Below are positions 1 to 64,000 of a stretch of 64,000 bases of DNA, one piece after another; positions within the stretch are counted from its first letter, which is position 1; the number at the start of each line of letters is the position of its first letter. The notes below the pieces were generated by a model. That model made no database searches, was not told where the DNA came from, and was given only the letters and a program-made list of their open reading frames with translations. Source of the DNA: an uncultured Candidatus Saccharibacteria bacterium (lineage in GTDB: Bacteria; Patescibacteriota; Minisyncoccia; Phycocordibacterales; SW-6-46-9); assembly GCA_964534365.1 (NCBI GenBank), contig CAZHOI010000003.1, forward strand, positions 4,310-68,309, in the 5' to 3' direction. A program made the translations under genes and the position numbers.

Positions 1-285
1 AAAAAAACGTTGCGCACACCGTGGCGAAATCATTATAATTGGTTGGGTCAATCGTTGGCACACTCGAATTTACTGCAAAATCGCCACACTAGGCAATCTT
101 ATGAAGATTTGGCAATTTTGTATCGTTTGGAACAACACCTTCACGACTACCCACATACTAATGAAGATAATGGTACTACTAAAAATGGTTACTACATTGA
201 ATCGATTATGCCGACCGGTAACCGCATAGCGCACAAAGCTGGTCAAATTATTAATTCATACTACCGGCCTGATATCCAAATGTAA
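1..285 (+). CDS. 3' end of an ORF that begins upstream of the window; possible serine hydrolase/beta-lactamase-like C-terminus (IAHKAG, a KTG-like motif)
   Basis: Open frame runs to the window edge with no in-window start. Only a weak motif resemblance supports the product call. Confidence 0.3.
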   Translation, partial: KKTLRTPWRNHYNWLGQSLAHSNLLQNRHTRQSYEDLAILYRLEQHLHDYPHTNEDNGTTKNGYYIESIMPTGNRIAHKAGQIINSYYRPDIQM

Positions 286-322
286 TTGCAGAGTTTTTTT
301 ATTTACTTACAATGCAAATTAT

Positions 323-393
323 TACCGGCTCGTCTAATGGTAGGACAACAGGTTCTGGTCCTGTTAATCGGGGTTCGAGTCCCTGGCCGGTAG
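323..393 (+). tRNA. tRNA-Gln (anticodon CTG)
   Basis: Manual cloverleaf: acceptor TACCGGC/GCCGGTA, D-arm GTCTAATGGTAGGAC, anticodon stem ACAGG/CCTGT with loop TTCTGGT, T-arm GGGGTTCGAGTCCCTG. No encoded CCA. Confidence 0.8.
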
Positions 394-591
394 CTACTAG
401 CAATTAAGTCTAGGTACAAAGCACTTGGGCTTTTTTGCTAGTTTTTGGTGTGGGACTCGCACCACAAGAGTATTTCCATTTTGTAAACAAAACTAGGTCA
501 AAGACAGAGGTGTGCTAAGTCAAAACTTTTAGTTTTGAGCCGAGTCGGGGTCGAGAGTTCTTATAAGCGTAGCGAATTAGAAACTCGTGAC

Positions 592-610
592 CGAGTCCCT
601 GGCCGGTAGC
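592..610. repeat. 19-bp direct repeat of the tRNA-Gln(CTG) 3' end (cgagtccctggccggtagc; first copy at 376-394)
   Basis: Exact 19/19 match seen in the sequence, about 215 bp downstream of the tRNA. The 545-612 stretch looks like a degenerate tRNA 3' half (att-like scar). Confidence 0.7.
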
Positions 611-640
611 ATAAATATTACAATACACTTTTCTTCATTA

Positions 641-700
641 TAGGGTGACTGTCACCTATTTCACCTATTTTAGGGTGACTGTCACCTATTTCACCTATTT
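641..700. repeat. Tandem 30-bp unit x2 (tagggtgactgtcacctatttcacctattt), i.e. 4 copies of the (T)CACCTATTT motif headed by the palindrome GTGAC-T-GTCAC
   Basis: Perfect tandem duplication seen directly. The same motif family recurs at 1798-1888. Confidence 0.85.
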
Positions 701-702
701 TT

Positions 703-1096
703 AAAGAACCATTTAAGGATAAACCATATACTAAAGACGATGCCGTAAGCTTTATAAACTGGATTAAAGAAGTATGGGATAAAAACAGTCACTTTGTATT
801 TATTGTTAGAGATAGTAGCAATAGCATTATTGGAGCAATTGATATTAAAGGATCTGACTTAAAAAAAGGAGTAATAGGATACTGGTCCCGATAGAAACGC
901 CAGTGGATTTATGACCAACACCCTTAAAGCTCTTGAAGACTTGGCTAAAGAAGCTGGGTTTAGGATTCTTTCTGCAAAGGTTCTAGTTGATAACAATAAA
1001 TCTAAAGGTGTCTTAGAAAGAGCTGGTTTTAACGAAAGAGAAAAGAGGGAAGGTGAGAGTGACTTGTATGATGAATATTATAAAACAATAAGCTAA
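703..1096 (+). pseudogene. GNAT-family N-acetyltransferase (RimJ/RimL-like), N-terminally truncated and frameshifted
   Basis: One frame (codons 700-894) reads FKEPFKDKPYTKDDAVSFINWIKEVWDKNSHFVFIVRDSSNSIIGAIDIKGSDLKKGVIGYWSR*, with no start codon and abutting the tandem repeat. The GNAT C-terminal half (…RNASGFMTNTLKALEDLAKEAGFRILSAKV…GVLERAGF) continues in a different frame from about 893 to 1096. Confidence 0.6.
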
Positions 1097-1109
1097 AAGC
1101 AAAACTTAG

Positions 1110-1156
1110 TTAAAAGTTCTGACGTCGTTCCACATGTTTAGCACAAATTTTAAGTT
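1110..1156. repeat. Cassette-junction element copy A (consensus AAAGTTCTnACnTnnTnCCAnAnnGcTAGC … ACTTTT)
   Basis: Starts 14 bp after the GNAT stop. Aligns with copies B, C and D. Confidence 0.6.
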
Positions 1157-1169
1157 ACAATTATAGTTA

Positions 1170-1739
1170 ATGAAAGACTTTAATGATTCACAAAAATATA
1201 TTTGGGAGTCAGAAAAATATTGGACTAAGAAAATCATTCCGCATTTAAATGATAAAGTCCTTAAAGTTGGAAACGGATTAGGTTACATGAGTACTTTCTT
1301 AAAAAACGAAGGGGTTGATTTAACCATTCTAGATGTATCAATTGATGAGCAAGCGATTAATAAAGATGAAGTAATTTTATACGATGGACAAACCTTTCCT
1401 TTTAAAAATAACTCTTTTGATTCGGTTATGTGTACTTTTGTTCTACACCATACCCTAGAACCTCAAAAGATACTCAGAGAAATGAAAAGGGTAGCAAAAA
1501 GAGTAATAATTCTTGAAGAAACATATACTAATATATTTTCAAAATTAGATCTAGTTTATAGAGATATCTGGGTAAACTTTACCGCTGGTCAGCTATCGAA
1601 GATTTACTGGAACAGTTATTTTAGTAGGAAGTCTCTCCCTGAGACATTGTCAAAACATAACTTATCTGTAATTACTCACTATAAAGAGAATAAGAGGAGT
1701 TATATGAAAGAACTTTACGTGGCAGAAAATATTAAATAA
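1170..1739 (+). CDS. Class I SAM-dependent methyltransferase (Methyltransf_11-like)
   Basis: VLKVGNGLGYMS matches a glycine-rich SAM motif I; FDSVMCTFVLHH matches the acidic/hydrophobic motif II/post-I. 189 aa. Confidence 0.7.
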   Translation: MKDFNDSQKYIWESEKYWTKKIIPHLNDKVLKVGNGLGYMSTFLKNEGVDLTILDVSIDEQAINKDEVILYDGQTFPFKNNSFDSVMCTFVLHHTLEPQKILREMKRVAKRVIILEETYTNIFSKLDLVYRDIWVNFTAGQLSKIYWNSYFSRKSLPETLSKHNLSVITHYKENKRSYMKELYVAENIK

Positions 1740-1794
1740 AAGTTCTGACTTGGTACCAAACCGCTAGCAAATATTACACCACACTTTTTACAGC
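1737..1794. repeat. Cassette-junction element copy B
   Basis: Begins at the methyltransferase stop codon (taaaagttctgacttggtaccaaaccgctagcaa…cacactttttac). Has an inverted AAAAGT/ACTTTT at its two ends. Confidence 0.65.
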
Positions 1795-1797
1795 TTT

Positions 1798-1888
1798 TGG
1801 GTGACTGTCACCTATTTTCACCTATTTTGTGTCACCTATTTTGTCACCTATTTTCACCTATTTTCACCTATTTTCTGTCACCTATTTT
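1798..1888. repeat. Iteron-like array: 7 copies of CACCTATTTT at 10-14-bp spacing, headed by GGGTGACTGTCACC
   Basis: Seen directly. The head is identical to the 641-700 array. Confidence 0.85.
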
Positions 1889-1940
1889 GAGAGATTTAAG
1901 AAATAGCTTATTTCATTTCTTTTCAGTGAAAGGAGTTGCC

Positions 1941-2195
1941 ATGACTTTTAGAGAACTAGACACTAAAGCACGAAAGTTAGAAAAAGATACTAATAACAAA
2001 GTTAAGTTTTTATCACCCGAAGATTTATCAGAGATAGTAACAGGAGCATTTTTTCTAATAATGGAAGAATGGACGAGAGATTGTAGAGATAGTTTGAGAA
2101 ATAACAACAATAAGTTTAAAAACCGAATAATGTGTGTTAAGACTATAGTAGAAAGACATGCTGCGATGATAGTTGAAGAAAAAGATTTAAATTAA
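1941..2195 (+). CDS. Hypothetical small protein (84 aa)
   Basis: ATG is preceded by gaaaggag (a Shine-Dalgarno-like site). The upstream part of the tracked ORF lies in the repeat array, so the start was moved to 1941. Confidence 0.45.
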   Translation: MTFRELDTKARKLEKDTNNKVKFLSPEDLSEIVTGAFFLIMEEWTRDCRDSLRNNNNKFKNRIMCVKTIVERHAAMIVEEKDLN

Positions 2196-2248
2196 AGTTC
2201 TTACTTCATACCAAACAGCTAGCAATGTTTTAGGCAACCACTTTTGGC
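2193..2248. repeat. Cassette-junction element copy C
   Basis: Begins at the stop of the 84-aa ORF (ttaaagttcttacttcataccaaacagctagcaa…ccacttttgg). Confidence 0.65.
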
Positions 2249-2579
2249 ACTCCACTACGTTAACGCTGGACTCCGTAAGCTCTTCGGAGCTGATCCGATA
2301 TGGCACACCATGCGCTTCTATACTTTGCACTTCCCTGAAAAGGGTGACAACTACAAAGTACTTACGTTCACTGGTCTCGCTCACACTGATCAATACGGTC
2401 ATCTGTTTGGCCTTACCGCGAGCGTTCATCTGGACAAGAACGCGCAAGGCAAATGGCAGGTCGAGAAGGTTGTGATTAATCCGCAAATGCGATCTGAGGT
2501 AGCTAACCCTCTGCCGAAACGAGTGGAATATCTCGTAAATGGACACTGGGACGGCCTTCCTCTGCGCACTGCACTCTAA
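2244..2579 (+). CDS. Hypothetical protein with GC content visibly higher than its neighbours (the neighbours look AT-rich); start uncertain (TTG at 2244 or ATG at 2310)
   Basis: Long ORF with a strong compositional contrast to the neighbouring genes. No recognisable domain. Confidence 0.4.
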   Translation: MALHYVNAGLRKLFGADPIWHTMRFYTLHFPEKGDNYKVLTFTGLAHTDQYGHLFGLTASVHLDKNAQGKWQVEKVVINPQMRSEVANPLPKRVEYLVNGHWDGLPLRTAL

Positions 2580-2634
2580 CCTCATCTTGACCCTAGAAGA
2601 CCTCATCTTCGCGGGCAGGGTGAGGTTTTCTAGT

Positions 2635-2693
2635 TAAATTAAAGTTCTAACATCGTTCCACACTGCTAGCTATCAAACTTTTGTGATCCGCCA
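2635..2693. repeat. Cassette-junction element copy D
   Basis: ttaaattaaagttctaacatcgttccacactgctagctatcaaacttttgtg. Lies between convergent genes and overlaps the 3' end of the C39 peptidase gene. Confidence 0.6.
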
Positions 2694-3056
2694 CTGTGGT
2701 TTTCCCAGCAATCGCCTGCGATAGCCGGCGCTAATATCAATATTTGGGTAATTAATCCAGGGATCCATCCAGCCTCTATCGGTATTTAGCAGGTAGTGCC
2801 CCGAACCGTATTTTTTATTCCTAGCAAAAACAATGTCTCCATTAGCATAATTGTAATTTTGTACTTTAATTGATTTATAGGTTAGTCCAACTTTGGATAG
2901 CGCCTTGATAATGTTGTGATTATAAAAACCTCGTAGATGCTGATACTTGCTCCCGTAATCAAACAATTTTAGTGATTCTTCGTACGTAATATTTAGTACC
3001 GAGGCAACACAAGCTACCGAGCAGCCCATCATTGCTTGTTGTTTTACCAGATTCAT
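2673..3056 (-). CDS. Standalone papain-like cysteine peptidase, C39-like (BtrH-like)
   Basis: Q…C motif QQAMMGCSVACVASVL (Gln about 5 residues before the catalytic Cys) and a His motif GSGHYLLN, in the order typical of C39. Confidence 0.5.
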   Translation of the reverse strand: MNLVKQQAMMGCSVACVASVLNITYEESLKLFDYGSKYQHLRGFYNHNIIKALSKVGLTYKSIKVQNYNYANGDIVFARNKKYGSGHYLLNTDRGWMDPWINYPNIDISAGYRRRLLGKPQWRITKV

Positions 3057-3421
3057 AAACTTAACTATAAGATTTTATATTTTATTAACAATTACTCGCT
3101 TGTAGTTCAAAAACTGATTGTGTCAATTCAATCAATTCTTTGAATATTTTAGTTAGATGAATCTCTATCCTTTTTAAAAACAAATAGGTACAAAGCCCTA
3201 TTTTCTAGTTATACCCACTATCCCCACAAGTTACTTTTTATTAACAAATTTACCATTTTCTAGACAACGATGATTTACTGTGATGGGTTGTGTGGATAGC
3301 AGCTAAATTGGGGAAATTATCTCAACCATCAACTAATTTAGATGTAGACTAAGAATATAGCTGATATTTTCAGTCAAGTACCAAATTATCCAGTTTATTA
3401 AACAGCTCTTAAGATAAATAA

Positions 3422-4756
3422 ATGAAACCAACTCACGTCACAAAACGAGACGGCTCGCTACAGCCTTATAATATTGAAAAAATTACTGCCGTTGCCTTGA
3501 AGGCATTACAGGAAGTCAATGATGAAGTCGGGCATGATCCTGCCACGCTAATCCAACATGCTGAAAAGATTGCCAAACGCACCGAAGAAAAAGTGTTGGT
3601 AATGTGCCGAGCCGCCGCTGCCGCTACCCCCGGCAGCCGCTATGCCAAAATGTGTCAAGACGGCAATCCAGCTGTAGAAGAAATACAGGATTTGGTAGAA
3701 ACCTCCCTCATGGAGCTCGATTTTTTCGAGGCCGCCAAAGCCTTTATAATCTATCGCGACAGCCGCAAGAAATTACGTGAACGATCATTGTTTCGCAAGC
3801 GAACCACCCTCAAGCCTTATGAATACACCGAATTATCTGATTATGTAGATGCGGTTAGACATTCATACTGGGTTCATACTGAATTTTCCTACACTTCAGA
3901 CGTGCACGACTTTAAAACGGGGACTACCTCGGCCGAAGCCAGTGCGATCAAAAATGCCATGTTGGCCATTGCTCAGATCGAAGTAGCGGTAAAAAGTTTT
4001 TGGGGTGATTTGTACAAAAAAATGCCTAAACCAGAAATTGCAGCCGTTGGGATGACTTTTGCTGAATCAGAGGTCCGGCACATGGATGCTTATTCGCATT
4101 TATTAGAAATTTTGGGTCTGAACGCCGAATTCAAAGTGCTGGATCAAGCCCCGGCGATTAAAAAACGGATGAATTATCTGGACAAAGTAGTGCAGCTATC
4201 AAAAACCGAAGACGACGAAACCTATGCCCAATCAATAGCCTTATTCTCGCTATTTATCGAACACGTATCCCTGTTCTCGCAGTTTTTGATTATGATGGCG
4301 TTTAACAAACACAAAAATCAATTTAAAGGTATTTCTAATGCGGTTGAGGCCACGTCAAAGGAAGAGCAAATCCATGGTATGTTTGGCACTGATTTAATCA
4401 ATTTGATCAAACAGGAACATCCGGAATGGTTTGGAGAAGAACATGTCGAAAGAGTTAGGGAAATGTGTCAAGAAGCTTACGAGGCCGAGCTAGAAATTAT
4501 TGACTGGATATTTGAAAAGGGTGAACTGGATTTCTTGCCAAAAGCAGTAGTTGTCGAGTTTGTTAAAAATAGATTTAACCGAGCTCTAGAAGGGATTGGG
4601 CTAACATCCATGTTTACAGTTGATGATGAATTGCTGGCAGAGACAGATTGGTTTGATCAAGAAGTCTTTGCCACCAAACATACCGATTTCTTCTATAAAC
4701 GATCAATCAATTACACTAAACGACAGCAATCAGTCACCACCAATGACTTATTCTAA
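3422..4756 (+). CDS. nrdB: Ribonucleotide reductase class I beta subunit (NrdB/R2) with an N-terminal ATP-cone domain
   Basis: N-terminus VTKRDGSLQPYNIEKI is ATP-cone-like. Ferritin-like di-iron core includes FAESEVRHMDAYSHLLE. Located immediately upstream of nrdA. Confidence 0.85.
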   Translation: MKPTHVTKRDGSLQPYNIEKITAVALKALQEVNDEVGHDPATLIQHAEKIAKRTEEKVLVMCRAAAAATPGSRYAKMCQDGNPAVEEIQDLVETSLMELDFFEAAKAFIIYRDSRKKLRERSLFRKRTTLKPYEYTELSDYVDAVRHSYWVHTEFSYTSDVHDFKTGTTSAEASAIKNAMLAIAQIEVAVKSFWGDLYKKMPKPEIAAVGMTFAESEVRHMDAYSHLLEILGLNAEFKVLDQAPAIKKRMNYLDKVVQLSKTEDDETYAQSIALFSLFIEHVSLFSQFLIMMAFNKHKNQFKGISNAVEATSKEEQIHGMFGTDLINLIKQEHPEWFGEEHVERVREMCQEAYEAELEIIDWIFEKGELDFLPKAVVVEFVKNRFNRALEGIGLTSMFTVDDELLAETDWFDQEVFATKHTDFFYKRSINYTKRQQSVTTNDLF

Positions 4757-4797
4757 AATCAAAAGATTACTAACAACTAATTCCACTTAATATAAAT

Positions 4798-6477
4798 ATG
4801 GGCAACTTTAATTGGCTAAACGAAAATTCACGACAGTTTCTAGAACGAGGCTATTTGCAAGAAGGGCAAACTCCTGAAGACAGGATCAGGTTTATTGCCG
4901 ATAAAGCTGAAGAATACCTTCAGGAAGACGGCTTTGGCGACAAATTTTATGATTACATGTCTCGAGGCTGGATATCCCTGGCATCACCGGTGTGGTCAAA
5001 TTTCGGTCTGGAAAGAGGGTTGCCAATTAGCTGCTTTGGATCATACATTGATGATAATATGGGTTCGATTCTATACACCCATGCTGAAATTGGGATGATG
5101 TCAAAATATGGTGGCGGTACTTCTTTTTATGCTGGGGCTTTGCGACCACGAGGGGCTAAAATTACCAATAACGGCAATTCATCTGGGGCAGTACATTTTA
5201 TACAGTTGTTCGATAAGTTAGTTGAAATAGTCTCGCAAGGGAAAGTGCGACGGGGTAACGTCTCACCATATTTACCAGTCGAGCATGATGACATTAACGA
5301 ATTCCTGGATATTGCTACCGAAGGACATCCAATCCAAGGTTTAACGCATGGCGTTACAGTAACAGACGAATGGTTACAAGAGATGGTGGATGGAGATGAA
5401 GAGAAACGCGCTGTGTGGGCCAAGATAATACAGCGCCGGGGTGAAATTGGGTTTCCCTACATAATGTATGCTGATAATGCCAACAATAACAAACCGCAAG
5501 TATACAAAGACAAAAATAAACAAATATATGCGTCTAATTTGTGCAGCGAAATAATGTTGCCATCTTCGAAAGACGAATCGTTTGTATGCTGCCTGTCATC
5601 AGTTAACGTTCTGCATTACGATGACTGGAAAGACACTGATTTAATCGAGACCATGGTTAAATTCCTGGATGCTGTCATTTCTGATTTTTGTGTCCGCCTA
5701 GAATCACTGCGAGATTCTGATGACGAAGAACAACAAACTGCCTTCGAGTTCATGAAACGAGCCTATAAATTTGCTAAAGAACATCGTGCTGTTGGTCTGG
5801 GCCTTTTGGGGTGGCATTCATTATTGCAATCAAAAATGTTGGCTTTTGATGATGAAAAATCGATGAAATTAAACGCTGAAATCTTCTCGACCATGAAAGA
5901 ACGCGCCGAACAAGCATCAGCCGAGCTAGCCGAAAAACTAGGCGAGCCAGAAATGCTAAAGGGTTACGGTCGGCGTAATACTACGCTCTTGTCTGTTGCC
6001 CCCACCACTTCTAGTGCTTTTATCCTAGGTCAAGTATCACAATCCATCGAGCCGCTGATGTCTAATTGTTATGTCAAGGATCTGGCAAAAATGAAGGTAA
6101 CCGTCAAAAATAAATTTCTCAAAGAGCTGCTGGCTGAAAAAGGTCATGATGATAAGAAGACATGGGATTCAATTCGAGATAATGATGGTTCAGTTCAGCA
6201 TCTGGATTACTTGTCAGACGAAGAAAAGCAAGTATTTCAAACCTTTTCCGAAATTGATCAGTACGCCATTATTGAACAAGCCGCCGTTAGACAAATGTTC
6301 ATCGATCAGGGTCAATCCTTGAATGTAATGATCGGCCCTTCAACGACTGCCAAAGAGATCAATAATCTATATTTAACCGCCTGGCGTAAAGGCATCAAAG
6401 CTCTCTATTATCAGCACAGTATGAATGCCGCTCAAGAATTAACCCGTAAAAAGGTTTGCGAGAGCTGTGAAGCGTAA
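4798..6477 (+). CDS. nrdA: Ribonucleotide reductase class I alpha subunit (NrdA/R1), short form without an N-terminal ATP-cone
   Basis: Active-site motif NLCSEIMLP. C-terminal Cys pair CESCEA. 559 aa. Confidence 0.9.
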   Translation: MGNFNWLNENSRQFLERGYLQEGQTPEDRIRFIADKAEEYLQEDGFGDKFYDYMSRGWISLASPVWSNFGLERGLPISCFGSYIDDNMGSILYTHAEIGMMSKYGGGTSFYAGALRPRGAKITNNGNSSGAVHFIQLFDKLVEIVSQGKVRRGNVSPYLPVEHDDINEFLDIATEGHPIQGLTHGVTVTDEWLQEMVDGDEEKRAVWAKIIQRRGEIGFPYIMYADNANNNKPQVYKDKNKQIYASNLCSEIMLPSSKDESFVCCLSSVNVLHYDDWKDTDLIETMVKFLDAVISDFCVRLESLRDSDDEEQQTAFEFMKRAYKFAKEHRAVGLGLLGWHSLLQSKMLAFDDEKSMKLNAEIFSTMKERAEQASAELAEKLGEPEMLKGYGRRNTTLLSVAPTTSSAFILGQVSQSIEPLMSNCYVKDLAKMKVTVKNKFLKELLAEKGHDDKKTWDSIRDNDGSVQHLDYLSDEEKQVFQTFSEIDQYAIIEQAAVRQMFIDQGQSLNVMIGPSTTAKEINNLYLTAWRKGIKALYYQHSMNAAQELTRKKVCESCEA

Positions 6478-6698
6478 TCAAACAATTAACGGATAACAAA
6501 GACTGATAACAAAGATTTATAATACGATAACAATAAAATTGATATCTTGAATTATTGCTAATTGTTAGGAACTATGTCATGATGTTTGACAGCAATTAAC
6601 TTAGTTCAATGGCGTAGGGGAGATTTGTCTTGATGGATAGGTCAGAACTGGAGCTCAGTGGAGTAGAGAGTTGCTGATCTATCAATCAAATAAACAAA

Positions 6699-6959
6699 AT
6701 GACAGAAGAAAAGAAATTATTTGTTGGCGGCCTACCATGGCGTATGACAAACGAAGAATTAAAAGACATGTTCGCTGAATTCGGCGAAGTAACGGATGCT
6801 TTTATTCCACGCGACCGCGACACTGGTCGATCACGAGGTTTTGGATTCGTTGAATTCGAATCAAAAGAATCAGCTGAATCAGCCATTGAAAAATGGGATG
6901 GTGCTGAATATGATGGTCGCAACCTGAATGTTAACTTTGCCCAGAAAAAAGGCGAATAG
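6699..6959 (+). CDS. RRM-domain RNA-binding protein
   Basis: RNP-2 LFVGGL and RNP-1 RGFGFVEF motifs. 86 aa. Confidence 0.85.
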   Translation: MTEEKKLFVGGLPWRMTNEELKDMFAEFGEVTDAFIPRDRDTGRSRGFGFVEFESKESAESAIEKWDGAEYDGRNLNVNFAQKKGE

Positions 6960-6975
6960 CATCTGGACGATTCAT

Positions 6976-7002
6976 AAAACTGGCCTAATCGGCCAGTTTT
7001 TT
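6976..7002 (+). terminator. Rho-independent terminator
   Basis: aaaactggcc-taatc-ggccagtttttt: a GC stem followed by a T-tract, directly after the RRM gene. Confidence 0.8.
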
Positions 7003-7055
7003 ATTATCACTTAAAAGTCAAAATTAGTTATTAAGTATGCGATAATACAAAGAAT

Positions 7056-7577
7056 ATGAAATTAGCAATTGCAATGGTGGTATTACTGATAGCTGCGGTT
7101 GGTCTAACCACCTTGTTAGGCGAAGATAATACGTCTGAAACAAAAACGCTGGATAATGGACAATTACCAGCAGTTCCGAATCAACCAGAAACAACTCCTG
7201 GAGCTATAGAAAATGAGCGCACCTTATCAAGAATAGGTAATGGCGCTGAGCTGGTATCAGTTTCAAATCCGATAGCAAATCAAACCATTAATTCACCGGC
7301 ATCAATCAAGGGACGAGCGCCAGGATACTGGTTTTTTGAAGCTACCGCGCCAGTTTCAGTTGTTAATTGGGACGGTTTAATTATTGGCGAAGGCTTTGTT
7401 ACCGCAGAAGGTGATTGGATGACGACTGAATTGGTACCATTTGATGGTCAGGTATCATTTGAGTCGTCCGATGATACACCGTCGAACTGGGGCTGGGTGA
7501 TCTTGCGACGGCAAAATGCATCAGGACTGCCAGAAAATGATGCAGCCGTTGAAATCCCCGTATTCTTAAGTAATTAA
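7056..7577 (+). CDS. Exported Gmad2-type immunoglobulin-like domain protein
   Basis: N-terminal hydrophobic signal/TM segment. GYWFFEATAPVSVVNWDG…GDWMT…NASGLPEN resembles PF10648. Confidence 0.5.
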   Translation: MKLAIAMVVLLIAAVGLTTLLGEDNTSETKTLDNGQLPAVPNQPETTPGAIENERTLSRIGNGAELVSVSNPIANQTINSPASIKGRAPGYWFFEATAPVSVVNWDGLIIGEGFVTAEGDWMTTELVPFDGQVSFESSDDTPSNWGWVILRRQNASGLPENDAAVEIPVFLSN

Positions 7578-7582
7578 ATATA

Positions 7583-8119
7583 ATGCAGGATTGGCTATAC
7601 AAATCGGCGGGTGATGTTCCAGAAATTGTATTATCTGTATTTGTTATTACTATAATATTGATAGTCTATACCCGCATATCCGGCCTGCGAAGTTTTTCTA
7701 AAATGTCTAGTTTCGATTTTGCAATTACAGTCGCATTTGGTTCGGTGTTAGCCTCGACTGTAATAGCCAAAGAGCCCAGAATTTTTCAATCTGGTGTTGC
7801 TTTGGGGGCACTGTATTTGCTGCAGTATTTAATTTCGTATATTAAAGCTCGAAATATTAGTTTTGGTAAGTTAATAGATAATGAGCCGATCCTTTTAATG
7901 AATCAAGATGGATTTATTGAAGATAATTTGATAAAAGCGCGAGTCACCAAAGACGAAGTCAGAGACAAATTGCGCCAAGCTAATGTTCTGCAGTTATCAA
8001 ATGTCAAGGCAGTTGTATTTGAGACTACCGGCGATATATCGGTATTGCACAGCAGGGAAGACCAGGTGATTGATCGTAATATTGTAATAAATGTCCGCGA
8101 CAATCATTTAATAAATTAA
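7583..8119 (+). CDS. DUF421/YetF-family membrane protein
   Basis: RISGLRSFSKMSSFDFAITVAFGSV matches the DUF421 signature, with an N-terminal TM helix. Confidence 0.6.
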   Translation: MQDWLYKSAGDVPEIVLSVFVITIILIVYTRISGLRSFSKMSSFDFAITVAFGSVLASTVIAKEPRIFQSGVALGALYLLQYLISYIKARNISFGKLIDNEPILLMNQDGFIEDNLIKARVTKDEVRDKLRQANVLQLSNVKAVVFETTGDISVLHSREDQVIDRNIVINVRDNHLIN

Positions 8120-8177
8120 GTTATTCATTTATGGCGCAAGTCTAAATTTAAATTAATATTACCAATCAGGCTTGATG

Positions 8178-9404
8178 TTAATTTGATAATTCAGACTCAA
8201 TTTCCAATAATCGATCATATTTTGCCTCGCGCTCTGGCTGACCCCAGGCTCCTGCTTTTATACCAAATACAGCAGCACCTACTGCCAGATCGGCAATAAA
8301 ATCATCCATTGTTTCACCACTACGATGACTTACGATAGTTTTAATATTATTTCGATGCGCCAGCTTTATAGTCGCTATAGTTTCGGTGACCGTTCCAATT
8401 TGATTAGGTTTTATAATCAACGCAGACAAGCTTTTTTTATCAATAGCAGTTTGCAGGCGTTTGGAATTCGTTGTAGTCAAATCATCGCCTACAATCATTG
8501 ATCCAGGTAGTTTTTTCCCCAGCAGTGTAAAGGAACTAAAATCAGCTTCATCAAATGGGTCTTCAATGTAGTGCAATTTATACTTATCGAAGAGTTCGGT
8601 ATATAAGTTAACTAAATTAGACACATTCATTACATTGTCAAATACTTGATACCTATTATCGCCCAGATAAAACGAACTTGCAGCTATATCGGCTCCTAAT
8701 ACCACATTGGCTTTGTTGTTGCTAATCTGTTGCAATGAATCATGTAAGAGTTTAAAAGGAGTTGAGATCTGGTCAAAAGGAAACACAAAACCACCTTCAT
8801 CACCTATGGTAAATATAATGTTATTGTCATTTAGATAGTTTCTAATATTATTCTGGACCTGACGACCAATTTGTTGGGATAGTTGTTGGGAATTGCTTTC
8901 TACTACTATTTGATGCTCCTGAAATGGACCAGCGTTATTTGCATGTTTTCCACCGTTGATTAAATTAATAAACAAACGTAAATCGTTTGGTTTGGTCAAA
9001 CTATTATCAGATAATTCGGCAATATATTGATACAGTTTTTTGTCCTGAACCTTTGCTGCCAATCGACAACAAGCACCCGACACCGCAAGTATTGCATTAC
9101 CTCCTAAACGCGATTTGTTATCAGTTCCATCTAGATTGATCATTGTCTCATCAATGTTTGTTTGTTTTACAATATCAACTCCAATCAAGGCATCAGATAT
9201 TTTATGGTTTACCGCCTTGATTGCTGGCGAAACACTACCTGATTCATCACGCAGCTCAACTGCTTCGCTGGCACCAGTGCTGGCACCGCTAGGAACACAA
9301 AAGGCCGCTTGATTGTGATCAGATGATATTGCAGTAACTCTAATAGTAGGTCGGCCGCGAGAATCTTTGATTTCGGTCGCGTGTAATGATTGCAGGGTAG
9401 GCAT
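8178..9404 (-). CDS. eno: Enolase (phosphopyruvate hydratase)
   Basis: SHRSGETMDDFIADLAVG signature. 408 aa. Confidence 0.95.
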   Translation of the reverse strand: MPTLQSLHATEIKDSRGRPTIRVTAISSDHNQAAFCVPSGASTGASEAVELRDESGSVSPAIKAVNHKISDALIGVDIVKQTNIDETMINLDGTDNKSRLGGNAILAVSGACCRLAAKVQDKKLYQYIAELSDNSLTKPNDLRLFINLINGGKHANNAGPFQEHQIVVESNSQQLSQQIGRQVQNNIRNYLNDNNIIFTIGDEGGFVFPFDQISTPFKLLHDSLQQISNNKANVVLGADIAASSFYLGDNRYQVFDNVMNVSNLVNLYTELFDKYKLHYIEDPFDEADFSSFTLLGKKLPGSMIVGDDLTTTNSKRLQTAIDKKSLSALIIKPNQIGTVTETIATIKLAHRNNIKTIVSHRSGETMDDFIADLAVGAAVFGIKAGAWGQPEREAKYDRLLEIESELSN

Positions 9405-9410
9405 AAGAAT

Positions 9411-10679
9411 TTAATTTGTTAGTAAAACTGCTAAATCAGAGACGTTTGATTCTAGATAGCCAGTGTCAATTAAACTATCAGCTGCTTTTAAACCAGGTAA
9501 ACAGTTAAATCCTTTCAAACATTCATTTGGATCAACGCCTTTATTATATATGTCTTGAATAGTTTTATTATCAACGATCGCACCAGCTGCGTCAGAATTA
9601 TCATGACCGTCAGATGCAAAAGCAACGAAAACTTGATTTTTAGCTATCTGAGCTGAAGCCAACAATGCTAAATAAGAATTTCTGCCACCTGATCCTTTTG
9701 TTTTAGAAGGCACATTTAATGACCATTCGCCACCAACTAATATAACTGATTTTTGATTAGCTTCGGCAATCATTTTCTTAGCAACCTCTGCAGCCTGGTC
9801 ATATGTTTGATTTGTCATAATACTGACATGGTAACCCAAATTTTGAGCGTGTTTTTGCATCGCATCAAGAGCGTAGTGATTAGTGACAACCGCAAAATTA
9901 TTCACTTTTTTAAAGTATTTATGATCTTTTGGTGTCTCGCGCAGCTGATAATCACCTAGATTATATTTATTGACTATTTCTTTTGCGTCTGCAATGGTAC
10001 TATCATCATAAAATGTTGGTCCGGATGCTACTGAGTCTAAATTATCACCTGGAACATCCGAAAATATCAAACCAATAACTGTAGCTGGATAGAGTAATTT
10101 TGCTAAACCGCCACCTTTAAGGGCAGAGAGGTGCTTACGAACGGTATTTAGCTCTTTGATATCACCACCAGTTTTTTTGAAATCATGATAAAGTCTTGTA
10201 TTTTGTTCACACTCATCAATATCTGAACATAACAACGAACTGCCGCCGCCGCCAATTATTGCAATAACCAAATCGCGTTCAGTTGCGGCTTTTGATACAT
10301 TCATAATCTTGCCACCAGCCTCATAATTTATCGGTGATGGCACAGGATGGGTTCCTTTATAAGTTGTAATAACTTGACACACACCATCACTAATACCGAC
10401 AACGGCACCGCCTTTAATTTTATTAGTTAGCATGTTTTCAATTACACTGGCTGCTTCACAGGCTACTTTACCAGTACCAACAACATAAATGTGCTCGTAG
10501 TCTGAAAATCTATATATGGCATTACTAATTTTCAGCTCTGTTTCAGTAACACTAATTTCACGGTGTAGAGATTTTTCGGTATTGATAGCCTCCAGGCCAG
10601 CCTGGACTATTTGCAAAGCATGATTATGATTTTGTGTTTTTGCTAGTTCACTAAAGTTTTTAATTAATTGTTTGGTCAT
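9411..10679 (-). CDS. Glycerate 2-kinase, MOFRL family (GckA/TtuD-like)
   Basis: IIGGGGSSLL, VRKHLSALKGGGLA, SDVPGDNLDSVASGPT and GGEWSLNVPSKTKGSGGRNSYLALL…SDGHDNSDAAGAIVD match the DUF4147+MOFRL pattern. Confidence 0.8.
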   Translation of the reverse strand: MTKQLIKNFSELAKTQNHNHALQIVQAGLEAINTEKSLHREISVTETELKISNAIYRFSDYEHIYVVGTGKVACEAASVIENMLTNKIKGGAVVGISDGVCQVITTYKGTHPVPSPINYEAGGKIMNVSKAATERDLVIAIIGGGGSSLLCSDIDECEQNTRLYHDFKKTGGDIKELNTVRKHLSALKGGGLAKLLYPATVIGLIFSDVPGDNLDSVASGPTFYDDSTIADAKEIVNKYNLGDYQLRETPKDHKYFKKVNNFAVVTNHYALDAMQKHAQNLGYHVSIMTNQTYDQAAEVAKKMIAEANQKSVILVGGEWSLNVPSKTKGSGGRNSYLALLASAQIAKNQVFVAFASDGHDNSDAAGAIVDNKTIQDIYNKGVDPNECLKGFNCLPGLKAADSLIDTGYLESNVSDLAVLLTN

Positions 10680-10680
10680 G

Positions 10681-11688
10681 TTATTTTACAAGATTAATAA
10701 TTTCTCCTTTAATGTATGACTCAATATTTTTGACAGTTGTTTGAACAATACGCTCTTTTGCTTCAATGGTATTGAATGCGATATGTGGTGTTAAGATTAC
10801 ATTTTCCATATCTAACAATGCATGTGTCATCGCCAGATCATAAAAAACATTGATATCATTTTGTTTATCCGTTAACAATAATGCTTCGTCGTAGATAAAA
10901 TCTTCGCCCTCGATAACATCCAGTGCCGCGCCTGCTAATGTACCTGATTGCAACACCGCTAATAGTGCCGCAGTATCAATCAATTCACCTCGTGCGGTAT
11001 TAATCAAGTACGCACCGGTTTTGACATTACTCAGATTACTCTTGTTTAGCAGATGGTGCGTAGTGTCATTATGTGGCGCGTGCAAACTGATAATGTCAGA
11101 TTTCTCTAACAACTCATCCAAAGCTGTATATTCGATCTTGTTTGCAGTTGCAAACTGTACGTTGGGATAAGGATCAAAGGCGATAACATGCATCCCAAAG
11201 CCATTTGCAATTTTGCACACATGCTGTCCGATTCTTCCTGTACCGATAATACCAATAGTTTTGCTATATAGATCAAAACCTTCGTAACTCGCCATGTTAG
11301 TTTTGCCGCTGGTGCGCAAGTGATCATAAGCGCGATAACTGCCCCTGGACAGTGCTAATAACAATGCAAATGTATATTCAGCTACTGTCCTGGACCCATA
11401 TTCTGGAACGTTTACTACCGTAACATTATTTTGTTCTGCAGCTTCAGCGTTGATATGATCGTATCCTGTCGATCGTGTGGCAATTAACTTTAAGTTTTGC
11501 AAGTCACGGATTAATTCATTTGATACCGGATTATTAACAAAGACCGATAAAATATTGGTATCCTCGGGAACCAATAGTTTTCCACTCGGGTCTATAGTTG
11601 TACTAGAAAAACTAACTGAATATTTTTCAAAATGTTCCTGCCAACTAGATTGTTCATGTTCTGAAATGCCGCAAATATGTAATTTCAT
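10681..11688 (-). CDS. NAD-dependent D-isomer-specific 2-hydroxyacid dehydrogenase (hydroxypyruvate/glycerate or D-lactate dehydrogenase)
   Basis: GIIGTGRIGQ Rossmann motif, plus LINTARGELID and the catalytic His region. Confidence 0.8.
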   Translation of the reverse strand: MKLHICGISEHEQSSWQEHFEKYSVSFSSTTIDPSGKLLVPEDTNILSVFVNNPVSNELIRDLQNLKLIATRSTGYDHINAEAAEQNNVTVVNVPEYGSRTVAEYTFALLLALSRGSYRAYDHLRTSGKTNMASYEGFDLYSKTIGIIGTGRIGQHVCKIANGFGMHVIAFDPYPNVQFATANKIEYTALDELLEKSDIISLHAPHNDTTHHLLNKSNLSNVKTGAYLINTARGELIDTAALLAVLQSGTLAGAALDVIEGEDFIYDEALLLTDKQNDINVFYDLAMTHALLDMENVILTPHIAFNTIEAKERIVQTTVKNIESYIKGEIINLVK

Positions 11689-11742
11689 ATAATAATTATA
11701 TCGTAGTCATATATTTCTATAAATTTTGCTACCATATAAGTT

Positions 11743-13155
11743 ATGAACAAACTTACAAAGATTGTGGCAACAATTGGGCCCGCTAGTAACTCTGAAGAAA
11801 CAATACGCGAGCTCATTAAAACCGGTGTTAATACATTTCGACTGAATTTTTCACACGGTGATCACGACTGGCACCGCAACCTTAGCAACACCATTCGAAA
11901 AGTTGCCACTGAATTTGATCAAGGTATTTCTATTCTGCAGGATCTCGCGGGACCTAAATTACGAACTGGTAAATTTGATAAAACATTAACTACCTTAACC
12001 GCCGGTGATACCTTGGAATTAACTAGCGAAGATATCATTGGTGACGAATCAAAAGTTGGTGTCAACTATCCTGAACTAATCCAACAAGTCTCGATTGGTC
12101 AAATACTGCGCTTGGACGATGGCAAGCTTAGTCTGGAAGTAGTCGAGAAAAGACCTAGCTCGGTGATTACTAAAATTATCGAAGGCGGGGAAGTCAGATC
12201 AAGGCGGGGAATAAATGTACCTGGTTTGGCTTTGGACATTAATGTATTTACCGATAAAGACCAGTGTGATCTGGAATATTGGCCTACAGATAATCCAGAT
12301 TGGATATCATTATCTTTTGTTCAATCTTCCGATGACATTCTAAATTTAAAAAATCACTTACAAAACAAAGGTTCAAACAGCAACGTTATGGCAAAAATTG
12401 AAACTTCAGCAGCGGTTGAAAATATCGACTCTATTATCGAAGCCAGTGACGGGATTATGGTAGCCCGAGGGGACCTGGCTGCTGAAACCCCAATCGAAGA
12501 AGTTCCTGTTTTGCAAAACCGTATTATCAATCTGGCGAGACAAGCAAACAAGCCTGTTATAGTAGCAACTCAGATGATGGATTCAATGATCCATAACCCA
12601 TTACCTACGAGAGCCGAAGTAACTGATGTCTCAACCGCTATTCTTGACGGTGCCGATGCAATTATGTTGTCAGCTGAAACTGCCACTGGTGATCATCCTG
12701 TTAAAGTGGTAAATATGATGGCAAAAATTGCTGAAGTCACTGAATCTTCAAATTTATTCAAAAATCGTTTGCTTCACAACCTATCATCGCATTCCAAGGC
12801 TGGTTCGGCCGCGGCCAGTATTACCGCTTTTGCTAAAGCTCAAAACGCCAAAGCTATTGTGGTTATAACGCAATCTGGCGCTATGGCACGCGCAGTGTCT
12901 CGATTGCGTCCTGGATTACCTATAATTGCAATCACTATTGATATTACTATTGGTAGACAGCTGGCAATGTATCATGGTGTTTGGTCGCGACACACAACAG
13001 ATTTACCAGATACTGATTCTGAATTACGTAGTTGGTTACCGGATTATTTAGTTAAACACTCTTATCTTAATCGCGGTGATACTATTTTGGCATCATTTGG
13101 TCAACAAATTCACAAATCAGGCAGCACTGACACAATTACTTTAATCACAATCTAG
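11743..13155 (+). CDS. pyk: Pyruvate kinase
   Basis: TKIVATIGPAS…LNFSHGDH N-terminal signature. 470 aa. Confidence 0.92.
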   Translation: MNKLTKIVATIGPASNSEETIRELIKTGVNTFRLNFSHGDHDWHRNLSNTIRKVATEFDQGISILQDLAGPKLRTGKFDKTLTTLTAGDTLELTSEDIIGDESKVGVNYPELIQQVSIGQILRLDDGKLSLEVVEKRPSSVITKIIEGGEVRSRRGINVPGLALDINVFTDKDQCDLEYWPTDNPDWISLSFVQSSDDILNLKNHLQNKGSNSNVMAKIETSAAVENIDSIIEASDGIMVARGDLAAETPIEEVPVLQNRIINLARQANKPVIVATQMMDSMIHNPLPTRAEVTDVSTAILDGADAIMLSAETATGDHPVKVVNMMAKIAEVTESSNLFKNRLLHNLSSHSKAGSAAASITAFAKAQNAKAIVVITQSGAMARAVSRLRPGLPIIAITIDITIGRQLAMYHGVWSRHTTDLPDTDSELRSWLPDYLVKHSYLNRGDTILASFGQQIHKSGSTDTITLITI

Positions 13156-13251
13156 TAGCTAGCTCAGTGGCAAGATTTATAAATTTGCTTATAATGCCAC
13201 TAGCTTATTCGGTTCTGTTATTAATTATCAGTTACCGTTGTAAGTCAACCT

Positions 13252-13274
13252 TATCGGTTCGTCTAATGGTAGGC
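13252..13274 (+). repeat. Partial duplicate of the tRNA-Gln 5' half (acceptor + D-arm, tatcggttcgtctaatggtaggc)
   Basis: 22/23 identity with the first 23 nt of tRNA-Gln(TTG), which lies 165 bp downstream. The match then diverges, and there is no anticodon or T-arm. Confidence 0.6.
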
Positions 13275-13416
13275 TCAATGAAGCATCATATTATGAAATA
13301 ATATGAATTGATGAATTAGTGCAAGCGAGCCAATAAATTTATTTAGGCGAGTCGCAGTCCGCGACAGACTCTAAACTAATAAATAAATCTCTATTATTAT
13401 AGAATTCTAGAAACAG

Positions 13417-13490
13417 TACCGGTTCGTCTAATGGTAGGACACTTGGTTTTGGTCCAAGGAATCGGGGTTCGAGTCCCTGACCGGTAGCCA
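13417..13490 (+). tRNA. tRNA-Gln (anticodon TTG), CCA encoded
   Basis: Acceptor TACCGGT/ACCGGTA, anticodon stem CTTGG/CCAAG with loop TTTTGGT, T-arm GGGGTTCGAGTCCCTG, then GCCA. Confidence 0.8.
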
Positions 13491-13496
13491 CTTTTT

Positions 13497-14045
13497 TATA
13501 GAAACCCACGGGTAAACCCGTGGTCCTTCTCTTTCACAGCAACACTTGTTGCTGTCCTGAATCCTGGTGTCCTTGGTGCTCTACATAGTGCTTGATAATT
13601 TCTTCGTCAGCTCCAATAGTTGAAGAGAAGTATCCTGGTGACCAGACAATGTTTTCTTTCCAATAAACTTTGGCGAGCCAAGTAAACTTTTTACGCAGAC
13701 TCGAGGCTGATTGGCTTTTAAGTTGTGCCACTACAGATGATACTGAGTACTTGGGTGGTATTAGTAATACCATATGTAAGTGATCTTGATCGAAGCCAAT
13801 CGACCCTCGAACAACACCAGGCATCTTCTTTTCGAGTGAGTTAAGGACTTTAGTGAGATAGCTAGCAACACCAGGCTTCAGGATCTTCCTGCGATATTTA
13901 GTTACCCAAACTATGTGGTATTTGTGATAGTAAGTGCTATGAGCGGTACTGTAGTATTTCATTCTGTACCCCAGCATATCGCATACAGATCCTCATTCAT
14001 CCACGGCTAAAGCCGTGGTGTTCTGTCCCCAAGGGGGCGGGATAA
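13497..14045 (-). mobile_element. IS200/IS605-family insertion sequence (tnpA only)
   Basis: A Y1 HUH transposase gene is flanked by near-identical subterminal palindromes, CCACGGGTAAACCCGTGG at 13506-13523 and CCACGGCTAAAGCCGTGG at 14001-14018. The ends are approximate. Confidence 0.6.
13534..13962 (-). CDS. tnpA: IS200-type transposase TnpA (Y1/HUH)
   Basis: YHIVWVTKYRRKIL…HLHMVLLIPPKYSVS…Y is typical of IS200 TnpA. Start taken at the internal MKYYS. Confidence 0.85.
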   Translation of the reverse strand: MKYYSTAHSTYYHKYHIVWVTKYRRKILKPGVASYLTKVLNSLEKKMPGVVRGSIGFDQDHLHMVLLIPPKYSVSSVVAQLKSQSASSLRKKFTWLAKVYWKENIVWSPGYFSSTIGADEEIIKHYVEHQGHQDSGQQQVLL

Positions 14046-14063
14046 AAAAACTTAACCCCCGCA

Positions 14064-14396
14064 CTAGCGAAAGGCTAAGTTAGGGGTTTCGGGTGAAAGA
14101 AGAGCTTTTAAGCGTTGGGTTAGTGTGAACGGCTTTGGTGAGCGAAGACCAGCTTGAGTAATGCGATACCTCTGTTGAGGTAATTCAATATTCTCACCTC
14201 GGTAATGTATTGTTTGTATAATTTCTTCAGACTCTATAAGGTTTTGATCTTCTAGCTGATCAAGCCAAACATAAACAGTACCTGACTTGAGGCATCCGTT
14301 TGAACGCTCTATGATCTCGCGACCAAGTAACCATCTTGGATTAACATCAGCCAAGATATCAAGGGCACACTGACGACTCTTTTTTCCAAAGAACAT
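14064..14396 (-). CDS. PadR-like winged-helix transcriptional regulator
   Basis: GREIIERSNGCLKSGTVYVWLDQLEDQNLIES matches the PadR pattern. GC content is visibly higher than the surroundings. Confidence 0.5.
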   Translation of the reverse strand: MFFGKKSRQCALDILADVNPRWLLGREIIERSNGCLKSGTVYVWLDQLEDQNLIESEEIIQTIHYRGENIELPQQRYRITQAGLRSPKPFTLTQRLKALLSPETPNLAFR

Positions 14397-14675
14397 GGGA
14401 ATGGGGAGGGAGGTGAGGAGAGACCTATAAAAATAATAGTACTATAAATACTTTATTTGTAAACATTTGAATTGATTGAAAAAGTTTTAACTTGGCATCA
14501 GATCAGTAGATATAAAACTTTTAGTACAGTTGAATCGTAGTCATTATTGGATTACTTTTATACGGTTACGGATGAACTATATAATTTAATAGAAATAAAA
14601 AAATCGAGCCATATAAAGCTCGAATTTAGTTACTGCTACTTTATGAATAATAGCTTTTATCAGTTTAAAACTAGA

Positions 14676-15071
14676 TTAAACTACCGGTTCGGTTGTTGCC
14701 TCGACATGTTCGTAATCATGTTTAGGCATCAGAGAATAACCAATATAAGCAAATACCATTGTAAACAATACGTGTAGCCAATTATCAGCAGTATTTAGTC
14801 CCATCAACCCAAATAGGGTACCAGTGGTAAATCCTAGCAAGGTTACCAGGGCATATACTCCAGCAAATGCATAAGCAAAGGTTGCAGCGGCCTTGTCAGA
14901 TTGTTTCGCAAAATAAATAGCCAGAACACCAGACAAAATATGAACAATATTGTGCACAGCGTTAACCATAAACAGTCCTAGTAAAAACCCATCCGGGGTT
15001 AGGGCAGGGATGAATCCTAAAATTCCAATCAGAATAAATACATACCCAAAAATTTCTAATAATTTTTTCAT
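14676..15071 (-). CDS. Small integral membrane protein (4 predicted TM; DUF4383-like?)
   Basis: Hydrophobicity pattern only. Confidence 0.4.
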   Translation of the reverse strand: MKKLLEIFGYVFILIGILGFIPALTPDGFLLGLFMVNAVHNIVHILSGVLAIYFAKQSDKAAATFAYAFAGVYALVTLLGFTTGTLFGLMGLNTADNWLHVLFTMVFAYIGYSLMPKHDYEHVEATTEPVV

Positions 15072-15221
15072 AAGGTTAATTTTAATTGTTATAAAATAAT
15101 TTTACTATACTAATTACAAATTGTACAAACTGTTGATTGCCATGGTTGATGCACACCCGCATTTTTAGCTAACGATCAGTGCGATGAGTCTAATTAGAAA
15201 TTTTTGCACAACTCGTCAAGC

Positions 15222-15425
15222 TTATATAATTCCAAAAGTTAGGTAGGTTATATACAAGGCTAAAACTAGGTATAGTGAAGCCCATCCTTTAGTTAATGGT
15301 AGATATCGCTTTATAAATGATAACTTCTCAATACTGTCATCACCTAGTTTGGTAAATGCAAATAATACCGCTCCTAAACTGTCTAGCACTAGTAATATAG
15401 CAATTATTTCATATATCATATTCAT
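15222..15425 (-). CDS. Small membrane protein (67 aa), hypothetical
   Basis: Two hydrophobic helices. Could be spurious. Confidence 0.25.
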   Translation of the reverse strand: MNMIYEIIAILLVLDSLGAVLFAFTKLGDDSIEKLSFIKRYLPLTKGWASLYLVLALYITYLTFGII

Positions 15426-15581
15426 ATTGTATCATCTTTCAAATTAGTAATTATTACAATAACTATAATTTTGCTAATATTAATAATTAATAATGGTCTA
15501 ATAGTATGAGACAAACAAGTATCGGCATTTATAATAGTCTGTATGCTGATTAATGGTTTTATCTGTTAGAATTTAATAATT

Positions 15582-16310
15582 ATGAATAGATATTTTATTA
15601 CTTCTATACTGGTTGTATTAGGTGCAGCAATCACATTTGGCATAACATTTTTTTATCAAAAACATAAAACAAATACACCTGATGCTGGCACTGCCCAAAA
15701 CAATGACTTGGATGCAAACCAATCTAATATTGATTTTAATACAAACAATACCGAAGAAGTACCACTTTTAACAAATGAAACTAGTGAAGCAGTTTTTGAT
15801 GATCAAGATTATATTAGAAGTTTCGCTGATCTAGGAGGTTCTATTGATTGCAGCTTATTACCATCTTTGATCGAATCAAATTACATATTTAGTCAGCACA
15901 CCAAAGACATTTGCCAAAATAATCGATATCAACCAATTTTTAATTTTCCTGAAGCAACTTCTGAATATCAAAAGTACTTTGATAGTTCGTATGAGATAAT
16001 TTTAGCTGAATTAGATTATGCTCTAAACAAAAAATATCAAGAAGTAATGAACTTTTTAAATAACAATAATGAGGTTGATACTAGAGATTATCAACAAATC
16101 AAAAATGATTTAATTTCATCACAAAGACTTTGGGTTACTTATCATAAAAAAGATTGTGAATTAATTGAGCGAACTAAACCGCCTTATTACAATAGTAAAA
16201 TAAACGTTACTACCTATACGAAACAAAAATGCTTGCAAGATAGTTTCTATTTCCGGACCTTTTATTTAGAAGACTTGTTAAAAAATCTGCAACAGTATGC
16301 AGTAGGTTAG
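15582..16310 (+). CDS. Membrane-anchored hypothetical protein with a DUF1311/LprI-like C-terminal motif
   Basis: N-terminal TM. C-terminal SQRLWVTYHKKDCEL…QKCLQD resembles DUF1311. Confidence 0.4.
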   Translation: MNRYFITSILVVLGAAITFGITFFYQKHKTNTPDAGTAQNNDLDANQSNIDFNTNNTEEVPLLTNETSEAVFDDQDYIRSFADLGGSIDCSLLPSLIESNYIFSQHTKDICQNNRYQPIFNFPEATSEYQKYFDSSYEIILAELDYALNKKYQEVMNFLNNNNEVDTRDYQQIKNDLISSQRLWVTYHKKDCELIERTKPPYYNSKINVTTYTKQKCLQDSFYFRTFYLEDLLKNLQQYAVG

Positions 16311-16398
16311 TCATTTCTTATGATCAACGAACTCATGCTGCTATAGAATTAATATATAAGCTTTATCAAAATCTAAGATAGCTTATAATTAAAAGTTA

Positions 16399-17031
16399 AT
16401 GCAGGACAAGTTCAGGCTCATAAAAACTAACCAAACCTCATTAATAATAAAAGCCGTAGTTTTAGCGACAATTATTGTTGTAATAATTACCATATCAATT
16501 TTTTGGACTAGCAAAATTGACCAACGAAATGATCTGGAGGCCGATTTAGAAACCGAAGCAGAAATAATTAAAGAGAATAATTTGATTATTCCGACCACTG
16601 TGAAAATTGATAAATTGAATTTGGAAGCTACTGTTGGATTACTGGGCCTGGACGAGGATACCGGCGAGCTGCAGGTTCCAGCCGGTTATGACGAAGTTGG
16701 CTGGTATATTTATTCACCAACACCTGGTGAACCAGGTCCTGCCGTTATTTTAGGTCATGTTGATTCATATACCGGTCCCGCCATCTTTTATTCGTTAGGA
16801 CAGCTGGAAAATGGCGATCAAATTGCCGTACAAAATAATATAGGAGAAACCCATATGTTCGAAGTTTACAAACAAACCTATTATGACCAAGACAATTTTG
16901 CGACTGATGAAGTTTATGGCAATACCAGCGGTCCAGAACTGCGTTTAATAACCTGTTCGGGTGAATATGACCGCGAGGCAAAAAGGTATACCGAAAACTT
17001 AGTAATTTATGCCAAAGCAATTTCTGCATAA
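16399..17031 (+). CDS. Sortase (cysteine transpeptidase)
   Basis: N-terminal TM. His motif GHVD. TLXTC motif LRLITCS. Confidence 0.8.
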   Translation: MQDKFRLIKTNQTSLIIKAVVLATIIVVIITISIFWTSKIDQRNDLEADLETEAEIIKENNLIIPTTVKIDKLNLEATVGLLGLDEDTGELQVPAGYDEVGWYIYSPTPGEPGPAVILGHVDSYTGPAIFYSLGQLENGDQIAVQNNIGETHMFEVYKQTYYDQDNFATDEVYGNTSGPELRLITCSGEYDREAKRYTENLVIYAKAISA

Positions 17032-17043
17032 ATTTATATTGGC

Positions 17044-17061
17044 GCCCGGGCACCACACCAA
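17044..17061. repeat. Inverted-repeat partner of the tRNA-Leu(TAA) 3' end (cccgggcaccacaccaacttat)
   Basis: A 22-bp sequence at 17044-17065 is the reverse complement of 17317-17338 (tRNA acceptor 3' + CCA + flank). The pair brackets the GIY-YIG gene. Confidence 0.65.
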
Positions 17062-17062
17062 C

Positions 17063-17317
17063 TTATTCTAACAAGTTACTTATTCGTTTTCGTAGCTGCG
17101 AATAGGCTCGACTTTTTAATTTAAGATTTTGTTCTCGCTTACCCGCATCATCCTCGGCCTTATATGACTCATAGTAGATTAACTCGAGGGGTCTTCGAAG
17201 TTTAGTTGATTTAACTTGTCCAGTAAGGTGTTCATTTAATCGTCGCTTAAGATTATTAGTAGATCCAATATAAGAATTTCCATCCTTAATGCTCTTCAAT
17301 ATGCAAACATAAAACAT
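17063..17317 (-). CDS. GIY-YIG nuclease-domain protein (UPF0213-like)
   Basis: FYVCILKS…SYIGSTNNLKRRLNEHLTG…YYE…REQNLK matches GIY-YIG. Start set at the internal Met, because the longer ORF would overlap the tRNA-Leu gene. Confidence 0.7.
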   Translation of the reverse strand: MFYVCILKSIKDGNSYIGSTNNLKRRLNEHLTGQVKSTKLRRPLELIYYESYKAEDDAGKREQNLKLKSRAYSQLRKRISNLLE

Positions 17318-17326
17318 AAGTTGGTG

Positions 17327-17412
17327 TGGTGCCCGGGGAGGGACTCGAACCCTCACGCCAATATGGCCGGGGATTTTAAGTCCCCTATGTCTACCGATTC
17401 CATCACCCGGGC
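17327..17412 (-). tRNA. tRNA-Leu (anticodon TAA), type II, CCA encoded
   Basis: Reverse complement reads GCCCGGG TG ATGGAATCGGTAGACAT AGGGGA-CTTAAAA-TCCCC, a long variable arm, GAGGGTTCGAGTCCCTC CCCGGGC A CCA. Confidence 0.8.
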
Positions 17413-17498
17413 TTGAATGACAAGTGATGACAGTTTAAAAGAAATAGGATTATTTTGCCAGTTGAAGTAATGCTAGTAACAGACTAAACTATCAACAC

Positions 17499-17570
17499 GG
17501 CGCGGTGGCGAAGTGGTAACGCCGGGGACTGCAAATCCTCTATGCCCGAGTTCGATTCTCGGTCGCGCCT
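17499..17570 (+). tRNA. tRNA-Cys (anticodon GCA)
   Basis: Acceptor GGCGCGG/TCGCGCC, anticodon loop CTGCAAA, T-loop GAGTTCGATTCTC. Confidence 0.75.
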
Positions 17571-17630
17571 CTAGTTAATTGATAACCTTTGACAGGAACT
17601 CATCCCTCGGCATAAGGATGAATATCGCGA

Positions 17631-17954
17631 TTATAAATTTTGGGAAATTTCGTCTAGTCGTTGACGATGACGTTCGCCCACATCCAGTTTGAAAGTGAAA
17701 AAAGGTAGACGTTTGATCGTTAATCGACCTTTAGCAAAACTTCGTAACTCGGCGGCGTGTCGATTCAGGAAATCTTCGGCTTTATGTTGTTCAGTAGCAG
17801 GAATGGTAGTAAAAAAAATAGTACAGGCGCGAATATCAGGCGATACATCAGCACGAGTAACGGTAATTAAGCTTTGTGGATTGGCAATTCCACTAACAAA
17901 TTCTGCTGCGGTTTCGCGGAATAGTTCATTTAATCTGTCCTGTCGTTTTGTCAT
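17631..17954 (-). CDS. rbfA: Ribosome-binding factor A
   Basis: RLNELFRETAAEFVS…ITVTRADVSPDIRACTIFFT signature. Located directly downstream of infB. Confidence 0.8.
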   Translation of the reverse strand: MTKRQDRLNELFRETAAEFVSGIANPQSLITVTRADVSPDIRACTIFFTTIPATEQHKAEDFLNRHAAELRSFAKGRLTIKRLPFFTFKLDVGERHRQRLDEISQNL

Positions 17955-18044
17955 TATGGCAATAACTAATTAATAATTTATACAAGATTTTTGATGTGTT
18001 TGTTATCGAGATTTAGTAATTACCAAAAGGCTAATTATTTTGGT

Positions 18045-19553
18045 TTATTCTTCAACCTCCTGAAAAGCCTCAATTACATCCCCTGGGGCAACTTCTAGTT
18101 TGGCTTCTAGGGAACAACCAAATTCAAAACCTTCTTCAACACGATCGGTTTCAGATCGCGATTGTTGCAAACCGTAAATAGAGCCTTTGCCAATAACCTC
18201 ATCACGACGAATAATATTTACCCGAGCCCCCTTATTTAATTCGCCTTCAACAACCTTCCCGCCAATAATTTGTTTTGATTTGGATCGGTTAAAAGTTTTA
18301 AGGATCTTGGCCTTGCCAATTGTTTTTTCCACGGTTCGTTTAGGTGTTCGCAGCTCCTGTTCATTTTCTAGGTATTCGATCAGTTCATAAATTATTTTAA
18401 ATGAATTGAACTTGACTTGTTGGCGCTCGGCTAGGTCTGCCGCATTATTATCAATCCCAACTCCAAAACCTACTACCAATCCATTTTTTTGCGATCCTGC
18501 GCTGCGAATGTCGCTTTCAGAAATATTACCAGTGCCAGTATCAATTACCTTGAACTCCGTGCGTTCTTGATCCAATTTCGAAATTTCATACTTAATAGCC
18601 TCGATTGCTCCGGCAGAATCTGATTTGACTACTAATGGAATTACATTTTCTGCCAATGACTCATCAAAATATTGAATATCATTATTGGTTTCGTTTTCTG
18701 CCAGGTATTTCAGGGCGGCTTTTTTATTTTCGTGGGCTACAAAACTTTGTCCAACCGAAGGTAATTGATCAAAGCCAATTAATTGAACTGGGCTGGAAAA
18801 GGATGCTTCACGGATTTGTTTACCAGTAAAGTCCTTCATCACCCGAACTGGCGCCAATGACTCTCCCGCAGTAACTCCCTGTGAAGATCGCAGGGTTCCA
18901 TCTTTAATTATCAGGGTCGCAGCAATACCGGCCTGGGGATCAATATTTGATTCCAGCACATAACCTTCTGCCAGCTGATTGCGATCAGCGGTTAATTCTT
19001 CCAAATCAGCCATCAAATGAATGGTGTCCAGTAATTCTTCTACTCCGTCTCCAGTTTTTGCTGAAATTTGATTAATTGGAATTTCGCCTCCATAACCCTC
19101 GACATAAATTTCGTTCTCTATCAGGGAAGTGATTGCTTTATTAGCATCAGCATTAGCCAGATCAATTTTATTTAGCGCCACACAAAAAGGAATTTCAGAC
19201 TGCAGAATTGCTTTGTGAGCCTCTAGGGTTTGTTCATTTACTCCATCATCAGCCGCCACTACCAAAATAGCAATGTCAGCCACATTAGCACCATTTTGTC
19301 TCATTGATTGAAAGGCTTCATGCCCTGGAGTATCAATAAAGGTTATTTTTTTAGTTTCCCCAGCATGGTCACGTTCTAATTCATACGCCGAAATCGCTTG
19401 AGTAATGCCACCGGCCTCACCTTCAGTAGTGTTGGCGCTGCGAATATAATCCAACAACGTTGATTTACCATGATCAATATGGCCCATTACAACTATTACT
19501 GGAGGGCGTTTCTCAATTTGCGGTTTTTTATTCTGGTTCTTTTTTTTAGCCAT
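18045..19553 (-). CDS. infB: Translation initiation factor IF-2 (short form)
   Basis: GHIDHGKSTLLD G1 motif, DTPGHEAF, NKIDL. 502 aa, lacking the long N-terminal domains. Confidence 0.93.
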   Translation of the reverse strand: MAKKKNQNKKPQIEKRPPVIVVMGHIDHGKSTLLDYIRSANTTEGEAGGITQAISAYELERDHAGETKKITFIDTPGHEAFQSMRQNGANVADIAILVVAADDGVNEQTLEAHKAILQSEIPFCVALNKIDLANADANKAITSLIENEIYVEGYGGEIPINQISAKTGDGVEELLDTIHLMADLEELTADRNQLAEGYVLESNIDPQAGIAATLIIKDGTLRSSQGVTAGESLAPVRVMKDFTGKQIREASFSSPVQLIGFDQLPSVGQSFVAHENKKAALKYLAENETNNDIQYFDESLAENVIPLVVKSDSAGAIEAIKYEISKLDQERTEFKVIDTGTGNISESDIRSAGSQKNGLVVGFGVGIDNNAADLAERQQVKFNSFKIIYELIEYLENEQELRTPKRTVEKTIGKAKILKTFNRSKSKQIIGGKVVEGELNKGARVNIIRRDEVIGKGSIYGLQQSRSETDRVEEGFEFGCSLEAKLEVAPGDVIEAFQEVEE

Positions 19554-19747
19554 ATTATTTGTTTGTTAGAAATTTTAGACATTCACAACCCTCTAATAGT
19601 GAGTTTCGCTGGCTTGGTACCACTCATCTAAAATTGGGTAAAATTTAGGTTTTTAATATACTGATGTATATAAATCAGATAGATTTAATGCAGTGTAACA
19701 AAATCTCTTCATTTATGCTTGTATTATAGTTATTGTTATTAATATTA

Positions 19748-20971
19748 ATGAATTTCTTTACCGCCAAAAAACATCATTTTTCAGACGCAATATACCTAGA
19801 TTACATGGCCTCAACCCCAGTAGCCAAACCGGTATTGCAGGCTATTTCTGACTATCATAAGAATAATTTTGGCAATCCACATTCTAATCACAGCTACGGT
19901 GTGAAAGCCCGTAAAGTGTTCGACGAATCGTTAAATAAAATTGGCAAAATACTAGCTGCACCGGCTGGTAGCTTGACGGCTACCTCGGGTGCCACCGAAT
20001 CTAATGCGATTGCTCTGCAAGGGGTAATAGACCGCGCGATCAATTTAGGAATTGATAAGCCTCATGTGATTATTTCGGAAATTGAACATGCTACGGTGGC
20101 TGGAATCAAGAAATTAGCAGAATCAGAAAAAATAGAATTAGATTATATTACAGTCGATAACAGCGGAATTATTGAATATAAAAAATTACTTGATTTGATT
20201 AAACCAAATACTATTTTAGTTTCTGTCATGTTGGTCAATAGCGAGATTGGTACGGTGCAACCTTTGAACGAGTTATCGCGTGAAATTAGAAGATGGCAGA
20301 AAAAGAATTTGTCTTTGAATAATCAACAATCAAATTATCCACTATTACACACCGATGCTTCTCAGGCCTTTTTAACCCAAGAAATAAAACTCAATCAACT
20401 GCATGTTGACTTGCTGACATTAAATGGGCATAAAATATATGCCCCAATTGGAACTGGATTACTGTATATTAGACCGACTATTAAAGGCCTGATTCAGCCG
20501 ATATTTATATCAAATTATGAAACAGAGTTTATTCGACCGGGAACATCGGCGCCAGCTAATGCCTTGGCGCTGGCTACCGCAATGTCTATGGTAGAACATA
20601 AACGCGCTGATTTTGTAGTAAAGGCTCAGAAATTATTTGAATATCTTGCTCAAGAACTGACATTGATAGGAGGTCAGATTAATGGATCAACCGTTCTGTT
20701 TGAAGAACGCTCTCCTCACAACATTAGCGTTAGTTTTGAAAATATAAATCATGAATTCTTACAATTTCAATTAGATGCATGGGGAATTTCAGTAGCCACA
20801 AGAAGCGCTTGCTTGGAAAGTGGCGGGGAAGGATCGCGGGTACTCCAACACCTTGACACAGAATCAGATCAGGCACTGCGTATTAGTTTTGGTTATGAAA
20901 CCGAAAAAAAAGACCTGCAAATATTGGTAACTAGTTTAAAAAAAGCAATTGATATACAACAATCCGTGTAG
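19748..20971 (+). CDS. Cysteine desulfurase / class V aminotransferase (IscS/NifS-like)
   Basis: IYLDYMASTPV N-terminus and the PLP-lysine motif LNGHKIYAPIGTGLLYI. Start chosen at MNFF, with 19733 as the alternative. Confidence 0.8.
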   Translation: MNFFTAKKHHFSDAIYLDYMASTPVAKPVLQAISDYHKNNFGNPHSNHSYGVKARKVFDESLNKIGKILAAPAGSLTATSGATESNAIALQGVIDRAINLGIDKPHVIISEIEHATVAGIKKLAESEKIELDYITVDNSGIIEYKKLLDLIKPNTILVSVMLVNSEIGTVQPLNELSREIRRWQKKNLSLNNQQSNYPLLHTDASQAFLTQEIKLNQLHVDLLTLNGHKIYAPIGTGLLYIRPTIKGLIQPIFISNYETEFIRPGTSAPANALALATAMSMVEHKRADFVVKAQKLFEYLAQELTLIGGQINGSTVLFEERSPHNISVSFENINHEFLQFQLDAWGISVATRSACLESGGEGSRVLQHLDTESDQALRISFGYETEKKDLQILVTSLKKAIDIQQSV

Positions 20972-21066
20972 TTTACAGGCTTTATCCCAAATGGTTTTTA
21001 AAGTATAATATTAACTAGATTATTAAGTTAGTAAACGGACTAATTAATTAAATAACTCAAATATTA

Positions 21067-23823
21067 ATGATGCCTCCATTTCAGAGATTTACCCAGAAAG
21101 CCCGTGACGCTGTCCGGCACGCCCATGAACTGGCGATTCAGCGTGGTGAAAATCATGTTAATACGCTGCATTTGCTGGCGGCGTTATTATTGCAAGACGA
21201 GAGCCTGATTTTCTCGATCCTGGATCATTTAGCAATTGATTCGGACAAACTAACTGATACGGTTGTTGATGCAATTGAGGTCGATACCGACGGGGAAGAC
21301 GCCGAGGCCACCATCGAGCCGATGAGTCAGATCTTCTTGACCCCTGATTTTGCCAAAGTATTAGAATCAGCCCTTGAACTGTCAAATTCATTCCAGGAAG
21401 AAAAAGTATCTACCGAACACCTGTTTCTAGCCATATTTTCAGTGCCATCTCCAGGACGTGAAATCTTGTCACGTTTTAAAGTCGAGGCGAAACAGGTAAC
21501 GCAAGCAATGAATGATTTAAAAAACGACCGAATCAAAGATGTCAAAACCGCGAGTCCTAAAAACAAAACTGTTGAACGTTTTACCCGCAACTTAACCAAA
21601 ATGGCCAAAGATAACAAACTTGACCCCGTTATCGGCCGTGATCAAGAAATTAATCGCGTAATTCAAATTTTGTCGCGGCGTACTAAAAATAACCCAGTGT
21701 TACTAGGGGAACCAGGCGTAGGTAAAACGGCTATTGTTGAAGGTTTGGCCATCAGAATGGCTACTGGCGATGTGCCAGAATCATTAAAAGGTAAGGAATT
21801 AGTGTCACTAGATTTAGGGTCATTAGTCGCCGGAACGAAATACCGGGGCGAATTTGAAGATCGCCTGAAAAAGATTATGAAGGAAATTGAAAAGGCCAAA
21901 GGTCAGTTGGTTCTGTTTATTGATGAAATTCATACCATTGTAGGGGCTGGATCAGCCGAAGGTTCCATGGATGCATCAAATATGCTAAAACCTGCTCTGG
22001 CCAGAGGCGAACTGCGCGCGATTGGCGCCACTACCCTCAAGGAGTATCAAAAATATATTGAAAAAGATTCAGCCCTCACACGACGTTTTCAACCCGTTTA
22101 CGTGAACGAACCCAATAGCGAAGATGCGATTGCGATTTTGCGGGGACTCAAAGAAAAGTACGAGGTATTTCATGGGGTCAAAATATTGGACGAAGCCCTG
22201 TCATCATCGGTTGGACTATCATCACGCTATATTACTGATCGTTTTCTACCAGACAAAGCGATTGATTTAATTGATGAAGCATCGTCCAGTCTGCGAATGA
22301 CCCTGGAGAATAAACCGGCTGATCTAGAAGCCGCGCATCGCAAGATTATGCGCCTAGAGATTGAAAAGCGGGCCCTCGAAAAAGAGGCTAGTGACAATGA
22401 TAAAGCCGCCAAGCGCCTTGACGAGATCGAAACCCAAATTGCTAATTTGCAGGAAAACACCCATGAACTGGAGCTTAAATGGCAAAATGAAAAGGAAACT
22501 TTGGATCAAATTAAATCCCTAAAGGTCGAGGCAGAAGAATTAAAGGTTGAAGCCGATAACGCCGAGAGCGCAGCTGATCTAACTCGAGCTGCCGAAATAC
22601 GTTATGGCGATTTACCCGAAGTTGAGCGCGAGCTTGATACTAAATCCAAAAAATTGAAACGTCTGCAGCGATCCCGTCGCATTCTAAAAGAAGAAGTCGG
22701 TGAAGAAGAGATCGCTGACGTTGTTTCGCGCTGGACCGGAATTCCACTATCGCGCATGTTGGAAGGCGAGGCCAAGCGCCTACAAAAAATTGAGGACGAG
22801 CTAAAAAAACGCGTCAAAGGCCAGGATGAAGCGGTCGAGAAAATATCTGATGCGATCAAACGATCACGGGCCGGGGTGTCTGATCCCGACAAACCAATTG
22901 GTTCATTTATGTTTTTAGGCCCTACCGGGGTTGGAAAAACCGAACTAACTAAAGCCTTAGCTGATTATTTATTTGATGATGAAGAAGCCCTGATTAGGGT
23001 AGATATGTCCGAGTTGATGGACAGGCATTCTACCTCGAAATTAATTGGCGCCCCCGCTGGATACGTTGGTTATGACGAGGGTGGACAATTAACCGAACAG
23101 GTTCGACACCGGCCGTATTCAGTAGTTCTATTTGACGAAATTGAAAAGGCACACCCCGATGTATTTAACATTTTATTACAGGTACTTGACAATGGGCGCC
23201 TAACCGATACCAAAGGTAGGGTGGTAAACTTTAAAAACACCGTAATTGTGATGACGTCAAACGTGGGTGCTGAACACATTGATCAGATGGAATCATTGGG
23301 ATTTGGTACCTCGCAAAAAGATGATTACGAAGGGGTCAAGGATAAAGTTATGGACGCCCTAAAGCGTCAGTTCCGTCCCGAATTCATTAACCGAGTAGAT
23401 GAAATAATTCTGTTTGATGTTTTGAAACCGAAAACGGTACGCAAAATTGTTGATGTGCAACTAACCCGTGTAATTAACCGAATGAATAATAAAGAAATTA
23501 AAATTAAATTTAGTGATGAGGTGCGCGATTACCTGGCTGAAAAGGGCTATGACCCACGATTCGGCGCCAGGCCATTAAAACGGGTAATCCAGCGCAAAAT
23601 CCTCTCGCCGGTTGCAAATGAAATTATTGCGGGTAAGGTAGTAGAAGGTGGCGAAATTGAAGTCGAGCTAAAATCCAGTTCCGACAAAGACTCTAATGGA
23701 ACGCCAGGTGATGAACCGGTAGTAAAAATAGTTAAAAAAGGTCGAGGTAAAACCAAAGCCGGTCGGGCCCGTAAAGAACAGAAAGCACAAAAAGAATTGA
23801 GCAAAGAAAAAGTAGCGGCCTAG
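21067..23823 (+). CDS. clpB: ATP-dependent chaperone ClpB, with a Lys-rich C-terminal tail
   Basis: Clp N-domain, two AAA+ modules ([16 protein letters not shown]) and a long coiled-coil middle domain. 918 aa. Confidence 0.93.
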
Positions 23824-23889
23824 CGGTCAAAACTGGCATCAGTCATAAAAATATTCTAAACTCTAATTTACAAAGAATTTCTTTGTAAC

Positions 23890-23973
23890 GCGTCGATGGC
23901 AGAGCGGTCAAATGCACGAGACTGTAAATCTCGCGACTTTAAGTCTACGCAAGTTCGAATCTTGCTCGGCGCA
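23890..23973 (+). tRNA. tRNA-Tyr (anticodon GTA), type II
   Basis: Acceptor GCGTCGA/TCGGCGC, D GCA-GAGCGGTCAAA-TGC, anticodon stem CGAGA/TCTCG with loop CTGTAAA, variable hairpin GACTTTAAGTC, T-arm GCAAGTTCGAATCTTGC. Confidence 0.8.
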
Positions 23974-23982
23974 CTAGCGCAG

Positions 23983-24015
23983 AAACCCGATAGGTTTAAT
24001 CTATCGGGTTTTGTG
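23983..24015 (+). terminator. Perfect 11-bp-stem hairpin (aaacccgatag-gtttaat-ctatcgggttt) followed by TGTG/T-rich; candidate terminator after tRNA-Tyr
   Basis: Seen directly. The T-tract is short. Confidence 0.5.
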
Positions 24016-24064
24016 CTTTAGCACCAAGGTTCGAAGCAAGGTACTGGGAGTGATAGCGAGCAGC

Positions 24065-24082
24065 AAATCTTGCTCGGCACAC
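24065..24082. repeat. Near-duplicate of the tRNA-Tyr 3' end (aatcttgctcggc-acac; original 23958-23974)
   Basis: 17/18 match with a single-base deletion. Preceded at 24028-24041 by a degenerate T-arm-like ggttcgaagcaagg. Confidence 0.6.
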
Positions 24083-24445
24083 TTTTTTGCAATCAGTAAT
24101 CCCGAGTTGCGGGACTACATCGCTATGGCATAGAAATTAAAATTTCTATTAGCAACATTAGTATCTGAAATTTGAAGCAAGATGCTGGGGAATGTGAGAA
24201 GTGTTTTCGCTAGGGTATAGGTTTTTTAAAAATTATTAGCTGATTTCGCCATAAGGCTGAATTAGAGTGATACGAGTGATTAATTAGGAGTCAGCAAATT
24301 TCTTAATAAATTATTTACAAAACCTTTCACAAAACTGTTTTTTGTTGTATAAAGTAGCTAGACCATCCCTCTGGCTCTCGTCAACCCTGACTAGAGCTTT
24401 AACCAGAGAGCGCTGGATTGCTGCTCTCGTACCCCCAATACTTAC

Positions 24446-25240
24446 ATGGCGTGGCTTGACTCCATCCTCAAAATTGGTTCTTCAGAAGAAAAAAAGTACA
24501 TAGCTGATCAAGCTCAGCCAGAAAAGGATACCGATTCTGATGAATTAAGTGAAGATCTACCTACAACAAGCAAGGACAATAAACGCTTAACCGTCAAAAA
24601 AACTCAAGTTGCCCAGATGCAACAAAAACAAAAAGAAAGACTTGAAAAGGAAGCTCGAGCAATAAATCCTGCCAAGCTAGACGATGATTATCGCCCGCAA
24701 GCAAGAGCTACTCCTAGAACAAAGGAGGACATCCTTGCTTCTCAGCGGGGTAGTAATTCCTCTCCGGTTCCGAAAGGTTCAAGTTCTGACGAAAATCAGT
24801 TAAAAGCTTTTGAGTTAACTGAGGATCAAGCGGCATTAAGAGCTGCAAAGATATTCTGGTTTATTTTCCAAGAAATATCTAGGGTGCCACTGGCAGCAGG
24901 CCGAAGCTATTCTGAACAGCTGCGTAACACCCTTCTTTTAACTCACCTTAAAGAGCTGGGAGGCTTAGAGCTAAAAAGCCAGGTGGTCAACGCTATTGCG
25001 GATGTTAGTCCTGATAGTAATGAAGAAGGGTTTGTAAATTCTGTCAGTAGATCACTGGCTGCTATCGAGCTCAGAGAGCTAAGGCAGCTAGTACTTCTAC
25101 TCGATCACGACCTCGCATATAGACAAAAAAGCTTTGTCAAATACCGTGAGGAAGTGGAAAGTGCTGAAACAAGACAAATTCTGGGTACTTCAACCTTGCC
25201 GCCCAAGTTGGCTGGCATGAGGCTACTAGCTGGCGGCTGA
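24446..25240 (+). CDS. Hypothetical protein in the higher-GC island (264 aa)
   Basis: Long ORF with coding-like periodicity and visibly higher GC. No recognisable domain. Confidence 0.45.
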   Translation: MAWLDSILKIGSSEEKKYIADQAQPEKDTDSDELSEDLPTTSKDNKRLTVKKTQVAQMQQKQKERLEKEARAINPAKLDDDYRPQARATPRTKEDILASQRGSNSSPVPKGSSSDENQLKAFELTEDQAALRAAKIFWFIFQEISRVPLAAGRSYSEQLRNTLLLTHLKELGGLELKSQVVNAIADVSPDSNEEGFVNSVSRSLAAIELRELRQLVLLLDHDLAYRQKSFVKYREEVESAETRQILGTSTLPPKLAGMRLLAGG

Positions 25241-25493
25241 TATGGCACTACACCTTACGGCCCGTATGCAGGTAAAGCTGACGGGCTGATCATAAAGGTA
25301 GAGCATAGTTCTTTATACCGATCGCAGACATCATCTCGGTGGTGCCTGTTTTTTATATAAAACCACAATATAAAGATTAATAAAGTCCTTGAATAATAAC
25401 CTTATTTATTGTTTAATATGCGGTAATTGACCCTGGAACGTGGCCTTGCGCCCGCTCGGGCACGTTCTCTCACACACAACCATATACATACCC

Positions 25494-26861
25494 ATGAAAA
25501 AGCACATGCTTGCCATGTTGGCGCTGCTGTGCTTCAGCACGCCAGCCCAAGCCTCGGCGGACTACGCCCAGATGCAGCTCCCCGAGGGAGCAACTGACGG
25601 AGCCTTCGGGCTCTACCGCGATGCTGGGCTCCTCGAGCTCTGGCACGCTGATTCAGTCAAAGCTTACAGCACCGAGGTTTCCGACTGGACGAATGAGCCA
25701 GCCGGAACCAACATTGTGGTGCGCCGCGAAGTCCGCGACCACTACAGCAATGTATCTACCCGTGCTACGCCGCCCCGGCGTACTGGTGGCTCTACATCTT
25801 CGACTACTGTTGTCCAGGGCTTTACTCAGGCTCAGGTTAACGCGCTTGTAGCCCAAGCGGTTGCCCAAGCCAGGAACGAGACAATAGACAGCATGCAGGC
25901 TGTCTTCGACGCGAGGGAAATCTCAGCCGATAACTCAGAAGAGGCTGCCGATCCTACAGGTGAGGGCGATAACTTTATTGTCCACCACTTGGACAATCTG
26001 TGGAATAACTACCGTTGGCTGGTCCTTACTGGTTTAATAGTGTTGCTGGTAGCGATACTACTGCTAGTAGGATCTATGCGAGGCTGGGACCGTCCAGTTC
26101 GCCAGAAAATCCAGCAGTGGAAAGAAAAACGGGACTTAGAAAAAGAAGCGAAGAAAAACGGCGATGATGCCGTTGCTGAAATCCGAGAGGAACTTGGTGA
26201 AGAACCTCCGCTGTGGAGAAGAAGCCTGGAGAAGCTGCGAGCCTTGTTTAATGGGAGCGAAGATGACTCACAGGAAGAGGTCGATGATGACCTTCCATCT
26301 GATGAGGCACTCTTAGCTGCTCAAATCGAAGAGGGCATAGCTCCTGGTTTGCCCTCAACTCCTCCGCTGCCGCCTTTAGCGCCTGCTGATCTATCTGAAG
26401 AAGAAATATCGGCCCGAAAAGAGGCCGCGGCCAGCGCTCAAGAGAAAAGGGCAAAAGAGCGATCCAGTAAGGGATCCTCAAGTGTAACCCAGGTAAAACC
26501 TCAACTTCAGGAGGGGGTCAAAGAGGATACCCCCTTGAAAGCAGGCCTCAAGAAAAAGTATGACTTCGTTGAACAAGATAAAGTTGTGCTAGAGCTTCCC
26601 GCTTTTGAACAAGAGGTAATCGTTACCTTAGAGGGATTCAGAAGTACTAAAGCATGGCTTATAATCAGTGGGGGCAGGAACACCTACGCCTATTTGGTGA
26701 AGGGTAAAGTTCAATTACTGCCCGTTCAAGAGCTGGATGTTATCCGAGAGGGTAACGTCGCTGATAGAAGACTAAACGATTGGGGGCTAACAAGGATGTC
26801 CCCTAATACAGCCGACAAAAGCGATGAAATCCCTGGATTCCTTCGCAAGATGATGGACTAA
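25494..26861 (+). CDS. Hypothetical secreted/membrane protein: signal peptide, one internal TM, Pro-rich cytoplasmic linker, unknown C-terminal domain
   Basis: MKKHMLAMLALLCFSTPAQA signal-like N-terminus. Internal TM LVLTGLIVLLVAILLLVGS. PPLPPLAP stretch. High GC. Confidence 0.45.
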   Translation: MKKHMLAMLALLCFSTPAQASADYAQMQLPEGATDGAFGLYRDAGLLELWHADSVKAYSTEVSDWTNEPAGTNIVVRREVRDHYSNVSTRATPPRRTGGSTSSTTVVQGFTQAQVNALVAQAVAQARNETIDSMQAVFDAREISADNSEEAADPTGEGDNFIVHHLDNLWNNYRWLVLTGLIVLLVAILLLVGSMRGWDRPVRQKIQQWKEKRDLEKEAKKNGDDAVAEIREELGEEPPLWRRSLEKLRALFNGSEDDSQEEVDDDLPSDEALLAAQIEEGIAPGLPSTPPLPPLAPADLSEEEISARKEAAASAQEKRAKERSSKGSSSVTQVKPQLQEGVKEDTPLKAGLKKKYDFVEQDKVVLELPAFEQEVIVTLEGFRSTKAWLIISGGRNTYAYLVKGKVQLLPVQELDVIREGNVADRRLNDWGLTRMSPNTADKSDEIPGFLRKMMD

Positions 26862-26886
26862 ACCAGGTAAACGGTTGTGTGGATAA

Positions 26887-26934
26887 GGTCGGTCTGTCGA
26901 GTGTGATATCACTCCCAGATCGACCGTTTTTTTA
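26887..26934 (+). terminator. Rho-independent terminator (ggtcggtctg…cagatcgacc + TTTTTTT)
   Basis: 10-bp stem with one mismatch, followed by a 7-T tract directly after the island ORF. Confidence 0.65.
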
Positions 26935-26975
26935 TTTCTATGGATAACTAATGATCAAGTCTTTATAATACTTGG

Positions 26976-27611
26976 ATGCAGACAGACTATTTAAAAGCGC
27001 TAAATTGGCGTTATGCCGTCAAGGAATTTGATGGTGATTATAAACTGCCAGCCGACAAACTAAATCGGATTTTAGAAGCTGCTAGATTGGCACCCAGTTC
27101 GTATGGACTAGAACCATGGCAGATAATTCACGTTCAAAATCCAGAACTACGGCAACAAATCCAGAAATCCGGGTATGGTCAGGAAAAGATCACCAATGCC
27201 TCGGAATTATTAGTTATTGCTGCTAAAACAGATGGCAAAGCTGCTAGCAGTGATTTAATAGATCGAATATCTAAAATTCGTAATATTGACAAGACGAAAT
27301 TAGAAGACTTCAAAAAAACAATAGATTCTAGTGTAGAATCACGTCGAAATGTTGGCAATGAAGTTGGTTGGCTGCAATCACAAACTTATATTCTATTAGG
27401 TTTCATTTTATTTGCAGCAGCTTTAGAGGGAGTCGACGCCTGTCCAATGGAGGGGTTTATACCGGAAAAAGTAACTAAAATACTACAACTCGAGCAAGAA
27501 GGCTTGGTTGCCACTACTATGGTTGCCCTGGGCAGACGATCAAGTTCAGATGAATACGCTGATAAAATCAAAGTACGCCAAGACTTAGCTGAACTAGTTC
27601 AAAATAAATAA
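26976..27611 (+). CDS. NAD(P)H nitroreductase family protein
   Basis: N-terminal ALNWRYAVKEF…RLAPSSYGLEPWQ matches the nitroreductase pattern. Confidence 0.8.
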   Translation: MQTDYLKALNWRYAVKEFDGDYKLPADKLNRILEAARLAPSSYGLEPWQIIHVQNPELRQQIQKSGYGQEKITNASELLVIAAKTDGKAASSDLIDRISKIRNIDKTKLEDFKKTIDSSVESRRNVGNEVGWLQSQTYILLGFILFAAALEGVDACPMEGFIPEKVTKILQLEQEGLVATTMVALGRRSSSDEYADKIKVRQDLAELVQNK

Positions 27612-27652
27612 CTATTGTTATTATCAGTAATTTATTCTAAAATCTAGCAACT

Positions 27653-27949
27653 ATGGCTCAAAAAACAATGACAATTATCCAGAATAAACAAACTGGCTAC
27701 ACTTACTATACAACTCGCGCCAAAAAAGGCGAGAAGGCGGATGAAAAGTTAAAATTACGCAAGTACGATCCTATATTGCGGGCCCACGCCTGGTTTGAGG
27801 AGGTAAAGGGATCAAAGCCCAAGAAAAAGACCCGTTCGACTAGCGCTCAGGGTAAAAAGGGGAAGGTTGATAATTCAAATAATTCTGCCAAGAAAACTAA
27901 AGACGACAAAAACGATAAGAAAAACTTAGATAAGAGTTCAGAAAAGTAA
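27653..27949 (+). CDS. rpmG: 50S ribosomal protein L33 with a ~45-aa Lys-rich C-terminal extension
   Basis: TGYTYYTTRAKKGEKADEKLKLRKYDPILRAHAWFEEVK aligns with E. coli L33 [37 protein letters not shown]. Confidence 0.65.
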   Translation: MAQKTMTIIQNKQTGYTYYTTRAKKGEKADEKLKLRKYDPILRAHAWFEEVKGSKPKKKTRSTSAQGKKGKVDNSNNSAKKTKDDKNDKKNLDKSSEK

Positions 27950-27986
27950 TCAGGATCTTGGATTAATTATATAGGGTTATTTTAGA

Positions 27987-28013
27987 AGTCCGACTTCCAA
28001 TGGAAGTCGGACT
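27987..28013 (+). terminator. 12-bp perfect hairpin (agtccgacttcc/ggaagtcggact) after rpmG; no T-tract
   Basis: Seen directly. Function uncertain. Confidence 0.35.
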
Positions 28014-28030
28014 ACTTTACAATGCAATAA

Positions 28031-28930
28031 ATGAAAATATGGGATGCAATTATAATTGGCGATGGTCCGGCTGGACTATCTGCGGGAATCTATTTATCTC
28101 GAGCTAATCACAGCAATTTAATTATTGGTTGTGGTACTGGCCGGTGGCATTATGGGCAATTAAATCAAAATTACCTAGGATTTCCAGATGGAATAGAAGT
28201 AGATGAATTACACAAACTGGGGCTAGATCAAGCAAAAAACTATGGTTCAGAATTTTTATCAGCCAAGGTAACCAGATTGGAATTTCATGACAAAAATTGG
28301 CTAGTTAGAACCAGTACCGAAAAAGCCTTTAAATCAAAAGCGATTATTTATGCCACCGGCGTAACTGATAGATGGCCTAAAAATCTCAACACAGAAAAGT
28401 TTGTCGGAACATTTGTGTTCTGGTGTATTACATGTGATGGATACCGTGCTAAAAGCAAACCGATCGTAATCGTTGCCGATTGCAATACTAATGTTGAAAC
28501 CATCCTGCAATTCCAAGATTTTACCAGTGACATTACTGTAATTAGAAACGCCGATGCCCAATTTTTGTCTGATAATCAGCAAGTTATATTTAGCAGTAAT
28601 AAAATTAAAGTAATCAATAGTAATTTCACCGAAATCCAGGAGACAGATCACAGTTACCGAATATGTATTGGGGGAGAATATTATGATTTTGCCATGATGT
28701 TTTCATTACTGGGATCAACCCCAAATACCGCCTTGTTACAAGAATTAAACTTAATTGACCTTGACGATGAGGGTTTTATAAAAATTGACGACAAGAACAG
28801 AACCAATCATGAATCGTTTTTTGCAGCAGGAGATGTGACCGCTAAACACTCACACCAAATTGCCACTGCCGTTCACGAAGGCGCTCAGGCCGCTCAGGCC
28901 GCTACATACTTCCTCTACAAGAATTACTAA
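28031..28930 (+). CDS. Thioredoxin reductase-like FAD/NAD(P)-dependent disulfide oxidoreductase
   Basis: N-terminal FAD motif IIGDGPAGLSAG. Redox CxxC motif WCITCDG at the position of the TrxB CAxCDG. Confidence 0.75.
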   Translation: MKIWDAIIIGDGPAGLSAGIYLSRANHSNLIIGCGTGRWHYGQLNQNYLGFPDGIEVDELHKLGLDQAKNYGSEFLSAKVTRLEFHDKNWLVRTSTEKAFKSKAIIYATGVTDRWPKNLNTEKFVGTFVFWCITCDGYRAKSKPIVIVADCNTNVETILQFQDFTSDITVIRNADAQFLSDNQQVIFSSNKIKVINSNFTEIQETDHSYRICIGGEYYDFAMMFSLLGSTPNTALLQELNLIDLDDEGFIKIDDKNRTNHESFFAAGDVTAKHSHQIATAVHEGAQAAQAATYFLYKNY

Positions 28931-29055
28931 ATTTATAGTAAGCTATCTGTTATCTGGCATAAATTTGCAGGCAAATCAATTTGCAAATTCATGTTTGATA
29001 ATTTGTGCTAGATAATGTGCAAATAGATTTTACTAAAAAATCTATTTCATGAAGA

Positions 29056-29075
29056 GGTAATTTTCTAAAATTACC
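29056..29075 (+). promoter_or_regulatory. 9-bp palindrome ggtaatttt/aaaattacc immediately upstream of tRNA-Trp
   Basis: Seen directly. Function unknown. Confidence 0.3.
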
Positions 29076-29086
29076 GACTGTAGAGA

Positions 29087-29157
29087 GGGCGATTAGTTAA
29101 ATGGTATAATGAAGGTCTCCAAAACCTTAGTTGGGGGTTCGATTCCCTCATCGCCCG
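29087..29157 (+). tRNA. tRNA-Trp (anticodon CCA)
   Basis: Acceptor GGGCGAT/ATCGCCC, anticodon stem AAGGT/ACCTT with loop CTCCAAA, T-loop GGTTCGATTCC. Confidence 0.75.
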
Positions 29158-29282
29158 CTGGAGTTATAAACTAAGAAAAAGTTATGTCATTTCTAGAAGA
29201 TATGGATAGAGAAAGAAAAAAAGCTGGTTTAATAGAAACCATAAAAGACTTGTGAAAAGAAGGCAAAACTCTCGATGATGAG

Positions 29283-29504
29283 GTGGCAAGGTTAGATACT
29301 GCTGATGAAGAAATCGTTTTAACATACCGAGATAAGTTAAAGTTAGTTAAACAACTTGAAATTGAACAAAAGAAAAGAAACATATCTGCTGCATTAGACG
29401 TAGTGACTAAAGACTTGTTTTCAGAAGTTGGATTAGATAAAGATCCCCATTCTCAAGTAGGAAAAAAATTTAGAGAGCTTTTACTTCAGTGGTTAGACGA
29501 ATAA
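29283..29504 (+). CDS. Hypothetical small helical protein. A same-frame upstream ORF at 29184-29255 is separated from it by a single TGA.
   Basis: ORF with a GTG start. See the finding on the in-frame TGA. Confidence 0.3.
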   Translation: MARLDTADEEIVLTYRDKLKLVKQLEIEQKKRNISAALDVVTKDLFSEVGLDKDPHSQVGKKFRELLLQWLDE

Positions 29505-30370
29505 TTATTAAGCAATTTGACCTTTGATGGAAACCACTTAATCTCTTCATTACGCTTAAACCAAGTTAGTTGCCTTTTTGCATATCTTAGCTCGGCTTGG
29601 ATAATATTTTTTCTTAGGTCCTCAACTGAAGTTTTAGTTTCTAGGTGTTCAACCACGGACCGATAGGTTAGGCCAATAGATCGCAGCCAATCAGGCGACA
29701 CTCCACCAGAAATAAGGTTTTTCACTTCGTCAACTAATCCATTTTCTATTCTAGATTTGGTTCTATAAACAATTCTTTTCTTAAGATCACTTTTACCCGG
29801 ATTTAGTCCCAGCCAAGCAAACTTAATTTCTGTACCACGTTTTATTTTATGTTGTTTAGGAATCTGGCCGTGGGTTAACCATAGTCCTAGGCGATTACGG
29901 ACCCTGGCTGGATTTTGATTGTCAAATGACTGCCAGACTTGGGCAGGCAATACCTCTACTGCTTGTTTATTTAGACATCGGATGTCTAAATTTTTTAAGT
30001 TTTTCTTTACTTCTAAGTCAACCTTGGCATACTTTGTGTTATTAACTAAGGTATCAATATAGAATCCAGTTCCGCCGGTAATAATAGGGACTTTATTTTG
30101 GGAAATTATCTTCTCTATAGCTTTATTTCCCAATTGCCGAAAATCCTCGACACTAAAATCATCGCCTGGATTAGCCACATCAATCAGATGATGTGGAATA
30201 CCTTGCATCTCTGCGTCGGAAATTTTACCAGATCCAATATCCAGACCACGATAGACTTGTACAGAATCCGCCGATATTATCTCGCCATTAATCCGCTTTG
30301 CCAGCTCTATCGCAGCACCAGTTTTGCCTGACGCAGTTGGACCAACAATTACATGTACTGTCTTAACCAT
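29486..30370 (-). CDS. miaA: tRNA dimethylallyltransferase
   Basis: VIVGPTASGKTGAAIELA P-loop. DSVQVYRGLDIGSGK. Confidence 0.9.
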   Translation of the reverse strand: MVKTVHVIVGPTASGKTGAAIELAKRINGEIISADSVQVYRGLDIGSGKISDAEMQGIPHHLIDVANPGDDFSVEDFRQLGNKAIEKIISQNKVPIITGGTGFYIDTLVNNTKYAKVDLEVKKNLKNLDIRCLNKQAVEVLPAQVWQSFDNQNPARVRNRLGLWLTHGQIPKQHKIKRGTEIKFAWLGLNPGKSDLKKRIVYRTKSRIENGLVDEVKNLISGGVSPDWLRSIGLTYRSVVEHLETKTSVEDLRKNIIQAELRYAKRQLTWFKRNEEIKWFPSKVKLLNNYSSNH

Positions 30371-31698
30371 TAATCAATAACCTCTATATTGGCGCCTATG
30401 GCATTCAAACGGTTAAAAATATTTTCATAACCCCGATTAATTGGGGCAACCGAATGCAGCTCGGATACACCATCAGCTGCTAACATGGCCACCAATATAA
30501 TCATTGATGGTCGCAATGCAGGTGGGCAAATCACCTTGGCGCCGCGTAATGGGGTAGGGCCTTCAATGAATACACGGTGGGGATCTGCTAAATTGACGTT
30601 CGCACCCAGCCGATTTAGTTCAGTGAAATAAATTGCACGATTTTCCCACATCCAATCATGAATTAGGGTCAGCCCATCTGCCTGAGTAGCAATAGGAACA
30701 AAAAATGGCAAATTATCAGAATTGATGCCGGGATATGGGACCGCATGAATCTTGTCATGTATGGCCTGGAGCTTTGATGGTGCGACCGTAATGTCGACTA
30801 AACTGGTTCGCCCGTTATCGGCTTTGTATTCAGGCTGCATATCGAATTCTAGTCCCATTGCCGCGAGTACAATCAGTTCGCGACGCAAAAACTCAATCGG
30901 GCAGTGAGTTATAGTTAAATTAGATTCTGTGACTGCTGCTGCCGCAATTAACATCATTGATTCGATAGGATCTTCGGCCAAACTATAATCAACATCAACA
31001 TTAATATTGGGTTGCCCGGTGATAATTAATTTAGAAGTGCCGATACCTTCAATGTTTACCCCTAATTTTTCCAAGAAAAAACATAATTCCTGCACCATGT
31101 AATTAGCCTGAGCAAAGTTAATAATTGTAGTTCCTGGTAAGGTTGCAGCCGCCAGTAGCACACTTTCGGTAGCAGTGTCCGAGCTTTCATATAGAGTAGT
31201 TTCGCCCGAGGTGCGACCGGTCGCATCAATTTCGTAATGGTCTTCGGTAGTAGTAATTTCAATACCTAAATCTTGCAAGCTGTGACGATGCGCGGTAATT
31301 GTTCGCTGACCCATTTTGCAACCCCCGGCGTGCGGCCAATTGAACTGATCATATTGAGCCGATAAAGCCCCTAAAAACAAAATTGTAGATCGACCGCCTC
31401 GCAATAAAGATTGACGATCAACAGAAGCAATATTTAGTTTGTCCGGTGTTTTTATTTCCAGCGTCTTGTTGTCTAGCCAATTCAGCTCCACACCCAGAGA
31501 CTGGGCGGCGTCTAACAGGCGGTGTACGTCCGAAATGCGACTCACATTATGTAGGGTAGTTTTGCCGTGATTCAACAACGCTGCCGATATAATGGCCACG
31601 GTCGAGTTTTTAGTTGAATTAGTCTTTATCTGTCCTGACAGCTGACTATTGCCAGTTATGCGGATATTATTTACTTGGTTGCTAGTATTGACGCTCAT
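30370..31698 (-). CDS. murA: UDP-N-acetylglucosamine 1-carboxyvinyltransferase
   Basis: EPT-fold, 442 aa. Preferred over AroA because it sits next to murB and the genome has a peptidoglycan-only context. Confidence 0.75.
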   Translation of the reverse strand: MSVNTSNQVNNIRITGNSQLSGQIKTNSTKNSTVAIISAALLNHGKTTLHNVSRISDVHRLLDAAQSLGVELNWLDNKTLEIKTPDKLNIASVDRQSLLRGGRSTILFLGALSAQYDQFNWPHAGGCKMGQRTITAHRHSLQDLGIEITTTEDHYEIDATGRTSGETTLYESSDTATESVLLAAATLPGTTIINFAQANYMVQELCFFLEKLGVNIEGIGTSKLIITGQPNINVDVDYSLAEDPIESMMLIAAAAVTESNLTITHCPIEFLRRELIVLAAMGLEFDMQPEYKADNGRTSLVDITVAPSKLQAIHDKIHAVPYPGINSDNLPFFVPIATQADGLTLIHDWMWENRAIYFTELNRLGANVNLADPHRVFIEGPTPLRGAKVICPPALRPSMIILVAMLAADGVSELHSVAPINRGYENIFNRLNAIGANIEVID

Positions 31699-31798
31699 AT
31701 AACCTTATTACTATAACTTAACAAAATAATATGACCTAACTTTTATCCGCTCCTAGATATTTGGTCAGCAAAATTAAAATGAGTTAATATATAGCAGA

Positions 31799-32833
31799 AT
31801 GAACAATATTGATTTAAAGGAAAATGTTGCCATGTCAGAGTTTTCTGGAATTAAGGTTGGTGGCAAGGCAGCCTACATTAGTCAAATAAAATCGGTTCAA
31901 GATTTGATCAAGGCAAATAATATTGCGAAAGAAAAGGGTGTGAGGTTAATACCGATTGGGGCAGGAACTAATACTTTTTTTGGATCAGGCAAATTAAATA
32001 TATTAGGACTTGAAAATAAACTATTGGGTAAGGAAGTTACTGACGAAACAGATGATTCTGTCGAGGTTGCCGTTCAATCTGGCGAGGATTGGGATGATAT
32101 TGTCAGTTGGACGGTGGATAATGGTTGGGCTGGGATTGAAGCGCTATCGGCCATTCCTGGAACAGTTGGAGCAGCGCCAGTGCAAAATATTGGCGCCTAC
32201 GGACAGGAAGTCTCTCAAACAATTACTTCAGTCGAGGCGCTAGATCTTGAGTCAAACGTTTTAAAATCTTTTAATAATTCAGAATTAAACTTTTCATATC
32301 GAAATTCAATCTTCAAAACCAACCCAGGTCAATATTTTATTGTAAAAGTTAACCTCAGGCTGAGCAGAAACTACCAGCCTGAAATTCCAAACTATGAATC
32401 AGCAAAACAATATTTTACCGACTTAGGAATAATAAAACCAACTCTACAGCAAATCCGAGATAACATAACTAATTTACGCTGGTCCAAGTTACCGAGGCCA
32501 GAGGTTTTGCCGAATTGTGGATCGTGGTTTAAAAATCCCATCATTAATTATAAAATTTTTGAAAAAATAAAAGTAAAATATCTAGAAGTTAAAAGTTGGG
32601 AAGTAGGGGAAGATGAGGTTAAGTTATCAGCTGGTTGGTTGGTAGATCAGACTGTAGGAAAAGATTACGAAGATAAGTATTTTGCCACCTATGGTAAAAA
32701 TGCCCTGATCATCGTTAATCATTCTCTGTCTACCAGTACTAAAAAGTTACTAAAATTTGAACAGGAAATTGTTGATAAGGTTAATAGTAAATTTGGAGTA
32801 AAGCTAGAGCGCGAACCAATTTTGATAGAATAA
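31799..32833 (+). CDS. murB: UDP-N-acetylenolpyruvoylglucosamine reductase
   Basis: FAD-binding PCMH pattern IKVGGKAAY…IPIGAGTN. Divergent from murA. Confidence 0.85.
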   Translation: MNNIDLKENVAMSEFSGIKVGGKAAYISQIKSVQDLIKANNIAKEKGVRLIPIGAGTNTFFGSGKLNILGLENKLLGKEVTDETDDSVEVAVQSGEDWDDIVSWTVDNGWAGIEALSAIPGTVGAAPVQNIGAYGQEVSQTITSVEALDLESNVLKSFNNSELNFSYRNSIFKTNPGQYFIVKVNLRLSRNYQPEIPNYESAKQYFTDLGIIKPTLQQIRDNITNLRWSKLPRPEVLPNCGSWFKNPIINYKIFEKIKVKYLEVKSWEVGEDEVKLSAGWLVDQTVGKDYEDKYFATYGKNALIIVNHSLSTSTKKLLKFEQEIVDKVNSKFGVKLEREPILIE

Positions 32834-32847
32834 AGTACGAAATTTTG

Positions 32848-33648
32848 TTAACTCATTTTTTGAAGAATATAATAAATTTGAGTTTTTGCCGTATTATCTT
32901 GTGAAGTTAATGATCCTCGCATATCTTTTACGTCTTTAATTGAGAGGTTCTTCATGAAAACTTTCTTAATAATTGATAACTTTGATAGTTTGATCAAGTT
33001 TTCAACTTCTTTTTCACTAAAGAAATGTAAGTACTGTTTCTGTTTTAGCTTTTTCTCACCATCATGTCTGTGGTAAAAATAATCTCCAAAGTCAGCCCCT
33101 TCAGTTACACATCCGAAAGGTTTCAATATTTTGTGCTTAAACCAAGTTTTTACCCAATGAATTATATAAGTAGGACCATAGTTTCTTAGTGGGACTAATA
33201 AAATTACCTTACCCCCAACTTTTAACACTCGATTAATTTCATGTAAGGTTTTTAAACGATCTTTGTTTCCCGGAATAGAGCCAAGTCCATTATTAGATAA
33301 AAGTGCGCCGTCAAAATCATTGTCTGCAAAATTTAAACTAGTGGCGTCTCCGACCCGATAACAAATACTCGCATTTTCACTATTAGCAGCCAATTTGGCT
33401 AGTTCGATCATTTCGGGTGTAAGGTCGACTCCTACAACCTCATAACCTAATTTGTATAATGGAAGTGCCGTTCGTCCACTACCGCAAGCCAAATCTAGAA
33501 TCTTACTCCTACGTTTAAAATACTTATCTATTAACACTTTTTCACTTTCGTATAGCAAGCCTTTTGAATGTTTTCTGTATCGGTCAACAACCACCGCTGT
33601 TCCATATTCTTTAATACTAGATTCTGCCAACTTTTTAACATTGGTCAT
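32848..33648 (-). CDS. Class I SAM-dependent methyltransferase
   Basis: ILDLACGSGRTALPL motif I and VVGVDLTPEMI. Start set at MTNVKK so that it does not overlap the tRNA-Leu gene. Confidence 0.7.
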   Translation of the reverse strand: MTNVKKLAESSIKEYGTAVVVDRYRKHSKGLLYESEKVLIDKYFKRRSKILDLACGSGRTALPLYKLGYEVVGVDLTPEMIELAKLAANSENASICYRVGDATSLNFADNDFDGALLSNNGLGSIPGNKDRLKTLHEINRVLKVGGKVILLVPLRNYGPTYIIHWVKTWFKHKILKPFGCVTEGADFGDYFYHRHDGEKKLKQKQYLHFFSEKEVENLIKLSKLSIIKKVFMKNLSIKDVKDMRGSLTSQDNTAKTQIYYILQKMS

Positions 33649-33656
33649 GAATTTTG

Positions 33657-33738
33657 TGCCGGGGGAGGGAATCGAACCCTCACTTCCGAAGAAATACGAT
33701 TTTGAGTCGTACGCGTCTACCAATTCCGCCACCCCGGC
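33657..33738 (-). tRNA. tRNA-Leu (anticodon CAA), type II
   Basis: Reverse complement reads GCCGGGG TG GCGGAATTGGTAGACGC, anticodon stem TACGA/TCGTA with loop CTCAAAA, long variable arm, GAGGGTTCGATTCCCTC CCCCGGC A. Confidence 0.75.
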
Positions 33739-33821
33739 ATTTACTGTCCACAAACTATAAAGGTTTTTATCACATAATTCCAGATTTGTAGACTAGTAGG
33801 CATGTTAGAATAATATTAGAT

Positions 33822-35027
33822 ATGAGCAAGACGAATTTTCAAGAAAACGCAATATTTTGGGTCGAGGTTGATAAAATTACTCCTAATCCATACCAACCCC
33901 GCAAAGAATTTACCGAGGCTGGTCTGCGAGACCTGGCCGAATCAATTCGAATGTATGGCGTGCTACAGCCCCTAACCGTAACCCGTAAAGAGGTTCAGAA
34001 TGATGGCGGAATGTCAGTTGAATACGAGCTAATTGCTGGCGAGCGACGACTGCGAGCGTCTAAATTGGCTGGCGTAGTGCAAGTTCCAGTTATCATTCGA
34101 TCTGGCCCTGAAGATGACCGAATTAAACTTGAACTAGCAATAATTGAGAATTTGCAACGCGAGGATCTAAACCCAATTGATCGAGCACTGGCTTTCAAAC
34201 AATTAAACGATCAATTTGAATTCACCCATGCCCAAATTGCAAAAAAGGTTGGCAAGTCGCGTGAATACGTATCCAATTCGATCCGATTATTACAGTTGCC
34301 TGACGAAATTCAGCAAGCAATTACCAATGGTAAAATTTCAGAAGGACATGCCCGACCATTGGGAATGCTGCGCGACAAACCAGAAGAACAATCGAACGTA
34401 TTTCGAGAAGTAATGTTGAAGAAAATGACTGTTCGCGAGACCGAAAAGATTGCGCGATCTATTGCCAAAGACAAAGTCCGAAAGACAACTAAATCACTTG
34501 AACCCGAAATGCAGAAAATGCAGAAGCAGCTCTCGGAAACCCTCGGCACCAGGGTCATGATTGAACCAAAACAAGTTGGTGGCAAATTAGTAATTGATTA
34601 TTTTTCGAAACAGGATGTCGAGCACCTGCTGGATATTGTTAATGCATCCTTGCTAAATACTAAACCGGGCGCGACCGCAGCATTGGATCGACACGAACAG
34701 AAATTAAATAATGAAAATAAAACCGAACACAAAATGGCTAAACCGCCAGAGAACTTACCTAATGATTCCGAGCCAGAGCAGAAACCAATCCAAAAACCAG
34801 GGCAGACAATAACAAGCAACGATACTTCAGCTGATAACAATAAAGATACTTCAGCTGACCCGTTCGCTTATTTACTGGAGGATAGATCAGCAAGCTCGGA
34901 CGATTATTCCGATTCAAACAATCCACCAAAGACATCACCCTATCAGTCTACTAATGAATTACTGCAAGCGGATTCGAACGATGTCGATTCTGATGATGAT
35001 TACGGATTGTCTAGTTTTTCCGTTTGA
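33822..35027 (+). CDS. parB: ParB/Spo0J-family partition protein with an acidic/Ser-rich C-terminal tail
   Basis: ParB box LIAGERRLRASKLAG, plus the HTH region. No parA is adjacent. Confidence 0.85.
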   Translation: MSKTNFQENAIFWVEVDKITPNPYQPRKEFTEAGLRDLAESIRMYGVLQPLTVTRKEVQNDGGMSVEYELIAGERRLRASKLAGVVQVPVIIRSGPEDDRIKLELAIIENLQREDLNPIDRALAFKQLNDQFEFTHAQIAKKVGKSREYVSNSIRLLQLPDEIQQAITNGKISEGHARPLGMLRDKPEEQSNVFREVMLKKMTVRETEKIARSIAKDKVRKTTKSLEPEMQKMQKQLSETLGTRVMIEPKQVGGKLVIDYFSKQDVEHLLDIVNASLLNTKPGATAALDRHEQKLNNENKTEHKMAKPPENLPNDSEPEQKPIQKPGQTITSNDTSADNNKDTSADPFAYLLEDRSASSDDYSDSNNPPKTSPYQSTNELLQADSNDVDSDDDYGLSSFSV

Positions 35028-36511
35028 TCTTCTTTCTGTAAACTATTTCTGATGCGTCTTTTAGCAAATGAAGTAGCAGTCATTGATAACCATTTCTGGC
35101 TTGGCTTTGATTTTTTGCTGGTTATAATCTCGACAATATCACCATTTCTAAGTTCAGTTCCAAGATTAGATAACTTTCCATTGATTTTAGCCCCGGAAAT
35201 ATGATCGCCAATATTGGTATGGATATAGTATGCAAAATCAATCGGCGTAGCCCCGCTAGGTAAATCAATAACATCGCCATTTGGCGTAAATGCAAATATT
35301 CGACTGGTAAAAAAATCATCACGCAACTCGCTCATAAATTGCTGGTTTGATTGTAAATTTTCAGACTTTTGCGATTCGGCAATTTCTTGAATCCAATCAG
35401 GAGTAGTCGTATTTTTATTTTTTCCAGAAACTCGAAGTAGCAGATTAATCAGGTCACTGGACCAACTGGAATCTTCGTTACTTTTTTTATAAACGTAATG
35501 AGAAGCGATTCCAAATTCAGCTTCGCTATGCATGTTAGCAGTTCGTATCTGGACTTCTGCCAGGTTTCCAGCGCCAGTAAATATAGTGGTATGAACCGAC
35601 TGATAACCGTTCGGTTTTGGAAATGCGATGTAGTCTTTGATCCGACCAGGTAAAGGTCGCCAGATTGAATGAACGATTCCCAGAACCTGATAACATTCGG
35701 TCGGTTTCGCTACAATCACACGTAAAGCTGAGATATCATAAACCCTCTCTATATCCATGTCTTTGCGCTCTAATTTTTGGTACAGACTCCACAGATGTTT
35801 GCGACGATAATCCATTGATATGAATTTAATATCATTCTTCTTTAGCTCGGACGTTAATTTAGATTCAATTTTTTTCAATGACCCTTCGCTTTTAGCATAA
35901 TAGTCTTTGGCTATTTCCATGGTGTTTTGGTAATCAGCAGGATGCAAATATTTGAAAGACAGATCCTCCAGTTCGCCCTTCACTTGACCCATATTAAGTC
36001 GATGGGCCACCGGTGCATAAACCTCCATAGTTTCTTTAGCTATCCGCTGTTGCTTGTCAACCGGCACATACTCCAAAGTGCGCATGTTATGTAGGCGATC
36101 AGCCAACTTTATTATTAACACCCGGACGTCTTCTGATGTTGCGACAAACAATTTGCGCAAAGATTCGATATGACGATCTGATCCCCTGAATCGCACATTT
36201 CCTAATTTAGTGACTCCATTAACTAGGAATAAGACTTCGCTGCCAAATTCTAGCTTGACGTCCAATTCAGTTATATCAGTATCTTCGATAACATCATGTA
36301 GCAACCCAGCCGATACTGTATTAGCATCCATGCCTAAATTATCTAAAATTAGCGCGGTCGCCAGGACATGATTAAAGTACGGCTCGCCGGAATAACGCTG
36401 CTGACTTTCATGTGCATGCTGGGCGAACTCATAAGCTTTTTTGACCAATTTTTTATCATCATCTGAAAAATCAGGACGAGAAATCAGATCTTGTAATTCC
36501 GCATGAGACAT
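35000..36511 (-). CDS. rel: Bifunctional (p)ppGpp synthetase/hydrolase Rel/SpoT (HD + synthetase + TGS; short)
   Basis: HD motif LLHDVIEDT, RelA/SpoT synthetase region and a C-terminal TGS domain (GDVIDLPSGATPIDFAY). 503 aa. Confidence 0.85.
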   Translation of the reverse strand: MSHAELQDLISRPDFSDDDKKLVKKAYEFAQHAHESQQRYSGEPYFNHVLATALILDNLGMDANTVSAGLLHDVIEDTDITELDVKLEFGSEVLFLVNGVTKLGNVRFRGSDRHIESLRKLFVATSEDVRVLIIKLADRLHNMRTLEYVPVDKQQRIAKETMEVYAPVAHRLNMGQVKGELEDLSFKYLHPADYQNTMEIAKDYYAKSEGSLKKIESKLTSELKKNDIKFISMDYRRKHLWSLYQKLERKDMDIERVYDISALRVIVAKPTECYQVLGIVHSIWRPLPGRIKDYIAFPKPNGYQSVHTTIFTGAGNLAEVQIRTANMHSEAEFGIASHYVYKKSNEDSSWSSDLINLLLRVSGKNKNTTTPDWIQEIAESQKSENLQSNQQFMSELRDDFFTSRIFAFTPNGDVIDLPSGATPIDFAYYIHTNIGDHISGAKINGKLSNLGTELRNGDIVEIITSKKSKPSQKWLSMTATSFAKRRIRNSLQKEDQTEKLDNP

Positions 36512-36670
36512 GTAATCAGTATACTTTATTGTCTAGTTAGTATTAAGCAACCTAGGGAGATGGCAAAGCATTTGAGTATGTCGTAAATCTGATTGACTTT
36601 ATAGACCCCAATTTAAAGATTGGTTGGTGAAGTAAAAATTATACTGAATCAGGTTTAACTAGTTTTATTT

Positions 36671-38962
36671 TTATGTTTTGGACTTCTTTTTACCTTTTTT
36701 ATTTCCCCAACGAGTTTTCTTTGGTTCAGACAAAATCTCTAGCGCCCGCTCGAAAGTAATATCATAGGGATCCTCATCTTTCAAAGATCTAAAATCAGCT
36801 TTAAGTTTAGTGTTATGAGCAATATACGGGCCAAATCGACCAATATTGGCAATAATATTGTTACCAGTTTCAGGATGTTCACCTAGTTCCCGTGGCAAAA
36901 TAAGTAAGTGCAGTGCCTGTTTTAAATCAAATTTATCAAGATCTGTTTCTGCCGGAATGGAAGCTCGCCTGGGTCGTTTATTCTTTGTCGTTTTACCATT
37001 TTCTAGCTCGTACTCTTCATCTTTTTCACCAACCTGAACGTAATACCCATATGGTCCATCCTTCAACAGTACGTCCATACCAGTATTTGGATCTGACCCT
37101 AAAACCGTATCATCAGGTACCTCTTCACCAGATTCTGTTCTGGCGCCCTTACATTCTGGGAAATTGGCACAGGACATAAATATCCCGTTGCGACCCAGCT
37201 TCATTACCATTTCATTTTGACATTCCGGACAAGGGAATTCAGCTGGGGCAGGACCCAAATCAGTTAATTTATCAATGTCTTTTTTGTCATCGATTGATTT
37301 AGTAAAGGGGTTATAAAAATCCTTTAATACTTCAGGATAGGTGCGCTTGCCTTCAGCGATTTCGTCAAGCCTATTTTCCAGATCAGCAGTAAAATCATCA
37401 GATATATAATTGTCAAAGTTTTTCTCAAGAAATTCAGACACTACCATACCAGTTGGGGTAGGTTGCAAAGAACGGCCATCTTTATTGACATAGCTGCGAT
37501 CAATCAGAGTTTTGATGATCGAAGCATAAGTTGATGGCCGGCCTATACCACGCTTTTCCAATTCTTTTATCAATCCAGCGTCACTATATCGACGGGGCGG
37601 TTGAGTTTGTTTAGCTTCTGAATCAAGCTGCAGCAATTTCAGCTCTTCATTAGTTGCTACATTAGGCAGCTCGACATCATCGCGCCTAGCTCCGGGATCG
37701 GACAACATCCAACCCGGATAAGTCAGCTGTGATCCATTTACGGCAAAGCTAGGATAATTATCATCGAATGAAACAATAATTTTAGTACGTAATTGTTCGG
37801 CGGGTTTCATCAACGCCGCCAGCGATCGAGCGCGGATCAAATTATAAAGTTTTTTCTGATCAGCATCAGCGCCAGCTACAGCCACTGATGGATTAGTTGG
37901 TCGAATCGCCTCATGAGCTTCCTGGGTATTTTTACTTTTTGACTTAAATGACCGGGCTTGAAAATGCTCTGGACCAAATTCTGATTTTACGGTAGAAGAT
38001 AATTTTGCAGTAGCTTCTTTTGATAGTGAAATTGAATCAGTTCGCATGTAAGTAATGAAGCCTTTTTCATATAATTTTTGAGCAGCCCTCATCGTTCGGG
38101 CTGGGGTAAAACCTAAACGCGAGCTGGCGGTTTGCTGCAAAGTGGAAGTTTTGAAAGGCGAATAAGGATTACGTTTATGAGGGGTTTCTGTAATATCTTG
38201 TACAATCCAGCTGGATTTTTTTCCTTTACTTACAATTTCATTGGCACGTTCAGCAGTTTTAGGCTCTTCGCTACAACTAAGCTCGAATTCTAAGGCCGGT
38301 TTACCACCTTTTACATTGGCAATTAATACCCAAAAATCTTCTGGTATAAACGCTTTAATTTCACGCTCGCGCTCGGCCAAAATGCGCAGGGCGGGGGACT
38401 GGACCCGACCCGCTGACAGTCCATAGCGTACTTTCTTCCAGATTAAACCAGACAAATCATAGCCAAATAGTCGATCCAGAACCCGGCGAGCTTCTTGAGC
38501 CCGGACTAATTCATCGTCAATATCACGGGGATTGGCGACCGCGGTTGTGACGGCGTCTTTGGTAACTTCATTAAAGGCTACCCGTTTAAACTTATTAGCA
38601 CTTACTTTCGATCGCCCATTATTAACCAACAAATCATACAGATGCCATGAAATTGCCTCACCCTCACGATCGGGGTCGGTTGCTAACAGTATTTCATCTG
38701 AATTCTTGGCCAGTTTTCGCAGTTCATCCACAACCTCTTTCTTCTTGGGGGACACTTCATACGTGGGGGCAAAATCATTATCAATATCCACCGCATTTTT
38801 ATTTGATTTTGGCAGATCACGTACGTGGCCAACTGACGCCTTTACGGTGTAGTCAGGCCCCAAATATTTTTCAATCGTTTTAGCCTTGGATGGCGACTCT
38901 ACTATTACTAAAGTTTTTGTCATTTCAGTCAGAGTATACGTATATAAGGTATAAAATTGCAA
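36671..38962 (-). CDS. topA: DNA topoisomerase I
   Basis: Toprim LVIVESPSKAKTI, and C-terminal Zn-ribbon cysteines (CPECQ…C…C). The alternative start at 38923 (MTKTLVIV) is more typical. Confidence 0.93.
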   Translation of the reverse strand: MQFYTLYTYTLTEMTKTLVIVESPSKAKTIEKYLGPDYTVKASVGHVRDLPKSNKNAVDIDNDFAPTYEVSPKKKEVVDELRKLAKNSDEILLATDPDREGEAISWHLYDLLVNNGRSKVSANKFKRVAFNEVTKDAVTTAVANPRDIDDELVRAQEARRVLDRLFGYDLSGLIWKKVRYGLSAGRVQSPALRILAEREREIKAFIPEDFWVLIANVKGGKPALEFELSCSEEPKTAERANEIVSKGKKSSWIVQDITETPHKRNPYSPFKTSTLQQTASSRLGFTPARTMRAAQKLYEKGFITYMRTDSISLSKEATAKLSSTVKSEFGPEHFQARSFKSKSKNTQEAHEAIRPTNPSVAVAGADADQKKLYNLIRARSLAALMKPAEQLRTKIIVSFDDNYPSFAVNGSQLTYPGWMLSDPGARRDDVELPNVATNEELKLLQLDSEAKQTQPPRRYSDAGLIKELEKRGIGRPSTYASIIKTLIDRSYVNKDGRSLQPTPTGMVVSEFLEKNFDNYISDDFTADLENRLDEIAEGKRTYPEVLKDFYNPFTKSIDDKKDIDKLTDLGPAPAEFPCPECQNEMVMKLGRNGIFMSCANFPECKGARTESGEEVPDDTVLGSDPNTGMDVLLKDGPYGYYVQVGEKDEEYELENGKTTKNKRPRRASIPAETDLDKFDLKQALHLLILPRELGEHPETGNNIIANIGRFGPYIAHNTKLKADFRSLKDEDPYDITFERALEILSEPKKTRWGNKKGKKKSKT

Positions 38963-39453
38963 AATACTTGTTTAGAAGCTAAATAAGTAATTATTTTAAG
39001 AGTAGATACGTTTTTTTGCGACAATTGGTCTATTCAGACAAATTTAGTTAATGCAAGATAAAAGTAAACCATTTTCTTTTAGCTTTAAAAAAATGTAGTT
39101 AAATAAGAAGAAATAGTGGTGAGCGTTTAAATATTAGACCTAAATTTTAATATTTCAATTAATTTAATAAATAGATTAGTATAATAGATTGTTTATACAC
39201 GATTAGGATATGCTGTTATCAAAAAGCAACTAGACAGACACGAACGCTGAATTCAACATACTACTGGAAAAAACCGTGGTAAATTTGAAATTCTAAAGTA
39301 TTCCAAACTAATTAAAGCTTCTAAGAAACTGTGTTATAAATAATACTAACCTTGATCTAGACTAAAATATAATTTCAACTCACATGCTAATGAGGTACCA
39401 AGCAGGCTCAATTCATATTTTATTTAAGATCGACATTTATGACTAACATGAGA

Positions 39454-40314
39454 TTATTTTAAATACACTTTACCTAACTTTTCTTGGGTTAGGTTTTTTA
39501 GTTCTAGCATCGTAATGACTGAAAGGGCGCGGGTCGTGTCCAGTTTGGATAATTTGATGATTTCGTCTTTGGTTCTGGGTTCTGATTTTATTAACCGGTA
39601 AATTAGTTGTTCGTCAGTCGACAGGGAAGTAAGGTCAATACTTTTTGCAACGCCAGTTTGGATACCCAGGGCCTCTAAAATATCGTCGGCGGTTTGTATT
39701 AATTTAGCGCCGTCATTTATTAGCGAATGAGGACCGGCCGAGTTCGCAGAGAAAATTGACCCCGGTACCGCCAGGACATCACGGTTATAATCCAATGCCA
39801 AACGGGCAGTAATTAGCGTCCCAGATTTCTGCGTCGCTTCAATAACCAAAACGGCATCTGATAACCCAGCCATCAGCCAATTACGACGTGGAAAAGTCCA
39901 CTGTGCTGACTTTTGTTTTGGATCATACTCTGACACTAAACCACCACCTTGTTTTAAAATTTCCGTCGCCAAGCTTTTATTAGTAGCGGGGTAAAGCACT
40001 GATTGATCCAAACCAGAGCCAGGAAATGCTACCGTATGCAAATCATACTTCAACGCTAGACGATGAGCGGTAGCATCAATTCCCAGTGCTAGACCAGAAA
40101 TAATTGATATTGAATGTCCCGATAAGCCGGAAAACAGTTGTTCGATTGTAGCCTGTCCATAGTCAGTTGGTTTGCGCGATCCTACCACACACAAACGCTT
40201 GAGATGATCGGGCCAGGGATCGCCTTTGACATGCAAGCCCTGTTTTGGTTTATCAGGAATTTGTTGCAGATTTTCGGGTAAGTCTGTGGTAGCAATAAAG
40301 CGCATGTTTTGCAT
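39454..40314 (-). CDS. dprA: DNA-processing protein DprA (Smf)
   Basis: VVGSRKPTDYG…SGLALGIDATAH Rossmann-like DprA core. Confidence 0.85.
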   Translation of the reverse strand: MQNMRFIATTDLPENLQQIPDKPKQGLHVKGDPWPDHLKRLCVVGSRKPTDYGQATIEQLFSGLSGHSISIISGLALGIDATAHRLALKYDLHTVAFPGSGLDQSVLYPATNKSLATEILKQGGGLVSEYDPKQKSAQWTFPRRNWLMAGLSDAVLVIEATQKSGTLITARLALDYNRDVLAVPGSIFSANSAGPHSLINDGAKLIQTADDILEALGIQTGVAKSIDLTSLSTDEQLIYRLIKSEPRTKDEIIKLSKLDTTRALSVITMLELKNLTQEKLGKVYLK

Positions 40315-40474
40315 GCTAAAAGTGTAGCATTGTGATAGATCATGCTTCTATTAAAGGCTGTCGAGTTCGCAATTATCAAAGCTGATTACTTTTTAAAACA
40401 AGGATTATTTTCTATTTCGATTTAATCATAGACTTGTTATAGTTAAAGGCAACACACTGGCTAAATAATTTGAC

Positions 40475-41749
40475 ATGTTAGATATTGATTTTGTACGCAA
40501 CAATAAAGAATTAGTCCAATCAGCTCTGGATAGACGGGGCGATGATTTCAATTTGGCAGAATTAATCAAGGTAGATGAATTACGTCGCGAATTAATTACC
40601 AAAGTCGAGTCTAAACGAGCCGAACAAAACTCTACTACTGATTTAATTCCTAGAGAAGAAGATTTAGAGCGCAAGAAAATGCTGATCGAAGAAATGAAAG
40701 AACTAAAAGTACAAATAAAATCATTGGAAGATAAATTAGAGCCAGCCCAGGAACTGTGGCAAACACTATTGATGCGATTGTCCAATATCCCAGACCCTTC
40801 AGTACCGATGGGGAAATCCGAAGATGATAATGTGGTAATTAAACAATGGGGTGAAAAACCGCACTTTGATTTTGAACCTAAAGACCACATTCAGCTAATG
40901 GAAGATTTGGAAATGATTGATCTAGAGCGAGGAACCAAAATTCATGGCTTTCGAGGTTATGTTTTAAAAGGAGCCGGAGCCAAGCTTACTTGGGCGCTGT
41001 GGCGATTTGCTCAAGATTTTTTCTTGGAAAAAAATTTTAACCCCTTTATACCACCTTCAATAGTTAGAAAAAAATGGCTCTATGGAACTGGACATTTGCC
41101 AGGAGATGGAGACGATGTTTTCTGGACCCAAGACGGAGATGCATTATCGGCAACAGCTGAGATTCCAATGATGGCGTATTATGCGGACGAAATACTTGAT
41201 GAAGAACAATTACCATTCAAGGCTCTAGCTTATTCTCCCTGTTATCGTCGCGAAGCCGGATCTCACTCAAAGGATACTAAAGGACTAATCAGGGTTCATG
41301 AATTTCAAAAAATAGAACAATTAATCTTATGCAAGGCCGATCACGAAGAATCGGTAAGATGGCATGAAGAAATTACTAGAAATCATGAAGAATTTATTGA
41401 AAGGTTAGAGATTCCCTATCAAAGAATTGAGATTTGCAGTGGCGATTTAAAATCAGCCCATGTTAGATCTTGGGATGTAGAGCTATGGATACCTTCCCAA
41501 GAAAATTATCGTGAGATTGCTTCGTCATCTTACTACCATGACTATCAAACCAGAAGATTTAAGACACGTTACCGTAATTCAAACGGCGAAGTTAAATATG
41601 CTCACTCATTGAATTGTACTGCCATACCAACTCCCCGAGCCCTGGTTGCTATCGTAGAAAACTGCCAACAGCCAGATGGTTCAATCATGTTACCACCGGC
41701 CCTCCATAAATATTTTGGCGCCCCAAATATCACCAAAGACAATGCCTAG
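40475..41749 (+). CDS. serS: Seryl-tRNA synthetase
   Basis: N-terminal coiled coil and class II motifs. 424 aa. Confidence 0.93.
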   Translation: MLDIDFVRNNKELVQSALDRRGDDFNLAELIKVDELRRELITKVESKRAEQNSTTDLIPREEDLERKKMLIEEMKELKVQIKSLEDKLEPAQELWQTLLMRLSNIPDPSVPMGKSEDDNVVIKQWGEKPHFDFEPKDHIQLMEDLEMIDLERGTKIHGFRGYVLKGAGAKLTWALWRFAQDFFLEKNFNPFIPPSIVRKKWLYGTGHLPGDGDDVFWTQDGDALSATAEIPMMAYYADEILDEEQLPFKALAYSPCYRREAGSHSKDTKGLIRVHEFQKIEQLILCKADHEESVRWHEEITRNHEEFIERLEIPYQRIEICSGDLKSAHVRSWDVELWIPSQENYREIASSSYYHDYQTRRFKTRYRNSNGEVKYAHSLNCTAIPTPRALVAIVENCQQPDGSIMLPPALHKYFGAPNITKDNA

Positions 41750-42743
41750 GTCAGGACCACCGCCTAATCGATCGAAAAGACAATCTAGCAATCGATCCAA
41801 ATCTAGTGGCCCTATTAAAAGATCAGGGCGATCAAAATCCAAACCAAATCCAAGTCGCAAATTTGTCAGCACTAGAAATCAGATTCGATCTCGTCGTAAA
41901 CAACGACATCTCTTCAGAACAGCTCTAGCGGCGATAATCGCAATCATAATCGCATTCCTGGGATTCATATTGTTTTCTGAAAAATTTAATATTAACAGCT
42001 TGTCTGTAACCGGCCCGGATGAATCATTTTCAGCTGAAATCAGTGATTATTTGAAAAATTTGTTGAACCAGAAAACATATTTTGTGTCGAATAAAAATCA
42101 ATTTCTGTGGACCAAATCTAGGTTAGAAAACCAGCTAAACGCACAATTCCCATCTATTAGCGAAATAGACTTTGCGATTACCGATGGGGAAATGATGATA
42201 GATTATAACCGCCATGAACCAGCGGGAATTTGGTGTCAATTAAAACAAATGGATGAAATAATGCTAACCTCGAACACTTGCACAGCGATAAGCCTATATG
42301 GAGATAGTTTTGAAATTAGTAATATTGAAAAATTTTTATCTAATAAGCAGCTACCTGTTATAACTGATGCCAAACCAAAACCTGCAAGTGGACAAAAGGT
42401 TATTAGTAGTGATTTGTTATCAGATTTGGTCAGTCTTGTTTCTGGACTAGATAATCGCGGTTATCAAACAGAATTCACATTCTTGCAGACCGATCAAATT
42501 ACCCTACATACTACATCGAACCAGGAGCTAGAAATTAAAAAGATTATTATGCCCCTACAACAGCAAAGAATTAATATTAATAACATTGCTGATCTATATT
42601 TAGTGCTGGACCAAAACGAATTGGCCGGGATTGCCAGTCGGGAAAACATTGCCAGCTTTACCTACCTTGATTTTACTTCACCTAACAAGTTATTTTACAA
42701 ATTCGTGACTAATGAAGAAATACCGGATGAAGAAGATGCTTGA
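41743..42743 (+). CDS. Membrane-anchored hypothetical protein, possibly FtsQ/DivIB-like (basic N-terminus, single TM, POTRA-like region)
   Basis: The architecture fits, but the sequence is weakly diagnostic. Start overlaps the serS stop. Confidence 0.35.
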
Positions 42744-43800
42744 TAATAATTTTTGGCTGAGCTTGGATTCTGGGTTTAGTGCATTAGCGCCTATGGCTGA
42801 TGTGACTGATTGTGCTTTTCGAAAAATGTTTTTGCTTCATGGCAGACCTGATGTTTTTTGGACTGAATTTGTGTCGGCTGATGGACTGTTTCTGGCACCA
42901 GAGCAGGGTAGGCAATTTTGGCTACCAGAAGATTTGCGCCACACTGCAGTAGAACATGGTATTGCCAGTGACAATCCACTATTAAAGGATTTAATCTTCG
43001 ATAAAGGCCAATCACCAATTGTCACCCAATTTTTTTCGCGTGATCCTGAGCGAATGAAAAGATCAGCTAAACTAGCAGTGGCGCTAGGTTTTGACGGAAT
43101 TGATATAAACATGGGTTGTCCAGCCCGGGTTATTGTAAAGCAAGGAGCAGGATGCGCCATGATCCAACAACCTGCCGAGGCACGCCAAGTGATCGAGGCA
43201 GCAATTGCTGGGGCAGCTGGCCAAATTCCAGTGTCAGTTAAAACTCGTACCGGATTTAATTCTGATAACGAGAGCTATGATTGGTTTAGGTTATTGCTAG
43301 ACACGGGAATAAAAGCCCTAACTTTACATGCCCGAACTCGTAAAGATATGTCAAAGGTTCCAGCGCGATGGGAGAACGTTCGGGACCTAGTCGAGTTGCG
43401 TAATAAATATAATCCAGAAGTCAAGATTATCGGCAACGGTGATGTTTCTGACTTGTCTCAATGCAAAATTCGCGCCCAAGAATCTGGAGCCGATGGTGTC
43501 ATGATCGGCCGTGGTATTTTTGGCAACCCCTGGATATTTAATGCAGCGGTTGATAAAAAGACGTTGACTGACAAGGCAATTATTGAATCTCTACTGCAGC
43601 ATTCTGATTGGTTCAATAAATATTTGGGGGACACTAAATCATTTGCCCTAATGCGCAAACATTATAAATCATACTTGCGGGACACTAATTTAACTAAAAC
43701 TCAAAAGCAACAATTTTTAACTATCAATTTCTATTCTGAGTTGGTTGAGTTAGTTAGTAATATAAAATATGATCCCAAAGAAAATGTGCTTAGTTTATAA
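42712..43800 (+). CDS. dus: tRNA-dihydrouridine synthase
   Basis: LAPMADVTDCAFR signature and a TIM-barrel FMN-binding pattern. Confidence 0.85.
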   Translation: MKKYRMKKMLDNNFWLSLDSGFSALAPMADVTDCAFRKMFLLHGRPDVFWTEFVSADGLFLAPEQGRQFWLPEDLRHTAVEHGIASDNPLLKDLIFDKGQSPIVTQFFSRDPERMKRSAKLAVALGFDGIDINMGCPARVIVKQGAGCAMIQQPAEARQVIEAAIAGAAGQIPVSVKTRTGFNSDNESYDWFRLLLDTGIKALTLHARTRKDMSKVPARWENVRDLVELRNKYNPEVKIIGNGDVSDLSQCKIRAQESGADGVMIGRGIFGNPWIFNAAVDKKTLTDKAIIESLLQHSDWFNKYLGDTKSFALMRKHYKSYLRDTNLTKTQKQQFLTINFYSELVELVSNIKYDPKENVLSL

Positions 43801-43809
43801 TCAGTATTA

Positions 43810-44748
43810 ATGTCTACTAAATCGCTCTACCAAAAGTACCGACCATCCAAATTTAACGAGGTTATTGGTCAGGATAGAATTGTCTCCACTTTAACCAATC
43901 AGCTTGAAAACCAAACGGTTAATCATGCCTATTTATTTAGCGGGTCCAGGGGGCTTGGGAAAACTTCAATTGCCCGAATTCTTGCAGGTGAGTTGCAAAT
44001 CAATAATGAAGATTTATACGAGATTGATGCTGCTAGCAATCGTGGCATTGATGATATTCGTGAAATCCGTGATGGTGTCAAAGCGCTACCGTTTAGCTCG
44101 CCCTATAAGATGTATTTGATTGATGAAGTGCATATGCTAACCAAAGAAGCATTTAATGCCCTATTGAAAACCCTGGAAGAGCCGCCTAATTACGTAGTGT
44201 TTGTTCTGGCCACTACCGAAGCGCACAAGGTTCCCGACACTATCAAGTCTCGTACCCAATTATTTAACTTTACCTCGCCAACAATTACCGATATCTCAGA
44301 ATTGATTAGCCGAGTAGCTCAGGCAGAGTCCAGCAAGGTGGATCAAACCATTGTCACCGAAATCGCTAAACGAGCCAACGGGTCATATCGTGATGCGCTA
44401 GGACAGCTGCAAACCTATTTGGCTAATCCGGCAGATTTCATGGAAACCAAAAGCGATGCGGATATGCGCCTGCAAACATTAGAAGCCTTGGGATCCGGTT
44501 CAGGTATGACCAAATCGGATATCATCAATATGGTTCAGTCGATTGAAAACCCCAGTCAGTGGTATCAAAATCTCTTAACAGATATCAGTGACACTTTATT
44601 TCAACAGCTAGATAATAGTCAGCAGCCAAGCCAGTTGACAATTCAGCACTTAAAAAAAATCCTTGAATTTAGAAATCAGTTTAGTGGCGATAATCCAGAC
44701 GTTGCCCGGTCCAGTTTATTGGTGCTCTTGGTCGAGATGTTTGCTTGA
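43810..44748 (+). CDS. dnaX: DNA polymerase III gamma/tau subunit (short form)
   Basis: YRPSKFNEVIGQ…GSRGLGKTS and the sensor motifs. 312 aa. Confidence 0.8.
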   Translation: MSTKSLYQKYRPSKFNEVIGQDRIVSTLTNQLENQTVNHAYLFSGSRGLGKTSIARILAGELQINNEDLYEIDAASNRGIDDIREIRDGVKALPFSSPYKMYLIDEVHMLTKEAFNALLKTLEEPPNYVVFVLATTEAHKVPDTIKSRTQLFNFTSPTITDISELISRVAQAESSKVDQTIVTEIAKRANGSYRDALGQLQTYLANPADFMETKSDADMRLQTLEALGSGSGMTKSDIINMVQSIENPSQWYQNLLTDISDTLFQQLDNSQQPSQLTIQHLKKILEFRNQFSGDNPDVARSSLLVLLVEMFA

Positions 44749-44770
44749 AAAGCTGATACAATATCGCCAT

Positions 44771-45559
44771 ATGACCAAAACAAACGCCACTGATACTGAC
44801 AACCTTCCAAGTGCGACAGCTAATAATCAGCGATCAATTAATAAACCTGATGATTCAATTTATTTAACCCCCGCCGCTGTGTTGATTGGATCGATAATAG
44901 TAGCTATTGCCATATTGATTGGGCCGGGGACACCAGGTGCAACTGACAGTGCAAATTTGGCAGCCAATGATGATGAAGTTGCTGAAGTTGAATCAGGCGA
45001 CAATCGTCTAGCAATCGCACTGCAAGCCGCTGAAGTCAATCCAGCGGAAATAGAACAATGTATCAATGACAATGAATATGCCAGTGAAATAGCAGCTGAC
45101 ATTCAGAATGCAACCGAGACCGGCGGGCGAGGAACACCCTGGACTATTGTGGTTGACCGCCAAACTGGTGAACGCTACCCAATAGGCGGCGCGCTTCCAG
45201 CCGAGGCAGTAAACGAACTGTTGGATAATAATTTTGATGGTCTGCCTGAAACTGCTTTTGAGAATATCAATCTAAAGGCAGTTACCGCCGTATCAGCTGA
45301 TGATTATTATCGCGGCCCCGGTGATGCAAGATACGTATTTATAGAATATTCGGACTTTAATTGCGGTTATTGCGCGCGGTTTCATTCAACCATGAAGAAT
45401 TTGTTAGACACCCGCTCTGATGTAGGTTGGGTTTATCGACAATTTGCTATTTTGAATAATTCTGAATCAGTAGCTAATGTTGCAGAATGTGTCGGCGAAG
45501 GTGGCGAAAATGAAGACGCTTTTTGGCAGTTTGCTGACGCTTACTTTAACCAAAGTTAA
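44771..45559 (+). CDS. Membrane-anchored DsbA-like thiol:disulfide oxidoreductase (thioredoxin fold, CGYC)
   Basis: TM helix. CxxC motif FNCGYCARFH near the C-terminus. A cis-Pro-like GTPWTIVVD motif lies upstream of it. Start moved to 44771 to avoid overlap with dnaX. Confidence 0.5.
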   Translation: MTKTNATDTDNLPSATANNQRSINKPDDSIYLTPAAVLIGSIIVAIAILIGPGTPGATDSANLAANDDEVAEVESGDNRLAIALQAAEVNPAEIEQCINDNEYASEIAADIQNATETGGRGTPWTIVVDRQTGERYPIGGALPAEAVNELLDNNFDGLPETAFENINLKAVTAVSADDYYRGPGDARYVFIEYSDFNCGYCARFHSTMKNLLDTRSDVGWVYRQFAILNNSESVANVAECVGEGGENEDAFWQFADAYFNQS

Positions 45560-45577
45560 TGGTATAATCTAATTATT

Positions 45578-46135
45578 ATGGAAATCCTTATTATTATCAT
45601 AATTGTTTTGATATTGGCTCTGATTGCAGTAGCCTTTATCTATAACCGATTTATTAAATTACAAGTTCGATCCGATGAAGCCTGGGCCGATATTGATGTT
45701 CAATTAAAACGCCGTTATGACTTGATTCCCAATTTAATTAATACGGTTAAAGGCTATGCCCAACATGAATCCTCGACCTTCCAGCAGGTGACCGAGGCCA
45801 GAAACATGGCGATTAATGCTAGTAGTGTAGCCGAACAACAACAAGCCGAAAACATGCTAACCGGCGCTTTAAAATCGTTGTTTGCAGTTTCCGAAGCGTA
45901 TCCGGACCTCAAGGCGAATGAAAATTTCCTAGAATTACAACGAGAGCTATCAGATACCGAGAACAAAATACAGGCTGCCCGACGTTTTTACAATACCGTG
46001 GTCCGCGATTTGAATACTATGGTCAAAAGCTTTCCATCAAACCTGGTGGCTTCACTATTTTCATTTCAAACCCGCGAATACTTTGAATTGGACGAGGATT
46101 CAGTCGAACGAGAAAACGTTCAGGTACAGTTTTAA
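45578..46135 (+). CDS. lemA: LemA-family protein
   Basis: N-terminal TM followed by NRFIKLQVRSDEAWADIDVQLKRRYDLIPNL, a LemA signature. Confidence 0.85.
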   Translation: MEILIIIIIVLILALIAVAFIYNRFIKLQVRSDEAWADIDVQLKRRYDLIPNLINTVKGYAQHESSTFQQVTEARNMAINASSVAEQQQAENMLTGALKSLFAVSEAYPDLKANENFLELQRELSDTENKIQAARRFYNTVVRDLNTMVKSFPSNLVASLFSFQTREYFELDEDSVERENVQVQF

Positions 46136-46167
46136 GTTATTAAATGTCTTTATATTGTTAGTCAGAA

Positions 46168-46563
46168 ATGTCATCGCAACAAATTAAACACATATTTATA
46201 GTCCAAGACGATCAGTCAATGGCAACGGTACTGCGCAAAAAATTAGAAAAAAAGGGCCACCGAATTTCACTCTTTGATAATGGTTACGATGTATTAGAGG
46301 CGATAAAACACACTAAACCTGATTTGATTTTGTTGGAGGTCAAGCTACCGGTTATAAATGGTCTGAATGTCCTGGCGGAGCTTAAAAATCAACCTGATAC
46401 CAATTCTATTCCCGTTATCATGATCAGCAACCTTGATCAAACTTCTCCCAAAGACTTAAGATCTGCCGATTCAAATCCAACTGAACTATATCTAGTAAAA
46501 AGCTCCTGGACATTATCAGCCCTGCAAAACAAAGTAGAAAAAACCCTGTCCGATCTAAAATAG
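46168..46563 (+). CDS. Single-domain response-regulator receiver (REC) protein with Glu at the phospho-acceptor position
   Basis: DD acidic pocket (IVQDDQS). The canonical DLILLD is replaced here by DLILLEVKLP. Conserved downstream Ser/Thr and Lys positions are present. Confidence 0.65.
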   Translation: MSSQQIKHIFIVQDDQSMATVLRKKLEKKGHRISLFDNGYDVLEAIKHTKPDLILLEVKLPVINGLNVLAELKNQPDTNSIPVIMISNLDQTSPKDLRSADSNPTELYLVKSSWTLSALQNKVEKTLSDLK

Positions 46564-46599
46564 CAGAATCAATTACTTAATCTTGTTATAATAAAATTA

Positions 46600-46869
46600 A
46601 TGTTAAGGTTAAAAACGAAAAAAACGCATGACCAAGCAGCATCTGATTTATTGCCAGTCGGTAATGATGTTTATAATTATCACGTCGAGCAAGTTTTTCT
46701 GGGTCATCACACTATTTTTACCTTATTAGGTCTGGCAATTGGGGCTGATTTAGTCGGTAGGACAATATATGAATTTATCGTTCAGTACGCCAATCCTGTT
46801 GTTGTAGTTGGTATTGGATTAATTTTATTTATTTTGTCAGGTTTACTCATCGGATCTTTTAACGATTAA
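46600..46869 (+). CDS. Small hydrophobic protein (89 aa), hypothetical
   Basis: ORF ends 1 bp before the htpX start. Composition only. Confidence 0.3.
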   Translation: MLRLKTKKTHDQAASDLLPVGNDVYNYHVEQVFLGHHTIFTLLGLAIGADLVGRTIYEFIVQYANPVVVVGIGLILFILSGLLIGSFND

Positions 46870-46870
46870 T

Positions 46871-47752
46871 ATGGCTGCTAATTTATACAACCAACAAGAT
46901 AAGAATGTTTTTAAAACTTGGCTTTTAATGTTGGCCTTTATTATTTTGGTGTCAGGATTGGGTTGGGCCATGTCATATGTTTTCGAATCTATAATTGTAT
47001 TTTACCTCGCCATCGGATTTAGCCTCGCTATGAATATCTATGCTTATTGGAATTCGGATAAGGTAGCCATCAGACAGGCCAGGGCTCAAACAGCTACAGA
47101 AAACCAGTATCCTGATCTGCACAATTTGGTCGAGAATCTGGCGATTACGGCTGGATTGCCTAAACCAAAACTCTATATTATTCCCGATTCGTCTCCTAAT
47201 GCATTTGCTACTGGGCGTAATCCTGAAAATTCGGCTATTGCGGTAACTCAGGGTCTGCTAGATAATTTAGATCGAACTGAAATCGAAGGAGTAATTGCTC
47301 ATGAAATGGCTCATATCGGCAATCGAGACATTCTAGTCATGACTATTGCAGTAGTTTTGGCCGGATTTATTGCCCTGGCAGCTGATTGGTTACTGCGCGG
47401 TTTTGCCTTTGGATCTAGCGATAATCGGGGAGGGGGAGTACAAATATTAATTGCGATTGGAATTTCTCTATTTGCATCATTATTTGCCACGTTGTTGCAA
47501 CTGGCAATATCACGACGTCGTGAGTATTTGGCTGATGCCACCGGGGCATTACTAACTCGCTATCCCGAAGGACTAGCTAGCGCTTTAGAGAAAATTGCCT
47601 CTAGTCCACGCCCACTAAAAACCGCCTCGAAAGCAACAGCACATTTATATATCTCGCAACCATTTGGGGCTGCCAAGCGCCTGTCTGGACTATTCGCTAC
47701 CCACCCCCCGATGGAACGACGTATCGCCGCCTTACGAGGTTTAGAGGTCTAA
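46871..47752 (+). CDS. htpX: Zinc metalloprotease HtpX (M48)
   Basis: HEMAHI zinc motif and 4 TM segments, with lemA upstream. Confidence 0.9.
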   Translation: MAANLYNQQDKNVFKTWLLMLAFIILVSGLGWAMSYVFESIIVFYLAIGFSLAMNIYAYWNSDKVAIRQARAQTATENQYPDLHNLVENLAITAGLPKPKLYIIPDSSPNAFATGRNPENSAIAVTQGLLDNLDRTEIEGVIAHEMAHIGNRDILVMTIAVVLAGFIALAADWLLRGFAFGSSDNRGGGVQILIAIGISLFASLFATLLQLAISRRREYLADATGALLTRYPEGLASALEKIASSPRPLKTASKATAHLYISQPFGAAKRLSGLFATHPPMERRIAALRGLEV

Positions 47753-47755
47753 AAG

Positions 47756-48421
47756 ATGACACAAATAATATTCGAATACGACTTAGAAAAAGATGTTGAG
47801 AATTTTCTTAAAGCAATTAAATCTAAAAACAATAAGAAATTGTCCACCCTAGCATCAGAATACGTAAAAATTAATGGTGAGAATTATGATCAGGAACTAG
47901 TCAAAAGTTTTTTATCTTCTTACCATATAAATAATTTTATTGATCCAGAGCTTGTACAGAAAAAAATAGAACGAAACTGGCGATCTAAAGAAAAATCCTT
48001 TTTCGATAAAGTTGAAGCAATGTTCTCAGCAAAATATCATAAATCCAATATTCAAAGTTATTTAACAACTGAAAGTCGTTGTACTTACAATATTTCTGAA
48101 AATTACTTTTTTACCACTATACAATATCCAGAAAAAGCACACTGGTTGATCATGCATGAGGTTTTACATTTTTATACGTGGTATAAGTATAAAAATTCTA
48201 TTTATAACAATGGTGTGGACGATCGGGGCTATAATATAATCAAAGAATCACTGACGGAAATCCTTAATCTTGAGTTTAAGAATCTAATGGGCAATGAAGT
48301 TGACAGAGGTTACCCCCAACATCAAGAAATGAGAGCTTTGATAAAAGATAGCTGGCAAAATAATAAAGATTTAGATTTGGTGATAAATGACGCAATTAAT
48401 AATGTACTTTGCGAGTATTAA
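47756..48421 (+). CDS. Hypothetical protein carrying an HExxH motif (IMHEVLHF)
   Basis: Motif only. Start is 4 bp after the htpX stop. Confidence 0.35.
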   Translation: MTQIIFEYDLEKDVENFLKAIKSKNNKKLSTLASEYVKINGENYDQELVKSFLSSYHINNFIDPELVQKKIERNWRSKEKSFFDKVEAMFSAKYHKSNIQSYLTTESRCTYNISENYFFTTIQYPEKAHWLIMHEVLHFYTWYKYKNSIYNNGVDDRGYNIIKESLTEILNLEFKNLMGNEVDRGYPQHQEMRALIKDSWQNNKDLDLVINDAINNVLCEY

Positions 48422-48563
48422 ATTTTAAAGTTGTGTTTTATGTCACTTGAAAATAAGCTTAACATAGCGGGCCATCTGGACTAAGTGTCCGCACTTTTTA
48501 ATATCACAAGATTTTTAGACAACTTTTTATTTATCAAAATCAAAGCATGTGGGTCATCAAATT

Positions 48564-49073
48564 TTAAATTAAATCTAAAATTTTATCCGCAACTTCTTTA
48601 GGTGTAACATTTGTATTTATAGATATTGTATTTTGAATCTTTTTAAATAAGTTGTTTTGGGAATTAAAGATGAAATCTTGTTCCTCTTTCTTTTTAGCAA
48701 AATGATTATTCGTTCTCTGGTTGAGTCTTTCAATAATTTTATCTTTTTCTAATTCTAGAATAATAACTTTATCAAAAATTTTACTAAATTCGGTCATATT
48801 TTCTACAAAACCTGAAACAAAAACATGTTTATTTTCTCTTACATAAGACAAAAAAGAGGATAATTGCCCTATGTCACAATACCAGCCATGCTCAGTAAGC
48901 CAGTCAGAATCACGGCCATCTGGCCCATACTCCACTTTTTCTTTTGTTTTGTGATTTTTCCAAACACATATTCCGGTAGCATCGACGTCTATAACAAGAT
49001 ATCCGTATTTCTGTAGTTCAGCTAATGTTGTTGTTTTTCCAACCCCACTCATTCCTGTAATTAGTACTTTCAT
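48564..49073 (-). CDS. P-loop NTPase / small-molecule or nucleotide kinase-like (AAA_33-like)
   Basis: Walker A ITGMSGVGKTTT at the N-terminus. 169 aa. Confidence 0.55.
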   Translation of the reverse strand: MKVLITGMSGVGKTTTLAELQKYGYLVIDVDATGICVWKNHKTKEKVEYGPDGRDSDWLTEHGWYCDIGQLSSFLSYVRENKHVFVSGFVENMTEFSKIFDKVIILELEKDKIIERLNQRTNNHFAKKKEEQDFIFNSQNNLFKKIQNTISINTNVTPKEVADKILDLI

Positions 49074-49139
49074 ATCTCTATTTTAACTTAATACAAACAG
49101 GAAAATAGGTCATGCCAATACTTTTTGGTCGATGCGGTC

Positions 49140-49157
49140 ACGACAGGATTCGAACCT
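49140..49157. repeat. Duplicate of the tRNA-Ser T-arm (gacaggattcgaacctgc) within a non-foldable tRNA-like remnant at 49127-49195
   Basis: An 18-bp identical T-arm with a different, unpairable acceptor. Confidence 0.55.
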
Positions 49158-49195
49158 GCGCTGTATTGCTCTACACTCGCTTTCTCCCTCACAAA

Positions 49196-49283
49196 GCGGA
49201 GAGGACAGGATTCGAACCTGCGGTCGGTTTAACCCGACACTACCTTTCCAAGGTAGCGCATTCAACCACTCTGCCACCTCTCC
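49196..49283 (-). tRNA. tRNA-Ser (anticodon GGA), type II
   Basis: Reverse complement reads GGAGAGG TG GCAGAGTGGTTGAATGC, anticodon stem CTACC/GGTAG with loop TTGGAAA, variable arm TGTCGGGTTAAACCGACC, GCAGGTTCGAATCCTGT CCTCTCC G. Confidence 0.75.
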
Positions 49284-49350
49284 GCTTTAATAGGGACTGC
49301 AACTTTCATCTAATTACCAAATAATAGTTCTTGGGAAAATTGGTTGCAAG

Positions 49351-49382
49351 CGAGCACCTAAAACCGCTCAGCCACCTCTCCA
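49351..49382. repeat. tRNA-Ser-like 5' fragment (acceptor + D-arm only), minus strand
   Basis: Reverse complement GGAGAGGTGGCTGAGCGGTTTTAGGTGCTCGC matches the first ~20 nt of tRNA-Ser and then lacks the anticodon and T arms. Confidence 0.5.
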
Positions 49383-49535
49383 GATAATTTATAGAATACC
49401 GTAAATTAGATACTGGCACGAGTGTTAAAATCAATTGCATTATCAAATTCATCTAAGAAAGCGTTTATAATCATAAGGTATAATATCCCTATGCCGAAGT
49501 TCAAGTAAGCACTATAAATTTAAAATTTTAAATTA

Positions 49536-49991
49536 ATGAATACAATTGATACTAAACGCGGGTTTACTCTAATTGAAATACTATTAGTAGTGGCTATTAT
49601 TGCTATTTTGGCTGGAATTGTAATTTTGGCCATTGATCCGAATCAACAAGCTACTAATCCCAATAACGCCAGGCAACAAGCCGATGTTCAAACCATTCTA
49701 GATGCCGTATATTTATATGCAGTGGATAATGAAGGCGACATTCCTGATGATCCTGGGGAAATTACGACTAACAGAACTGAAATTTGTACTACCAACAGCT
49801 GCGATGGACTAGTTGATTTAAGTGATCTAATTACTGATGGACAATATTTAGCCTCGATCCCGGTTGATCCTGAATATAACGCTGGGGCTGGGGGTAATAA
49901 CCCTAATAGTGCCGGATATAATATCGTTAAAACACTCGATAATCGGGTTACCGTAGCGTCTTGGGATGGAAATGTAATTGCTACCCGATAA
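49536..49991 (+). CDS. Type IV pilin / pseudopilin (prepilin-type N-terminal cleavage/methylation domain)
   Basis: KRGFTLIEILLVVAIIAILAGIV, a class III signal peptide. Confidence 0.8.
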   Translation: MNTIDTKRGFTLIEILLVVAIIAILAGIVILAIDPNQQATNPNNARQQADVQTILDAVYLYAVDNEGDIPDDPGEITTNRTEICTTNSCDGLVDLSDLITDGQYLASIPVDPEYNAGAGGNNPNSAGYNIVKTLDNRVTVASWDGNVIATR

Positions 49992-50072
49992 TGATTTCTC
50001 GATTCAAACTACTTGATAAGTGGTTTTTTTATTGCTTATTTTTGTAATATAGTACAGACTATTGCGTCATAT

Positions 50073-50561
50073 ATGATAGAGCTAGAAAAAAGTTTCAATA
50101 AACTATACGAAGAAAATGCCGATGCCATATTTCGCCTATGTTTATTTAAAACTTCAAATCGCGAAGTAGCTCTAGATCTTTCACAAGACATATTTACTAA
50201 AATGTGGTCATATTTGGCTTCGGGCAAGACAGTCGACAATCAGCGAGCCTTTTTGTTTACTGTCGCGCGCAATCGTATCAAAGACCATTATAAAAAACGT
50301 AAAACTATCACGTTTAGTAAGGCAGGATTGGATAATGTGGCCGAATACCTCTCGGCCGATACGCAGACATCTGATCATTCAGAAATTATTGAATTACTGG
50401 AGACTTTGCAAACGCTACCTGATCATCACGCTGAACTATTGCAGCTCCGATATGTCGAGGGCCTAACTATCGAAGAATTGGCTGAAATATACAATATTCG
50501 AGCTAATACTTTGTCAGTTAAAATCCACCGCATCTTACACAGCCTTCGCAAAAATCTTTAA
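50073..50561 (+). CDS. ECF-type sigma-70 family RNA polymerase sigma factor
   Basis: Region 2 (DLSQDIFTKMW) and region 4 HTH (LTIEELAEIYNIRANTLSVKIHR). Start at the internal MIELEK, with 50013 as the alternative. Confidence 0.8.
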   Translation: MIELEKSFNKLYEENADAIFRLCLFKTSNREVALDLSQDIFTKMWSYLASGKTVDNQRAFLFTVARNRIKDHYKKRKTITFSKAGLDNVAEYLSADTQTSDHSEIIELLETLQTLPDHHAELLQLRYVEGLTIEELAEIYNIRANTLSVKIHRILHSLRKNL

Positions 50562-50562
50562 T

Positions 50563-51636
50563 ATGAAACTACCACAAGATTTCAAAACTTTAAGTAATAT
50601 TAATCTCTCGTCAGACGAGCGAGCGCTTTTGTGGATGCGAATAGAAACCGCTAATCAGAATTTGGATATAAAGAACAGCAATAAACCTCGATTTATCTGG
50701 CTGCGGTATGCCAGCGCGTCTTTGGCAGCTATGGCCACCGGTTTAGTATTATTAATTGGATCGGCTAATGCGTTACCTGGACAACAACTATACTCACTGA
50801 AAACTGGAGTAAATGAACCACTGCAGCGCCTAACCACCTTTGGTTCTGACAATAAAATAGAATTGGAGAAACGACTATTAATAAAAAGGGTAGAGGAAGC
50901 TAAACAGCTTAAAAATCGAGGGCTGTTAGATATCAAAGTTGCTGAAAATATTGAAAACCAGATCAGAGATCAGGCCGGTAAAGCTGTCGCAGGAAAAGAA
51001 GCTGAAAAAAATGAGCTGGATACTAAACCAATAGCAGACAACCCTGATACCCTTGACGATGAAAATGATCAGTCAGAAGAAAAGGCCGCCGCCGAGATTT
51101 CTATTGCCGAAATCAAGGGCACAGCCAGCGGAAGTATCAAGGCAGTTAAATTATTAGCTGGCGAATCAGTTGAGCAGGCTCTTGAATTAGACGATCAGTT
51201 ATCCGGCACTACTGAATTAAATAATGTGACCGATAATAATCAGGAACTATCCAGTGAAATTATAGACTCTGACCTGCTTCAGTCCAGCGAACCACAAAAA
51301 GTCTTAGATGTCGATGAACCGCGATCTCCTGAAAGTAAAGTAGCCAAAACCAAAATTCAGGCCCAGGCCAAAATTGCCACCACCAAAGCAGAGGAGTCAA
51401 ATAAAAAATTAGAAACCTCTAATACCAAGGGTCTTGACGACGGTATTAAAGACAACAAAGCTGTGAACCAAACTAATCGTAATAAGATAATTGAAGTTAA
51501 TAAACAAATTGTTGAATCTGCCAAGCAAGTAGTTGATCAAGACATAGAAATGGTTGGGGAAGAGGAGTTATTAGAAGCTGTAGAATCTGCCTCGGCGGCG
51601 ACAGTTGTGTCGGAAGCCATAAGCTCAGACGAATAG
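50563..51636 (+). CDS. Putative membrane-spanning anti-sigma factor (single TM, acidic coiled C-terminal region)
   Basis: Start is 2 bp after the sigma-factor stop. N-terminal cytoplasmic segment, one TM, then a long extracytoplasmic region. Confidence 0.45.
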   Translation: MKLPQDFKTLSNINLSSDERALLWMRIETANQNLDIKNSNKPRFIWLRYASASLAAMATGLVLLIGSANALPGQQLYSLKTGVNEPLQRLTTFGSDNKIELEKRLLIKRVEEAKQLKNRGLLDIKVAENIENQIRDQAGKAVAGKEAEKNELDTKPIADNPDTLDDENDQSEEKAAAEISIAEIKGTASGSIKAVKLLAGESVEQALELDDQLSGTTELNNVTDNNQELSSEIIDSDLLQSSEPQKVLDVDEPRSPESKVAKTKIQAQAKIATTKAEESNKKLETSNTKGLDDGIKDNKAVNQTNRNKIIEVNKQIVESAKQVVDQDIEMVGEEELLEAVESASAATVVSEAISSDE

Positions 51637-51696
51637 TTATTAACATTACAAATTTAGACAAGTGTACGTTCGTTCGTTTTTTGGTATGATTAGGGA

Positions 51697-52299
51697 ATGT
51701 TAAAAGAAGACCGAATAAATGCATATCAAGACAAGATCATTATCTTTTACAAACAACGTCGACGTATGCCCAGTTATTCTGAAATACAAAAATTAACTCA
51801 CTACCGATCTAAAAGTGGGGTAGTGCGGCTGATCGACAAATTGGAACAGCGACGCTTTTTAAAAAGGGATCGAGGGGGAAAACTGGTGCCAGGATTTAGC
51901 TTTTTTTCAATTCCATTTCCCGGCACCGTCCAAGCTGGATTTCCGTCGCCAGCTGATCAGGGTTACGAAGACCAAGAAAGGATTGATTTGTACTCGTATT
52001 TGGTTAAAAAACCGGCTGACACTTTTATTCACCAAGTAACCGGAGACTCGATGATTAATGTCGGCATATATGACGGTGATTTGGTAATATCGGAACGAAC
52101 CAGCGATTTGCCAATTGGGAAAATTGTAATTGCCGAAGTAAACGGATCGTGCACTATTAAACGGCTACAACAAAATCAATCGGGCCAGATTTATTTGCAA
52201 CCGGAAAATGATGATCATAAAAAAATTTATGCCGATGATGGTCAAGAAATCACCGTACTAGCAATCGTGCGATCAGTAATGCGGCAATTTGATAAGTAA
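51697..52299 (+). CDS. lexA: LexA-family repressor (wHTH + S24 peptidase)
   Basis: N-terminal wHTH (SYSEIQKLTHYRSKSGVVRLIDKLE). Ala-Gly cleavage site VQAGFPSP. Catalytic Ser in GDSM and downstream Lys (TIKRL). Confidence 0.85.
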   Translation: MLKEDRINAYQDKIIIFYKQRRRMPSYSEIQKLTHYRSKSGVVRLIDKLEQRRFLKRDRGGKLVPGFSFFSIPFPGTVQAGFPSPADQGYEDQERIDLYSYLVKKPADTFIHQVTGDSMINVGIYDGDLVISERTSDLPIGKIVIAEVNGSCTIKRLQQNQSGQIYLQPENDDHKKIYADDGQEITVLAIVRSVMRQFDK

Positions 52300-52531
52300 T
52301 TTTATGAAAAACGTTACCAATCAGATAAAAAGCTTGGTTAGAATCTATGATGACGATTATGTTTTGAAAACACCAGACAATAATTCTGTCGTAATTGCTA
52401 GCCGAACTACTAAAACAAAGTTGCCAATTTTTACTAATGATCATATAGGCTTTGTATATTACCTATCACCACCCAAGAATTCTGATTATCCCTGGGGCTA
52501 TGTCAGACTTAGTATCCGCCAAATTAATTAA
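52289..52531 (+). CDS. Small hypothetical ORF (80 aa) positioned where umuD sits in a umuDC operon
   Basis: Stop TAA at 52529-52531, with the next ATG at 52533. No recognisable domain. Confidence 0.35.
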   Translation: MISNFMKNVTNQIKSLVRIYDDDYVLKTPDNNSVVIASRTTKTKLPIFTNDHIGFVYYLSPPKNSDYPWGYVRLSIRQIN

Positions 52532-52532
52532 C

Positions 52533-53813
52533 ATGATTGCTTTGATTGATGCCAACAATTTTTTTGTCTCGTGCGAACGAGCCGTCAACCCAACCCTGCA
52601 GCACCAACCGATGGTGGTACTATCTAACAATGATGGCTGTGTCATCTCTAGGTCAAATGAAGTTAAAGAATTAGGGATACCGATGGGGGCGCCTTATTTT
52701 AAGTATCGAGACAACTTTGAACGCAATAACGTAATCGCTCATTCAGTAAATTTTAGCCTTTATGATCACTTTTCCCGCAAAATAGTCCGGGTGTTGCAGC
52801 AGAACTGCCCACGGGTGCAAGTATATTCTATTGATGAGTCGTTTGTAGTAGTGCCAAAAAACCTATCGAATAAAGCCCTGATAAATTGGGCCGACAAATT
52901 GCGGAAACAAATTTTTAAAGTTACCTGTATACCTGCTTCAATTGGAGTTGCCAATACCAAAACCTTGGCTAAACTTGCTGGTTACACTGCAAAAAAACAG
53001 ACCACAACAGGGCAGGGGGCAGGTATCGCCCTTATTAGTGAAGACAATTTGGATCAAGCGCTAAGTGACACTTTTATCGGTTCGATTTGGGGAATTGGTA
53101 CTAAATTAGCGCACCGAATGCGGCGAGAAGGTATTAAAACTGCTCGTGACTTAGTTAATAGAGATGATGCCTGGATTAGAAGCATGTTTGGAATTGTTGG
53201 GCTGAGGATGAAAGCGGAGTTGATGGGGTCAACTGCCAGCCTAGTAGAAATAGACCAGACTGATCGTCAAGGAATTTCGTCAACCCGATCTTTTGGTCGT
53301 GATGTATGTTCATATCAAGAATTGCTGGCATCACTAATTAAACATGTTGAGGTTGCCAGCCGAAAACTGCGCCGGCAAAATTCAACAGCCGGCAAAATAT
53401 CAATATTCATTCGCACCGGAAAGCACAAAACTGGTCCACAATATTATGGCAAGACAGAGCTATTGTTATTAGTCCCAACTGATAACACCCTTAATTTTAA
53501 CAAGGTGGTGAGACAACTACTGGAATCAGTATACCGACCAGGATTTATATATTATCGCTCGGGGGTATTGCTATCAAATATTGAGCCCAAGGAGAATCAT
53601 CATCCACAATCTAGTTGGTATAAAACCGAGCAGCATCGATACCAGTCCGATACAATGGCTACTATTGACAAACTAAATAATATATATGGTAATAACCATA
53701 TTAGATCAGCTTGTATTCCGAAACAGCCCAGCTGGCAATCCAAATCAAATTTTAAATCATTTCAACAATCATTAAAGGATACAACTAAATTACCAACCTT
53801 ACATATTGTTTAA
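52533..53813 (+). CDS. Y-family DNA polymerase (UmuC/DinB-like translesion polymerase)
   Basis: N-terminus IALIDANNFFVSCE with catalytic acidic residues, then SIDESF and a little-finger region. Confidence 0.85.
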   Translation: MIALIDANNFFVSCERAVNPTLQHQPMVVLSNNDGCVISRSNEVKELGIPMGAPYFKYRDNFERNNVIAHSVNFSLYDHFSRKIVRVLQQNCPRVQVYSIDESFVVVPKNLSNKALINWADKLRKQIFKVTCIPASIGVANTKTLAKLAGYTAKKQTTTGQGAGIALISEDNLDQALSDTFIGSIWGIGTKLAHRMRREGIKTARDLVNRDDAWIRSMFGIVGLRMKAELMGSTASLVEIDQTDRQGISSTRSFGRDVCSYQELLASLIKHVEVASRKLRRQNSTAGKISIFIRTGKHKTGPQYYGKTELLLLVPTDNTLNFNKVVRQLLESVYRPGFIYYRSGVLLSNIEPKENHHPQSSWYKTEQHRYQSDTMATIDKLNNIYGNNHIRSACIPKQPSWQSKSNFKSFQQSLKDTTKLPTLHIV

Positions 53814-54066
53814 ATTAATAATCCCAAATTGGTAGGGGGTAGTAGTCGAGCTAATTATGAATATGTAAAAACTAATATTAACTACGTCGCACAATATATC
53901 TTTTGCGACGTTATGATGAGGTATAAATTTATTAATTAGATTTATATACAACTATTAGGCTCGCCGCGCTATTTACTAATTATAATGCGGTGACATAAAA
54001 TCATTTACTAGTCACTAATTAATAATCTTAATTCACTCTTGTTTATATTCTATAAGTTATGTAAAT

Positions 54067-54095
54067 AAAAACGCTCTACCTTAGAGAGCGTTTTT
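54067..54095. terminator. Bidirectional rho-independent terminator (aaaaacgctct-accttag-agagcgttttt)
   Basis: 11-bp stem with an A-tract upstream and a T-tract downstream. Lies between the convergent umuC-like gene and the small basic ORF. Confidence 0.75.
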
Positions 54096-54189
54096 ATCGT
54101 TTCTTCTTTTTATGACGATCAGCACGTCGACGCTTCTTACGTCGCCTTCGCTTTACTGAACGTTGTTTATTCTTTCGTTTTGTTCCCAT
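54094..54189 (-). CDS. 31-aa Arg/Lys-rich peptide (MGTKRKNKQRSVKRRRRKKRRRADRHKKKKR), candidate bS22-like small ribosomal protein
   Basis: Found by hand translation; it is not in the ORF track. Resembles actinobacterial bS22 ([33 protein letters not shown]). Confidence 0.4.
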   Translation of the reverse strand: MGTKRKNKQRSVKRRRRKKRRRADRHKKKKR

Positions 54190-54234
54190 AAAGTTTTAAT
54201 ACTTTAACATTTAATCGTTTGCTGTGCACGCAAA

Positions 54235-54426
54235 TTAACTAATAATATTAGTTAATTCATACCACATTAATCTAGCAATTATCTTTATTCGATCATAAAT
54301 CGACTCGATATAGTCTGAATTAATCAAATCTAATCCATAAACTGATAGTAAAAATATTACCACCGATACCAATACCGCTTGCTTTATTAATCCACTTTGA
54401 CAATTTAAAGTTTTATGGTACTGCAT
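54235..54426 (-). CDS. Small hypothetical protein (63 aa)
   Basis: ORF only. Possibly spurious. Confidence 0.2.
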   Translation of the reverse strand: MQYHKTLNCQSGLIKQAVLVSVVIFLLSVYGLDLINSDYIESIYDRIKIIARLMWYELTNIIS

Positions 54427-54432
54427 ATGATA

Positions 54433-55707
54433 TTAAGGCAGATATTCGATTGGATTTAAATATGCTGACAAGTCGGCTAGCGGCAGGGTAATATTAGTGC
54501 CAGGACAGGACCGGCTAGGCAACCCCCCCACCCTAACCCCCTCACTGGCGTACACACTAAAATGCAAGTGTGACCCAGTTGAATATCCAGTATTACCACC
54601 ATATCCAATTACTTCCCCCCGTCCCACAGATTGACCTGGACTGACTGCAGATTGAGATAAATGAGCGTACAAACTAGACAAACCATTGTCATGCTCGATC
54701 AGAATCCATCTACCATACGAAGCATATGGACATTCGGCATCAGTATTGCCCACTCCTTTAACTACCCCCTGTCGGGCTGATAAAACTGGTGTGCCTACTT
54801 CGAGGTCAAGATCGATACCGTTATGCCCGCTACCGTTGTACGCTCCTGATTGCGCAAAAGCAGTGTTACCAAAATATTGGGTAATAACTATATTAGCCAG
54901 CGGCCATGACAGCGTTGATCCCGCCGGCTGAGGGATTGCCGCTGGATTAAGAGCTATATTTAATTGCGCCTCATAAGCTGATAAATCAGCTTCGAAAGCT
55001 TGGCGTAGTTGACGTTTTTCTTCTAAGAGAGCTTGATAGCTGGACTCTTCACTTCTAGTAATACCTAACAATCGTTCCTGTTCGGCTCGGGCAATATCTA
55101 CTGATTTTTTATCAATTAGAACTTGTTGTTGCAGGGCCAGGATTTCGGCTTTTTCATCTTCTTGGCGCGTTTTGTTTTGCTCTAGTGTATTACGGGTAGC
55201 GCGGATTTCCTCCATTGAATCATCAATAGCCGCACCTAATTGACGAGCGCGATCAGTTTGTTCCATAAACTGTGACAGCGAATCATATTTTAAAAAACCC
55301 TCCACTAAGGTATCACTATCTGCTATTTGCAATGATTGCAAACTATTCTTGAGCGCTCCTTTTTTATTAGCAATTTCAGTTTCAAGAGCACTTATTTCTG
55401 CGCTAATCGATTCTATAATAGCTTCCAAATCCGCAATACTGGATTCAGAGGCACCAATTTTATTTTCTAAAACCGCTTGTTGATTTGCAATCTCATCAAC
55501 GACTTCTTGCAAGGTTTGACGTTCCTCTGTTTTTTCTTGCACTTGAACTTGCAGCTGCTCGATCTCTTCATCGACCTCAGTGATGGCTTGTTCACGCCCT
55601 CGTATCGCATCTCTTAGATTATCCAGTTGATCGGCCTGCGCTGCAGCGCTAAGTTGAATTAATAGGGCCAAAATAAGTATTAGTGACTGTAGTGTTTTTT
55701 TATTCAT
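54433..55707 (-). CDS. M23-family murein endopeptidase with an N-terminal coiled coil (EnvC-like)
   Basis: Signal peptide, long coiled coil, and a C-terminal LytM domain (HNGIDL…GNTGYSTGSHLHF). Confidence 0.8.
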   Translation of the reverse strand: MNKKTLQSLILILALLIQLSAAAQADQLDNLRDAIRGREQAITEVDEEIEQLQVQVQEKTEERQTLQEVVDEIANQQAVLENKIGASESSIADLEAIIESISAEISALETEIANKKGALKNSLQSLQIADSDTLVEGFLKYDSLSQFMEQTDRARQLGAAIDDSMEEIRATRNTLEQNKTRQEDEKAEILALQQQVLIDKKSVDIARAEQERLLGITRSEESSYQALLEEKRQLRQAFEADLSAYEAQLNIALNPAAIPQPAGSTLSWPLANIVITQYFGNTAFAQSGAYNGSGHNGIDLDLEVGTPVLSARQGVVKGVGNTDAECPYASYGRWILIEHDNGLSSLYAHLSQSAVSPGQSVGRGEVIGYGGNTGYSTGSHLHFSVYASEGVRVGGLPSRSCPGTNITLPLADLSAYLNPIEYLP

Positions 55708-55709
55708 AG

Positions 55710-57074
55710 CTAATCTATTTTTTGAATTATCTCCACTGCATGAATGAGGCGATTAATAGATTCTTCTTTGCCCAAAATTACCAGCAGACTAATTGGATCA
55801 GGCGATCGCTCGACTCCAGATAAAGCGTACCGTAATGGCCACAATACATCACCTTTACCATTATTCTCGGCATATGGCCAAATCGCTTCTTTTAAATATT
55901 CATATTGCCAATTATCAGCTGGCGAGAATGATTGCAAAGTCTCAAGCTCCCATTTTAAATGATTGGTAGTAGCAGCGACGTCACTTTTTCGCCATACCAG
56001 ATCTTGGGCAAAATAACCAGGTTTATCAAAGAAATATTCCAGTTCCCCAGCTTCAGCCATTGCGATTATTTCCGAATAAACTGAAACTCTTTCTCGTAGT
56101 TCGGGCACTAACCTAGCCAGACGTTCGTCACTATATTGAGGCAAAGATTTGATTTCATTTGGCAAATATTCCTGAATACCAGTAAAAAACACGGCGTCCG
56201 ACAATTTTAATAGATGTTGTTTATTAACCCATTTAAGTTTTTCCTTGGAAAATATCGCGCCCGATTTTTGCACTGACTCCAAATCAAATTCCGCCATAAG
56301 CTCTTCTGGGGTAAAAATCTCTCTCTCTTGACCATCTCCGGGATGCCAACCCAGCAACATTAAATAATTAAACACCGCATTTGGCAGATAGCCTTCTTGG
56401 ATAAGTTCCTGCAAGGTAGTTGATCCGTGACGTTTAGATAGTTTGGCTTTATCAGGACCTAATACCATTGGAAGATGCGCATAAATTGGTGTTGCAGCAG
56501 CGATAGGCTCTTGAATCAGGATTTGTCTAGGTGTGTTAGATATGTGATCATCGCCTCTTATGACGTGTGTTACCCCCATTTCATAATCATCAATTACAAC
56601 AGCAAAATGATAAATTGGTTCGTCCAAGGATTTAGCGATTACAAAATCCCCCAAATCACTAGTATCGACAACTACTTCGCCCCTGATCAGATCATTAAAC
56701 TTAACTATTTTGCCTGGATTTTTTAACCTGATAACTTCATCACGCTGACTTGCCTCGGTAGGCTGTTCTTGCGATACGTAGGCACTGCCGTCTTTGATCA
56801 GACGCTCGAGATATGATCGATATACGTGCGAGCGCTCGCTTTGTCTTTGAGGTGATTGAAAGTCTTTTATTCCTAGCCACGATAGGCCTTCAATAACATA
56901 TTTTTCATAATCTTTTTTAGATCGAGCTTGATCGGTATCTTCAAATCGGACTACCATTTCGCCATTATTTTGTTTGGCAAAAATGTAATTAAATAACATT
57001 GTTCGTATATTGCCCAAATGCACTGGTCCCGTAGGACTTGGTGGAAAACGCGTAATTACATTATTACTATTCAT
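55710..57074 (-). CDS. gltX: Glutamyl-tRNA synthetase
   Basis: HIGH motif PTGPVHLGN and KMSKS-like KLSKR. Confidence 0.92.
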   Translation of the reverse strand: MNSNNVITRFPPSPTGPVHLGNIRTMLFNYIFAKQNNGEMVVRFEDTDQARSKKDYEKYVIEGLSWLGIKDFQSPQRQSERSHVYRSYLERLIKDGSAYVSQEQPTEASQRDEVIRLKNPGKIVKFNDLIRGEVVVDTSDLGDFVIAKSLDEPIYHFAVVIDDYEMGVTHVIRGDDHISNTPRQILIQEPIAAATPIYAHLPMVLGPDKAKLSKRHGSTTLQELIQEGYLPNAVFNYLMLLGWHPGDGQEREIFTPEELMAEFDLESVQKSGAIFSKEKLKWVNKQHLLKLSDAVFFTGIQEYLPNEIKSLPQYSDERLARLVPELRERVSVYSEIIAMAEAGELEYFFDKPGYFAQDLVWRKSDVAATTNHLKWELETLQSFSPADNWQYEYLKEAIWPYAENNGKGDVLWPLRYALSGVERSPDPISLLVILGKEESINRLIHAVEIIQKID

Positions 57075-57075
57075 A

Positions 57076-58209
57076 TTAATTGTTTACAGAACTAAGCTGC
57101 AGTATTTCATTGGCTATTTTACCAGCTGCATCCGTGGGTGAGAACTTTATCGCCTTGGATTTCATTGCTTGATATTTTTGCTTGTCGTCCAAAAGCTTGG
57201 TTACCATGTTTGTTAGCACTGCTGGGGCTAGATTAGACTCTTCTACAACAATACCGGCTCCTGCATCCTGATATGCATACGCATTCAAGCGCTGATGATC
57301 ATTAACCGAATTATTAATTGGAATTACAATTGCCGGAACTTGACCTACGGCTGCTATTTCAAACAACCCCCCTGCCCCAGCCCGCGTTATGACTATATCA
57401 GCAGCCCCCAAAGCCCTTGCCATAGCTAGTTGATTCATTTTGCCAAACAAATGATATTTAGTTCGCTGATCATCATTCAGCAAGGTTTCGGTTGCTAATT
57501 TCATCTGATTAAAGTGTGTTTCCCCCACCTGGTGGATAACGTGAAAATCTTGCAACAGAACATTCAAGCCGCCTAAAACCACCTGGTTAATAGCGTTGGA
57601 TCCCTGCGATCCGCCTAAAATTAAAATCACTCCTGATTCGTCAGGAATACGCAAAAATTCACGACCACCAATTTTAGAGCCTTCAATTAACCCCTGCCGA
57701 ATCGGATTACCAACTACCGCCACATGATCATTTTCAATAAATTCAGCTGCCTCTGGCCAGGCTAGCGCGACCCGTTTTGCCCATTTAGACGTAATCAAGC
57801 TAACTCGTCCGGGTCTGATATCAGAATCGTGAATTAAAAGCGGTATTTTCAAGATCTTGCCAGCTATGGCAACTGGTAGTGCCGCATAACCGCCTTTGGA
57901 AAATATTACATCAGGATAGTAATAAAGCAGCTTGACCATGGCTTGAATAAAACCAAAAAGAAGTTTAAAAGGATCGACCAAGTTTTTAAAGGATAAATAA
58001 TTCCGCCATTTACCAGAAAATATCCGAGAGAATCGTGCATCAATCTGCGCGAGGGATTGTTCATCATATTTATCAGGACCAAAATAAATTAAATCAACTA
58101 TGTCGCTCTGCTGATTTAATTCTTCACCGACTGCTATCAAGGGATAGAAATGCCCTCCAGTACCGTGACCCACCAGCCCGATCTTGATTTTTTCTTTATC
58201 ATTCACCAT
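57076..58209 (-). CDS. murG: UDP-GlcNAc:lipid I N-acetylglucosaminyltransferase
   Basis: GHGTGGHFYP N-terminal motif and GT28 C-terminal domain. Confidence 0.9.
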   Translation of the reverse strand: MVNDKEKIKIGLVGHGTGGHFYPLIAVGEELNQQSDIVDLIYFGPDKYDEQSLAQIDARFSRIFSGKWRNYLSFKNLVDPFKLLFGFIQAMVKLLYYYPDVIFSKGGYAALPVAIAGKILKIPLLIHDSDIRPGRVSLITSKWAKRVALAWPEAAEFIENDHVAVVGNPIRQGLIEGSKIGGREFLRIPDESGVILILGGSQGSNAINQVVLGGLNVLLQDFHVIHQVGETHFNQMKLATETLLNDDQRTKYHLFGKMNQLAMARALGAADIVITRAGAGGLFEIAAVGQVPAIVIPINNSVNDHQRLNAYAYQDAGAGIVVEESNLAPAVLTNMVTKLLDDKQKYQAMKSKAIKFSPTDAAGKIANEILQLSSVNN

Positions 58210-58226
58210 TTCAATTATAACCGATG

Positions 58227-59369
58227 CTAAGCGATTCGCTTTGATTTGGGTAATTTGGTAGAGGCGTTTAAAACTAAACCAACTGCTACTAAAGAAAACA
58301 TCAACGCACTACCGCCATGCGATACAAAAATTAAAGGCATTCCCGATAACGGAAACAGTCCAACCATAGCGCCCATATTGAGGACGGATTGAATAATTAT
58401 CATCGAAACCAGCCCGACCACCAGCAGTCTTTCAAATCCAGACCGTAGGTAGAGCGCTATACGTAAACCGGTTAGCGCAATTACCGCATAAAGAATTACC
58501 AGCAGTAATGAACCCAAAAAGCCAAATTCTTCCGCGTATACCGCAAAAATTGAGTCACTGATTGGTTCGGGAAGATAATTGAATTTCTGAATTGATTGCC
58601 CTGGACCGCGGCCGAATAATTTACCAGAACCTACCGCAATTAGCGATTGTTGAGTTTGATATCCCGCACCCAGCGGGTCGCTAGTAGGATTTATAAAAGT
58701 AGTCAAACGATCTTTAATATATGGGCGAGTAAAAGCCAAGGCCGATAATAATATGATTCCAGCCAACATCATGACGAGGATATGCTGCCAACGTCCCCCG
58801 GCTACTAAATATATACTTCCCACCGCTGCAATTATGATTACTGCACTACCTGTATCCGGCTGCAATAGCAAAACAAGACACGAACTGGCTAGAATTCCGA
58901 TCAACCCCCCTACCCCCAAACGCCAACTACGGACCTGATACTTCAAAAAGCTAAACCACGAAGCCGCTACTAAAACCGTACTGATTTTTAATAATTCAGC
59001 GGGTTGAAGTGTCAAAACCCCCAGATCTAACCATCTGGTAGCGCCCCCATAACTAAAGCCAAGGCCCGGTATAAATACTGCTAAAGTTAATGCAAGTGAT
59101 AAAATGAACAGTGGTACAGCCATTTCCTTTAGTTTAAGAGTAGGAATTCGATAGGCTATATAAGCAAATAACGAGCCGCCAATCAGTCCAAAAACCGCCT
59201 GGTTAATTATTAATTTAGCCAAGGAACCAGTTTCCCTAGCCTGCAATCCTAATCCAGCTGATAAAAATATTAAAAAACCAATTATGGTAACAATTGACAC
59301 TGATATAAAGAAAGGCTTGTCAAATTGAGATTTCTGCCAATAATTTAATATGCTATTTTTCTTTGTCAT
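58227..59369 (-). CDS. ftsW: SEDS-family peptidoglycan glycosyltransferase FtsW/RodA
   Basis: About 10 TM segments and the SEDS pattern, located between mraY and murG. Confidence 0.85.
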   Translation of the reverse strand: MTKKNSILNYWQKSQFDKPFFISVSIVTIIGFLIFLSAGLGLQARETGSLAKLIINQAVFGLIGGSLFAYIAYRIPTLKLKEMAVPLFILSLALTLAVFIPGLGFSYGGATRWLDLGVLTLQPAELLKISTVLVAASWFSFLKYQVRSWRLGVGGLIGILASSCLVLLLQPDTGSAVIIIAAVGSIYLVAGGRWQHILVMMLAGIILLSALAFTRPYIKDRLTTFINPTSDPLGAGYQTQQSLIAVGSGKLFGRGPGQSIQKFNYLPEPISDSIFAVYAEEFGFLGSLLLVILYAVIALTGLRIALYLRSGFERLLVVGLVSMIIIQSVLNMGAMVGLFPLSGMPLIFVSHGGSALMFSLVAVGLVLNASTKLPKSKRIA

Positions 59370-59373
59370 TTTG

Positions 59374-60441
59374 TTAACCTATTAGAGCTAGAACTAATCC
59401 CGCCAAAGCGCATATAACTGAAACTATCCAATACTTCATGGTAATTTGATAACTTGGAACACCCAAAGCTTCAAAGTGGTGATGAATTGGAGTTATTAAC
59501 CATAATTTTTTGCCAAAGAGTTTACGCCACGATAGTTGAAGTATGTTAGATAATGGCGTGATGACAAGAGGCATTGCGATTATAGGCAGCAAAAGTACCT
59601 GGTCGGTCAAAAACGCAATGGTAGTCAAACACATGGTCAAAGCCATTGTGCCCGTTTCAGTCATATAATAACGAGCTGGTGGCAAGTTAAACCACAAGAA
59701 AGCCAAGATCGAGCCCGTTATCACAAAGCACAAGGTAGCAATATTTAATTGATCCTGAACTAAGGCTATCGCCCCGTAGCTGGCAAATATTGAGGCAAAA
59801 ACCCCACCTGATAGACCGTCAATTCCATCAATAATGCCCCCAGAATAGACCGCAAGCATCGTAATTATAAAAAATGGTATCAATAATATACCTAAATTCA
59901 GATCACCTAAAAAAGGTACAAAAACATCACTAACATCCAGCCGAGTGTAAAACCAATAACCAGATAATCCACCAAATATGCCGACTAAAGCTAGACGACT
60001 TTTTAATGATAAGCCTCCGACCACTGACTTTTCTGATCCAACCACTTCCAAATAGTCATCTATTAGCCCAATTGTCGCTCCAAATAACAAAGCAAACAAC
60101 GGTATCCAAGTCTGACTGCGGGAAATGAAATCCAGTCGCGACAACAATTCATTGGAAGGTAAAATTTGTGACAATACCCATAAAATTAGTGCCACTACTA
60201 TCGTGCTTGACCAAATTACCACCCCACCCATCCGCGGAGCTGACAATTCTTTTTCATGATGTAATTTTTTAAATATTTCAGCCGGTCGCCCATCAACCGT
60301 TAGTGATTTAGAGTCTTTTTTCCACATTTTATTATCAACCAAAACCTTCAACCAAGCTGGTGCGAACAAAAGTCCAGCAGTAAAAGAAAAAATTGTGGGC
60401 AAAAATACTTTTACAATTGTAACACTAGTAATCGATAACAT
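59374..60441 (-). CDS. mraY: Phospho-N-acetylmuramoyl-pentapeptide transferase
   Basis: PRMGGVVIW and a multi-TM body. Confidence 0.92.
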   Translation of the reverse strand: MLSITSVTIVKVFLPTIFSFTAGLLFAPAWLKVLVDNKMWKKDSKSLTVDGRPAEIFKKLHHEKELSAPRMGGVVIWSSTIVVALILWVLSQILPSNELLSRLDFISRSQTWIPLFALLFGATIGLIDDYLEVVGSEKSVVGGLSLKSRLALVGIFGGLSGYWFYTRLDVSDVFVPFLGDLNLGILLIPFFIITMLAVYSGGIIDGIDGLSGGVFASIFASYGAIALVQDQLNIATLCFVITGSILAFLWFNLPPARYYMTETGTMALTMCLTTIAFLTDQVLLLPIIAMPLVITPLSNILQLSWRKLFGKKLWLITPIHHHFEALGVPSYQITMKYWIVSVICALAGLVLALIG

Positions 60442-60442
60442 A

Positions 60443-61366
60443 TTAAATATTAGTTAAGTTCTCTACGTAATTATATAACTTTTGGACGTCATTAAATCTT
60501 TGTTCATAGGTTGAACCTAGAACCACTATATAAATTGGTCTGGCTGGTCCAACGCTGGCACTAATAGCCAGATTGCCTCCGGAAACAAAGGTAAATCCTG
60601 TTTTGGCACTGCCTATGTGAGGTAGTGAATTGGCAAGTTTATTAGTAGAGTTTGCCTGGTGAGTAGTAAGGTTGGTGGTGAAACTATTTGAAGCATCTCC
60701 TGATGACCGAGCCAAATCAGAATAATTTTCCTCAAAATAAATAAGTAGTTTTACAATATCTAAACTACTGGCGTAATTACTGGCCACCCTCCCATCAATT
60801 GTATCTAATCCGGTTGCATTATCCCATCTAGCATCACTAGACATACCAATTTCGTCAGCGGTTTGTGCCATTAAATCACTGAAAGGCTGCCAGACTGAAT
60901 TGGTAGTAGTTCGAGCAATGGCGCTGGCTGCATCGTTAGAGGAATTTAAAAGCATAAATTTTATCAACTGATCTAGCTGCCATACCTCCCCTATTATTAA
61001 ACCGGCATTGCCTTCGGTGTCCAAATCAGCAGCAACAATTCTAACTGATGAATTTTTATCAAGATGTTGCAAACTGGTAATAGCGGTTAATACCTTTGAA
61101 ACTGAGGCTACAGGATAAGCGACCGTGGCATCTTTGGCGTACAAAACCTGATTAGTTAATTGGTCAAATACCAGGGCGTGTTTAGCATTAATTACTGGTG
61201 GTTGTGCTTGTTGATGTACCTTTGTTTGATTAATAGTATTTTTATTCAACACCACCTCTTCTTGTTTGGCAAGAGTAGTAATAATTAGAAGTAAAATAGC
61301 CAGAATCAACGCAAAAAATAGCCAGTAATTTTTATTAATAGCTAATGACTGATATTTTTTAATCAT
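60443..61366 (-). CDS. D-alanyl-D-alanine carboxypeptidase (S11-like serine peptidase)
   Basis: N-terminal TM. SxxK motif ASVSK. An SGN-like motif LNSSND. Confidence 0.7.
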   Translation of the reverse strand: MIKKYQSLAINKNYWLFFALILAILLLIITTLAKQEEVVLNKNTINQTKVHQQAQPPVINAKHALVFDQLTNQVLYAKDATVAYPVASVSKVLTAITSLQHLDKNSSVRIVAADLDTEGNAGLIIGEVWQLDQLIKFMLLNSSNDAASAIARTTTNSVWQPFSDLMAQTADEIGMSSDARWDNATGLDTIDGRVASNYASSLDIVKLLIYFEENYSDLARSSGDASNSFTTNLTTHQANSTNKLANSLPHIGSAKTGFTFVSGGNLAISASVGPARPIYIVVLGSTYEQRFNDVQKLYNYVENLTNI

Positions 61367-61880
61367 CAGACTGTTCTACCAAATCACTTAGTTTCATTTT
61401 AATGACATCCTTGTCTGCTAAAGAGTCGTCTCCTAAAATTCCTAATTGTTTTTTAGCCTCGGCACTCAGCCATAACTTATCATCAATTCTATCTATATAA
61501 CCACGGCGAATTAATTTCTTTATTGTTCTGGCAGATTTAACGCCTCTGATTTTATCCACCTGGACATCACTTAAGCCCTCTAGATAAGCAACTACCGATA
61601 ATGTCTCCATTACTGCGGGTGTAAAAGTAGACTCTTGTTTGGCAGTGTCTAGTTTTTGAATTAATTCCTCGTCTTCGATGTGAGCAACAAGCTGAACCTC
61701 TTGCTGGGATAACACTATCCTTAAACCACGATTTTCATACTCGTTAATTAACTCCTCAATAGTAGATTTGATCTTCTCTGGATTCTTGGTAGTTAAGCTA
61801 GCTATTTTTTTTATCGTAATTGGTTCGTTATAGAAAAAAAGTAAAGCTTCAATTTGATATTTAAGTTTGTTAGATGCCAT
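61359..61880 (-). CDS. scpB: Segregation and condensation protein B
   Basis: Tandem winged-helix pattern (IEALLFFYNEPITIKKIASLT). Confidence 0.85.
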   Translation of the reverse strand: MASNKLKYQIEALLFFYNEPITIKKIASLTTKNPEKIKSTIEELINEYENRGLRIVLSQQEVQLVAHIEDEELIQKLDTAKQESTFTPAVMETLSVVAYLEGLSDVQVDKIRGVKSARTIKKLIRRGYIDRIDDKLWLSAEAKKQLGILGDDSLADKDVIKMKLSDLVEQSDD

Positions 61881-62628
61881 ATCTTGGAGTAGTTATTGTT
61901 CCATATTGTAACATCTTGTCGCCGTTATCATCATCGCGTAATGAAATGACATTTTGTTTTAGCAACTCTAGTAGCGCAATAAAATGAACTACTTTATCTT
62001 GTGAAGGCATATCGGCAGGTATGATGCTATCCAGATCAGCTTCACCCAAAGTAAGTAATCGTCTCTCGATTGTATCAATAGTAGTTTTCAAGTTAGCTAA
62101 TTTTTTAACTGCCACTTTGGCAAATGTTTCTTCTCGGGGATCGTCCTCACACAATTGTATTGCCAGGTTTTTTAATGCTTTAGTATTTACATTTGTGGCT
62201 GGAACAAAACCAGATGGAACTGATGTCGGTTTTTCAATAGCACTCAGTAGAAAGTCATTATCAATACTGATTGATTCGACCACCTGCGACAAGACCTCCA
62301 CCCGTTGCAAATCTGCCTCGAATCTAGCAATCGTTTCCTCGTCATCAGTTCCCAATACCTCTTTAGGTAAAAGGGCTTTGGTTTTAATTAATAATAATAC
62401 TGACATCACTCGTACAAAATCTGATAATTCCGCCATATCTTCTTCGCGAGAATCTAGGTAGGTTGAAAAATCATCAACAATTTGAACCAAATTGACATCC
62501 GATACGTGCAATTTACGTTTTCGTAACAGGAAAATAACAGTCTCTAGAGGGCCTTGATATTTTTCCTGTTGAACTTTAAAGCTATCCTTGGTCATTCTCT
62601 TTTTTGCTAATTTCAAGACCCAGTTCAT
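61870..62628 (-). CDS. scpA: Segregation and condensation protein A (kleisin)
   Basis: Overlaps scpB. ScpA-like helical protein. Confidence 0.75.
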   Translation of the reverse strand: MNWVLKLAKKRMTKDSFKVQQEKYQGPLETVIFLLRKRKLHVSDVNLVQIVDDFSTYLDSREEDMAELSDFVRVMSVLLLIKTKALLPKEVLGTDDEETIARFEADLQRVEVLSQVVESISIDNDFLLSAIEKPTSVPSGFVPATNVNTKALKNLAIQLCEDDPREETFAKVAVKKLANLKTTIDTIERRLLTLGEADLDSIIPADMPSQDKVVHFIALLELLKQNVISLRDDDNGDKMLQYGTITTPRYGI

Positions 62629-63961
62629 TTAATTGAGATTGATTGATTGAGGCTGGCGATTCCATCATCGGGTCTCTTCCCTCTCCTGTTTTAGGAAAAG
62701 CAATCACTTCACGAATATTTGGTTCGCTCATCAGCAATGAAACTAATCGATCAAGCCCCCAGGCTATTCCACCGTGAGGAGGCGTTCCTTGTTCAAAAGC
62801 TGCTAACATATGCCTAAAGTCTTTATTAATTGTATCTTCATCAAGTCCAATTATTTCTAGAACTGCCTTTAGCTCCACAACGTTATGAGCACGAATTGAA
62901 CCGCCGCCGATCTCGTAACCATTTAAAACAATGTCATATTGAGTCGTCTTTATATCAGCTATGTTTTTTTTACTTAGTAAATCTTCTTTATGCTCTGAAA
63001 CGGGGCTAGAAAAAGGATTATGGGTAAAAGTCCATTCGGCACCATCAACGACCACGTCATCTGTGCTTGCAGTTTTCTCGAAAAATGGAAAGTCAATAAT
63101 CCAACAAAAAGCTAGTTCATCTGGATCGTCAGTATTTTGACGTAGATCAGGACGATCACTACCATATTTTTCCATAGCTTCCTTATATGACAATCTAGGA
63201 AAAGGCGTTTCTTTAATTTTTTTGTTGGGATACAAGCTTTTCACTAGTTTGATTAATAGTGCTTCGTTTAAAGCCATGACGTCTTCACGATCAACAAAAC
63301 TCATTTCCATATCAAGTTGAGTAAATTCGGGTTGACGATCCTTGCGTGAATCCTCGTCACGCAAACACTTAGCTATTTGGTAATAACGCTCGATCCCGCC
63401 AGCCATTAGCAGCTGTTTATATTGTTGAGGTGACTGAGGTAACGCATAGAAATCGCCTGGATATTGCCTAGAAGGCACAACAAAATCGCGAGCTCCTTCT
63501 GGAGTGGATTTTGTCAATAATGGTGTCTCGACTTCTACAAAATCTTTTTCATTTAAAAACGCGCGAATATAATTAGCGATTCTTGATCTCTCCCTTAAGT
63601 TTCTTTGCAGCCGAGGTCTGCGCATGTCCAAATAACGATATTTCAAACGATGTTCTTCACCAATTTCATACCCATCGGTTGTCACATCAAAAGGTGGGGT
63701 TTTAGATTGGTTTAAAACTTTAATTTCTAGAACTTCAATTTCTAGATCACCATTTAGCTGATCGTCATTAACCATCCGTTCTGGTCGTTGATTAACCTTG
63801 CCTTTTATTTCTACCACCCATTCAGGCCGCAAGTCATTACCAACCTTTAAAGCTTGTTCATGATTAGGCAATACCACGCATTGGACATAGCCACCGCGAT
63901 CCCTTAAATCAAAAAATATTAGTTTGCCATGATCTCGACGATTATCCACCCATCCTTTCAA
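62582..63961 (-). CDS. aspS: Class IIb aminoacyl-tRNA synthetase, archaeal-type aspartyl-tRNA synthetase (possibly non-discriminating); AsnRS not excluded
   Basis: N-terminal OB anticodon-binding fold. Motif 3 region GTPPHGGIAWGLDRLVSLL…IREVIAFPK. 459 aa with no GAD insertion. Confidence 0.8.
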   Translation of the reverse strand: MKGWVDNRRDHGKLIFFDLRDRGGYVQCVVLPNHEQALKVGNDLRPEWVVEIKGKVNQRPERMVNDDQLNGDLEIEVLEIKVLNQSKTPPFDVTTDGYEIGEEHRLKYRYLDMRRPRLQRNLRERSRIANYIRAFLNEKDFVEVETPLLTKSTPEGARDFVVPSRQYPGDFYALPQSPQQYKQLLMAGGIERYYQIAKCLRDEDSRKDRQPEFTQLDMEMSFVDREDVMALNEALLIKLVKSLYPNKKIKETPFPRLSYKEAMEKYGSDRPDLRQNTDDPDELAFCWIIDFPFFEKTASTDDVVVDGAEWTFTHNPFSSPVSEHKEDLLSKKNIADIKTTQYDIVLNGYEIGGGSIRAHNVVELKAVLEIIGLDEDTINKDFRHMLAAFEQGTPPHGGIAWGLDRLVSLLMSEPNIREVIAFPKTGEGRDPMMESPASINQSQLNELGLEISKKENDQG

Positions 63962-64000
63962 TGTAATTTCTTTATCCAGCTGATCGTGTAATTGCGAAGT

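Follow-up and report, generated by a model that had tools for sequence, protein, structure and literature searches.

The region downstream of tRNA-Gln(CTG) probably consists of four small, self-contained gene cassettes, forming a site-specific array beside the tRNA gene. A 31-bp site, recombined as double-stranded DNA, would join the cassettes, and the recombinase that moves them would be encoded elsewhere. On sequence comparisons, we put the probability of this reading at roughly 0.55. In this small bacterium of the candidate phyla radiation (CPR), the row of single-gene modules seems to be a way of gathering accessory genes that has not been described, similar to an integron without being one, because the same motif sits between different genes in related genomes.

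The window, as used here, is the whole 64-kb stretch of DNA that was analysed. The first-pass annotation had described four copies of a ~50-bp junction element, and these copies are real. A 29-nt degenerate pattern (at most three mismatches) matches the window only at 1114-1142, 1740-1768, 2195-2223 and 2642-2670, all on the + strand. The chance expectation from shuffled sequence is 0.03 matches, and none of 100 shuffles had four or more. The conserved unit, however, is shorter than proposed. It is a core of ~31 nt with the pattern aAAAGTTCTNAC-N6-CCAMAYN-GCTAGCa, and the flanks are not conserved across genomes. The four copies, at 1111-1144, 1737-1770, 2192-2225 and 2639-2672 (all +), lie within 1.6 kb and differ pairwise at 6-11 of 29 positions. 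Copy 1 is the most diverged, with TTTAGC for GCTAGC (nhmmer 27.3 bits). Copy 2 (33.7 bits) overlaps the stop codon of a methyltransferase gene, copy 3 (29.9 bits) that of an 84-aa ORF, and copy 4, the last of the array (34.8 bits), abuts the stop codon of a convergent C39-like gene. The claim that every copy starts at most 15 bp from the stop codon of the preceding gene holds for three of the four, whereas copy 4 begins ~60 nt past the stop of a 111-aa ORF. Similarly, the AAAAGT/ACTTTT pair thought to bound each copy is only partly present: ACTTTT follows copies 2-4, 10-17 nt past GCTAGC, but copy 1 has AATTTT. As a boundary the pair is window-specific and not conserved in other genomes.

The rest of the window has no core, and the 29-nt pattern scan found none at its other ~60 gene junctions, that is, no spread along ordinary junctions. 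Dispersed intergenic repeats (REP/BIME, uptake sequences) were rejected for this lack of copies outside the array in 64 kb.

The core could also be a cis-regulatory signal of a class of accessory genes. It might initiate transcription as a promoter module, end or pause it in an unusual way, or govern the processing or stability of RNA. Such a role would fit its place at gene 3' ends, often over the stop codon (copies 2 and 3, and in the related loci L001 and L002), as well as a promoter-like TTAGCA-18-TATAGT overlapping copy 1, the only copy in the window with a predicted -35/-10 pair. We consider a regulatory role highly improbable. The promoter suggested earlier (TCTGAC-17/18-cAaaTat) fails the promoter scan, with its hexamers neither among the matches nor conserved in other genomes, and promoter-like pairs are just as numerous in the array region as in shuffles. 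Fold prediction gives no hairpin on either strand, the core has no Rfam match, and it is missing from the other junctions of the window. Furthermore, terminator hairpins are often found 5' of the core in related arrays, and TTGACA/TATAAT pairs 3' of it in many copies. At least seven copies have both a canonical terminator upstream and a separate promoter downstream. With terminators before the core and promoters after it, the core therefore lies outside the transcripts. A sigma-70 promoter or intrinsic terminator module was rejected, as the repeat contains neither conserved -35/-10 hexamers nor a GC-rich hairpin with a T run after it.

Three matches, all CPR MAGs, came from a strict pattern scan over 185,579 species genomes, and a metagenome scan gave four true loci and three single-copy matches judged to be chance; the core is rare under the strict pattern, which counts against the favoured reading. 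It was recovered only in CPR (Paceibacteria-type) genomes, nine in all, with 30 copies between them. A core-derived profile scores these 30 true sites at 22.9 bits or more, against noise of at most 10 bits, and has no match in the non-array parts of the related 8-21 kb loci. Viral contigs, phage records and plasmids gave zero matches to the 29-nt core pattern or the 34-nt core, and viral contigs zero matches to the tRNA 3'-end (a-type) sequence. Within each array all copies are direct repeats, spaced 0.43-1.25 kb, with one core at the 3' end of each cassette, after each gene or gene pair.

The cargo varies between arrays and includes GNAT, methyltransferase, NUDIX, HIT, MazG, kinase and many orphan genes. 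Among ~29 cassette ORFs compared, no cargo was common, with the sole exception of a bPH_2 cassette in L015 and L022 (~77% nt identity, unrelated neighbours). Its homology begins ~8 nt past the upstream core and ends before the downstream core. The cassettes are co-oriented and variable in content, and gene order differs between related genomes. An element spread through the genome and a fixed gene order, the two outcomes that the first-pass annotation had named as refuting its reading, are thus both not seen. The closest relative (83% identity in RNR) shares the flanking genes and the tRNA-Gln(CTG) with the window but has zero cassettes there; at least five cores follow tRNA-Gln(TTG) instead. 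The four contigs of the window's population are identical in arrangement. Neither a strain-level pair of empty and occupied sites nor a circular junction was found, which counts against cassette mobility. We infer mobility from the sequence comparisons, as we do site-specific exchange, the kind of recombinase and the position of the crossover.

At the start of most arrays stands a tRNA-Gln gene or a piece of a tRNA 3' end. It is tRNA-Gln(CTG) in the window and L001, tRNA-Gln(TTG) in L014 and L015, and an isolated fragment in L002, L003 and L009. The anchor in the window (323-394, +; ARAGORN, Rfam tRNA 54 bits) resembles tRNA-Gln(TTG) in its acceptor and T arms and there differs from the closest relative's syntenic tRNA-Gln(CTG). 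Its 3' 19 nt (376-394) are duplicated exactly at 592-610 (+), as first described, and with this a-type site the array begins. L014 and L031 have comparable repeats, 21-22 nt long. The array thus sits at the 3' end of a tRNA gene and carries a direct repeat of that end, as tRNA-targeted integrative elements do. The 197-nt spacer between the 19-nt repeats (395-591, +) has no ORF and no Rfam match. The tRNA's terminator-like hairpin (406-432) lies in it, as do a short copy of the T-loop segment in inverted orientation (GGGACTCG, ~452-459) and, at ~559-576, a b-like remnant (AGTTCTTATAAGCGTAGC). The same layout of tRNA 3' end, inverted copy and direct copy is found in L014 and L031.

The bases left of 592-610 (AAACTCGTGAC) are similar to the left part of the core, and equivalent tRNA-3'-fragment heads are present in L002, L003, L009 and L014. 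The head fragments of L002 and L009 are hybrids in which the left flank of the core (AAAGTTC) is joined to the right part of the tRNA (GAGTCC...GGTAGC). L009 has a lone cassette of 109 aa between proS and mreB, with an identical 34-nt copy on either side. Core and tRNA-Gln 3' end both contain GTTC...GTCCC...TAGC, a likeness that is not significant in local alignments against shuffled cores (p 0.01-0.4), a point against the favoured reading. The separators of L027 are clearly tRNA-like, and a different repeat occurs at tRNA-Glu in L018.

An ordinary tRNA-linked genomic island could leave a similar picture. The region would then be the decayed remains of several larger elements with integrases that entered tRNA-Gln in series, and the repeats immobile att scars. 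The exact 19-nt duplicate fits this, as do the partial duplicates carried by both tRNA-Gln genes and, within the region, the pseudogene, the GC-rich orphan segment and the IS200 element beside the other tRNA-Gln. Tandem integrations with partial tRNAs are documented in tycheposons (10.1101/2020.12.28.424599). We nevertheless find an island unlikely. The core is probably not a decaying tRNA copy, being the same where tRNA-Gln 3' ends differ and better conserved than its flanks. The modules have uniformly one or two genes, with promoter and terminator punctuation intact, no integrase fragments are seen, and the same cassette is core-bounded in two different arrays.

The contents of the window's array agree largely with the first-pass annotation. 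The leader of cassette 1 (613-700, +) has a palindrome, GGTGAC-T-GTCACC, and four TCACCTATTT(T) units. Over 97 nt it is 80% identical to the homologous leader of cassette 3 (1769-1890, +; seven TCACCTATTTT units). The two become similar 1-2 nt past TAGC(A), of an a-type site in one and a b-type site in the other. Cassette 1 carries (700-1096, +) the pseudogene of a GNAT acetyltransferase, which lacks its 5' part and has a frameshift near 892; this call holds, as the spliced translation matches Acetyltransf_3 (E 3e-13, profile positions 30-138 of 138). That the head-proximal cassette is a decayed pseudogene counts against reading the region as a cassette array. The calls for the methyltransferase, the 84-aa ORF and the C39-like peptidase were confirmed. 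Cassette 2 carries the class I SAM-dependent methyltransferase (189 aa, 1170-1739, +; Pfam Methyltransf_11/23/25), which has 53-57% identical homologues in two other tRNA-linked arrays, L018 and L031. Cassette 3 carries the 84-aa ORF of unknown function (1941-2195, +), with an AAAGGAG ribosome-binding site upstream. It has no Pfam or PADLOC match and a marginal PHROG match only, and is called as a gene in L007.

Cassette 4 carries the GC-rich 111-aa orphan ORF (2244-2579, +), an ORF call that we treat as putatively coding because a 139-aa ORF overlaps it on the opposite strand. A terminator-like hairpin (2607-2625, +) separates it from core copy 4. The GC content of this region, 0.47-0.52 against 0.29-0.36 in its neighbours and 0.396 in the window, bears out the compositional part of the earlier description as clearly foreign. 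The ORF has zero homologues among 1.84 billion representatives, and the case for a foreign origin is therefore one of GC content alone. The convergent C39-like cysteine peptidase gene (127 aa, 2673-3056, - strand; Pfam Peptidase_C39, E 3e-5) is part of the variable segment. It is absent at the syntenic site in L015, and homologues recur at distal array ends, capping arrays in L022/L023 and L027.

Pfam detected no recombinase domain among the unrecognised ORFs of the window, the other ORFs being recognised by eye as housekeeping, and none in the flanks of L001-L003, L015 and L027. The nearby tyrosine recombinase or IntI-like gene that the first-pass annotation proposed to look for is thus missing from the 64 kb and from every related flank checked, which counts against the favoured reading. 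The window's only transposase, the IS200 Y1 enzyme beside the other tRNA-Gln, lies ~11 kb downstream of the array.

The proposal of an integron- or CALIN-like array survives in part: a recombination-built array at a tRNA fits the comparative data, but the integron class does not. Co-oriented single-gene cassettes, a repeat after each and integron-typical cargo (GNAT, NUDIX, orphans) would suit a canonical integron or CALIN (an attC cluster without integron integrase). However, DNA folds of the four junctions on both strands revealed no attC-type hairpins (z -1.15 to +1.23 against shuffles), neither an imperfect palindrome nor a stable single-strand fold. The repeats are conserved in sequence rather than structure, there is no IntI, and the cassettes have their own predicted promoters. 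The filing as integron or CALIN was rejected on fold, integrase and mode of conservation, and we regard it as extremely unlikely. The core consensus also lacks the dyad symmetry that a simple tyrosine-recombinase core site would be expected to have, which counts against the favoured reading. Xer/dif (pdif) modules were rejected for this asymmetry and because 30/30 copies are direct within arrays.

The lack of a recombinase near any array would also be expected if cassettes spread by ordinary homologous recombination after DNA uptake, with the 31-bp cores serving as mobile homology arms and without a recombinase of their own. About 30 nt is near the lower length limit of RecA-dependent exchange. 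Genes for DprA and a pilin-like protein in the window fit competence, and cores within a genome can be near-identical (34/34 nt in L009, likewise the L013/L014 copies). Yet homologous exchange explains neither the place of the arrays at tRNA-Gln genes or tRNA 3'-end fragments, nor the hybrid a/b head sites, nor the conservation of 31 nt across CPR families amid diverged surroundings. Moreover, the copies in the window, given their 6-11 differences, are poor substrates for it. Its probability appears low.

In the site-specific cassette array that we favour, each cassette would have one gene behind a leader or promoter, in some cases a terminator, and at its 3' end the ~31-bp core. The core would act as a double-stranded recombination site and the tRNA-3'-end fragment (592-610) as the entry site. 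A recombinase encoded elsewhere, most plausibly a tRNA-targeting tyrosine integrase, would insert, excise and shuffle cassettes between core and entry sites. The outcome would be integron-like, with one cassette orientation, the site at the 3' end and cargo differing by genome. The chemistry of the site would be unlike that of integrons, with a short conserved sequence in place of a folded attC, and cassettes would bring their own promoters.

CPR bacteria have tiny genomes and few recognised mobile elements, and we know of no integrons described in them. How they acquire and exchange accessory genes is therefore poorly understood. More tentatively, and with somewhat less than even odds, CPR bacteria of the Paceibacteria type may have their own cassette-capture system, unrelated to integrons. 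In such a system the 31-bp double-stranded site would mark promoter-bearing cassettes, tRNA-Gln genes or detached 3'-end fragments would serve as docks, and a putative recombinase encoded elsewhere would move cassettes within and between lineages. If it is real, the L018 repeat at tRNA-Glu would be a sister system. Enzymes that modify small molecules and nucleotides (NUDIX, HIT, MazG, GNAT, methyltransferase, kinase) are plentiful in the cassette pool. If our reading is true, a compact, sequence-defined cassette system at tRNA-Gln would be a concrete exchange route for CPR, and the 31-bp core a simple marker to catalogue their flexible gene pool in metagenomes. Furthermore, a new recombination site would be defined, its enzyme could be searched for, and integron-like arrays would be shown to arise from quite a different kind of site.

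Among known systems, pdif (Xer) modules of Acinetobacter plasmids consist of one or two genes with ~28-bp sites and a recombinase encoded elsewhere. Small units bounded by short sites are shared with the arrays described here, as is, in our proposal, the distant recombinase. In pdif sites, XerC and XerD arms (two inverted 11-bp) form a dyad symmetry and orientation alternates, whereas the cores here are asymmetric and all direct, and the arrays are chromosomal and tRNA-linked. The tycheposon islands of Prochlorococcus, tandem integrations separated by partial tRNAs, share the tRNA anchor and the duplicated tRNA 3' end (10.1101/2020.12.28.424599). They also share att-type repeats between successive modules and variability among close relatives. 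In contrast, the modules here are 0.45-1.25 kb without integrase or replication genes, the separating repeat is probably a distinct core common to several families and not a partial tRNA, and arrays can begin at an isolated tRNA fragment far from tRNA genes. With integrons and CALINs, the arrays share one direction, mostly single-gene cassettes, a recombination site, here a proposed one, at the cassette 3' end, a distinct proposed entry site at the head, and highly variable, often orphan cargo in which the same cassette meets different neighbours. Integron cassettes are mostly promoterless and expressed from a common Pc promoter. The cassettes here may instead bring their own promoters, with consensus-like -35/-10 pairs after most cores in related arrays and after copy 1 only in the window, and often have their own terminators. 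Beyond that, the arrays described here differ from integrons in their conserved 31-bp sites without attC hairpin, in having neither IntI nor any integrase beside them, in a proposed entry site formed by a tRNA-Gln 3' end or fragment, and in their host, a CPR/Patescibacteria lineage.

The region downstream of tRNA-Gln(CTG) (323-394), the anchor of the array, is structured by a family of four direct repeats, hereafter cores. The repeat search of the window placed them at 1111-1144, 1737-1770, 2192-2225 and 2639-2672, successive copies starting 626, 455 and 447 nt apart. When the window was scanned with the degenerate 29-mer AAGTTCTNACNNNNNNCCAMAYNNYTAGC and as many as three mismatches were tolerated, the only matches were those at 1114, 1740, 2195 and 2642, each in plus orientation; the shuffled window gives 0.03 matches. 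A dispersed repeat is ruled out, because the pattern is confined to the array in the 64-kb scan. The repeat search also confirmed that the 3' 19 nt of tRNA-Gln(CTG) are duplicated exactly at 592-610, as the first-pass annotation had noticed. The genes that it placed between the copies were recovered as well (GNAT pseudogene, SAM methyltransferase, 84-aa ORF and C39-like peptidase), with Pfam support for all but the 84-aa ORF. Other details held in part. The motif ACTTTT, said to follow each copy, follows copies 2-4, at 10-17 nt, and not copy 1. Copies were said to adjoin stop codons, and copy 4 lies ~60 nt from the preceding stop, behind a terminator-like hairpin. The inverted AAAAGT/ACTTTT pair had to be abandoned as a boundary, since it is missing from other genomes.

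The cargo of the window array is mixed. The two frames of the GNAT pseudogene, when joined, match positions 30-138 of the Acetyltransf_3 profile, which makes the gene both 5'-truncated and frameshifted. The second cassette carries the SAM methyltransferase identified by Pfam, and the 84-aa ORF matched no Pfam family. The 111-aa ORF lies in a segment of 47-52% GC and had no homologue among 1.84 billion representatives. This GC-rich segment (2226-2750, up to 51.5% vs 39.6% for the window) holds a plus-strand ORF of 111 aa and a minus-strand ORF of 139 aa that overlap, and gene callers differ on the strand. With no homologue and an ORF overlapping on the opposite strand, the 111-aa ORF may not be a gene. 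The orphan cargo had no defence-system match and marginal phage-family matches only, so that neither annotation could be given.

The C39-like peptidase gene, assigned by Pfam, is convergent to the array. It encodes a small, stand-alone cysteine peptidase, also present in DPANN archaea, and at three arrays linked to tRNA-Gln it lies at the distal end in convergent orientation: in the window (2673-3056), in L022 (819-1205) and in L027 (8001-8390). Homologues at two other loci, L024 and L028, do not adjoin arrays. Read in reverse, core 4 continues the frame of the C39 ORF, with TGA TAG alone between them. A core that is simply the 3' end of this gene was rejected, as none of nine fetched homologues (38-73% identical) shares this ending; theirs read WKITRVQ and similar.

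Window cassettes 1 and 3 have leaders that share 80% identity, and the homology of these leaders starts 1-2 nt past the TAGC(A) of the tRNA-end duplicate (cassette 1) and of core 2 (cassette 3). Both leaders (613-700 and 1769-1890) contain the perfect palindrome GGTGAC-T-GTCACC, followed by four and seven direct copies of TCACCTATTT(T). Besides these 11 copies, the 64 kb hold two other near-matches, each with one mismatch. Palindrome and repeats together look like a putative operator or iteron array for a DNA-binding protein.

Outside the window, the core is rare. A strict pattern scan, run on one genome from each of 185,579 species, found three matches, all in CPR MAGs (one Kaiserbacteria, two Pacebacteria). 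With a slightly looser pattern, metagenome contigs yielded seven loci; four were true arrays, and the other three, single copies within unrelated sequence, were treated as chance. More arrays were found via the neighbourhoods of window-protein homologues, for a total of 30 cores from nine distinct genomes. A profile built from 28 cores scores true sites at 22.9-37.8 bits vs at most 10 bits for everything else. In the core-anchored alignment, the conserved stretch is only ~31 nt long (aAAAGTTCTAACaTCgTcCCAcAcnGCTAGCa), and the flanks have no shared sequence between genomes. Viral contigs, phage records and plasmids, as far as scanned, contained no match to the core, and the tRNA 3'-end sequence had none in viral contigs; these empty scans speak against a phage or plasmid origin. 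Across all cores, conservation has a 3-nt period (e.g. window 1114-1142; permutation p 0.03). Translated in reverse, the core gives L-A-V-W-D-D-V-R-T-F; most changes in it are conservative, and an NTG codon often comes just before. A coding remnant finds little support, as the synonymous excess is not distinctive (0.32 vs 0.30 in another frame) and the motif is confined to short ORFs.

Within each of the arrays, all cores point the same way, one on the 3' side of each gene or gene pair, at a spacing of 0.43-1.25 kb. The Kaiserbacteria locus, for example, reads tRNA-Gln(CTG), HIT gene, core, membrane protein, core, 208-aa gene, core, NUDIX, core. In L014/L013, pyrG and tRNA-Gln(TTG) are followed by a 21-nt duplicate of the tRNA end and at least six cassettes. 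The Pacebacteria array (L002/L003) is headed by an isolated tRNA 3'-end fragment (AAAGTTCGAGTCCTAGTCCGGTAGCA), with no tRNA gene nearby, and in L009, proS and mreB enclose a single 109-aa cassette with identical 34-nt copies on either side. Array cargo includes GNAT, methyltransferase, five NUDIX genes, HIT, MazG, AAA_33 kinase, SDR, bPH_2, CIA30 and many family-less proteins. Many core copies have a hairpin and T run just upstream, and a TTGACA-17-TATAAT-like pair 10-45 nt downstream. The core thus sits between transcription units, which argues for a role at the DNA rather than the RNA level. That the core is itself a cis-regulatory signal seems quite improbable to us: folding together with promoter and terminator scans rejected the promoter module proposed in the first pass, and a terminator too, and tRNA was the sole Rfam family matched in the array region.

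The link between core and tRNA-Gln is contextual: true tRNA-end fragments stand at array heads. An alignment of core and tRNA-Gln 3' end made by eye gives GTTC(+5 nt)GTCCC-N7-TAGC. Local alignment against shuffled cores was not significant (p 0.01-0.4), and as this test was unconvincing, we do not claim descent of the core from the tRNA. The separators of L027 are themselves clearly tRNA-Gln-like (CCGTTTATCATGGTTCGAATCTC...TAGC). Two loci, L014 and L031, match the window layout of tRNA end, inverted partial copy, direct copy and first cassette, with the direct copy 150-190 nt downstream in these two. The 197-nt window spacer between tRNA and 19-nt duplicate is therefore no one-off scar. The first cassette of L031 is a 57%-identical homologue of the window methyltransferase; homologues in L021 and L035 lie outside arrays. 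Another homologue (53% identical) lies in L018, in an array downstream of tRNA-Glu, where the cassettes (methyltransferase, NUDIX and others) are separated by a different ~55-nt direct repeat, TATTCCAACTCACCAAAGAAGGTTTCGACCCGGGTAGTCGTTAGG (7511-7580, 9755-9824, 10786-10855 and 11793-11862). It could represent a sister system that uses another site.

Comparison among genomes shows that cassette content varies. Among ~29 cassette ORFs compared, there was no similarity except distant NUDIX relationships. One bPH_2 cassette is common to L015, the closest relative found (cores 18961/19548), and L022 (cores 2154/1665), at ~77% nucleotide identity. The homology begins ~8 nt past the upstream core and stops before the downstream core, and the neighbouring cassettes are unrelated. 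Homologous recombination, with the cores as portable homology, could also exchange cassettes, an explanation that we consider unlikely. The head fragment of both L002 and L009 is a hybrid in which the core left flank (AAAGTTC) meets the right-hand portion of the tRNA, the exact product that a crossover between core and tRNA T-loop would give.

The closest relative, with a ribonucleotide reductase small subunit (RNR) 83% identical to that of the window, keeps the order ornithine decarboxylase, RF, FtsE, FtsX, ~200-aa gene, tRNA-Gln(CTG), RNR. Its tRNA-Gln(CTG)-RNR interval holds a histidine kinase only, with neither cassettes nor a C39-like gene; at least five cores follow its tRNA-Gln(TTG) instead. 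Between that tRNA and the first core lies a ~390-nt GC-rich segment (17312-17700) with a strong fold and a canonical terminator at its end. This segment matched neither Rfam nor the window and may be an unannotated RNA gene. Neither of the two findings that the first-pass annotation named as refuting its cassette reading was made: the element is absent elsewhere in the 64 kb, and relatives lack an identical gene order. Strain-level polymorphism was not seen among four contigs with identical RNR protein, which have the same array, and in relatives at 75-81% RNR identity synteny is gone.

In its acceptor and T arms, the anchor tRNA-Gln(CTG) of the window is of the TTG isoacceptor type (TACCGGC... 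/ ...CCCTGGCCGGTAGC). Its syntenic counterpart in L015 (7488-7559), like the tRNA-Gln(CTG) of Kaiserbacteria, reads TGCCAGA... / ...CCTAGTCTGGCAGC, and the window anchor may itself have been replaced or converted. At the window tRNA-Gln(TTG) (13417-13490), 19 nt of the 5' part are duplicated 143 nt upstream, at 13255-13273, and the closest relative lacks a ~165-nt insert there; both window tRNA-Gln genes thus bear small insertion scars. Directly 3' of this gene lies an IS200-type element (13495-14020) with hairpins at both ends and a Y1 transposase (13534-13977, minus strand). Next come a PadR-like gene (14064-14396, minus strand) and a single decayed core at most, a very weak match at 14480-14509 (7.2 bits). 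A fossil island of decayed larger elements is an unlikely account of the array.

The Y1 transposase was rejected as mobilising enzyme, since the core has no hairpins and other arrays have no such gene nearby. No integrase was found in the window, where unrecognised ORFs were scanned with Pfam and the rest identified by eye as housekeeping, and none is encoded in the flanks of related arrays. An attC-like site was rejected too: folded as single-stranded DNA, the four junctions did no better than shuffled sequence, whichever strand was taken. That the array is an integron or CALIN proper is accordingly very improbable.

We favour, at a probability of roughly 0.55, site-specific recombination as the process that built the cassette array. 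The repeat, its conservation, the array layout and the variability between genomes are observed, while the enzyme, the crossover point and any present activity are inferred. In this reading, the 31-bp core would be the cassette-borne recombination site, the tRNA-Gln 3' end or its fragment would serve as docking site, and a putative recombinase, perhaps active to this day, would be encoded away from the array. Literature searches found no description of arrays of this kind in CPR bacteria. Among known systems, integrons and tandem islands at tRNA sites, for instance tycheposons, come closest. The logic of the array is that of integrons, whose site and enzyme are different. With tycheposon islands, it has in common the tRNA anchor and the duplicated tRNA ends, but those islands consist of much larger, integrase-bearing elements (10.1101/2020.12.28.424599).

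Follow-up and report, generated by a model that had tools for sequence, protein, structure and literature searches.

Integrative elements are known to reside in tRNA genes; K. P. Williams (2002) reportedly described such elements, with tyrosine or serine integrases, at T-loop and anticodon-loop sublocations. Genomic islands in tRNA genes are collected in the Islander database. Folded single-stranded recombination sites are known from integrons, where attC recombines with attI, and from the CTX phage, whose attP(+) hairpin recombines with dif. The Streptococcus ICE literature describes CIMEs and accretion arrays, which consist of decayed integrative elements. Here we report structured mini-modules at the tRNA genes of an ultra-small CPR/Patescibacteria bacterium and of many of its relatives.

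Five of the eight tRNA genes in the window, the 64,000-nucleotide stretch of DNA that was analysed, carried a partial copy of themselves within 500 nt, which is far beyond chance. When the 500-nt flanks of each tRNA were shuffled 1000 times, the observed match length was never reached for Gln(CTG), Gln(TTG), Leu(TAA) and Ser, and in 3 shuffles for Tyr. Sequence comparison recovered every copy listed in a first-pass annotation, but its wording that nearly every tRNA gene carries one was overstated, since tRNA-Cys, Trp and Leu(CAA) had no self-copy above chance in their 500-nt flanks (longest match 8–9 nt). The partial copies bound resident inserts and are not empty scars (Table 1). The view that they are att-like duplications from insertion into tRNA genes was supported, but they are not the footprints of excision: a precise excision would leave no duplicate behind, and here the intervening segment is retained. 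Nor are these segments random remnants; they are members of two module families of about 100–250 nt, conserved and covarying.

Table 1. Features at the tRNA loci of the window (positions in the window).
Feature	Position	Strand	Basis or detail
tRNA-Gln(CTG), target of 3′ module	323..394	+	ARAGORN; Rfam tRNA, 54 bits
Type-2 3′ module	395..610	+	sequence, terminator scan, alignment A2, model R2
Terminator-like hairpin, Gln(CTG) module	406-432		terminator scan
Inverted T-arm remnants, Gln(CTG) module	~456-463; ~508-519		GGGACTCG; TCAAAGACAGAG
Core hairpin, Gln(CTG) module	541-591		GAGTCGGGGTCGAGAG...CTCGTGAC
tRNA-Gln(CTG) 3′-end direct copy closing the module	592-610		
Cassette-like array starting right after the distal tRNA-Gln copy	611..2680	+	repeat search, sequence, Pfam
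Iteron-like runs in the array	637-700 and 1793-1890		TCACCTATTTT
Promoter-like site upstream of displaced 5′ fragment	13167..13195	+	GTGGCA-17-TATAAT
Displaced 5′ fragment of tRNA-Gln(TTG)	13252..13274	+	tRNA positions 4-22 exact, ending in the D-loop; repeat family D6
Insert between 5′ fragment and intact tRNA-Gln(TTG)	13275..13416	+	143 nt, without ORF, unclassified
tRNA-Gln(TTG)	13417..13490	+	ARAGORN, Rfam
IS200/IS605-family element adjoining the tRNA-Gln(TTG) 3′ end	13491..14060	-	
Y1 transposase ORF of the element	13534-13977	-	Pfam PF01797, 7e-30
Twin hairpins of the element	13506 and 14001		CCACGGnTAAAnCCGTGG
Inverted copy of tRNA-Leu(TAA) 3′ end, CCA and 11-nt flank	17045..17066	+	repeat pair I6, 100% complementary
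GIY-YIG nuclease-domain ORF, 84 aa	17063..17317	-	Pfam PF01541, 1.1e-15
tRNA-Leu(TAA)	17327..17412	-	ARAGORN, Rfam
tRNA-Tyr	23890..23974	+	ARAGORN, Rfam
3′ module behind tRNA-Tyr	23975..24082	+	short, internally deleted, type-1-like
Terminator hairpin, Tyr module	~23983-24012		
Inverted T-arm-like piece, Tyr module	24024-24037		CCAAGGTTCGAAGC
Short motif, Tyr module	24040-24046		GGTACTG
tRNA-Tyr 3′-end direct copy	24065-24082		one mismatch
Very short 3′ remnant behind tRNA-Ser	49134..49195	-	repeat family D12; assigned by eye
tRNA-Ser(GGA)	49196..49283	-	ARAGORN, Rfam
Diverged 5′ fragment of Ser-type tRNA, with promoter-like site	49321..49382	-	

The insert behind tRNA-Gln(CTG), closed by a direct copy of nucleotides 376–394 (19/19 at 592–610), was shown to belong to the type-2 family: its segment 541–605 is a row of the type-2 alignment A2, and it scored 61.9 bits with model R2, though the module is itself a training member. 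In the array that follows, four repeats of ~45 nt (1098–1149, 1724–1775, 2179–2230 and 2626–2680; repeat families D1, D2, D4, D5 and D8) are each preceded by one small ORF, which according to Pfam are a GNAT pseudogene (with a frameshift visible in the translations), a methyltransferase and two hypotheticals. Relative L260 (NrdB 83% identical) has neither module nor array behind this tRNA, and a histidine kinase gene occupies the place of the latter.

The Tyr and Ser inserts were weakly assigned to the module families. Nucleotides 23958–23970 of tRNA-Tyr recur exactly at 24066–24078 (13 nt), with 17/18 identity over 24065–24082, and the segment 24024–24086 yielded a weak 10.7 bits with model R1 (filters off), as a P2-deleted derivative. 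This insert is shared with L018 (ClpC 85% identical, same layout) and absent from L019 (ClpC 83%) and L015 (87%). For tRNA-Ser, 49204–49222 equals 49142–49160 (19 nt) within a match of 24/27 over 49134–49160; here a degenerate inverted piece and GAAAGCGAG..TGTAGAG precede the T-arm/acceptor copy, and the score of the remnant with the family models was not significant. The Ser 5′ fragment (49351–49382) shares 11 nt exactly and, by eye, about three quarters of ~32 nt, and a promoter-like TTGCAA-17-TATTAT (49349–49321) lies between it and the intact tRNA.

At tRNA-Gln(TTG) the copy lies on the 5′ side, with 13420–13438 repeated directly at 13255–13273 (19/19), 165 nt upstream, and the insert behind it had no significant match to models R1 and R2. 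Fragment and insert are missing from L260, in which the same promoter block immediately precedes the intact tRNA-Gln(TTG), at a distance of ~20 nt. Local duplication without insertion polymorphism, the outcome that the first-pass annotation had named as contradicting its reading, therefore fails, given the empty sites in relatives at tRNA-Tyr, Gln(CTG) and Gln(TTG). The IS200 that it had placed against the 3′ end of tRNA-Gln(TTG) was borne out by the Y1 transposase. No homologue of this transposase was found beside modules in ~1 Mb of related loci, and the element is separate from the module family.

The tRNA-Leu(TAA) locus is organized around an inverted repeat, in which 17316–17337 (tRNA 3′ end, CCA and flank, with tRNA bases 17327–17337 inside this arm) is perfectly complementary to 17045–17066 over 22 nt. 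The repeat exactly encloses a mobile-looking GIY-YIG gene, whose start codon overlaps one arm and whose stop codon overlaps the other. Homologues with 60–75% identity were found in several CPR groups, under differing source names and in many cases on short contigs. The two whose DNA was examined (P0247 and P0266) both lie between tRNA-Phe and tRNA-Pro, and the same ACCA-CACCAAYT inverted repeat follows their tRNA-Phe in L266–L268 and L270. In L015, no GIY-YIG gene adjoins tRNA-Leu(TAA), which bears a type-2 module whose direct repeat is 20 nt long. For this locus and the 5′ inserts, free-standing GIY-YIG homing-endonuclease genes offer a comparison, with the GIY-YIG catalytic domain in common, a patchy distribution at such identity across distant hosts, and tight adjacency to conserved genes (here tRNAs; in L014 and L166, partial copies of the tRNA 5′ part lie upstream). 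Unlike them, the window protein is just 84 aa without a DNA-binding domain, and its ORF lies inside a tRNA 3′-end inverted repeat rather than upstream of a tRNA. With the cassette-like array, the IS200 and the GIY-YIG gene all at tRNA genes, the proposal that tRNA loci are hot spots holds for the window. In line with the reported lack of an integrase, Pfam scans of most window ORFs of at least 200 aa (outside the cluster at 58227–63961) revealed no tyrosine or serine recombinase.

The same layout recurred in distant CPR genomes, where 23 of the 52 tRNAs surveyed had a self-copy. The type-1 core pattern was found at at least 120 metagenome loci, and in metagenomes of CPR the cores adjoined tRNAs of at least 32 anticodon types. 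Among the matches listed there were 127 cores, 88 of which had an upstream tRNA on the same strand (71 within 120 nt), and about half of these 88 were followed, ~10 nt past the core, by an exact 19–25-nt copy of the last 21–22 nt of that tRNA. Most type-1 direct repeats begin within the T-loop and go no further than the tRNA end (extension of 0–3 nt in 26/33), a pattern matched by the Gln(CTG) and Tyr copies of the window. Models R1 and R2 recovered independent copies in GTDB loci, including the tRNA-Leu insert of L015, and units of both types stack in tandem arrays behind one tRNA (L014, L164, L246, L230 and L181). Near-identical cores (at most 2 differences in ~58 nt) occur beside different tRNA types, and in most cases their arms match the tRNA next to them; in mixed arrays, the inverted copy sometimes matches the preceding and at other times the following copy.

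At a 3′ insert, the tRNA is followed by a terminator hairpin, the 3′ end of the tRNA in inverted orientation (A′), a conserved hairpin core and a direct copy (A) spanning T-loop to tRNA end. Such modules span about 60–250 nt, contain no gene and always have the same orientation relative to the tRNA, and A′ can pair either with A or, across the terminator, with the 3′ end of the tRNA itself, resulting in a branched hairpin. The cores are of two types, related to each other and having the hairpin loop GAGCGAAGCGAA in common. Type-1 pairing held in 91% of cells versus 75% in shuffles, with a covariation score of 0.433 versus 0.143 (0/500 shuffles) and of at most 0.11 for slid partners, and type 2 (alignment A2) had compensatory changes in 15 of 23 pairs. 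On the tRNA-sense strand, G.T exceeded A.C (48 vs 21 outside P1).

These covarying stems and the G.T excess suit a functional RNA just as well as a folded recombination site. We nevertheless regard it as unlikely that the modules serve the adjoining tRNA genes as structured RNAs or as nucleic-acid structures acting in cis (such as a trailer for termination, for 3′-end processing of the tRNA or for its antisense control), with selection keeping the arms complementary to the local tRNA, spread by duplication and easy loss through the direct repeats. Strong covariation in all helices, the constant orientation, the common loop, arms that fit the local tRNA even around near-identical cores and the pairing of A′ with the tRNA's own 3′ half would all be in line with such a role. 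However, the modules sit behind an intrinsic terminator, and no conserved promoter was noticed in their aligned sequences; they are absent at the same tRNA in close relatives and therefore dispensable; units of different types are stacked behind one tRNA; solo cores exist without a tRNA body; many copies, including those of the window, are internally deleted or degenerate; and Rfam holds no family for type 1 or type 2. More widely, our searches of RNA-family libraries and papers did not turn up this module family, abundant as it is.

Most likely, the modules are non-autonomous and enter tRNA genes by site-specific recombination, with the displaced end being rebuilt. The fuller reading, in which each partial copy is the boundary of a small resident module inserted into the tRNA gene by a recombinase encoded elsewhere in the genome, has in our judgement an even chance of being right. 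The 3′ modules would enter at or near the T-loop and bring a replacement tRNA 3′ end and terminator, so that the original 3′ end would be pushed downstream, to persist there as a direct repeat. For the 5′ inserts, a mirror-image event would take place in the D-loop or past it (the Gln(TTG) copy ends in the D-loop, and the Ser fragment runs further), with the old tRNA 5′ end left upstream and, at Gln(TTG), still joined to what would be the old promoter. The folded A′-core-A structure may be the recombination site, like the integron attC or CTX phage attP hairpin, and would then fold as single-stranded DNA rather than RNA. As no recombinase was among the scanned window ORFs, and none was found inside any mini-module, we infer an enzyme acting in trans.

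A large serine recombinase gene does adjoin tRNA-Val in L166, in a 7.9-kb island that also holds a terminase fragment and stretches from this tRNA to a type-1 A′-core-A end; it is the only full-size island found with a module end. Together with the T-loop-to-tRNA-end direct repeats, as in known tRNA-integrating elements, and the accessory-gene array behind tRNA-Gln(CTG), this island could suggest ordinary att scars, left by prophages or genomic islands whose interior was deleted after they had integrated in tRNA genes. We consider this improbable, as independent deletions would not yield one covarying core of ~100 nt at so many loci and tRNA types, sizes are uniform, different tRNAs share cores, and both core patterns were absent when 2.9 million viral contigs were scanned. 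A classical phage attP with one tRNA end does not predict different tRNA-matched arms on near-identical cores either. Because of these arms, and of the changing A′ matches in mixed arrays, a fixed carrier of one tRNA end is insufficient for the recombination reading as well, and an extra process is needed by which the arms would come to match each tRNA, possibly hairpin-templated correction, gene conversion or selection.

Template switching may be what keeps A′ complementary. As the sole origin of the modules, however, a local switch of template at the palindromic terminator during replication, with a pattern like an inverted triplication and without any mobile element, seems very improbable. 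It would fit the order of direct, inverted and direct copies, and the inverted copy often takes in flank and extends the terminator stem (tRNA-Leu of the window; L010, L211 and L266), but it leaves unexplained the core family common to many genomes and tRNA types, the exact boundaries at T-loop and tRNA end, and the 5′ inserts.

Compared with known systems, the modules resemble tRNA-integrating elements and islands in having the tRNA 3′ segment directly repeated at their boundary, with identity from T-loop to tRNA end, in rebuilding the tRNA, in their occupied and empty sites among relatives, and in sharing an end with one kb-sized recombinase island (L166). Unlike such islands, they are gene-free units of 60–250 nt with a covarying hairpin core and an inverted target copy, one core goes with many different tRNA ends, and the core patterns are absent from viral contigs. 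MITEs, REPINs and PATEs, which are dispersed palindromic repeats, are likewise small, multicopy, hairpin-rich and non-coding, and metagenome assemblies break at them, whereas the modules have variable terminal arms copied from the neighbouring tRNA, a target-derived direct repeat of 21–22 nt, strict placement and orientation behind tRNA genes, and no link to the Y1 transposase. Like CIMEs, they are probably non-autonomous, keep the att-flanking parts alone, form tandem stacks at a single att site and are presumably mobilised in trans; CIMEs, however, are kb-sized and use one att site, while module units measure ~150 nt and adjoin most tRNA species. Relative to integron attC and the CTX hairpin, neither an R″/R′ core-site consensus nor a dependence on intI or Xer is evident, and the structure is branched (three hairpins) with a stem sequence that varies with the target tRNA. 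The modules nonetheless share with these sites a structure more conserved than its sequence, strand asymmetry and tandem unit arrays growing beside one fixed site, and their order (a target copy, then the body, an inverted copy, a structured spacer and a direct copy) is the one that would be expected after integration of a folded hairpin site.

Five of the eight tRNA genes of the window, on which ARAGORN and Rfam agreed, were found to have a partial copy of themselves nearby, and sequence reading together with an exact-match script located every copy listed in the first-pass annotation where it had been placed. Its claim that nearly every tRNA gene carries such a copy was too broad, since tRNA-Cys, tRNA-Trp and tRNA-Leu(CAA) had no self-copy above chance when their flanks were shuffled. 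For the other five, 1000 flank shuffles never reached the observed match length for Gln(CTG), Gln(TTG), Leu(TAA) and Ser, and reached it three times for Tyr, which rules out chance as the source of the copies. Missed tRNA genes or pseudogenes were rejected as well, as no sub-threshold tRNA match was present at the fragments. Neither a retroviral-type primer-binding site nor copying from mature tRNA could be retained, because the copies lack CCA unless it is gene-encoded and the inverted copies carry genomic flank.

Partial tRNA copies, elements and genes located in the window (window positions)
Feature	Position	Description
tRNA-Gln(CTG) copy	592-610	3' 19 nt, direct repeat
tRNA-Gln(TTG) copy	13255-13273	5' 19 nt repeated
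tRNA-Leu(TAA) copy	17045-17066 with 17316-17337	3' end, CCA and flank; perfect 22-nt inverted repeat
tRNA-Tyr copy	24065-24082	13 nt exact, 17/18 overall
tRNA-Ser copy	49142-49160	19-nt T-arm copy
tRNA-Ser 5' fragment	49351-49382	diverged
IS200/IS605-type element	13491-14060	Y1 transposase only; abuts tRNA-Gln(TTG) 3' end; flanked by twin hairpins CCACGGnTAAAnCCGTGG
GIY-YIG ORF	17063-17317	84 aa; exactly inside the tRNA-Leu(TAA) inverted repeat
Cassette-like array	611-2680 (up to 3056)	directly behind the distal tRNA-Gln(CTG) copy
Ribonucleotide reductase small subunit gene	3422-4756	with N-terminal ATP-cone domain
S24 (LexA-like) peptidase gene, then Y-family polymerase gene	51697-53813	polymerase of the impB/mucB/samB family

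The window belongs to a bacterium of the CPR/Patescibacteria. Relatives for the comparison of tRNA sites were fetched via ClpC and NrdB homologues, and the named matches of the ClpC-type ATPase were Parcubacteria, Paceibacterota and Patescibacteria. IF-2 had only ~50% identity to any species representative found in a GTDB scan, and the relatives derived from it, being unsuited to synteny, were used as distant controls. Behind tRNA-Tyr, the window and the relative L018 share an insert of ~108 nt with the same layout (terminator hairpin, TGTGCTTTAGCAC, tRNA 3' copy), the terminator hairpin showing compensatory changes, whereas in the relatives L019 and L015 tRNA-Tyr is bare. In a further relative, L260, the whole array block of the window is exchanged for a histidine kinase gene, which stands directly behind tRNA-Gln(CTG) with neither a 3' copy nor an array. 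The same relative carries a promoter-like block (GTGGCAAGATTTATAA..TTGCTTATAATGCCACTA) ~20 nt upstream of tRNA-Gln(TTG), and in the window this block lies upstream of the 5' fragment, so that the fragment corresponds to the displaced original 5' end of tRNA-Gln(TTG), and ~165 nt were inserted at the D-loop of the gene. The IS200/IS605-type element is also missing from L260. At tRNA-Leu(TAA), L015 has a 20-nt direct repeat around an insert of ~160 nt, and the GIY-YIG gene is absent.

Related genomes thus show both occupied and empty sites at tRNA-Tyr, tRNA-Gln(CTG) and tRNA-Gln(TTG), and the insertion polymorphism expected to be lacking if the copies were local tandem duplications is present. 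The first-pass annotation had regarded the copies as att duplications left by repeated integration and excision. This is supported in so far as DNA has been inserted at tRNA hot spots and has given att-like duplications, but the copies are neither excision footprints nor ordinary prophage scars; the best-supported reading takes them for the boundaries of non-autonomous insertion modules that are still resident. As in tRNA-gene integrative elements, whose identity block starts in the T-loop or anticodon loop, the tRNA stays intact, a direct repeat of the terminal tRNA-gene segment delimits the insert, and the identity block starts in a tRNA loop and ends with the tRNA itself (mostly the last 21-22 nt).

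When the window was surveyed together with 19 other loci, distant genomes among them, 23 of 52 tRNAs had self-copies. The common layout on the tRNA strand consists of the tRNA, a terminator hairpin, an inverted copy of the tRNA 3' end (A'), a conserved core and a direct copy (A) that spans from the T-loop to the tRNA end, and in many A' copies a small hairpin separates the acceptor portion from the portion with T-loop and T-stem. Two core types, sharing a long hairpin with loop GAGCGAAGCGAA, were defined. Type 1 reads A'T-GAAGCC(C/T)GATTG, the P2 hairpin, CAATTGGGRTACTG, P3 (a 5-bp stem with a GTA triloop) and the tRNA 3' copy, and its pattern was present at no fewer than 120 loci (at least 120) in metagenome contigs, against a calculated chance expectation of less than one match. 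Among the matches listed, 88 of 127 type-1 cores had an upstream tRNA on the same strand (71 within 120 nt), and these neighbours comprised at least 32 anticodon types. In about half of the 88, the final 21-22 nt of the tRNA recur as an exact match of 19-25 nt that starts ~10 nt after the core, and in 26 of 33 cases of the type-1 set the direct repeat overshot the tRNA end by 0-3 nt. A short target-site duplication TTCGAA around the core was rejected, because with T-loop TTCAAG the left copy is CTTGAA, i.e. inverted and not direct. Type 2, also widespread, runs from GAAAGACGGAG.. to GAGTCGGGGTCGAGA, a hairpin, CGTGAC and the tRNA copy, and is defined by the closing helix GGTCG/CGTGACC, a long covarying hairpin with loop GAGCnnnGCGAA and a tRNA copy from the T-loop.

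The Gln(CTG) insert of the window fits type 2, its stretch 541-610 aligning as a member with a shortened stem; the type-2 covariance model R2 scored it at 61.9 bits, though as a member of its own training set, and the independent relative L015 at 37.3 bits. The Tyr insert keeps TTCGAAGC, GGTACTG and the tRNA copy and lacks P2 and P3; the type-1 model R1 scored it, as a P2-deleted derivative, at only 10.7 bits with filters off. Neither model classified the Ser remnants or the Gln(TTG) 5' insert. Independent module copies in GTDB loci were retrieved with R1 (L005, L006 and L009) and with R2 (L015, L006 and L008-L011). With the Rfam 15 covariance models only tRNAs passed in the window and in L009 11880-13700, which sets aside known RNA families including small ribozymes, tmRNA and RNase P RNA. 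The core patterns of both types had zero matches in 2.9 million viral contigs and a 15-mer scan gave chance matches only, by which phage attP arms were rejected as a source. TIGR-Tas arrays, built of unrelated 36-nt units (PMC12045711), were likewise rejected as an identity. Literature searches yielded no description of the modules or their core sequences; the module family is abundant and structured in CPR bacteria, with no published description found.

Evidence for structure came from covariation. In 107 type-1 cores 91.2% of cells were paired versus 74.9% in shuffles, and the covariation score was 0.433 versus 0.143 in shuffles (0 of 500 reaching it), with slid partners at 0.11 or below. 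Many double changes were found in helices P2b, P2c and P3 and in the A'/A helix, the invariance of helix P2a being imposed by the search pattern. The type-2 hairpin showed compensatory changes at 15 of 23 pairs, with window 541-605 as a member row of shortened stem. Moreover, on the tRNA-sense strand G.T exceeded A.C (48 versus 21, outside P1), indicating that one strand folds, either as RNA or as single-stranded DNA.

Besides being structured, the modules behave as repeats. Tandem units occur in L014 (three units), L164, L193, L246 and L252, and mixed stacks behind a single tRNA were seen in L230, where tRNA-Gln(CTG) has a type-2 unit and then a type-1 unit behind it, and in the reverse order in L181, L212 and L215. 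The mixed arrays of L164 (1680-2040) and L193 (1-400) contain direct copies that stem, one after the other, from different tRNAs. Their A' corresponds to the copy before it in L164 and to the copy after it in L193, which suggests that units have been shuffled, perhaps through recombination of one conserved core with another. Solo type-1 cores with no tRNA body upstream were observed in L141, L142 (two copies), L149 and L248, and also in L190, L202 and L235; they are preceded by a conserved ~34-nt piece, ACAAAGTTGTCGAACCAACTCCAGCTCGGCGCAC, which is similar to the 3' end of a tRNA-Tyr and has a small hairpin that looks like a T-arm.

Cores differing by at most 2 nt over ~58 nt adjoin different tRNA types (Leu(CAA)/Leu(GAG)/Tyr-like ends, three Arg isoacceptors, His/Ser and Cys/Gly), and their arms differ, largely matching the local tRNA. 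This conserved core family is left unexplained by classical island scars and by pure template-switch duplication, each of which accounts for parts of the observations. That arms follow the local tRNA while cores are shared is also the main difficulty for insertion, as the arms would have to be adapted afterwards, by gene conversion or by correction on the hairpin as template, or else be maintained by selection for pairing. Such selection is the essence of a rival explanation, according to which the modules are a functional RNA or structure whose arms are kept tRNA-matched. A further and rather doubtful idea is that the cores constitute a new kind of self-spreading structured module, specific to CPR/Patescibacteria and acting on most tRNA species, whose ~21-nt inverted and direct arms are written from the adjacent tRNA 3' end, as a retargeting folded-DNA recombination site or guide-like RNA. 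By analogy with known hairpin sites we prefer, as an unproven mechanism, integration of a folded hairpin by a recombinase provided in trans. In the best-supported reading, modules insert on the 3' side of tRNA genes at the T-loop, and on the 5' side at the D-loop or past it, and the tRNA end that they displace is rebuilt.

The absence of an integrase, pointed out in the first-pass annotation, was borne out by a Pfam scan of most ORFs of at least 200 aa outside the cluster at 58227-63961, which revealed no tyrosine or serine recombinase, and no recombinase gene lies inside the inserts of the window. The only mobile-type genes found were the IS200-type Y1 transposase and the GIY-YIG ORF. The only full-size case found with a recombinase gene inside the element is a 7.9-kb island (L166 4060-12140) between tRNA-Val and a type-1 A'-core-A end, with one distal copy only; it contains a ~600-aa large serine recombinase gene adjoining the tRNA, AAA_21/AAA_15 ATPase-domain genes and a terminase small-subunit fragment, and it is the sole full-size element found that could represent an autonomous form of the modules. 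Other long gaps between tRNA and core are secondary insertions, with IS3-like ORFs in L236 and an IS110-like ORF in L199 as judged by eye from translations. IS200/IS605 was rejected as the mover, as it showed no association with modules: tblastn detected no homologues of the window TnpA in ~1 Mb of module-bearing loci, and the IS200 hairpins are confined to the IS itself.

The GIY-YIG loci look like a second, gene-carrying class of tRNA-associated insert. Homologues with 60-75% identity occur across CPR groups of various source names, many on contigs below 1.5 kb, and the two whose DNA was examined (P0247 and P0266) lie between tRNA-Phe and tRNA-Pro, with a stop codon 0-10 nt from the tRNA-Pro 5' end or overlapping this gene. 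In L266-L268 and L270, tRNA-Phe is followed by ...GGCACCA-CACCAAYT ... ARTTGGTG-TGGTGCC..., the same inverted repeat as at tRNA-Leu(TAA) in the window. More distant GIY-YIG ORFs stand immediately upstream of tRNAs, with a displaced tRNA 5' fragment further upstream in L014 and L166. In L263-L270, L014, L166 and L233, small GIY-YIG genes abut the 5' end of a tRNA gene, in many cases in the interval from tRNA-Phe to tRNA-Pro. This class may be the source of tRNA 5' fragments, yet the 5' inserts of the window are without an ORF. The patchy and highly similar distribution of the family fits free-standing GIY-YIG homing endonucleases. These combine a catalytic and a DNA-binding domain and cleave the allele without the gene, whereas in the window protein the catalytic domain (residues 2-71 of 84) covers nearly everything and leaves no room for a separate DNA-binding domain.

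The cassette-like array contains four ~45-nt repeats, each placed behind the stop codon of a small ORF. One of these ORFs is a frameshifted GNAT gene and another a SAM methyltransferase, and of the remaining two, both hypothetical, one seems GC-richer. The array also has iteron-like TCACCTATTTT runs and GGTGAC-T-GTCACC palindromes, and it is followed by a C39-like peptidase ORF on the minus strand. Elsewhere in the window, the ATP-cone fusion of the ribonucleotide reductase small subunit recurs in all close homologues found, and the S24 peptidase and Y-family polymerase genes form an SOS-type pair that stands out in a very small genome.

CPR/Patescibacteria have tiny genomes in which tRNA genes are mostly single-copy, and still long stretches behind their tRNAs are filled with modules. 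If mobile, these would represent an abundant class of non-autonomous element for which no published description was found; they would enter essential genes without breaking them and give rise to hot spots at which islands, IS elements and accessory genes collect. Should they instead prove to be functional RNAs or sites of folded DNA, this major bacterial radiation would contain a large new family of structures connected with tRNA biology. The modules account for assembly breaks at tRNA loci and are usable as strain-typing markers, and the covariance models and search patterns obtained here make the question directly testable.

Among known systems, casposons and CRISPR-like repeat duplication offer an analogy only, as neither a Cas1 gene nor terminal inverted repeats came to light. 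PATEs derived from IS200/IS605 are linked to a Y1 (HUH) transposase and make no target duplication, whereas the modules show no such link and do have a 21-22-nt direct repeat. MITEs and REPINs have constant terminal inverted repeats in all copies, in contrast to modules, whose arms vary with the neighbouring tRNA around near-identical cores. Integron cassette arrays have intI beside them, and no recombinase was present among the Pfam-scanned ORFs of the window, whose own array has ~45-nt repeats that differ from the tRNA-module units. Integron attC sites are imperfect palindromes with R''/R' core sites (RYYYAAC ... GTTRRRY). In the modules A'/A form a palindrome with a structured spacer and the junction contains GTT, and the consensus core sites were not evident by reading. 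Integron cassettes are tandem units each ending in a recombination site, as are the modules in L014, L164, L193, L246 and L252. The module order (A, body, A', structured core, A) is what a folded hairpin site, as in integron attC or CTX phage attP(+), is expected to leave once it has integrated.

What the first reader, a model, noticed from the sequence alone, without database searches (positions are those of the whole stretch)
17044..17338. GIY-YIG nuclease gene bracketed by 22-bp inverted repeats derived from the tRNA-Leu(TAA) 3' end
The sequence cccgggcaccacaccaacttat at 17044-17065 is the exact reverse complement of 17317-17338, which is the tRNA acceptor 3' arm, CCA and 6 nt of flank. The two copies enclose only the 84-aa GIY-YIG (UPF0213-type) gene. 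This looks like a minimal mobile or homing-type unit that has captured a tRNA end as its terminal inverted repeat. Alternatively it is a long-range stem that insulates the tRNA.
Basis: seen in the sequence. Interest (0 to 1): 0.55.

Follow-up and report, generated by a model that had tools for sequence, protein, structure and literature searches.

The report
Selfish GIY-YIG mini-element beside tRNA-Leu
A tiny nuclease gene wrapped in a perfect 22-base inverted repeat sits directly after a leucine tRNA gene, and it belongs to a widespread, apparently undescribed family of small DNA insertions in ultra-small (CPR/Patescibacteria-type) bacteria that carry the same repeat and favour the ends of tRNA and other conserved genes.

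Summary
The repeat overlaps the last 11 nt of tRNA-Leu(UAA).

It is not a one-off capture of a tRNA end. In 80 genomes with homologues, 60 of 86 gene copies are bracketed by an inverted repeat. The repeats share a conserved core, (A)CCCCCACACCAAnT, that reaches the start and stop codons. Homology between copies in different genomes begins and ends exactly at these repeats. ORF-less hairpins and ~105-nt mini-versions also exist.

24 of 89 copies lie within 150 nt of tRNAs, and 39 of 40 of those tRNAs are on the same strand. In tRNA-adjacent copies the outer arm is replaced by the tRNA end, and a direct copy of that end follows the far arm (window 17040-17050).

One family member gives a clean filled versus empty allele pair at a xerD gene. 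That pair shows insertion together with a foreign replacement of the gene's 3' end.

Best reading: a selfish, homing-type GIY-YIG mini-element with terminal inverted repeats. Whether the repeat acts as a DNA hairpin or an RNA stem is unresolved. No empty allele was found for the window's own locus. The window protein also has Cys in place of the GIY tyrosine.

The parts
17327..17412 (-). tRNA-Leu(UAA) gene with encoded CCA. Its last 11 nt (17327-17337, CCCGGGC-A-CCA) are also the outer part of the proximal repeat arm.
   Evidence: ARAGORN. Rfam tRNA 55.8 bits. Sequence.
17316..17337 (-). Proximal (5') terminal inverted repeat arm, CCCGGGCACCACACCAACTTAT. It consists of the tRNA 3' end, the family core CACCAACTT and the AT of the ATG.
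   Evidence: The inner part is identical to the repeat in L027 and the hairpin in L047.
17063..17317 (-). 84-aa GIY-YIG nuclease gene of the UPF0213/SLX1-like type. There is no Shine-Dalgarno sequence or promoter in the 9 nt between the tRNA CCA and the ATG. Codon 5 (17303-17305) is TGC (Cys) where the family has a near-invariant Tyr, the GIY tyrosine.
17045..17066 (-). Distal (3') terminal inverted repeat arm, ATAAGTTGGTGTGGTGCCCGGG on the minus strand. It covers the TAA stop codon, and its outer 11 nt are an inverted copy of the tRNA 3' end.
17040..17050 (-). Degenerate direct copy of the tRNA-Leu 3' end (CCCGGGCGCCA versus CCCGGGCACCA, 10 of 11). It overlaps the distal arm by 6 nt and forms the junction palindrome TGGCGCC-CG-GGCACCA (17040-17055, + strand).
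   Evidence: sequence; I5. The same architecture occurs with perfect or near-perfect 11-nt copies in L187, L015 and L009.
16399..17031 (+). Convergent class-F-type sortase gene. It marks the outer limit of the insertion, since its stop codon lies 8 nt from the direct copy.
17499..17571 (+). Divergent tRNA-Cys(GCA). The 86-nt spacer to tRNA-Leu must hold the promoter that would also drive the GIY-YIG gene.

Best explanation
The region 17040-17337 is one copy of a small selfish insertion of about 290 bp. It consists of an SLX1/UPF0213-type GIY-YIG nuclease gene and a roughly 20-nt terminal inverted repeat (TIR) that reaches from outside the gene to its start and stop codons. SHOWN: (i) the family exists; (ii) its TIR has a conserved core; (iii) homology between copies in different genomes stops exactly at the TIR ends; (iv) ORF-less hairpin and ~105-nt mini-derivatives occur; (v) a family member is present in one genome and absent from the same site in a 94%-related genome; (vi) copies are strongly enriched next to tRNA genes and almost always co-oriented with them. 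INFERRED: the nuclease cuts genomic sites that resemble the TIR. Candidate sites are tRNA 3' ends such as ...GGCACCA, tRNA 5' G-runs, the xerD codons for Y-T-H, and RNase P RNA ends. The break would then be repaired by copying an element-bearing allele, as in homing. That process would leave a functional copy of the target's end fused to the proximal TIR and a displaced copy beyond the distal TIR. In the window this put the element immediately after tRNA-Leu(UAA). The tRNA's last 11 nt now double as the outer TIR, an inverted copy sits in the distal arm, and a decaying direct copy follows it. The gene has no promoter or ribosome-binding site of its own, so it is presumably transcribed with the tRNA. 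Pairing between the TIR arms is itself conserved, because non-conserved inner positions stay complementary. It may act as a DNA hairpin or cruciform that a structure-specific SLX1-like nuclease recognises, and/or as an RNA stem that hides the AUG and separates the insert from the flanking RNA. Which of these applies is not resolved.
For: Family and TIR. In those loci 60 of 86 evaluable gene copies have a bracketing inverted repeat, 33 of them perfect, with mean length 20 nt. The consensus is (A)CCCCCACACCAAnT with a sharp outer boundary.
Motif distribution. CCCCCACACC occurs 58 times within 150 nt of GIY ORF ends and 14 times elsewhere in those loci. It occurs 0 times in 632 kb of control loci.
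Discrete units. L012 and L016 come from different MAGs and are 87% identical exactly from TIR to TIR, with unrelated flanks. Two copies on one contig in L038 are 82% identical in the ORF but have 100% identical 20-nt arms. Further pairs appear.
ORF-less derivatives. Hairpins occur in L017, L024, L051, L047 and L009. Minis of ~105 nt occur in L012, L042, L034 and L188, and the two in L188 are 96% identical.
Filled versus empty allele. L199 and L211 share the same synteny and their XerD proteins are 94% identical. L199 carries a ~374-nt insertion made of a foreign xerD 3' end plus TIR-GIY-TIR. The displaced native C-terminus equals the C-terminus of the relatives' XerD.
tRNA association. 24 of 89 copies lie within 150 nt of a tRNA and 20 within 30 nt. 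39 of 40 of those tRNAs are co-oriented with the gene.
Covariation with the tRNA. The outer arm and the flanking direct repeat follow the adjacent tRNA. The sequences are CCCGGGCACCA in the window, CCTTGGTACCA in L187, CCTCGGCACCA in L015 and CCCAGGCACCA in L009, and nine copies at tRNA 5' ends behave the same way.
Conservation relative to flanks. L187 has the element at the same tRNA-Leu(UAA) although the flanking RbfA and IF-2 are only 32% and 37% identical, against 73% for the nuclease.
Protein. Pfam GIY-YIG scores E=1e-15. The best solved relatives are UPF0213 BH0048 and Slx1, with rmsd 2.0 A over 71 residues.
Against: No empty allele could be found for the window's own locus, and the element is identical in all 7 contigs that carry it. 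The window holds one copy and no other TIR motif. Two well-sampled family members, P0108 and P0072, always sit in the same context across 24 contigs each, so there is no sign of frequent recent transposition. There is no fixed-length target duplication. The direct repeats are 7-17 nt at tRNAs and about 66-87 nt at xerD, and canonical copies have none. The 84-aa protein has no DNA-binding domain. Its activity and target are untested. The window copy has Cys instead of the GIY tyrosine. The high conservation of the protein could also reflect a host function. The inverted-plus-direct copy at the distal junction is not explained by any mechanism I can name.
Confidence: 0.6

Rival explanations
1. 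The inverted repeat works mainly at the RNA level. The element is tolerated inside tRNA/rRNA transcription units and operons because its arms form a ~20-bp stem in the transcript. That stem would be cut by RNase III or a similar enzyme, or would simply fold the insert away. This would release the flanking stable RNA and control translation of the nuclease, as with intervening sequences in 23S rRNA. This reading is compatible with mobility but gives the repeat a different job.
For: The predicted fold pairs the two arms across the ORF, with MFE -113 kcal/mol and z = -3.45. Arm length clusters near 20-22 bp. The arms cover the AUG and the stop codon. No Shine-Dalgarno sequence or promoter is present. 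39 of 40 neighbouring tRNAs are co-oriented, as are 52 of 60 upstream and 44 of 56 downstream protein genes. Copies sit in a 16S-tRNA-Ile spacer (L031), and the motif extends the P1 helix of RNase P RNA (L034). GIY-YIG ORFs are reported in non-intron insertions of CPR rRNA genes (PMC11270868).
Against: Mismatches in the arms show no excess of sense-strand G-U pairs (13) over the C-A type (19). The arms are 100% conserved in sequence between copies whose ORFs differ by 13-18%, which points to sequence recognition and not only pairing. In the window, a stem using the tRNA's 3' end would compete with the acceptor stem, which folds first. No RNA data are available.
Confidence: 0.25
2. The gene is a domesticated host nuclease of the UPF0213 family, not a mobile element. 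On this view the repeat is a conserved regulatory or terminator-like palindrome, and the tRNA linkage is ancient synteny.
For: Positions are stable across many samples for P0001, P0108 and P0072. The protein is much better conserved than neighbouring housekeeping genes. The association with tRNA-Leu(UAA) is shared by the three closest homologues: the window, L187 and L190.
Against: A filled/empty allele pair exists, with a foreign replacement of the xerD 3' end. Homology between copies in unrelated contexts ends exactly at the repeats. ORF-less derivatives exist. Insertion sites are very diverse: tRNAs for many amino acids, xerD, a gas-vesicle operon, and an rRNA spacer.
Confidence: 0.1
3. The repeat is a local accident. 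The tRNA 3' end was copied in inverted orientation once in this lineage, for example by template switching at a terminator hairpin, with no relation to the nuclease gene.
For: tRNA genes can be followed by hairpins that include their 3' end. In L161 a terminator stem covers GGGCACCA. Within the window, tRNA-Ser has a leader-trailer extension of its acceptor stem.
Against: The same repeat core brackets the homologous gene in 60 of 86 copies from other genomes, most of them far from any tRNA. The same junction architecture recurs at four different tRNA 3' ends.
Confidence: 0.03

Closest known systems
Free-standing GIY-YIG homing endonuclease genes, e.g. phage T4 SegB in the T4 tRNA gene cluster (PMC2330249)
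   Same: Both are GIY-YIG nuclease genes inserted between or next to tRNA genes. Both show presence/absence polymorphism with transfer of flanking donor sequence (the L199 vs L211 xerD case). Both target conserved sequences.
   Different: Seg and I-TevI enzymes are about 200-250 aa and carry a C-terminal DNA-binding domain. This protein is 84 aa and consists of the catalytic domain only. It scores below the cutoff for TIGR01453 (23.9 vs 56 bits). Structurally it is nearer to Slx1/UPF0213 than to I-TevI. Known homing endonuclease genes are not bounded by conserved terminal inverted repeats and have no ORF-less hairpin derivatives. The family is rare in viral contigs (5 weak hits).
REP / REPIN - RAYT systems (PMC3116915, PMC3337134)
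   Same: In both, a single small nuclease gene is flanked by short palindromic repeats in inverted orientation. Both have ORF-less copies of the repeats as hairpins and as doublets with a spacer. Both are mostly stable and vertically inherited.
   Different: RAYTs are HUH/Y1 transposases, whereas this is a GIY-YIG fold. REPs occur in tens to hundreds of copies per genome. Here only 14 extra motif copies were seen in 368 kb of flanks, and none in the 64-kb window.
Insertion sequences with MITE derivatives
   Same: Both have terminal inverted repeats that overlap the start of the gene, discrete unit boundaries, and miniature ORF-less versions.
   Different: No known prokaryotic IS family uses a GIY-YIG enzyme (my knowledge, and no hit). 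There is no fixed-length target-site duplication. No near-identical multi-copy sets were seen within a genome.
Non-intron insertion sequences with GIY-YIG ORFs in CPR rRNA genes (Tsurumaki et al. 2024, PMC11270868) and RNase III-excised 23S rRNA intervening sequences
   Same: These occur in the same group of organisms. [quoted passage not shown] A terminal stem is a possible processing site.
   Different: That paper does not describe inverted repeats, tRNA association or mini-derivatives (0 occurrences of 'inverted repeat' and 'tRNA'). I did not test whether those ORFs belong to this subfamily.
SLX1 / UPF0213 (COG2827; BH0048 1ZG2, EF2693 1YWL, Slx1 6SEH)
   Same: The fold and motifs match. 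The profile hit to 1ZG2 is E=8e-11. Foldseek gives Slx1 with rmsd 2.0 A over 71 residues at 31% identity.
   Different: SLX1 is a host repair nuclease that works with SLX4 on branched DNA. The bacterial UPF0213 proteins have no assigned function. Neither is known as part of a repeat-bounded insertion.
Integrase-mediated genomic islands at tRNA 3' ends
   Same: Both show a direct repeat of the tRNA 3' end flanking the insertion, with the tRNA kept intact.
   Different: There is no integrase. The insert is only ~290 bp. An additional inverted copy of the tRNA end is present.

Membership tests
GIY-YIG nuclease superfamily (Pfam PF01541) | Domain match above the curated cutoff | tested here: met
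   58.2 bits against a cutoff of 22.6, E=1.1e-15, residues 2-71. AF2 model pLDDT 91.6 with the expected beta-beta-alpha-alpha-beta-alpha topology.
GIY-YIG nuclease superfamily (Pfam PF01541) | Full set of catalytic residues (GIY Tyr, YIG Tyr, Arg, Glu) | tested here: inconclusive
   Y16, R26, H30 and E62 are invariant in the family and present in the window protein. Position 5, the GIY tyrosine, is Tyr in at least 90% of the family but Cys in the window protein. The effect on activity is unknown.
UPF0213 / COG2827 - SLX1-like branch | Closest sequence and structure relatives are UPF0213 proteins and the Slx1 nuclease domain | tested here: met
   1ZG2 at E=8e-11, 1YWL at 1e-7, and Slx1 chains. 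Foldseek ranks 1ZG2 and Slx1 6SEH first, with I-TevI and UvrC far weaker.
GIY-YIG homing endonucleases (I-TevI / Seg type) | Catalytic domain plus a linked DNA-binding domain; family model TIGR01453 | tested here: not met
   The protein is 84 aa in total with no second domain. TIGR01453 scores 23.9 bits against a cutoff of 56.
GIY-YIG homing endonucleases (I-TevI / Seg type) | Presence/absence polymorphism at a conserved target, with donor flank co-transferred | tested here: met
   Met for a family member, L199 (filled) versus L211 (empty), with a foreign xerD 3' end. It could not be tested for the window locus because no close relatives exist.
GIY-YIG homing endonucleases (I-TevI / Seg type) | Site-specific cleavage of the empty target | not testable with these tools
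   This needs an enzyme assay.
Insertion sequence / MITE | Terminal inverted repeats that delimit the unit | tested here: met
Insertion sequence / MITE | Fixed-length target-site duplication | tested here: not met
   Canonical copies have none. Direct repeats are 7-17 nt at tRNAs and about 66-87 nt at xerD.
Insertion sequence / MITE | Transposase of a known class (DDE, DEDD, HUH, Ser, Tyr) | tested here: not met
   The only ORF is a GIY-YIG domain.
Insertion sequence / MITE | ORF-less derivatives with the same ends | tested here: met
   Hairpins and ~105-nt minis.
REP / RAYT | Nuclease gene flanked by inverted palindromic repeats that also occur elsewhere | tested here: met
   58 motif copies lie at gene ends and 14 elsewhere, against 0 in control loci.
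REP / RAYT | HUH (Y1) transposase | tested here: not met
   The protein has a GIY-YIG fold.
REP / RAYT | Tens to hundreds of repeat copies per genome | tested here: inconclusive
   Only about 5-kb flanks were available. The 64-kb window has no extra copy. Whole genomes were not searched.
RNase III-excised intervening sequence | Terminal stem cut out of a stable-RNA transcript | not testable with these tools
   A stem is predicted, and copies lie in tRNA/rRNA units. No RNA data are available.
Integrase-type tRNA-targeting island | Tyrosine or serine integrase plus att direct repeats | tested here: not met
   A direct repeat is present, but there is no integrase in the unit.

The most novel reading that the evidence does not exclude
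This may be a previously undescribed class of prokaryotic mobile element. A stand-alone SLX1-like, structure-specific GIY-YIG nuclease would recognise the hairpin or cruciform formed by its own terminal inverted repeats. It would mobilise both itself and ORF-less mini-hairpins, inserting at the base of stems of stable-RNA genes (tRNA acceptor stems, RNase P P1) and at repeat-like sequences in conserved genes. That would make it a GIY-YIG counterpart of the REP/RAYT system. It would also give the large UPF0213 family, at least in part, a selfish-element function.
Probability: 0.3. Interest if true: 0.8.

Novelty: new variant of a known kind. Interest (0 to 1): 0.62.

Why it matters
If the reading holds, it does four things. 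(1) It adds a nuclease fold (GIY-YIG, SLX1-like) to the short list of enzymes that define prokaryotic repeat-bounded mobile elements. (2) It suggests a function for part of UPF0213/COG2827, a very large family without one; 4,482 clusters at 50% identity match this subfamily profile at E<=1e-10. (3) It explains a recurrent and so far unannotated feature of tRNA and rRNA operons in CPR/Patescibacteria genomes. This matters for annotation, for assembly breaks, and for understanding how such small genomes tolerate insertions in essential RNA genes. (4) It offers a minimal system of ~290 bp and one 84-aa protein for studying how a structure- or sequence-specific nuclease and a hairpin co-evolve. 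For the window itself, the practical message is that the 22-nt repeat is an element boundary and not a feature of the tRNA.

Tried and rejected
- Rfam. Gathering and permissive scans of the region found no family other than tRNA.
- Empty-site test at the window's own locus. The scan with the 28-nt tRNA-Leu 3' end returned 100 loci from many phyla. None carried the insert, but none was orthologous. Sortase homologues reach at most 47% identity, and the best contig is not syntenic.
- Multiple contexts for identical proteins as a sign of recent transposition. P0108, P0072 and P0001 each sit in a single context.
- Sense-strand G-U wobble test for an RNA stem. There is no asymmetry (13 vs 19), so the test is uninformative.
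- Conserved structure in the interior of the ~105-nt minis. Only the terminal stem is shared.
- Fixed target-site duplication or a TA-type target in canonical copies. None was found.
- The idea that a stop codon always abuts the repeat. The data do not support it.
- Phage origin. Only 5 weak hits in 2.9 million viral contigs.
- Literature. Searches covered GIY-YIG with inverted repeat/tRNA/CPR, MITE/REP/RAYT, UPF0213/YhbQ, and the motif sequence itself. Nothing describes this architecture. One search was polluted by author names.
- Integron attC-like cassette reading. I considered and dropped it because there is no integrase and the ORF lies inside the palindrome rather than beside it in most copies.
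Full report
**Observation.** The window contains a perfect 22-nt inverted repeat, CCCGGGCACCACACCAACTTAT, at 17045-17066 (+) and 17316-17337 (-). No shuffle of the window produced any match, and no third copy exists at up to 3 mismatches. It is the only perfect inverted repeat of 16 nt or more within 600 nt in all 64 kb.

tRNA-Leu(UAA) lies on the minus strand at 17327-17412 with an encoded CCA. The proximal arm therefore consists of the acceptor 3' strand + A + CCA (11 nt), a 9-nt spacer and the AT of the start codon. The only gene between the arms is an 84-aa ORF at 17317..17063 on the minus strand. It matches Pfam GIY-YIG at E=1.1e-15. The distal arm covers its TAA stop codon.

Just outside the distal arm lies a degenerate direct copy of the tRNA end: CCCGGGCGCCA on the minus strand at 17040-17050, matching at 10 of 11 positions. 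With the arm it forms a small palindrome (I5). No promoter-like site or Shine-Dalgarno sequence precedes the ATG. As RNA, the two arms are predicted to pair across the ORF.

**The protein.** A profile of 28 homologues hits the solved UPF0213 proteins BH0048 (E=8e-11) and EF2693, then Slx1. An AlphaFold model (pLDDT 91.6) superposes best on BH0048 and on the Slx1 nuclease domain, with rmsd 2.0 A over 71 residues. I-TevI and UvrC match much less well.

The protein is too short for a DNA-binding domain and is below threshold for the group-I-intron endonuclease model. The family keeps Y16, R26, H30 and E62 invariant. The window protein has Cys at position 5, where at least 90% of relatives have the GIY tyrosine. 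The subfamily is large, with 4,482 clusters at 50% identity at E<=1e-10. Named homologues are almost all from Patescibacteria/CPR MAGs, with some from Omnitrophota, Elusimicrobia and others.

**The repeat belongs to the gene family, not to this tRNA.** I fetched 80 genomic loci with homologues of 57-73% identity and analysed all 89 gene copies. Sixty of 86 evaluable copies are bracketed by an inverted repeat. Thirty-three of these are perfect, and the mean length is 20 nt.

The outer half of the repeat has a conserved consensus, (A)CCCCCACACCAAnT, with a sharp outer boundary. The inner half differs from locus to locus and overlaps ATGTTTT and/or the last codons and the stop, yet it stays complementary. 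The inner 18 nt of the window's arm (CCACACCAACTTATGTTT) are identical to the arm of L027, an element that is not near any tRNA.

The 10-mer CCCCCACACC occurs 58 times within 150 nt of GIY ORF ends and 14 times elsewhere in these 368 kb. It does not occur at all in 632 kb of control loci or in the window.

**Discrete, insertable units.**
- L012 and L016 come from two different MAGs and are 87% identical exactly from repeat to repeat. Their flanks are unrelated.
- Two copies on one contig (L038) are 82% identical in the ORF but have identical 20-nt arms. Other such pairs appear. Arms that are better conserved than the ORF argue for sequence recognition as well as pairing.
- ORF-less versions exist. 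Simple hairpins occur in L017, L024, L051 and L047, and in L009 a hairpin sits directly at a tRNA-Phe 3' end with the window's arm sequence.
- Mini-elements of ~103-108 nt have unrelated interiors (L012, L042, L034). Two 96%-identical minis flank the ORF in a gas-vesicle operon (L188).

**Decisive case: a filled versus empty allele.** In L196-L201 the element follows a XerD-like gene. The last ~22 codons of that gene are duplicated right after the distal repeat. The closest XerD relatives, at 94% identity and at 75-88%, end with exactly the displaced version...IYTHITDKQLRDVHKKFHSKK. The element-bearing allele ends with a divergent version...VYTHVTDQQLRKVHQQFHSKNKKS.

Contigs carrying the 94% relative have the same gene order but no GIY-YIG element. 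Aligning the filled allele (L199) with the empty one (L211) shows a ~374-nt insertion. It consists of a foreign copy of the xerD 3' end plus repeat-ORF-repeat. The right junction lies at the native Y-T-H codons, TATACACACAT, which resemble the repeat TTTACCCGCACACT. This is the signature of acquisition by recombination or homing from an element-bearing donor. L072 and L076 show the same target.

**Association with stable-RNA genes.**
- 24 of 89 copies lie within 150 nt of a tRNA, and 20 lie within 30 nt. 39 of 40 of these tRNAs are on the same strand as the gene.
- Copies occur in a 16S-tRNA-Ile spacer (L031). The motif extends the P1 helix of RNase P RNA on both sides (L034). It also encloses a tRNA-Met (L056).
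- In protein-coding contexts the element fills intergenic gaps and is mostly co-oriented with its neighbours: 52 of 60 upstream and 44 of 56 downstream.
- A 2024 study of CPR rRNA insertions noted GIY-YIG ORFs in insertions that are neither group I nor group II introns, often at the top or base of stem-loops. It describes neither repeats nor tRNAs (PMC11270868).

**What is special at tRNAs.** Where a tRNA is adjacent, the outermost 7-11 nt of the repeat are the tRNA's own end. The far arm carries the inverted copy, and a direct copy of the tRNA end follows it.

For tRNA 3' ends, the distal junction reads:

| Locus | Distal junction | Source |
|---|---|---|
| Window | TGGTGCC-CG-GGCGCCA | |
| L187 | TGGTACC-TT-GGTACCA | |
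| L015 | TGGTGCC-TC-GGCACCA | |
| L009 | TGGTGCC-GA-GGCACCG | |

The direct copy is 11 nt long and is perfect in L187 and L015. Nine copies at tRNA 5' ends show the mirror image, with direct repeats of 7-17 nt (for example GGTGAGGGGCCAGTAGC in L075).

L187 is especially informative. It has the same locus type as the window: IF-2, RbfA, tRNA-Cys, tRNA-Leu(UAA), GIY-YIG. RbfA and IF-2 are only 32% and 37% identical, while the nuclease is 73% identical. The repeat and direct copy have followed the different acceptor sequence of its tRNA-Leu. The third-closest homologue (L190) also follows tRNA-Leu(UAA) but has no repeat.

One hundred tRNA-Leu genes from metagenomes share the identical 28-nt 3' end, and none has the insert. 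The insert is therefore not part of this tRNA.

**Interpretation.** The most economical reading is a selfish, homing-type mini-element. Its ends are a conserved inverted repeat and its only product is an SLX1-like GIY-YIG nuclease.

Shown:
- the family exists;
- units are bounded by the repeats;
- ORF-less derivatives occur;
- copies are enriched beside tRNA genes and co-oriented with them;
- one filled/empty pair exists, carrying donor-derived flank sequence.

Inferred:
- the nuclease drives the spread;
- it recognises the repeat or repeat-like targets, since both documented targets resemble the repeat;
- the duplications arise during break repair.

Not resolved: whether pairing of the arms matters as a DNA hairpin or cruciform, which would be attractive given the Slx1-like fold, or as an RNA stem that hides the AUG and isolates the insert in tRNA/rRNA transcripts. 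The mismatch spectrum does not favour sense-strand wobble pairs (13 vs 19). I cannot name a mechanism that yields an inverted plus a direct copy of the target at the distal junction. Template switching across the repeat or hairpin intermediates are guesses.

**Caveats for the window copy.**
- It is single in 64 kb.
- It is identical in all seven contigs that carry it.
- No empty allele is available, because the organism has no close relatives in the databases.
- It carries Cys at the GIY tyrosine.
- Well-sampled family members are positionally stable. The family therefore behaves more like a persistent, mostly vertical element, as REPIN/RAYT systems do, than like an active insertion sequence.

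**Novelty.** I found no description of this architecture in the searchable literature. That library lacks most subscription-journal papers, so prior description cannot be excluded. I rate it a new variant of known kinds (free-standing homing-endonuclease genes, REP/RAYT, IS/MITE), with a 0.3 chance that it is a truly new class of GIY-YIG-driven hairpin element.

Noticed in passing
window 49185-49296: tRNA-Ser(GGA) on the minus strand (49196-49283) is flanked by a 20-nt, 85% complementary inverted repeat that extends its acceptor stem about 11 nt into leader and trailer (I2). This may be a precursor processing stem, or a trace of the same tendency for repeats to grow at tRNA ends.
   Followed up: no
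window 17303-17305 (minus strand, codon 5 of the GIY-YIG gene): The codon is TGC (Cys) where at least 90% of family members have Tyr, the GIY tyrosine. It is one transition away from TAC. The ORF and the repeat are otherwise intact and are identical in 7 contigs.
   Followed up: partly
L034 1892-2245: RNase P RNA (Rfam 242 bits, 1903-2238) is flanked by GGTTTGGTGTGGGGGC and GCCCCCACACCAACC. The element's repeat motif therefore lengthens the P1 helix by about 10 bp. A further ~106-nt mini-element follows immediately.
   Followed up: partly
L188 1392-1876: In a gas-vesicle operon (gvpF/L ... gvpG), the GIY-YIG ORF is flanked by two 96%-identical ~105-nt ORF-less repeat-bounded mini-elements. The whole 485-bp block exactly fills the gap between the gvpF stop codon and the gvpG start codon.
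   Followed up: partly
L036, L039, L041, L058, L065, L077, L079 (Saccharibacteria-labelled MAGs): This is a syntenic sub-lineage in which the arms are in reversed order, rc(X)-ORF-X. A conserved AT-rich stretch, ttattatttatatATG, lies upstream, and several extra motif copies lie nearby.
   Followed up: no
L161 2486-2540: A tRNA-Leu is followed by a terminator-like hairpin whose 22-bp stem includes the tRNA 3' end (GGGCACCAACAAAAAATAC...GTATTTTTTGTTGGTGCCC). This is an ORF-less analogue of the window's arrangement in an unrelated contig.
   Followed up: no
L006 2501-2767 and L078 2078-2332: Here the GIY-YIG ORF runs 9 nt into the downstream tRNA (Pro, Val) and uses the TAG of the tRNA's ...GTAGCTCAG / ...TTAGCTCAG as its stop codon.
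   Followed up: no
L196-L201, 2755-3150: The region just downstream of the xerD-associated element varies between samples of nearly the same organism. Extra 170-aa gene and 200-350-nt insertions come and go, which suggests a rearrangement hot spot next to the element. L205 likewise differs from L202-L204 right after the element.
   Followed up: no
L031 1-2800: Two diverged GIY-YIG genes sit on either side of tRNA-Ile, downstream of the 16S rRNA 3' end and upstream of further tRNAs. They are therefore inside an rRNA/tRNA transcription unit.
   Followed up: partly
window 27984-28016: A near-perfect palindrome with 16-nt arms (94%) separated by 1 nt, AGAAGTCCGACTTCCA / TGGAAGTCGGACTACT (I3).
   Followed up: no
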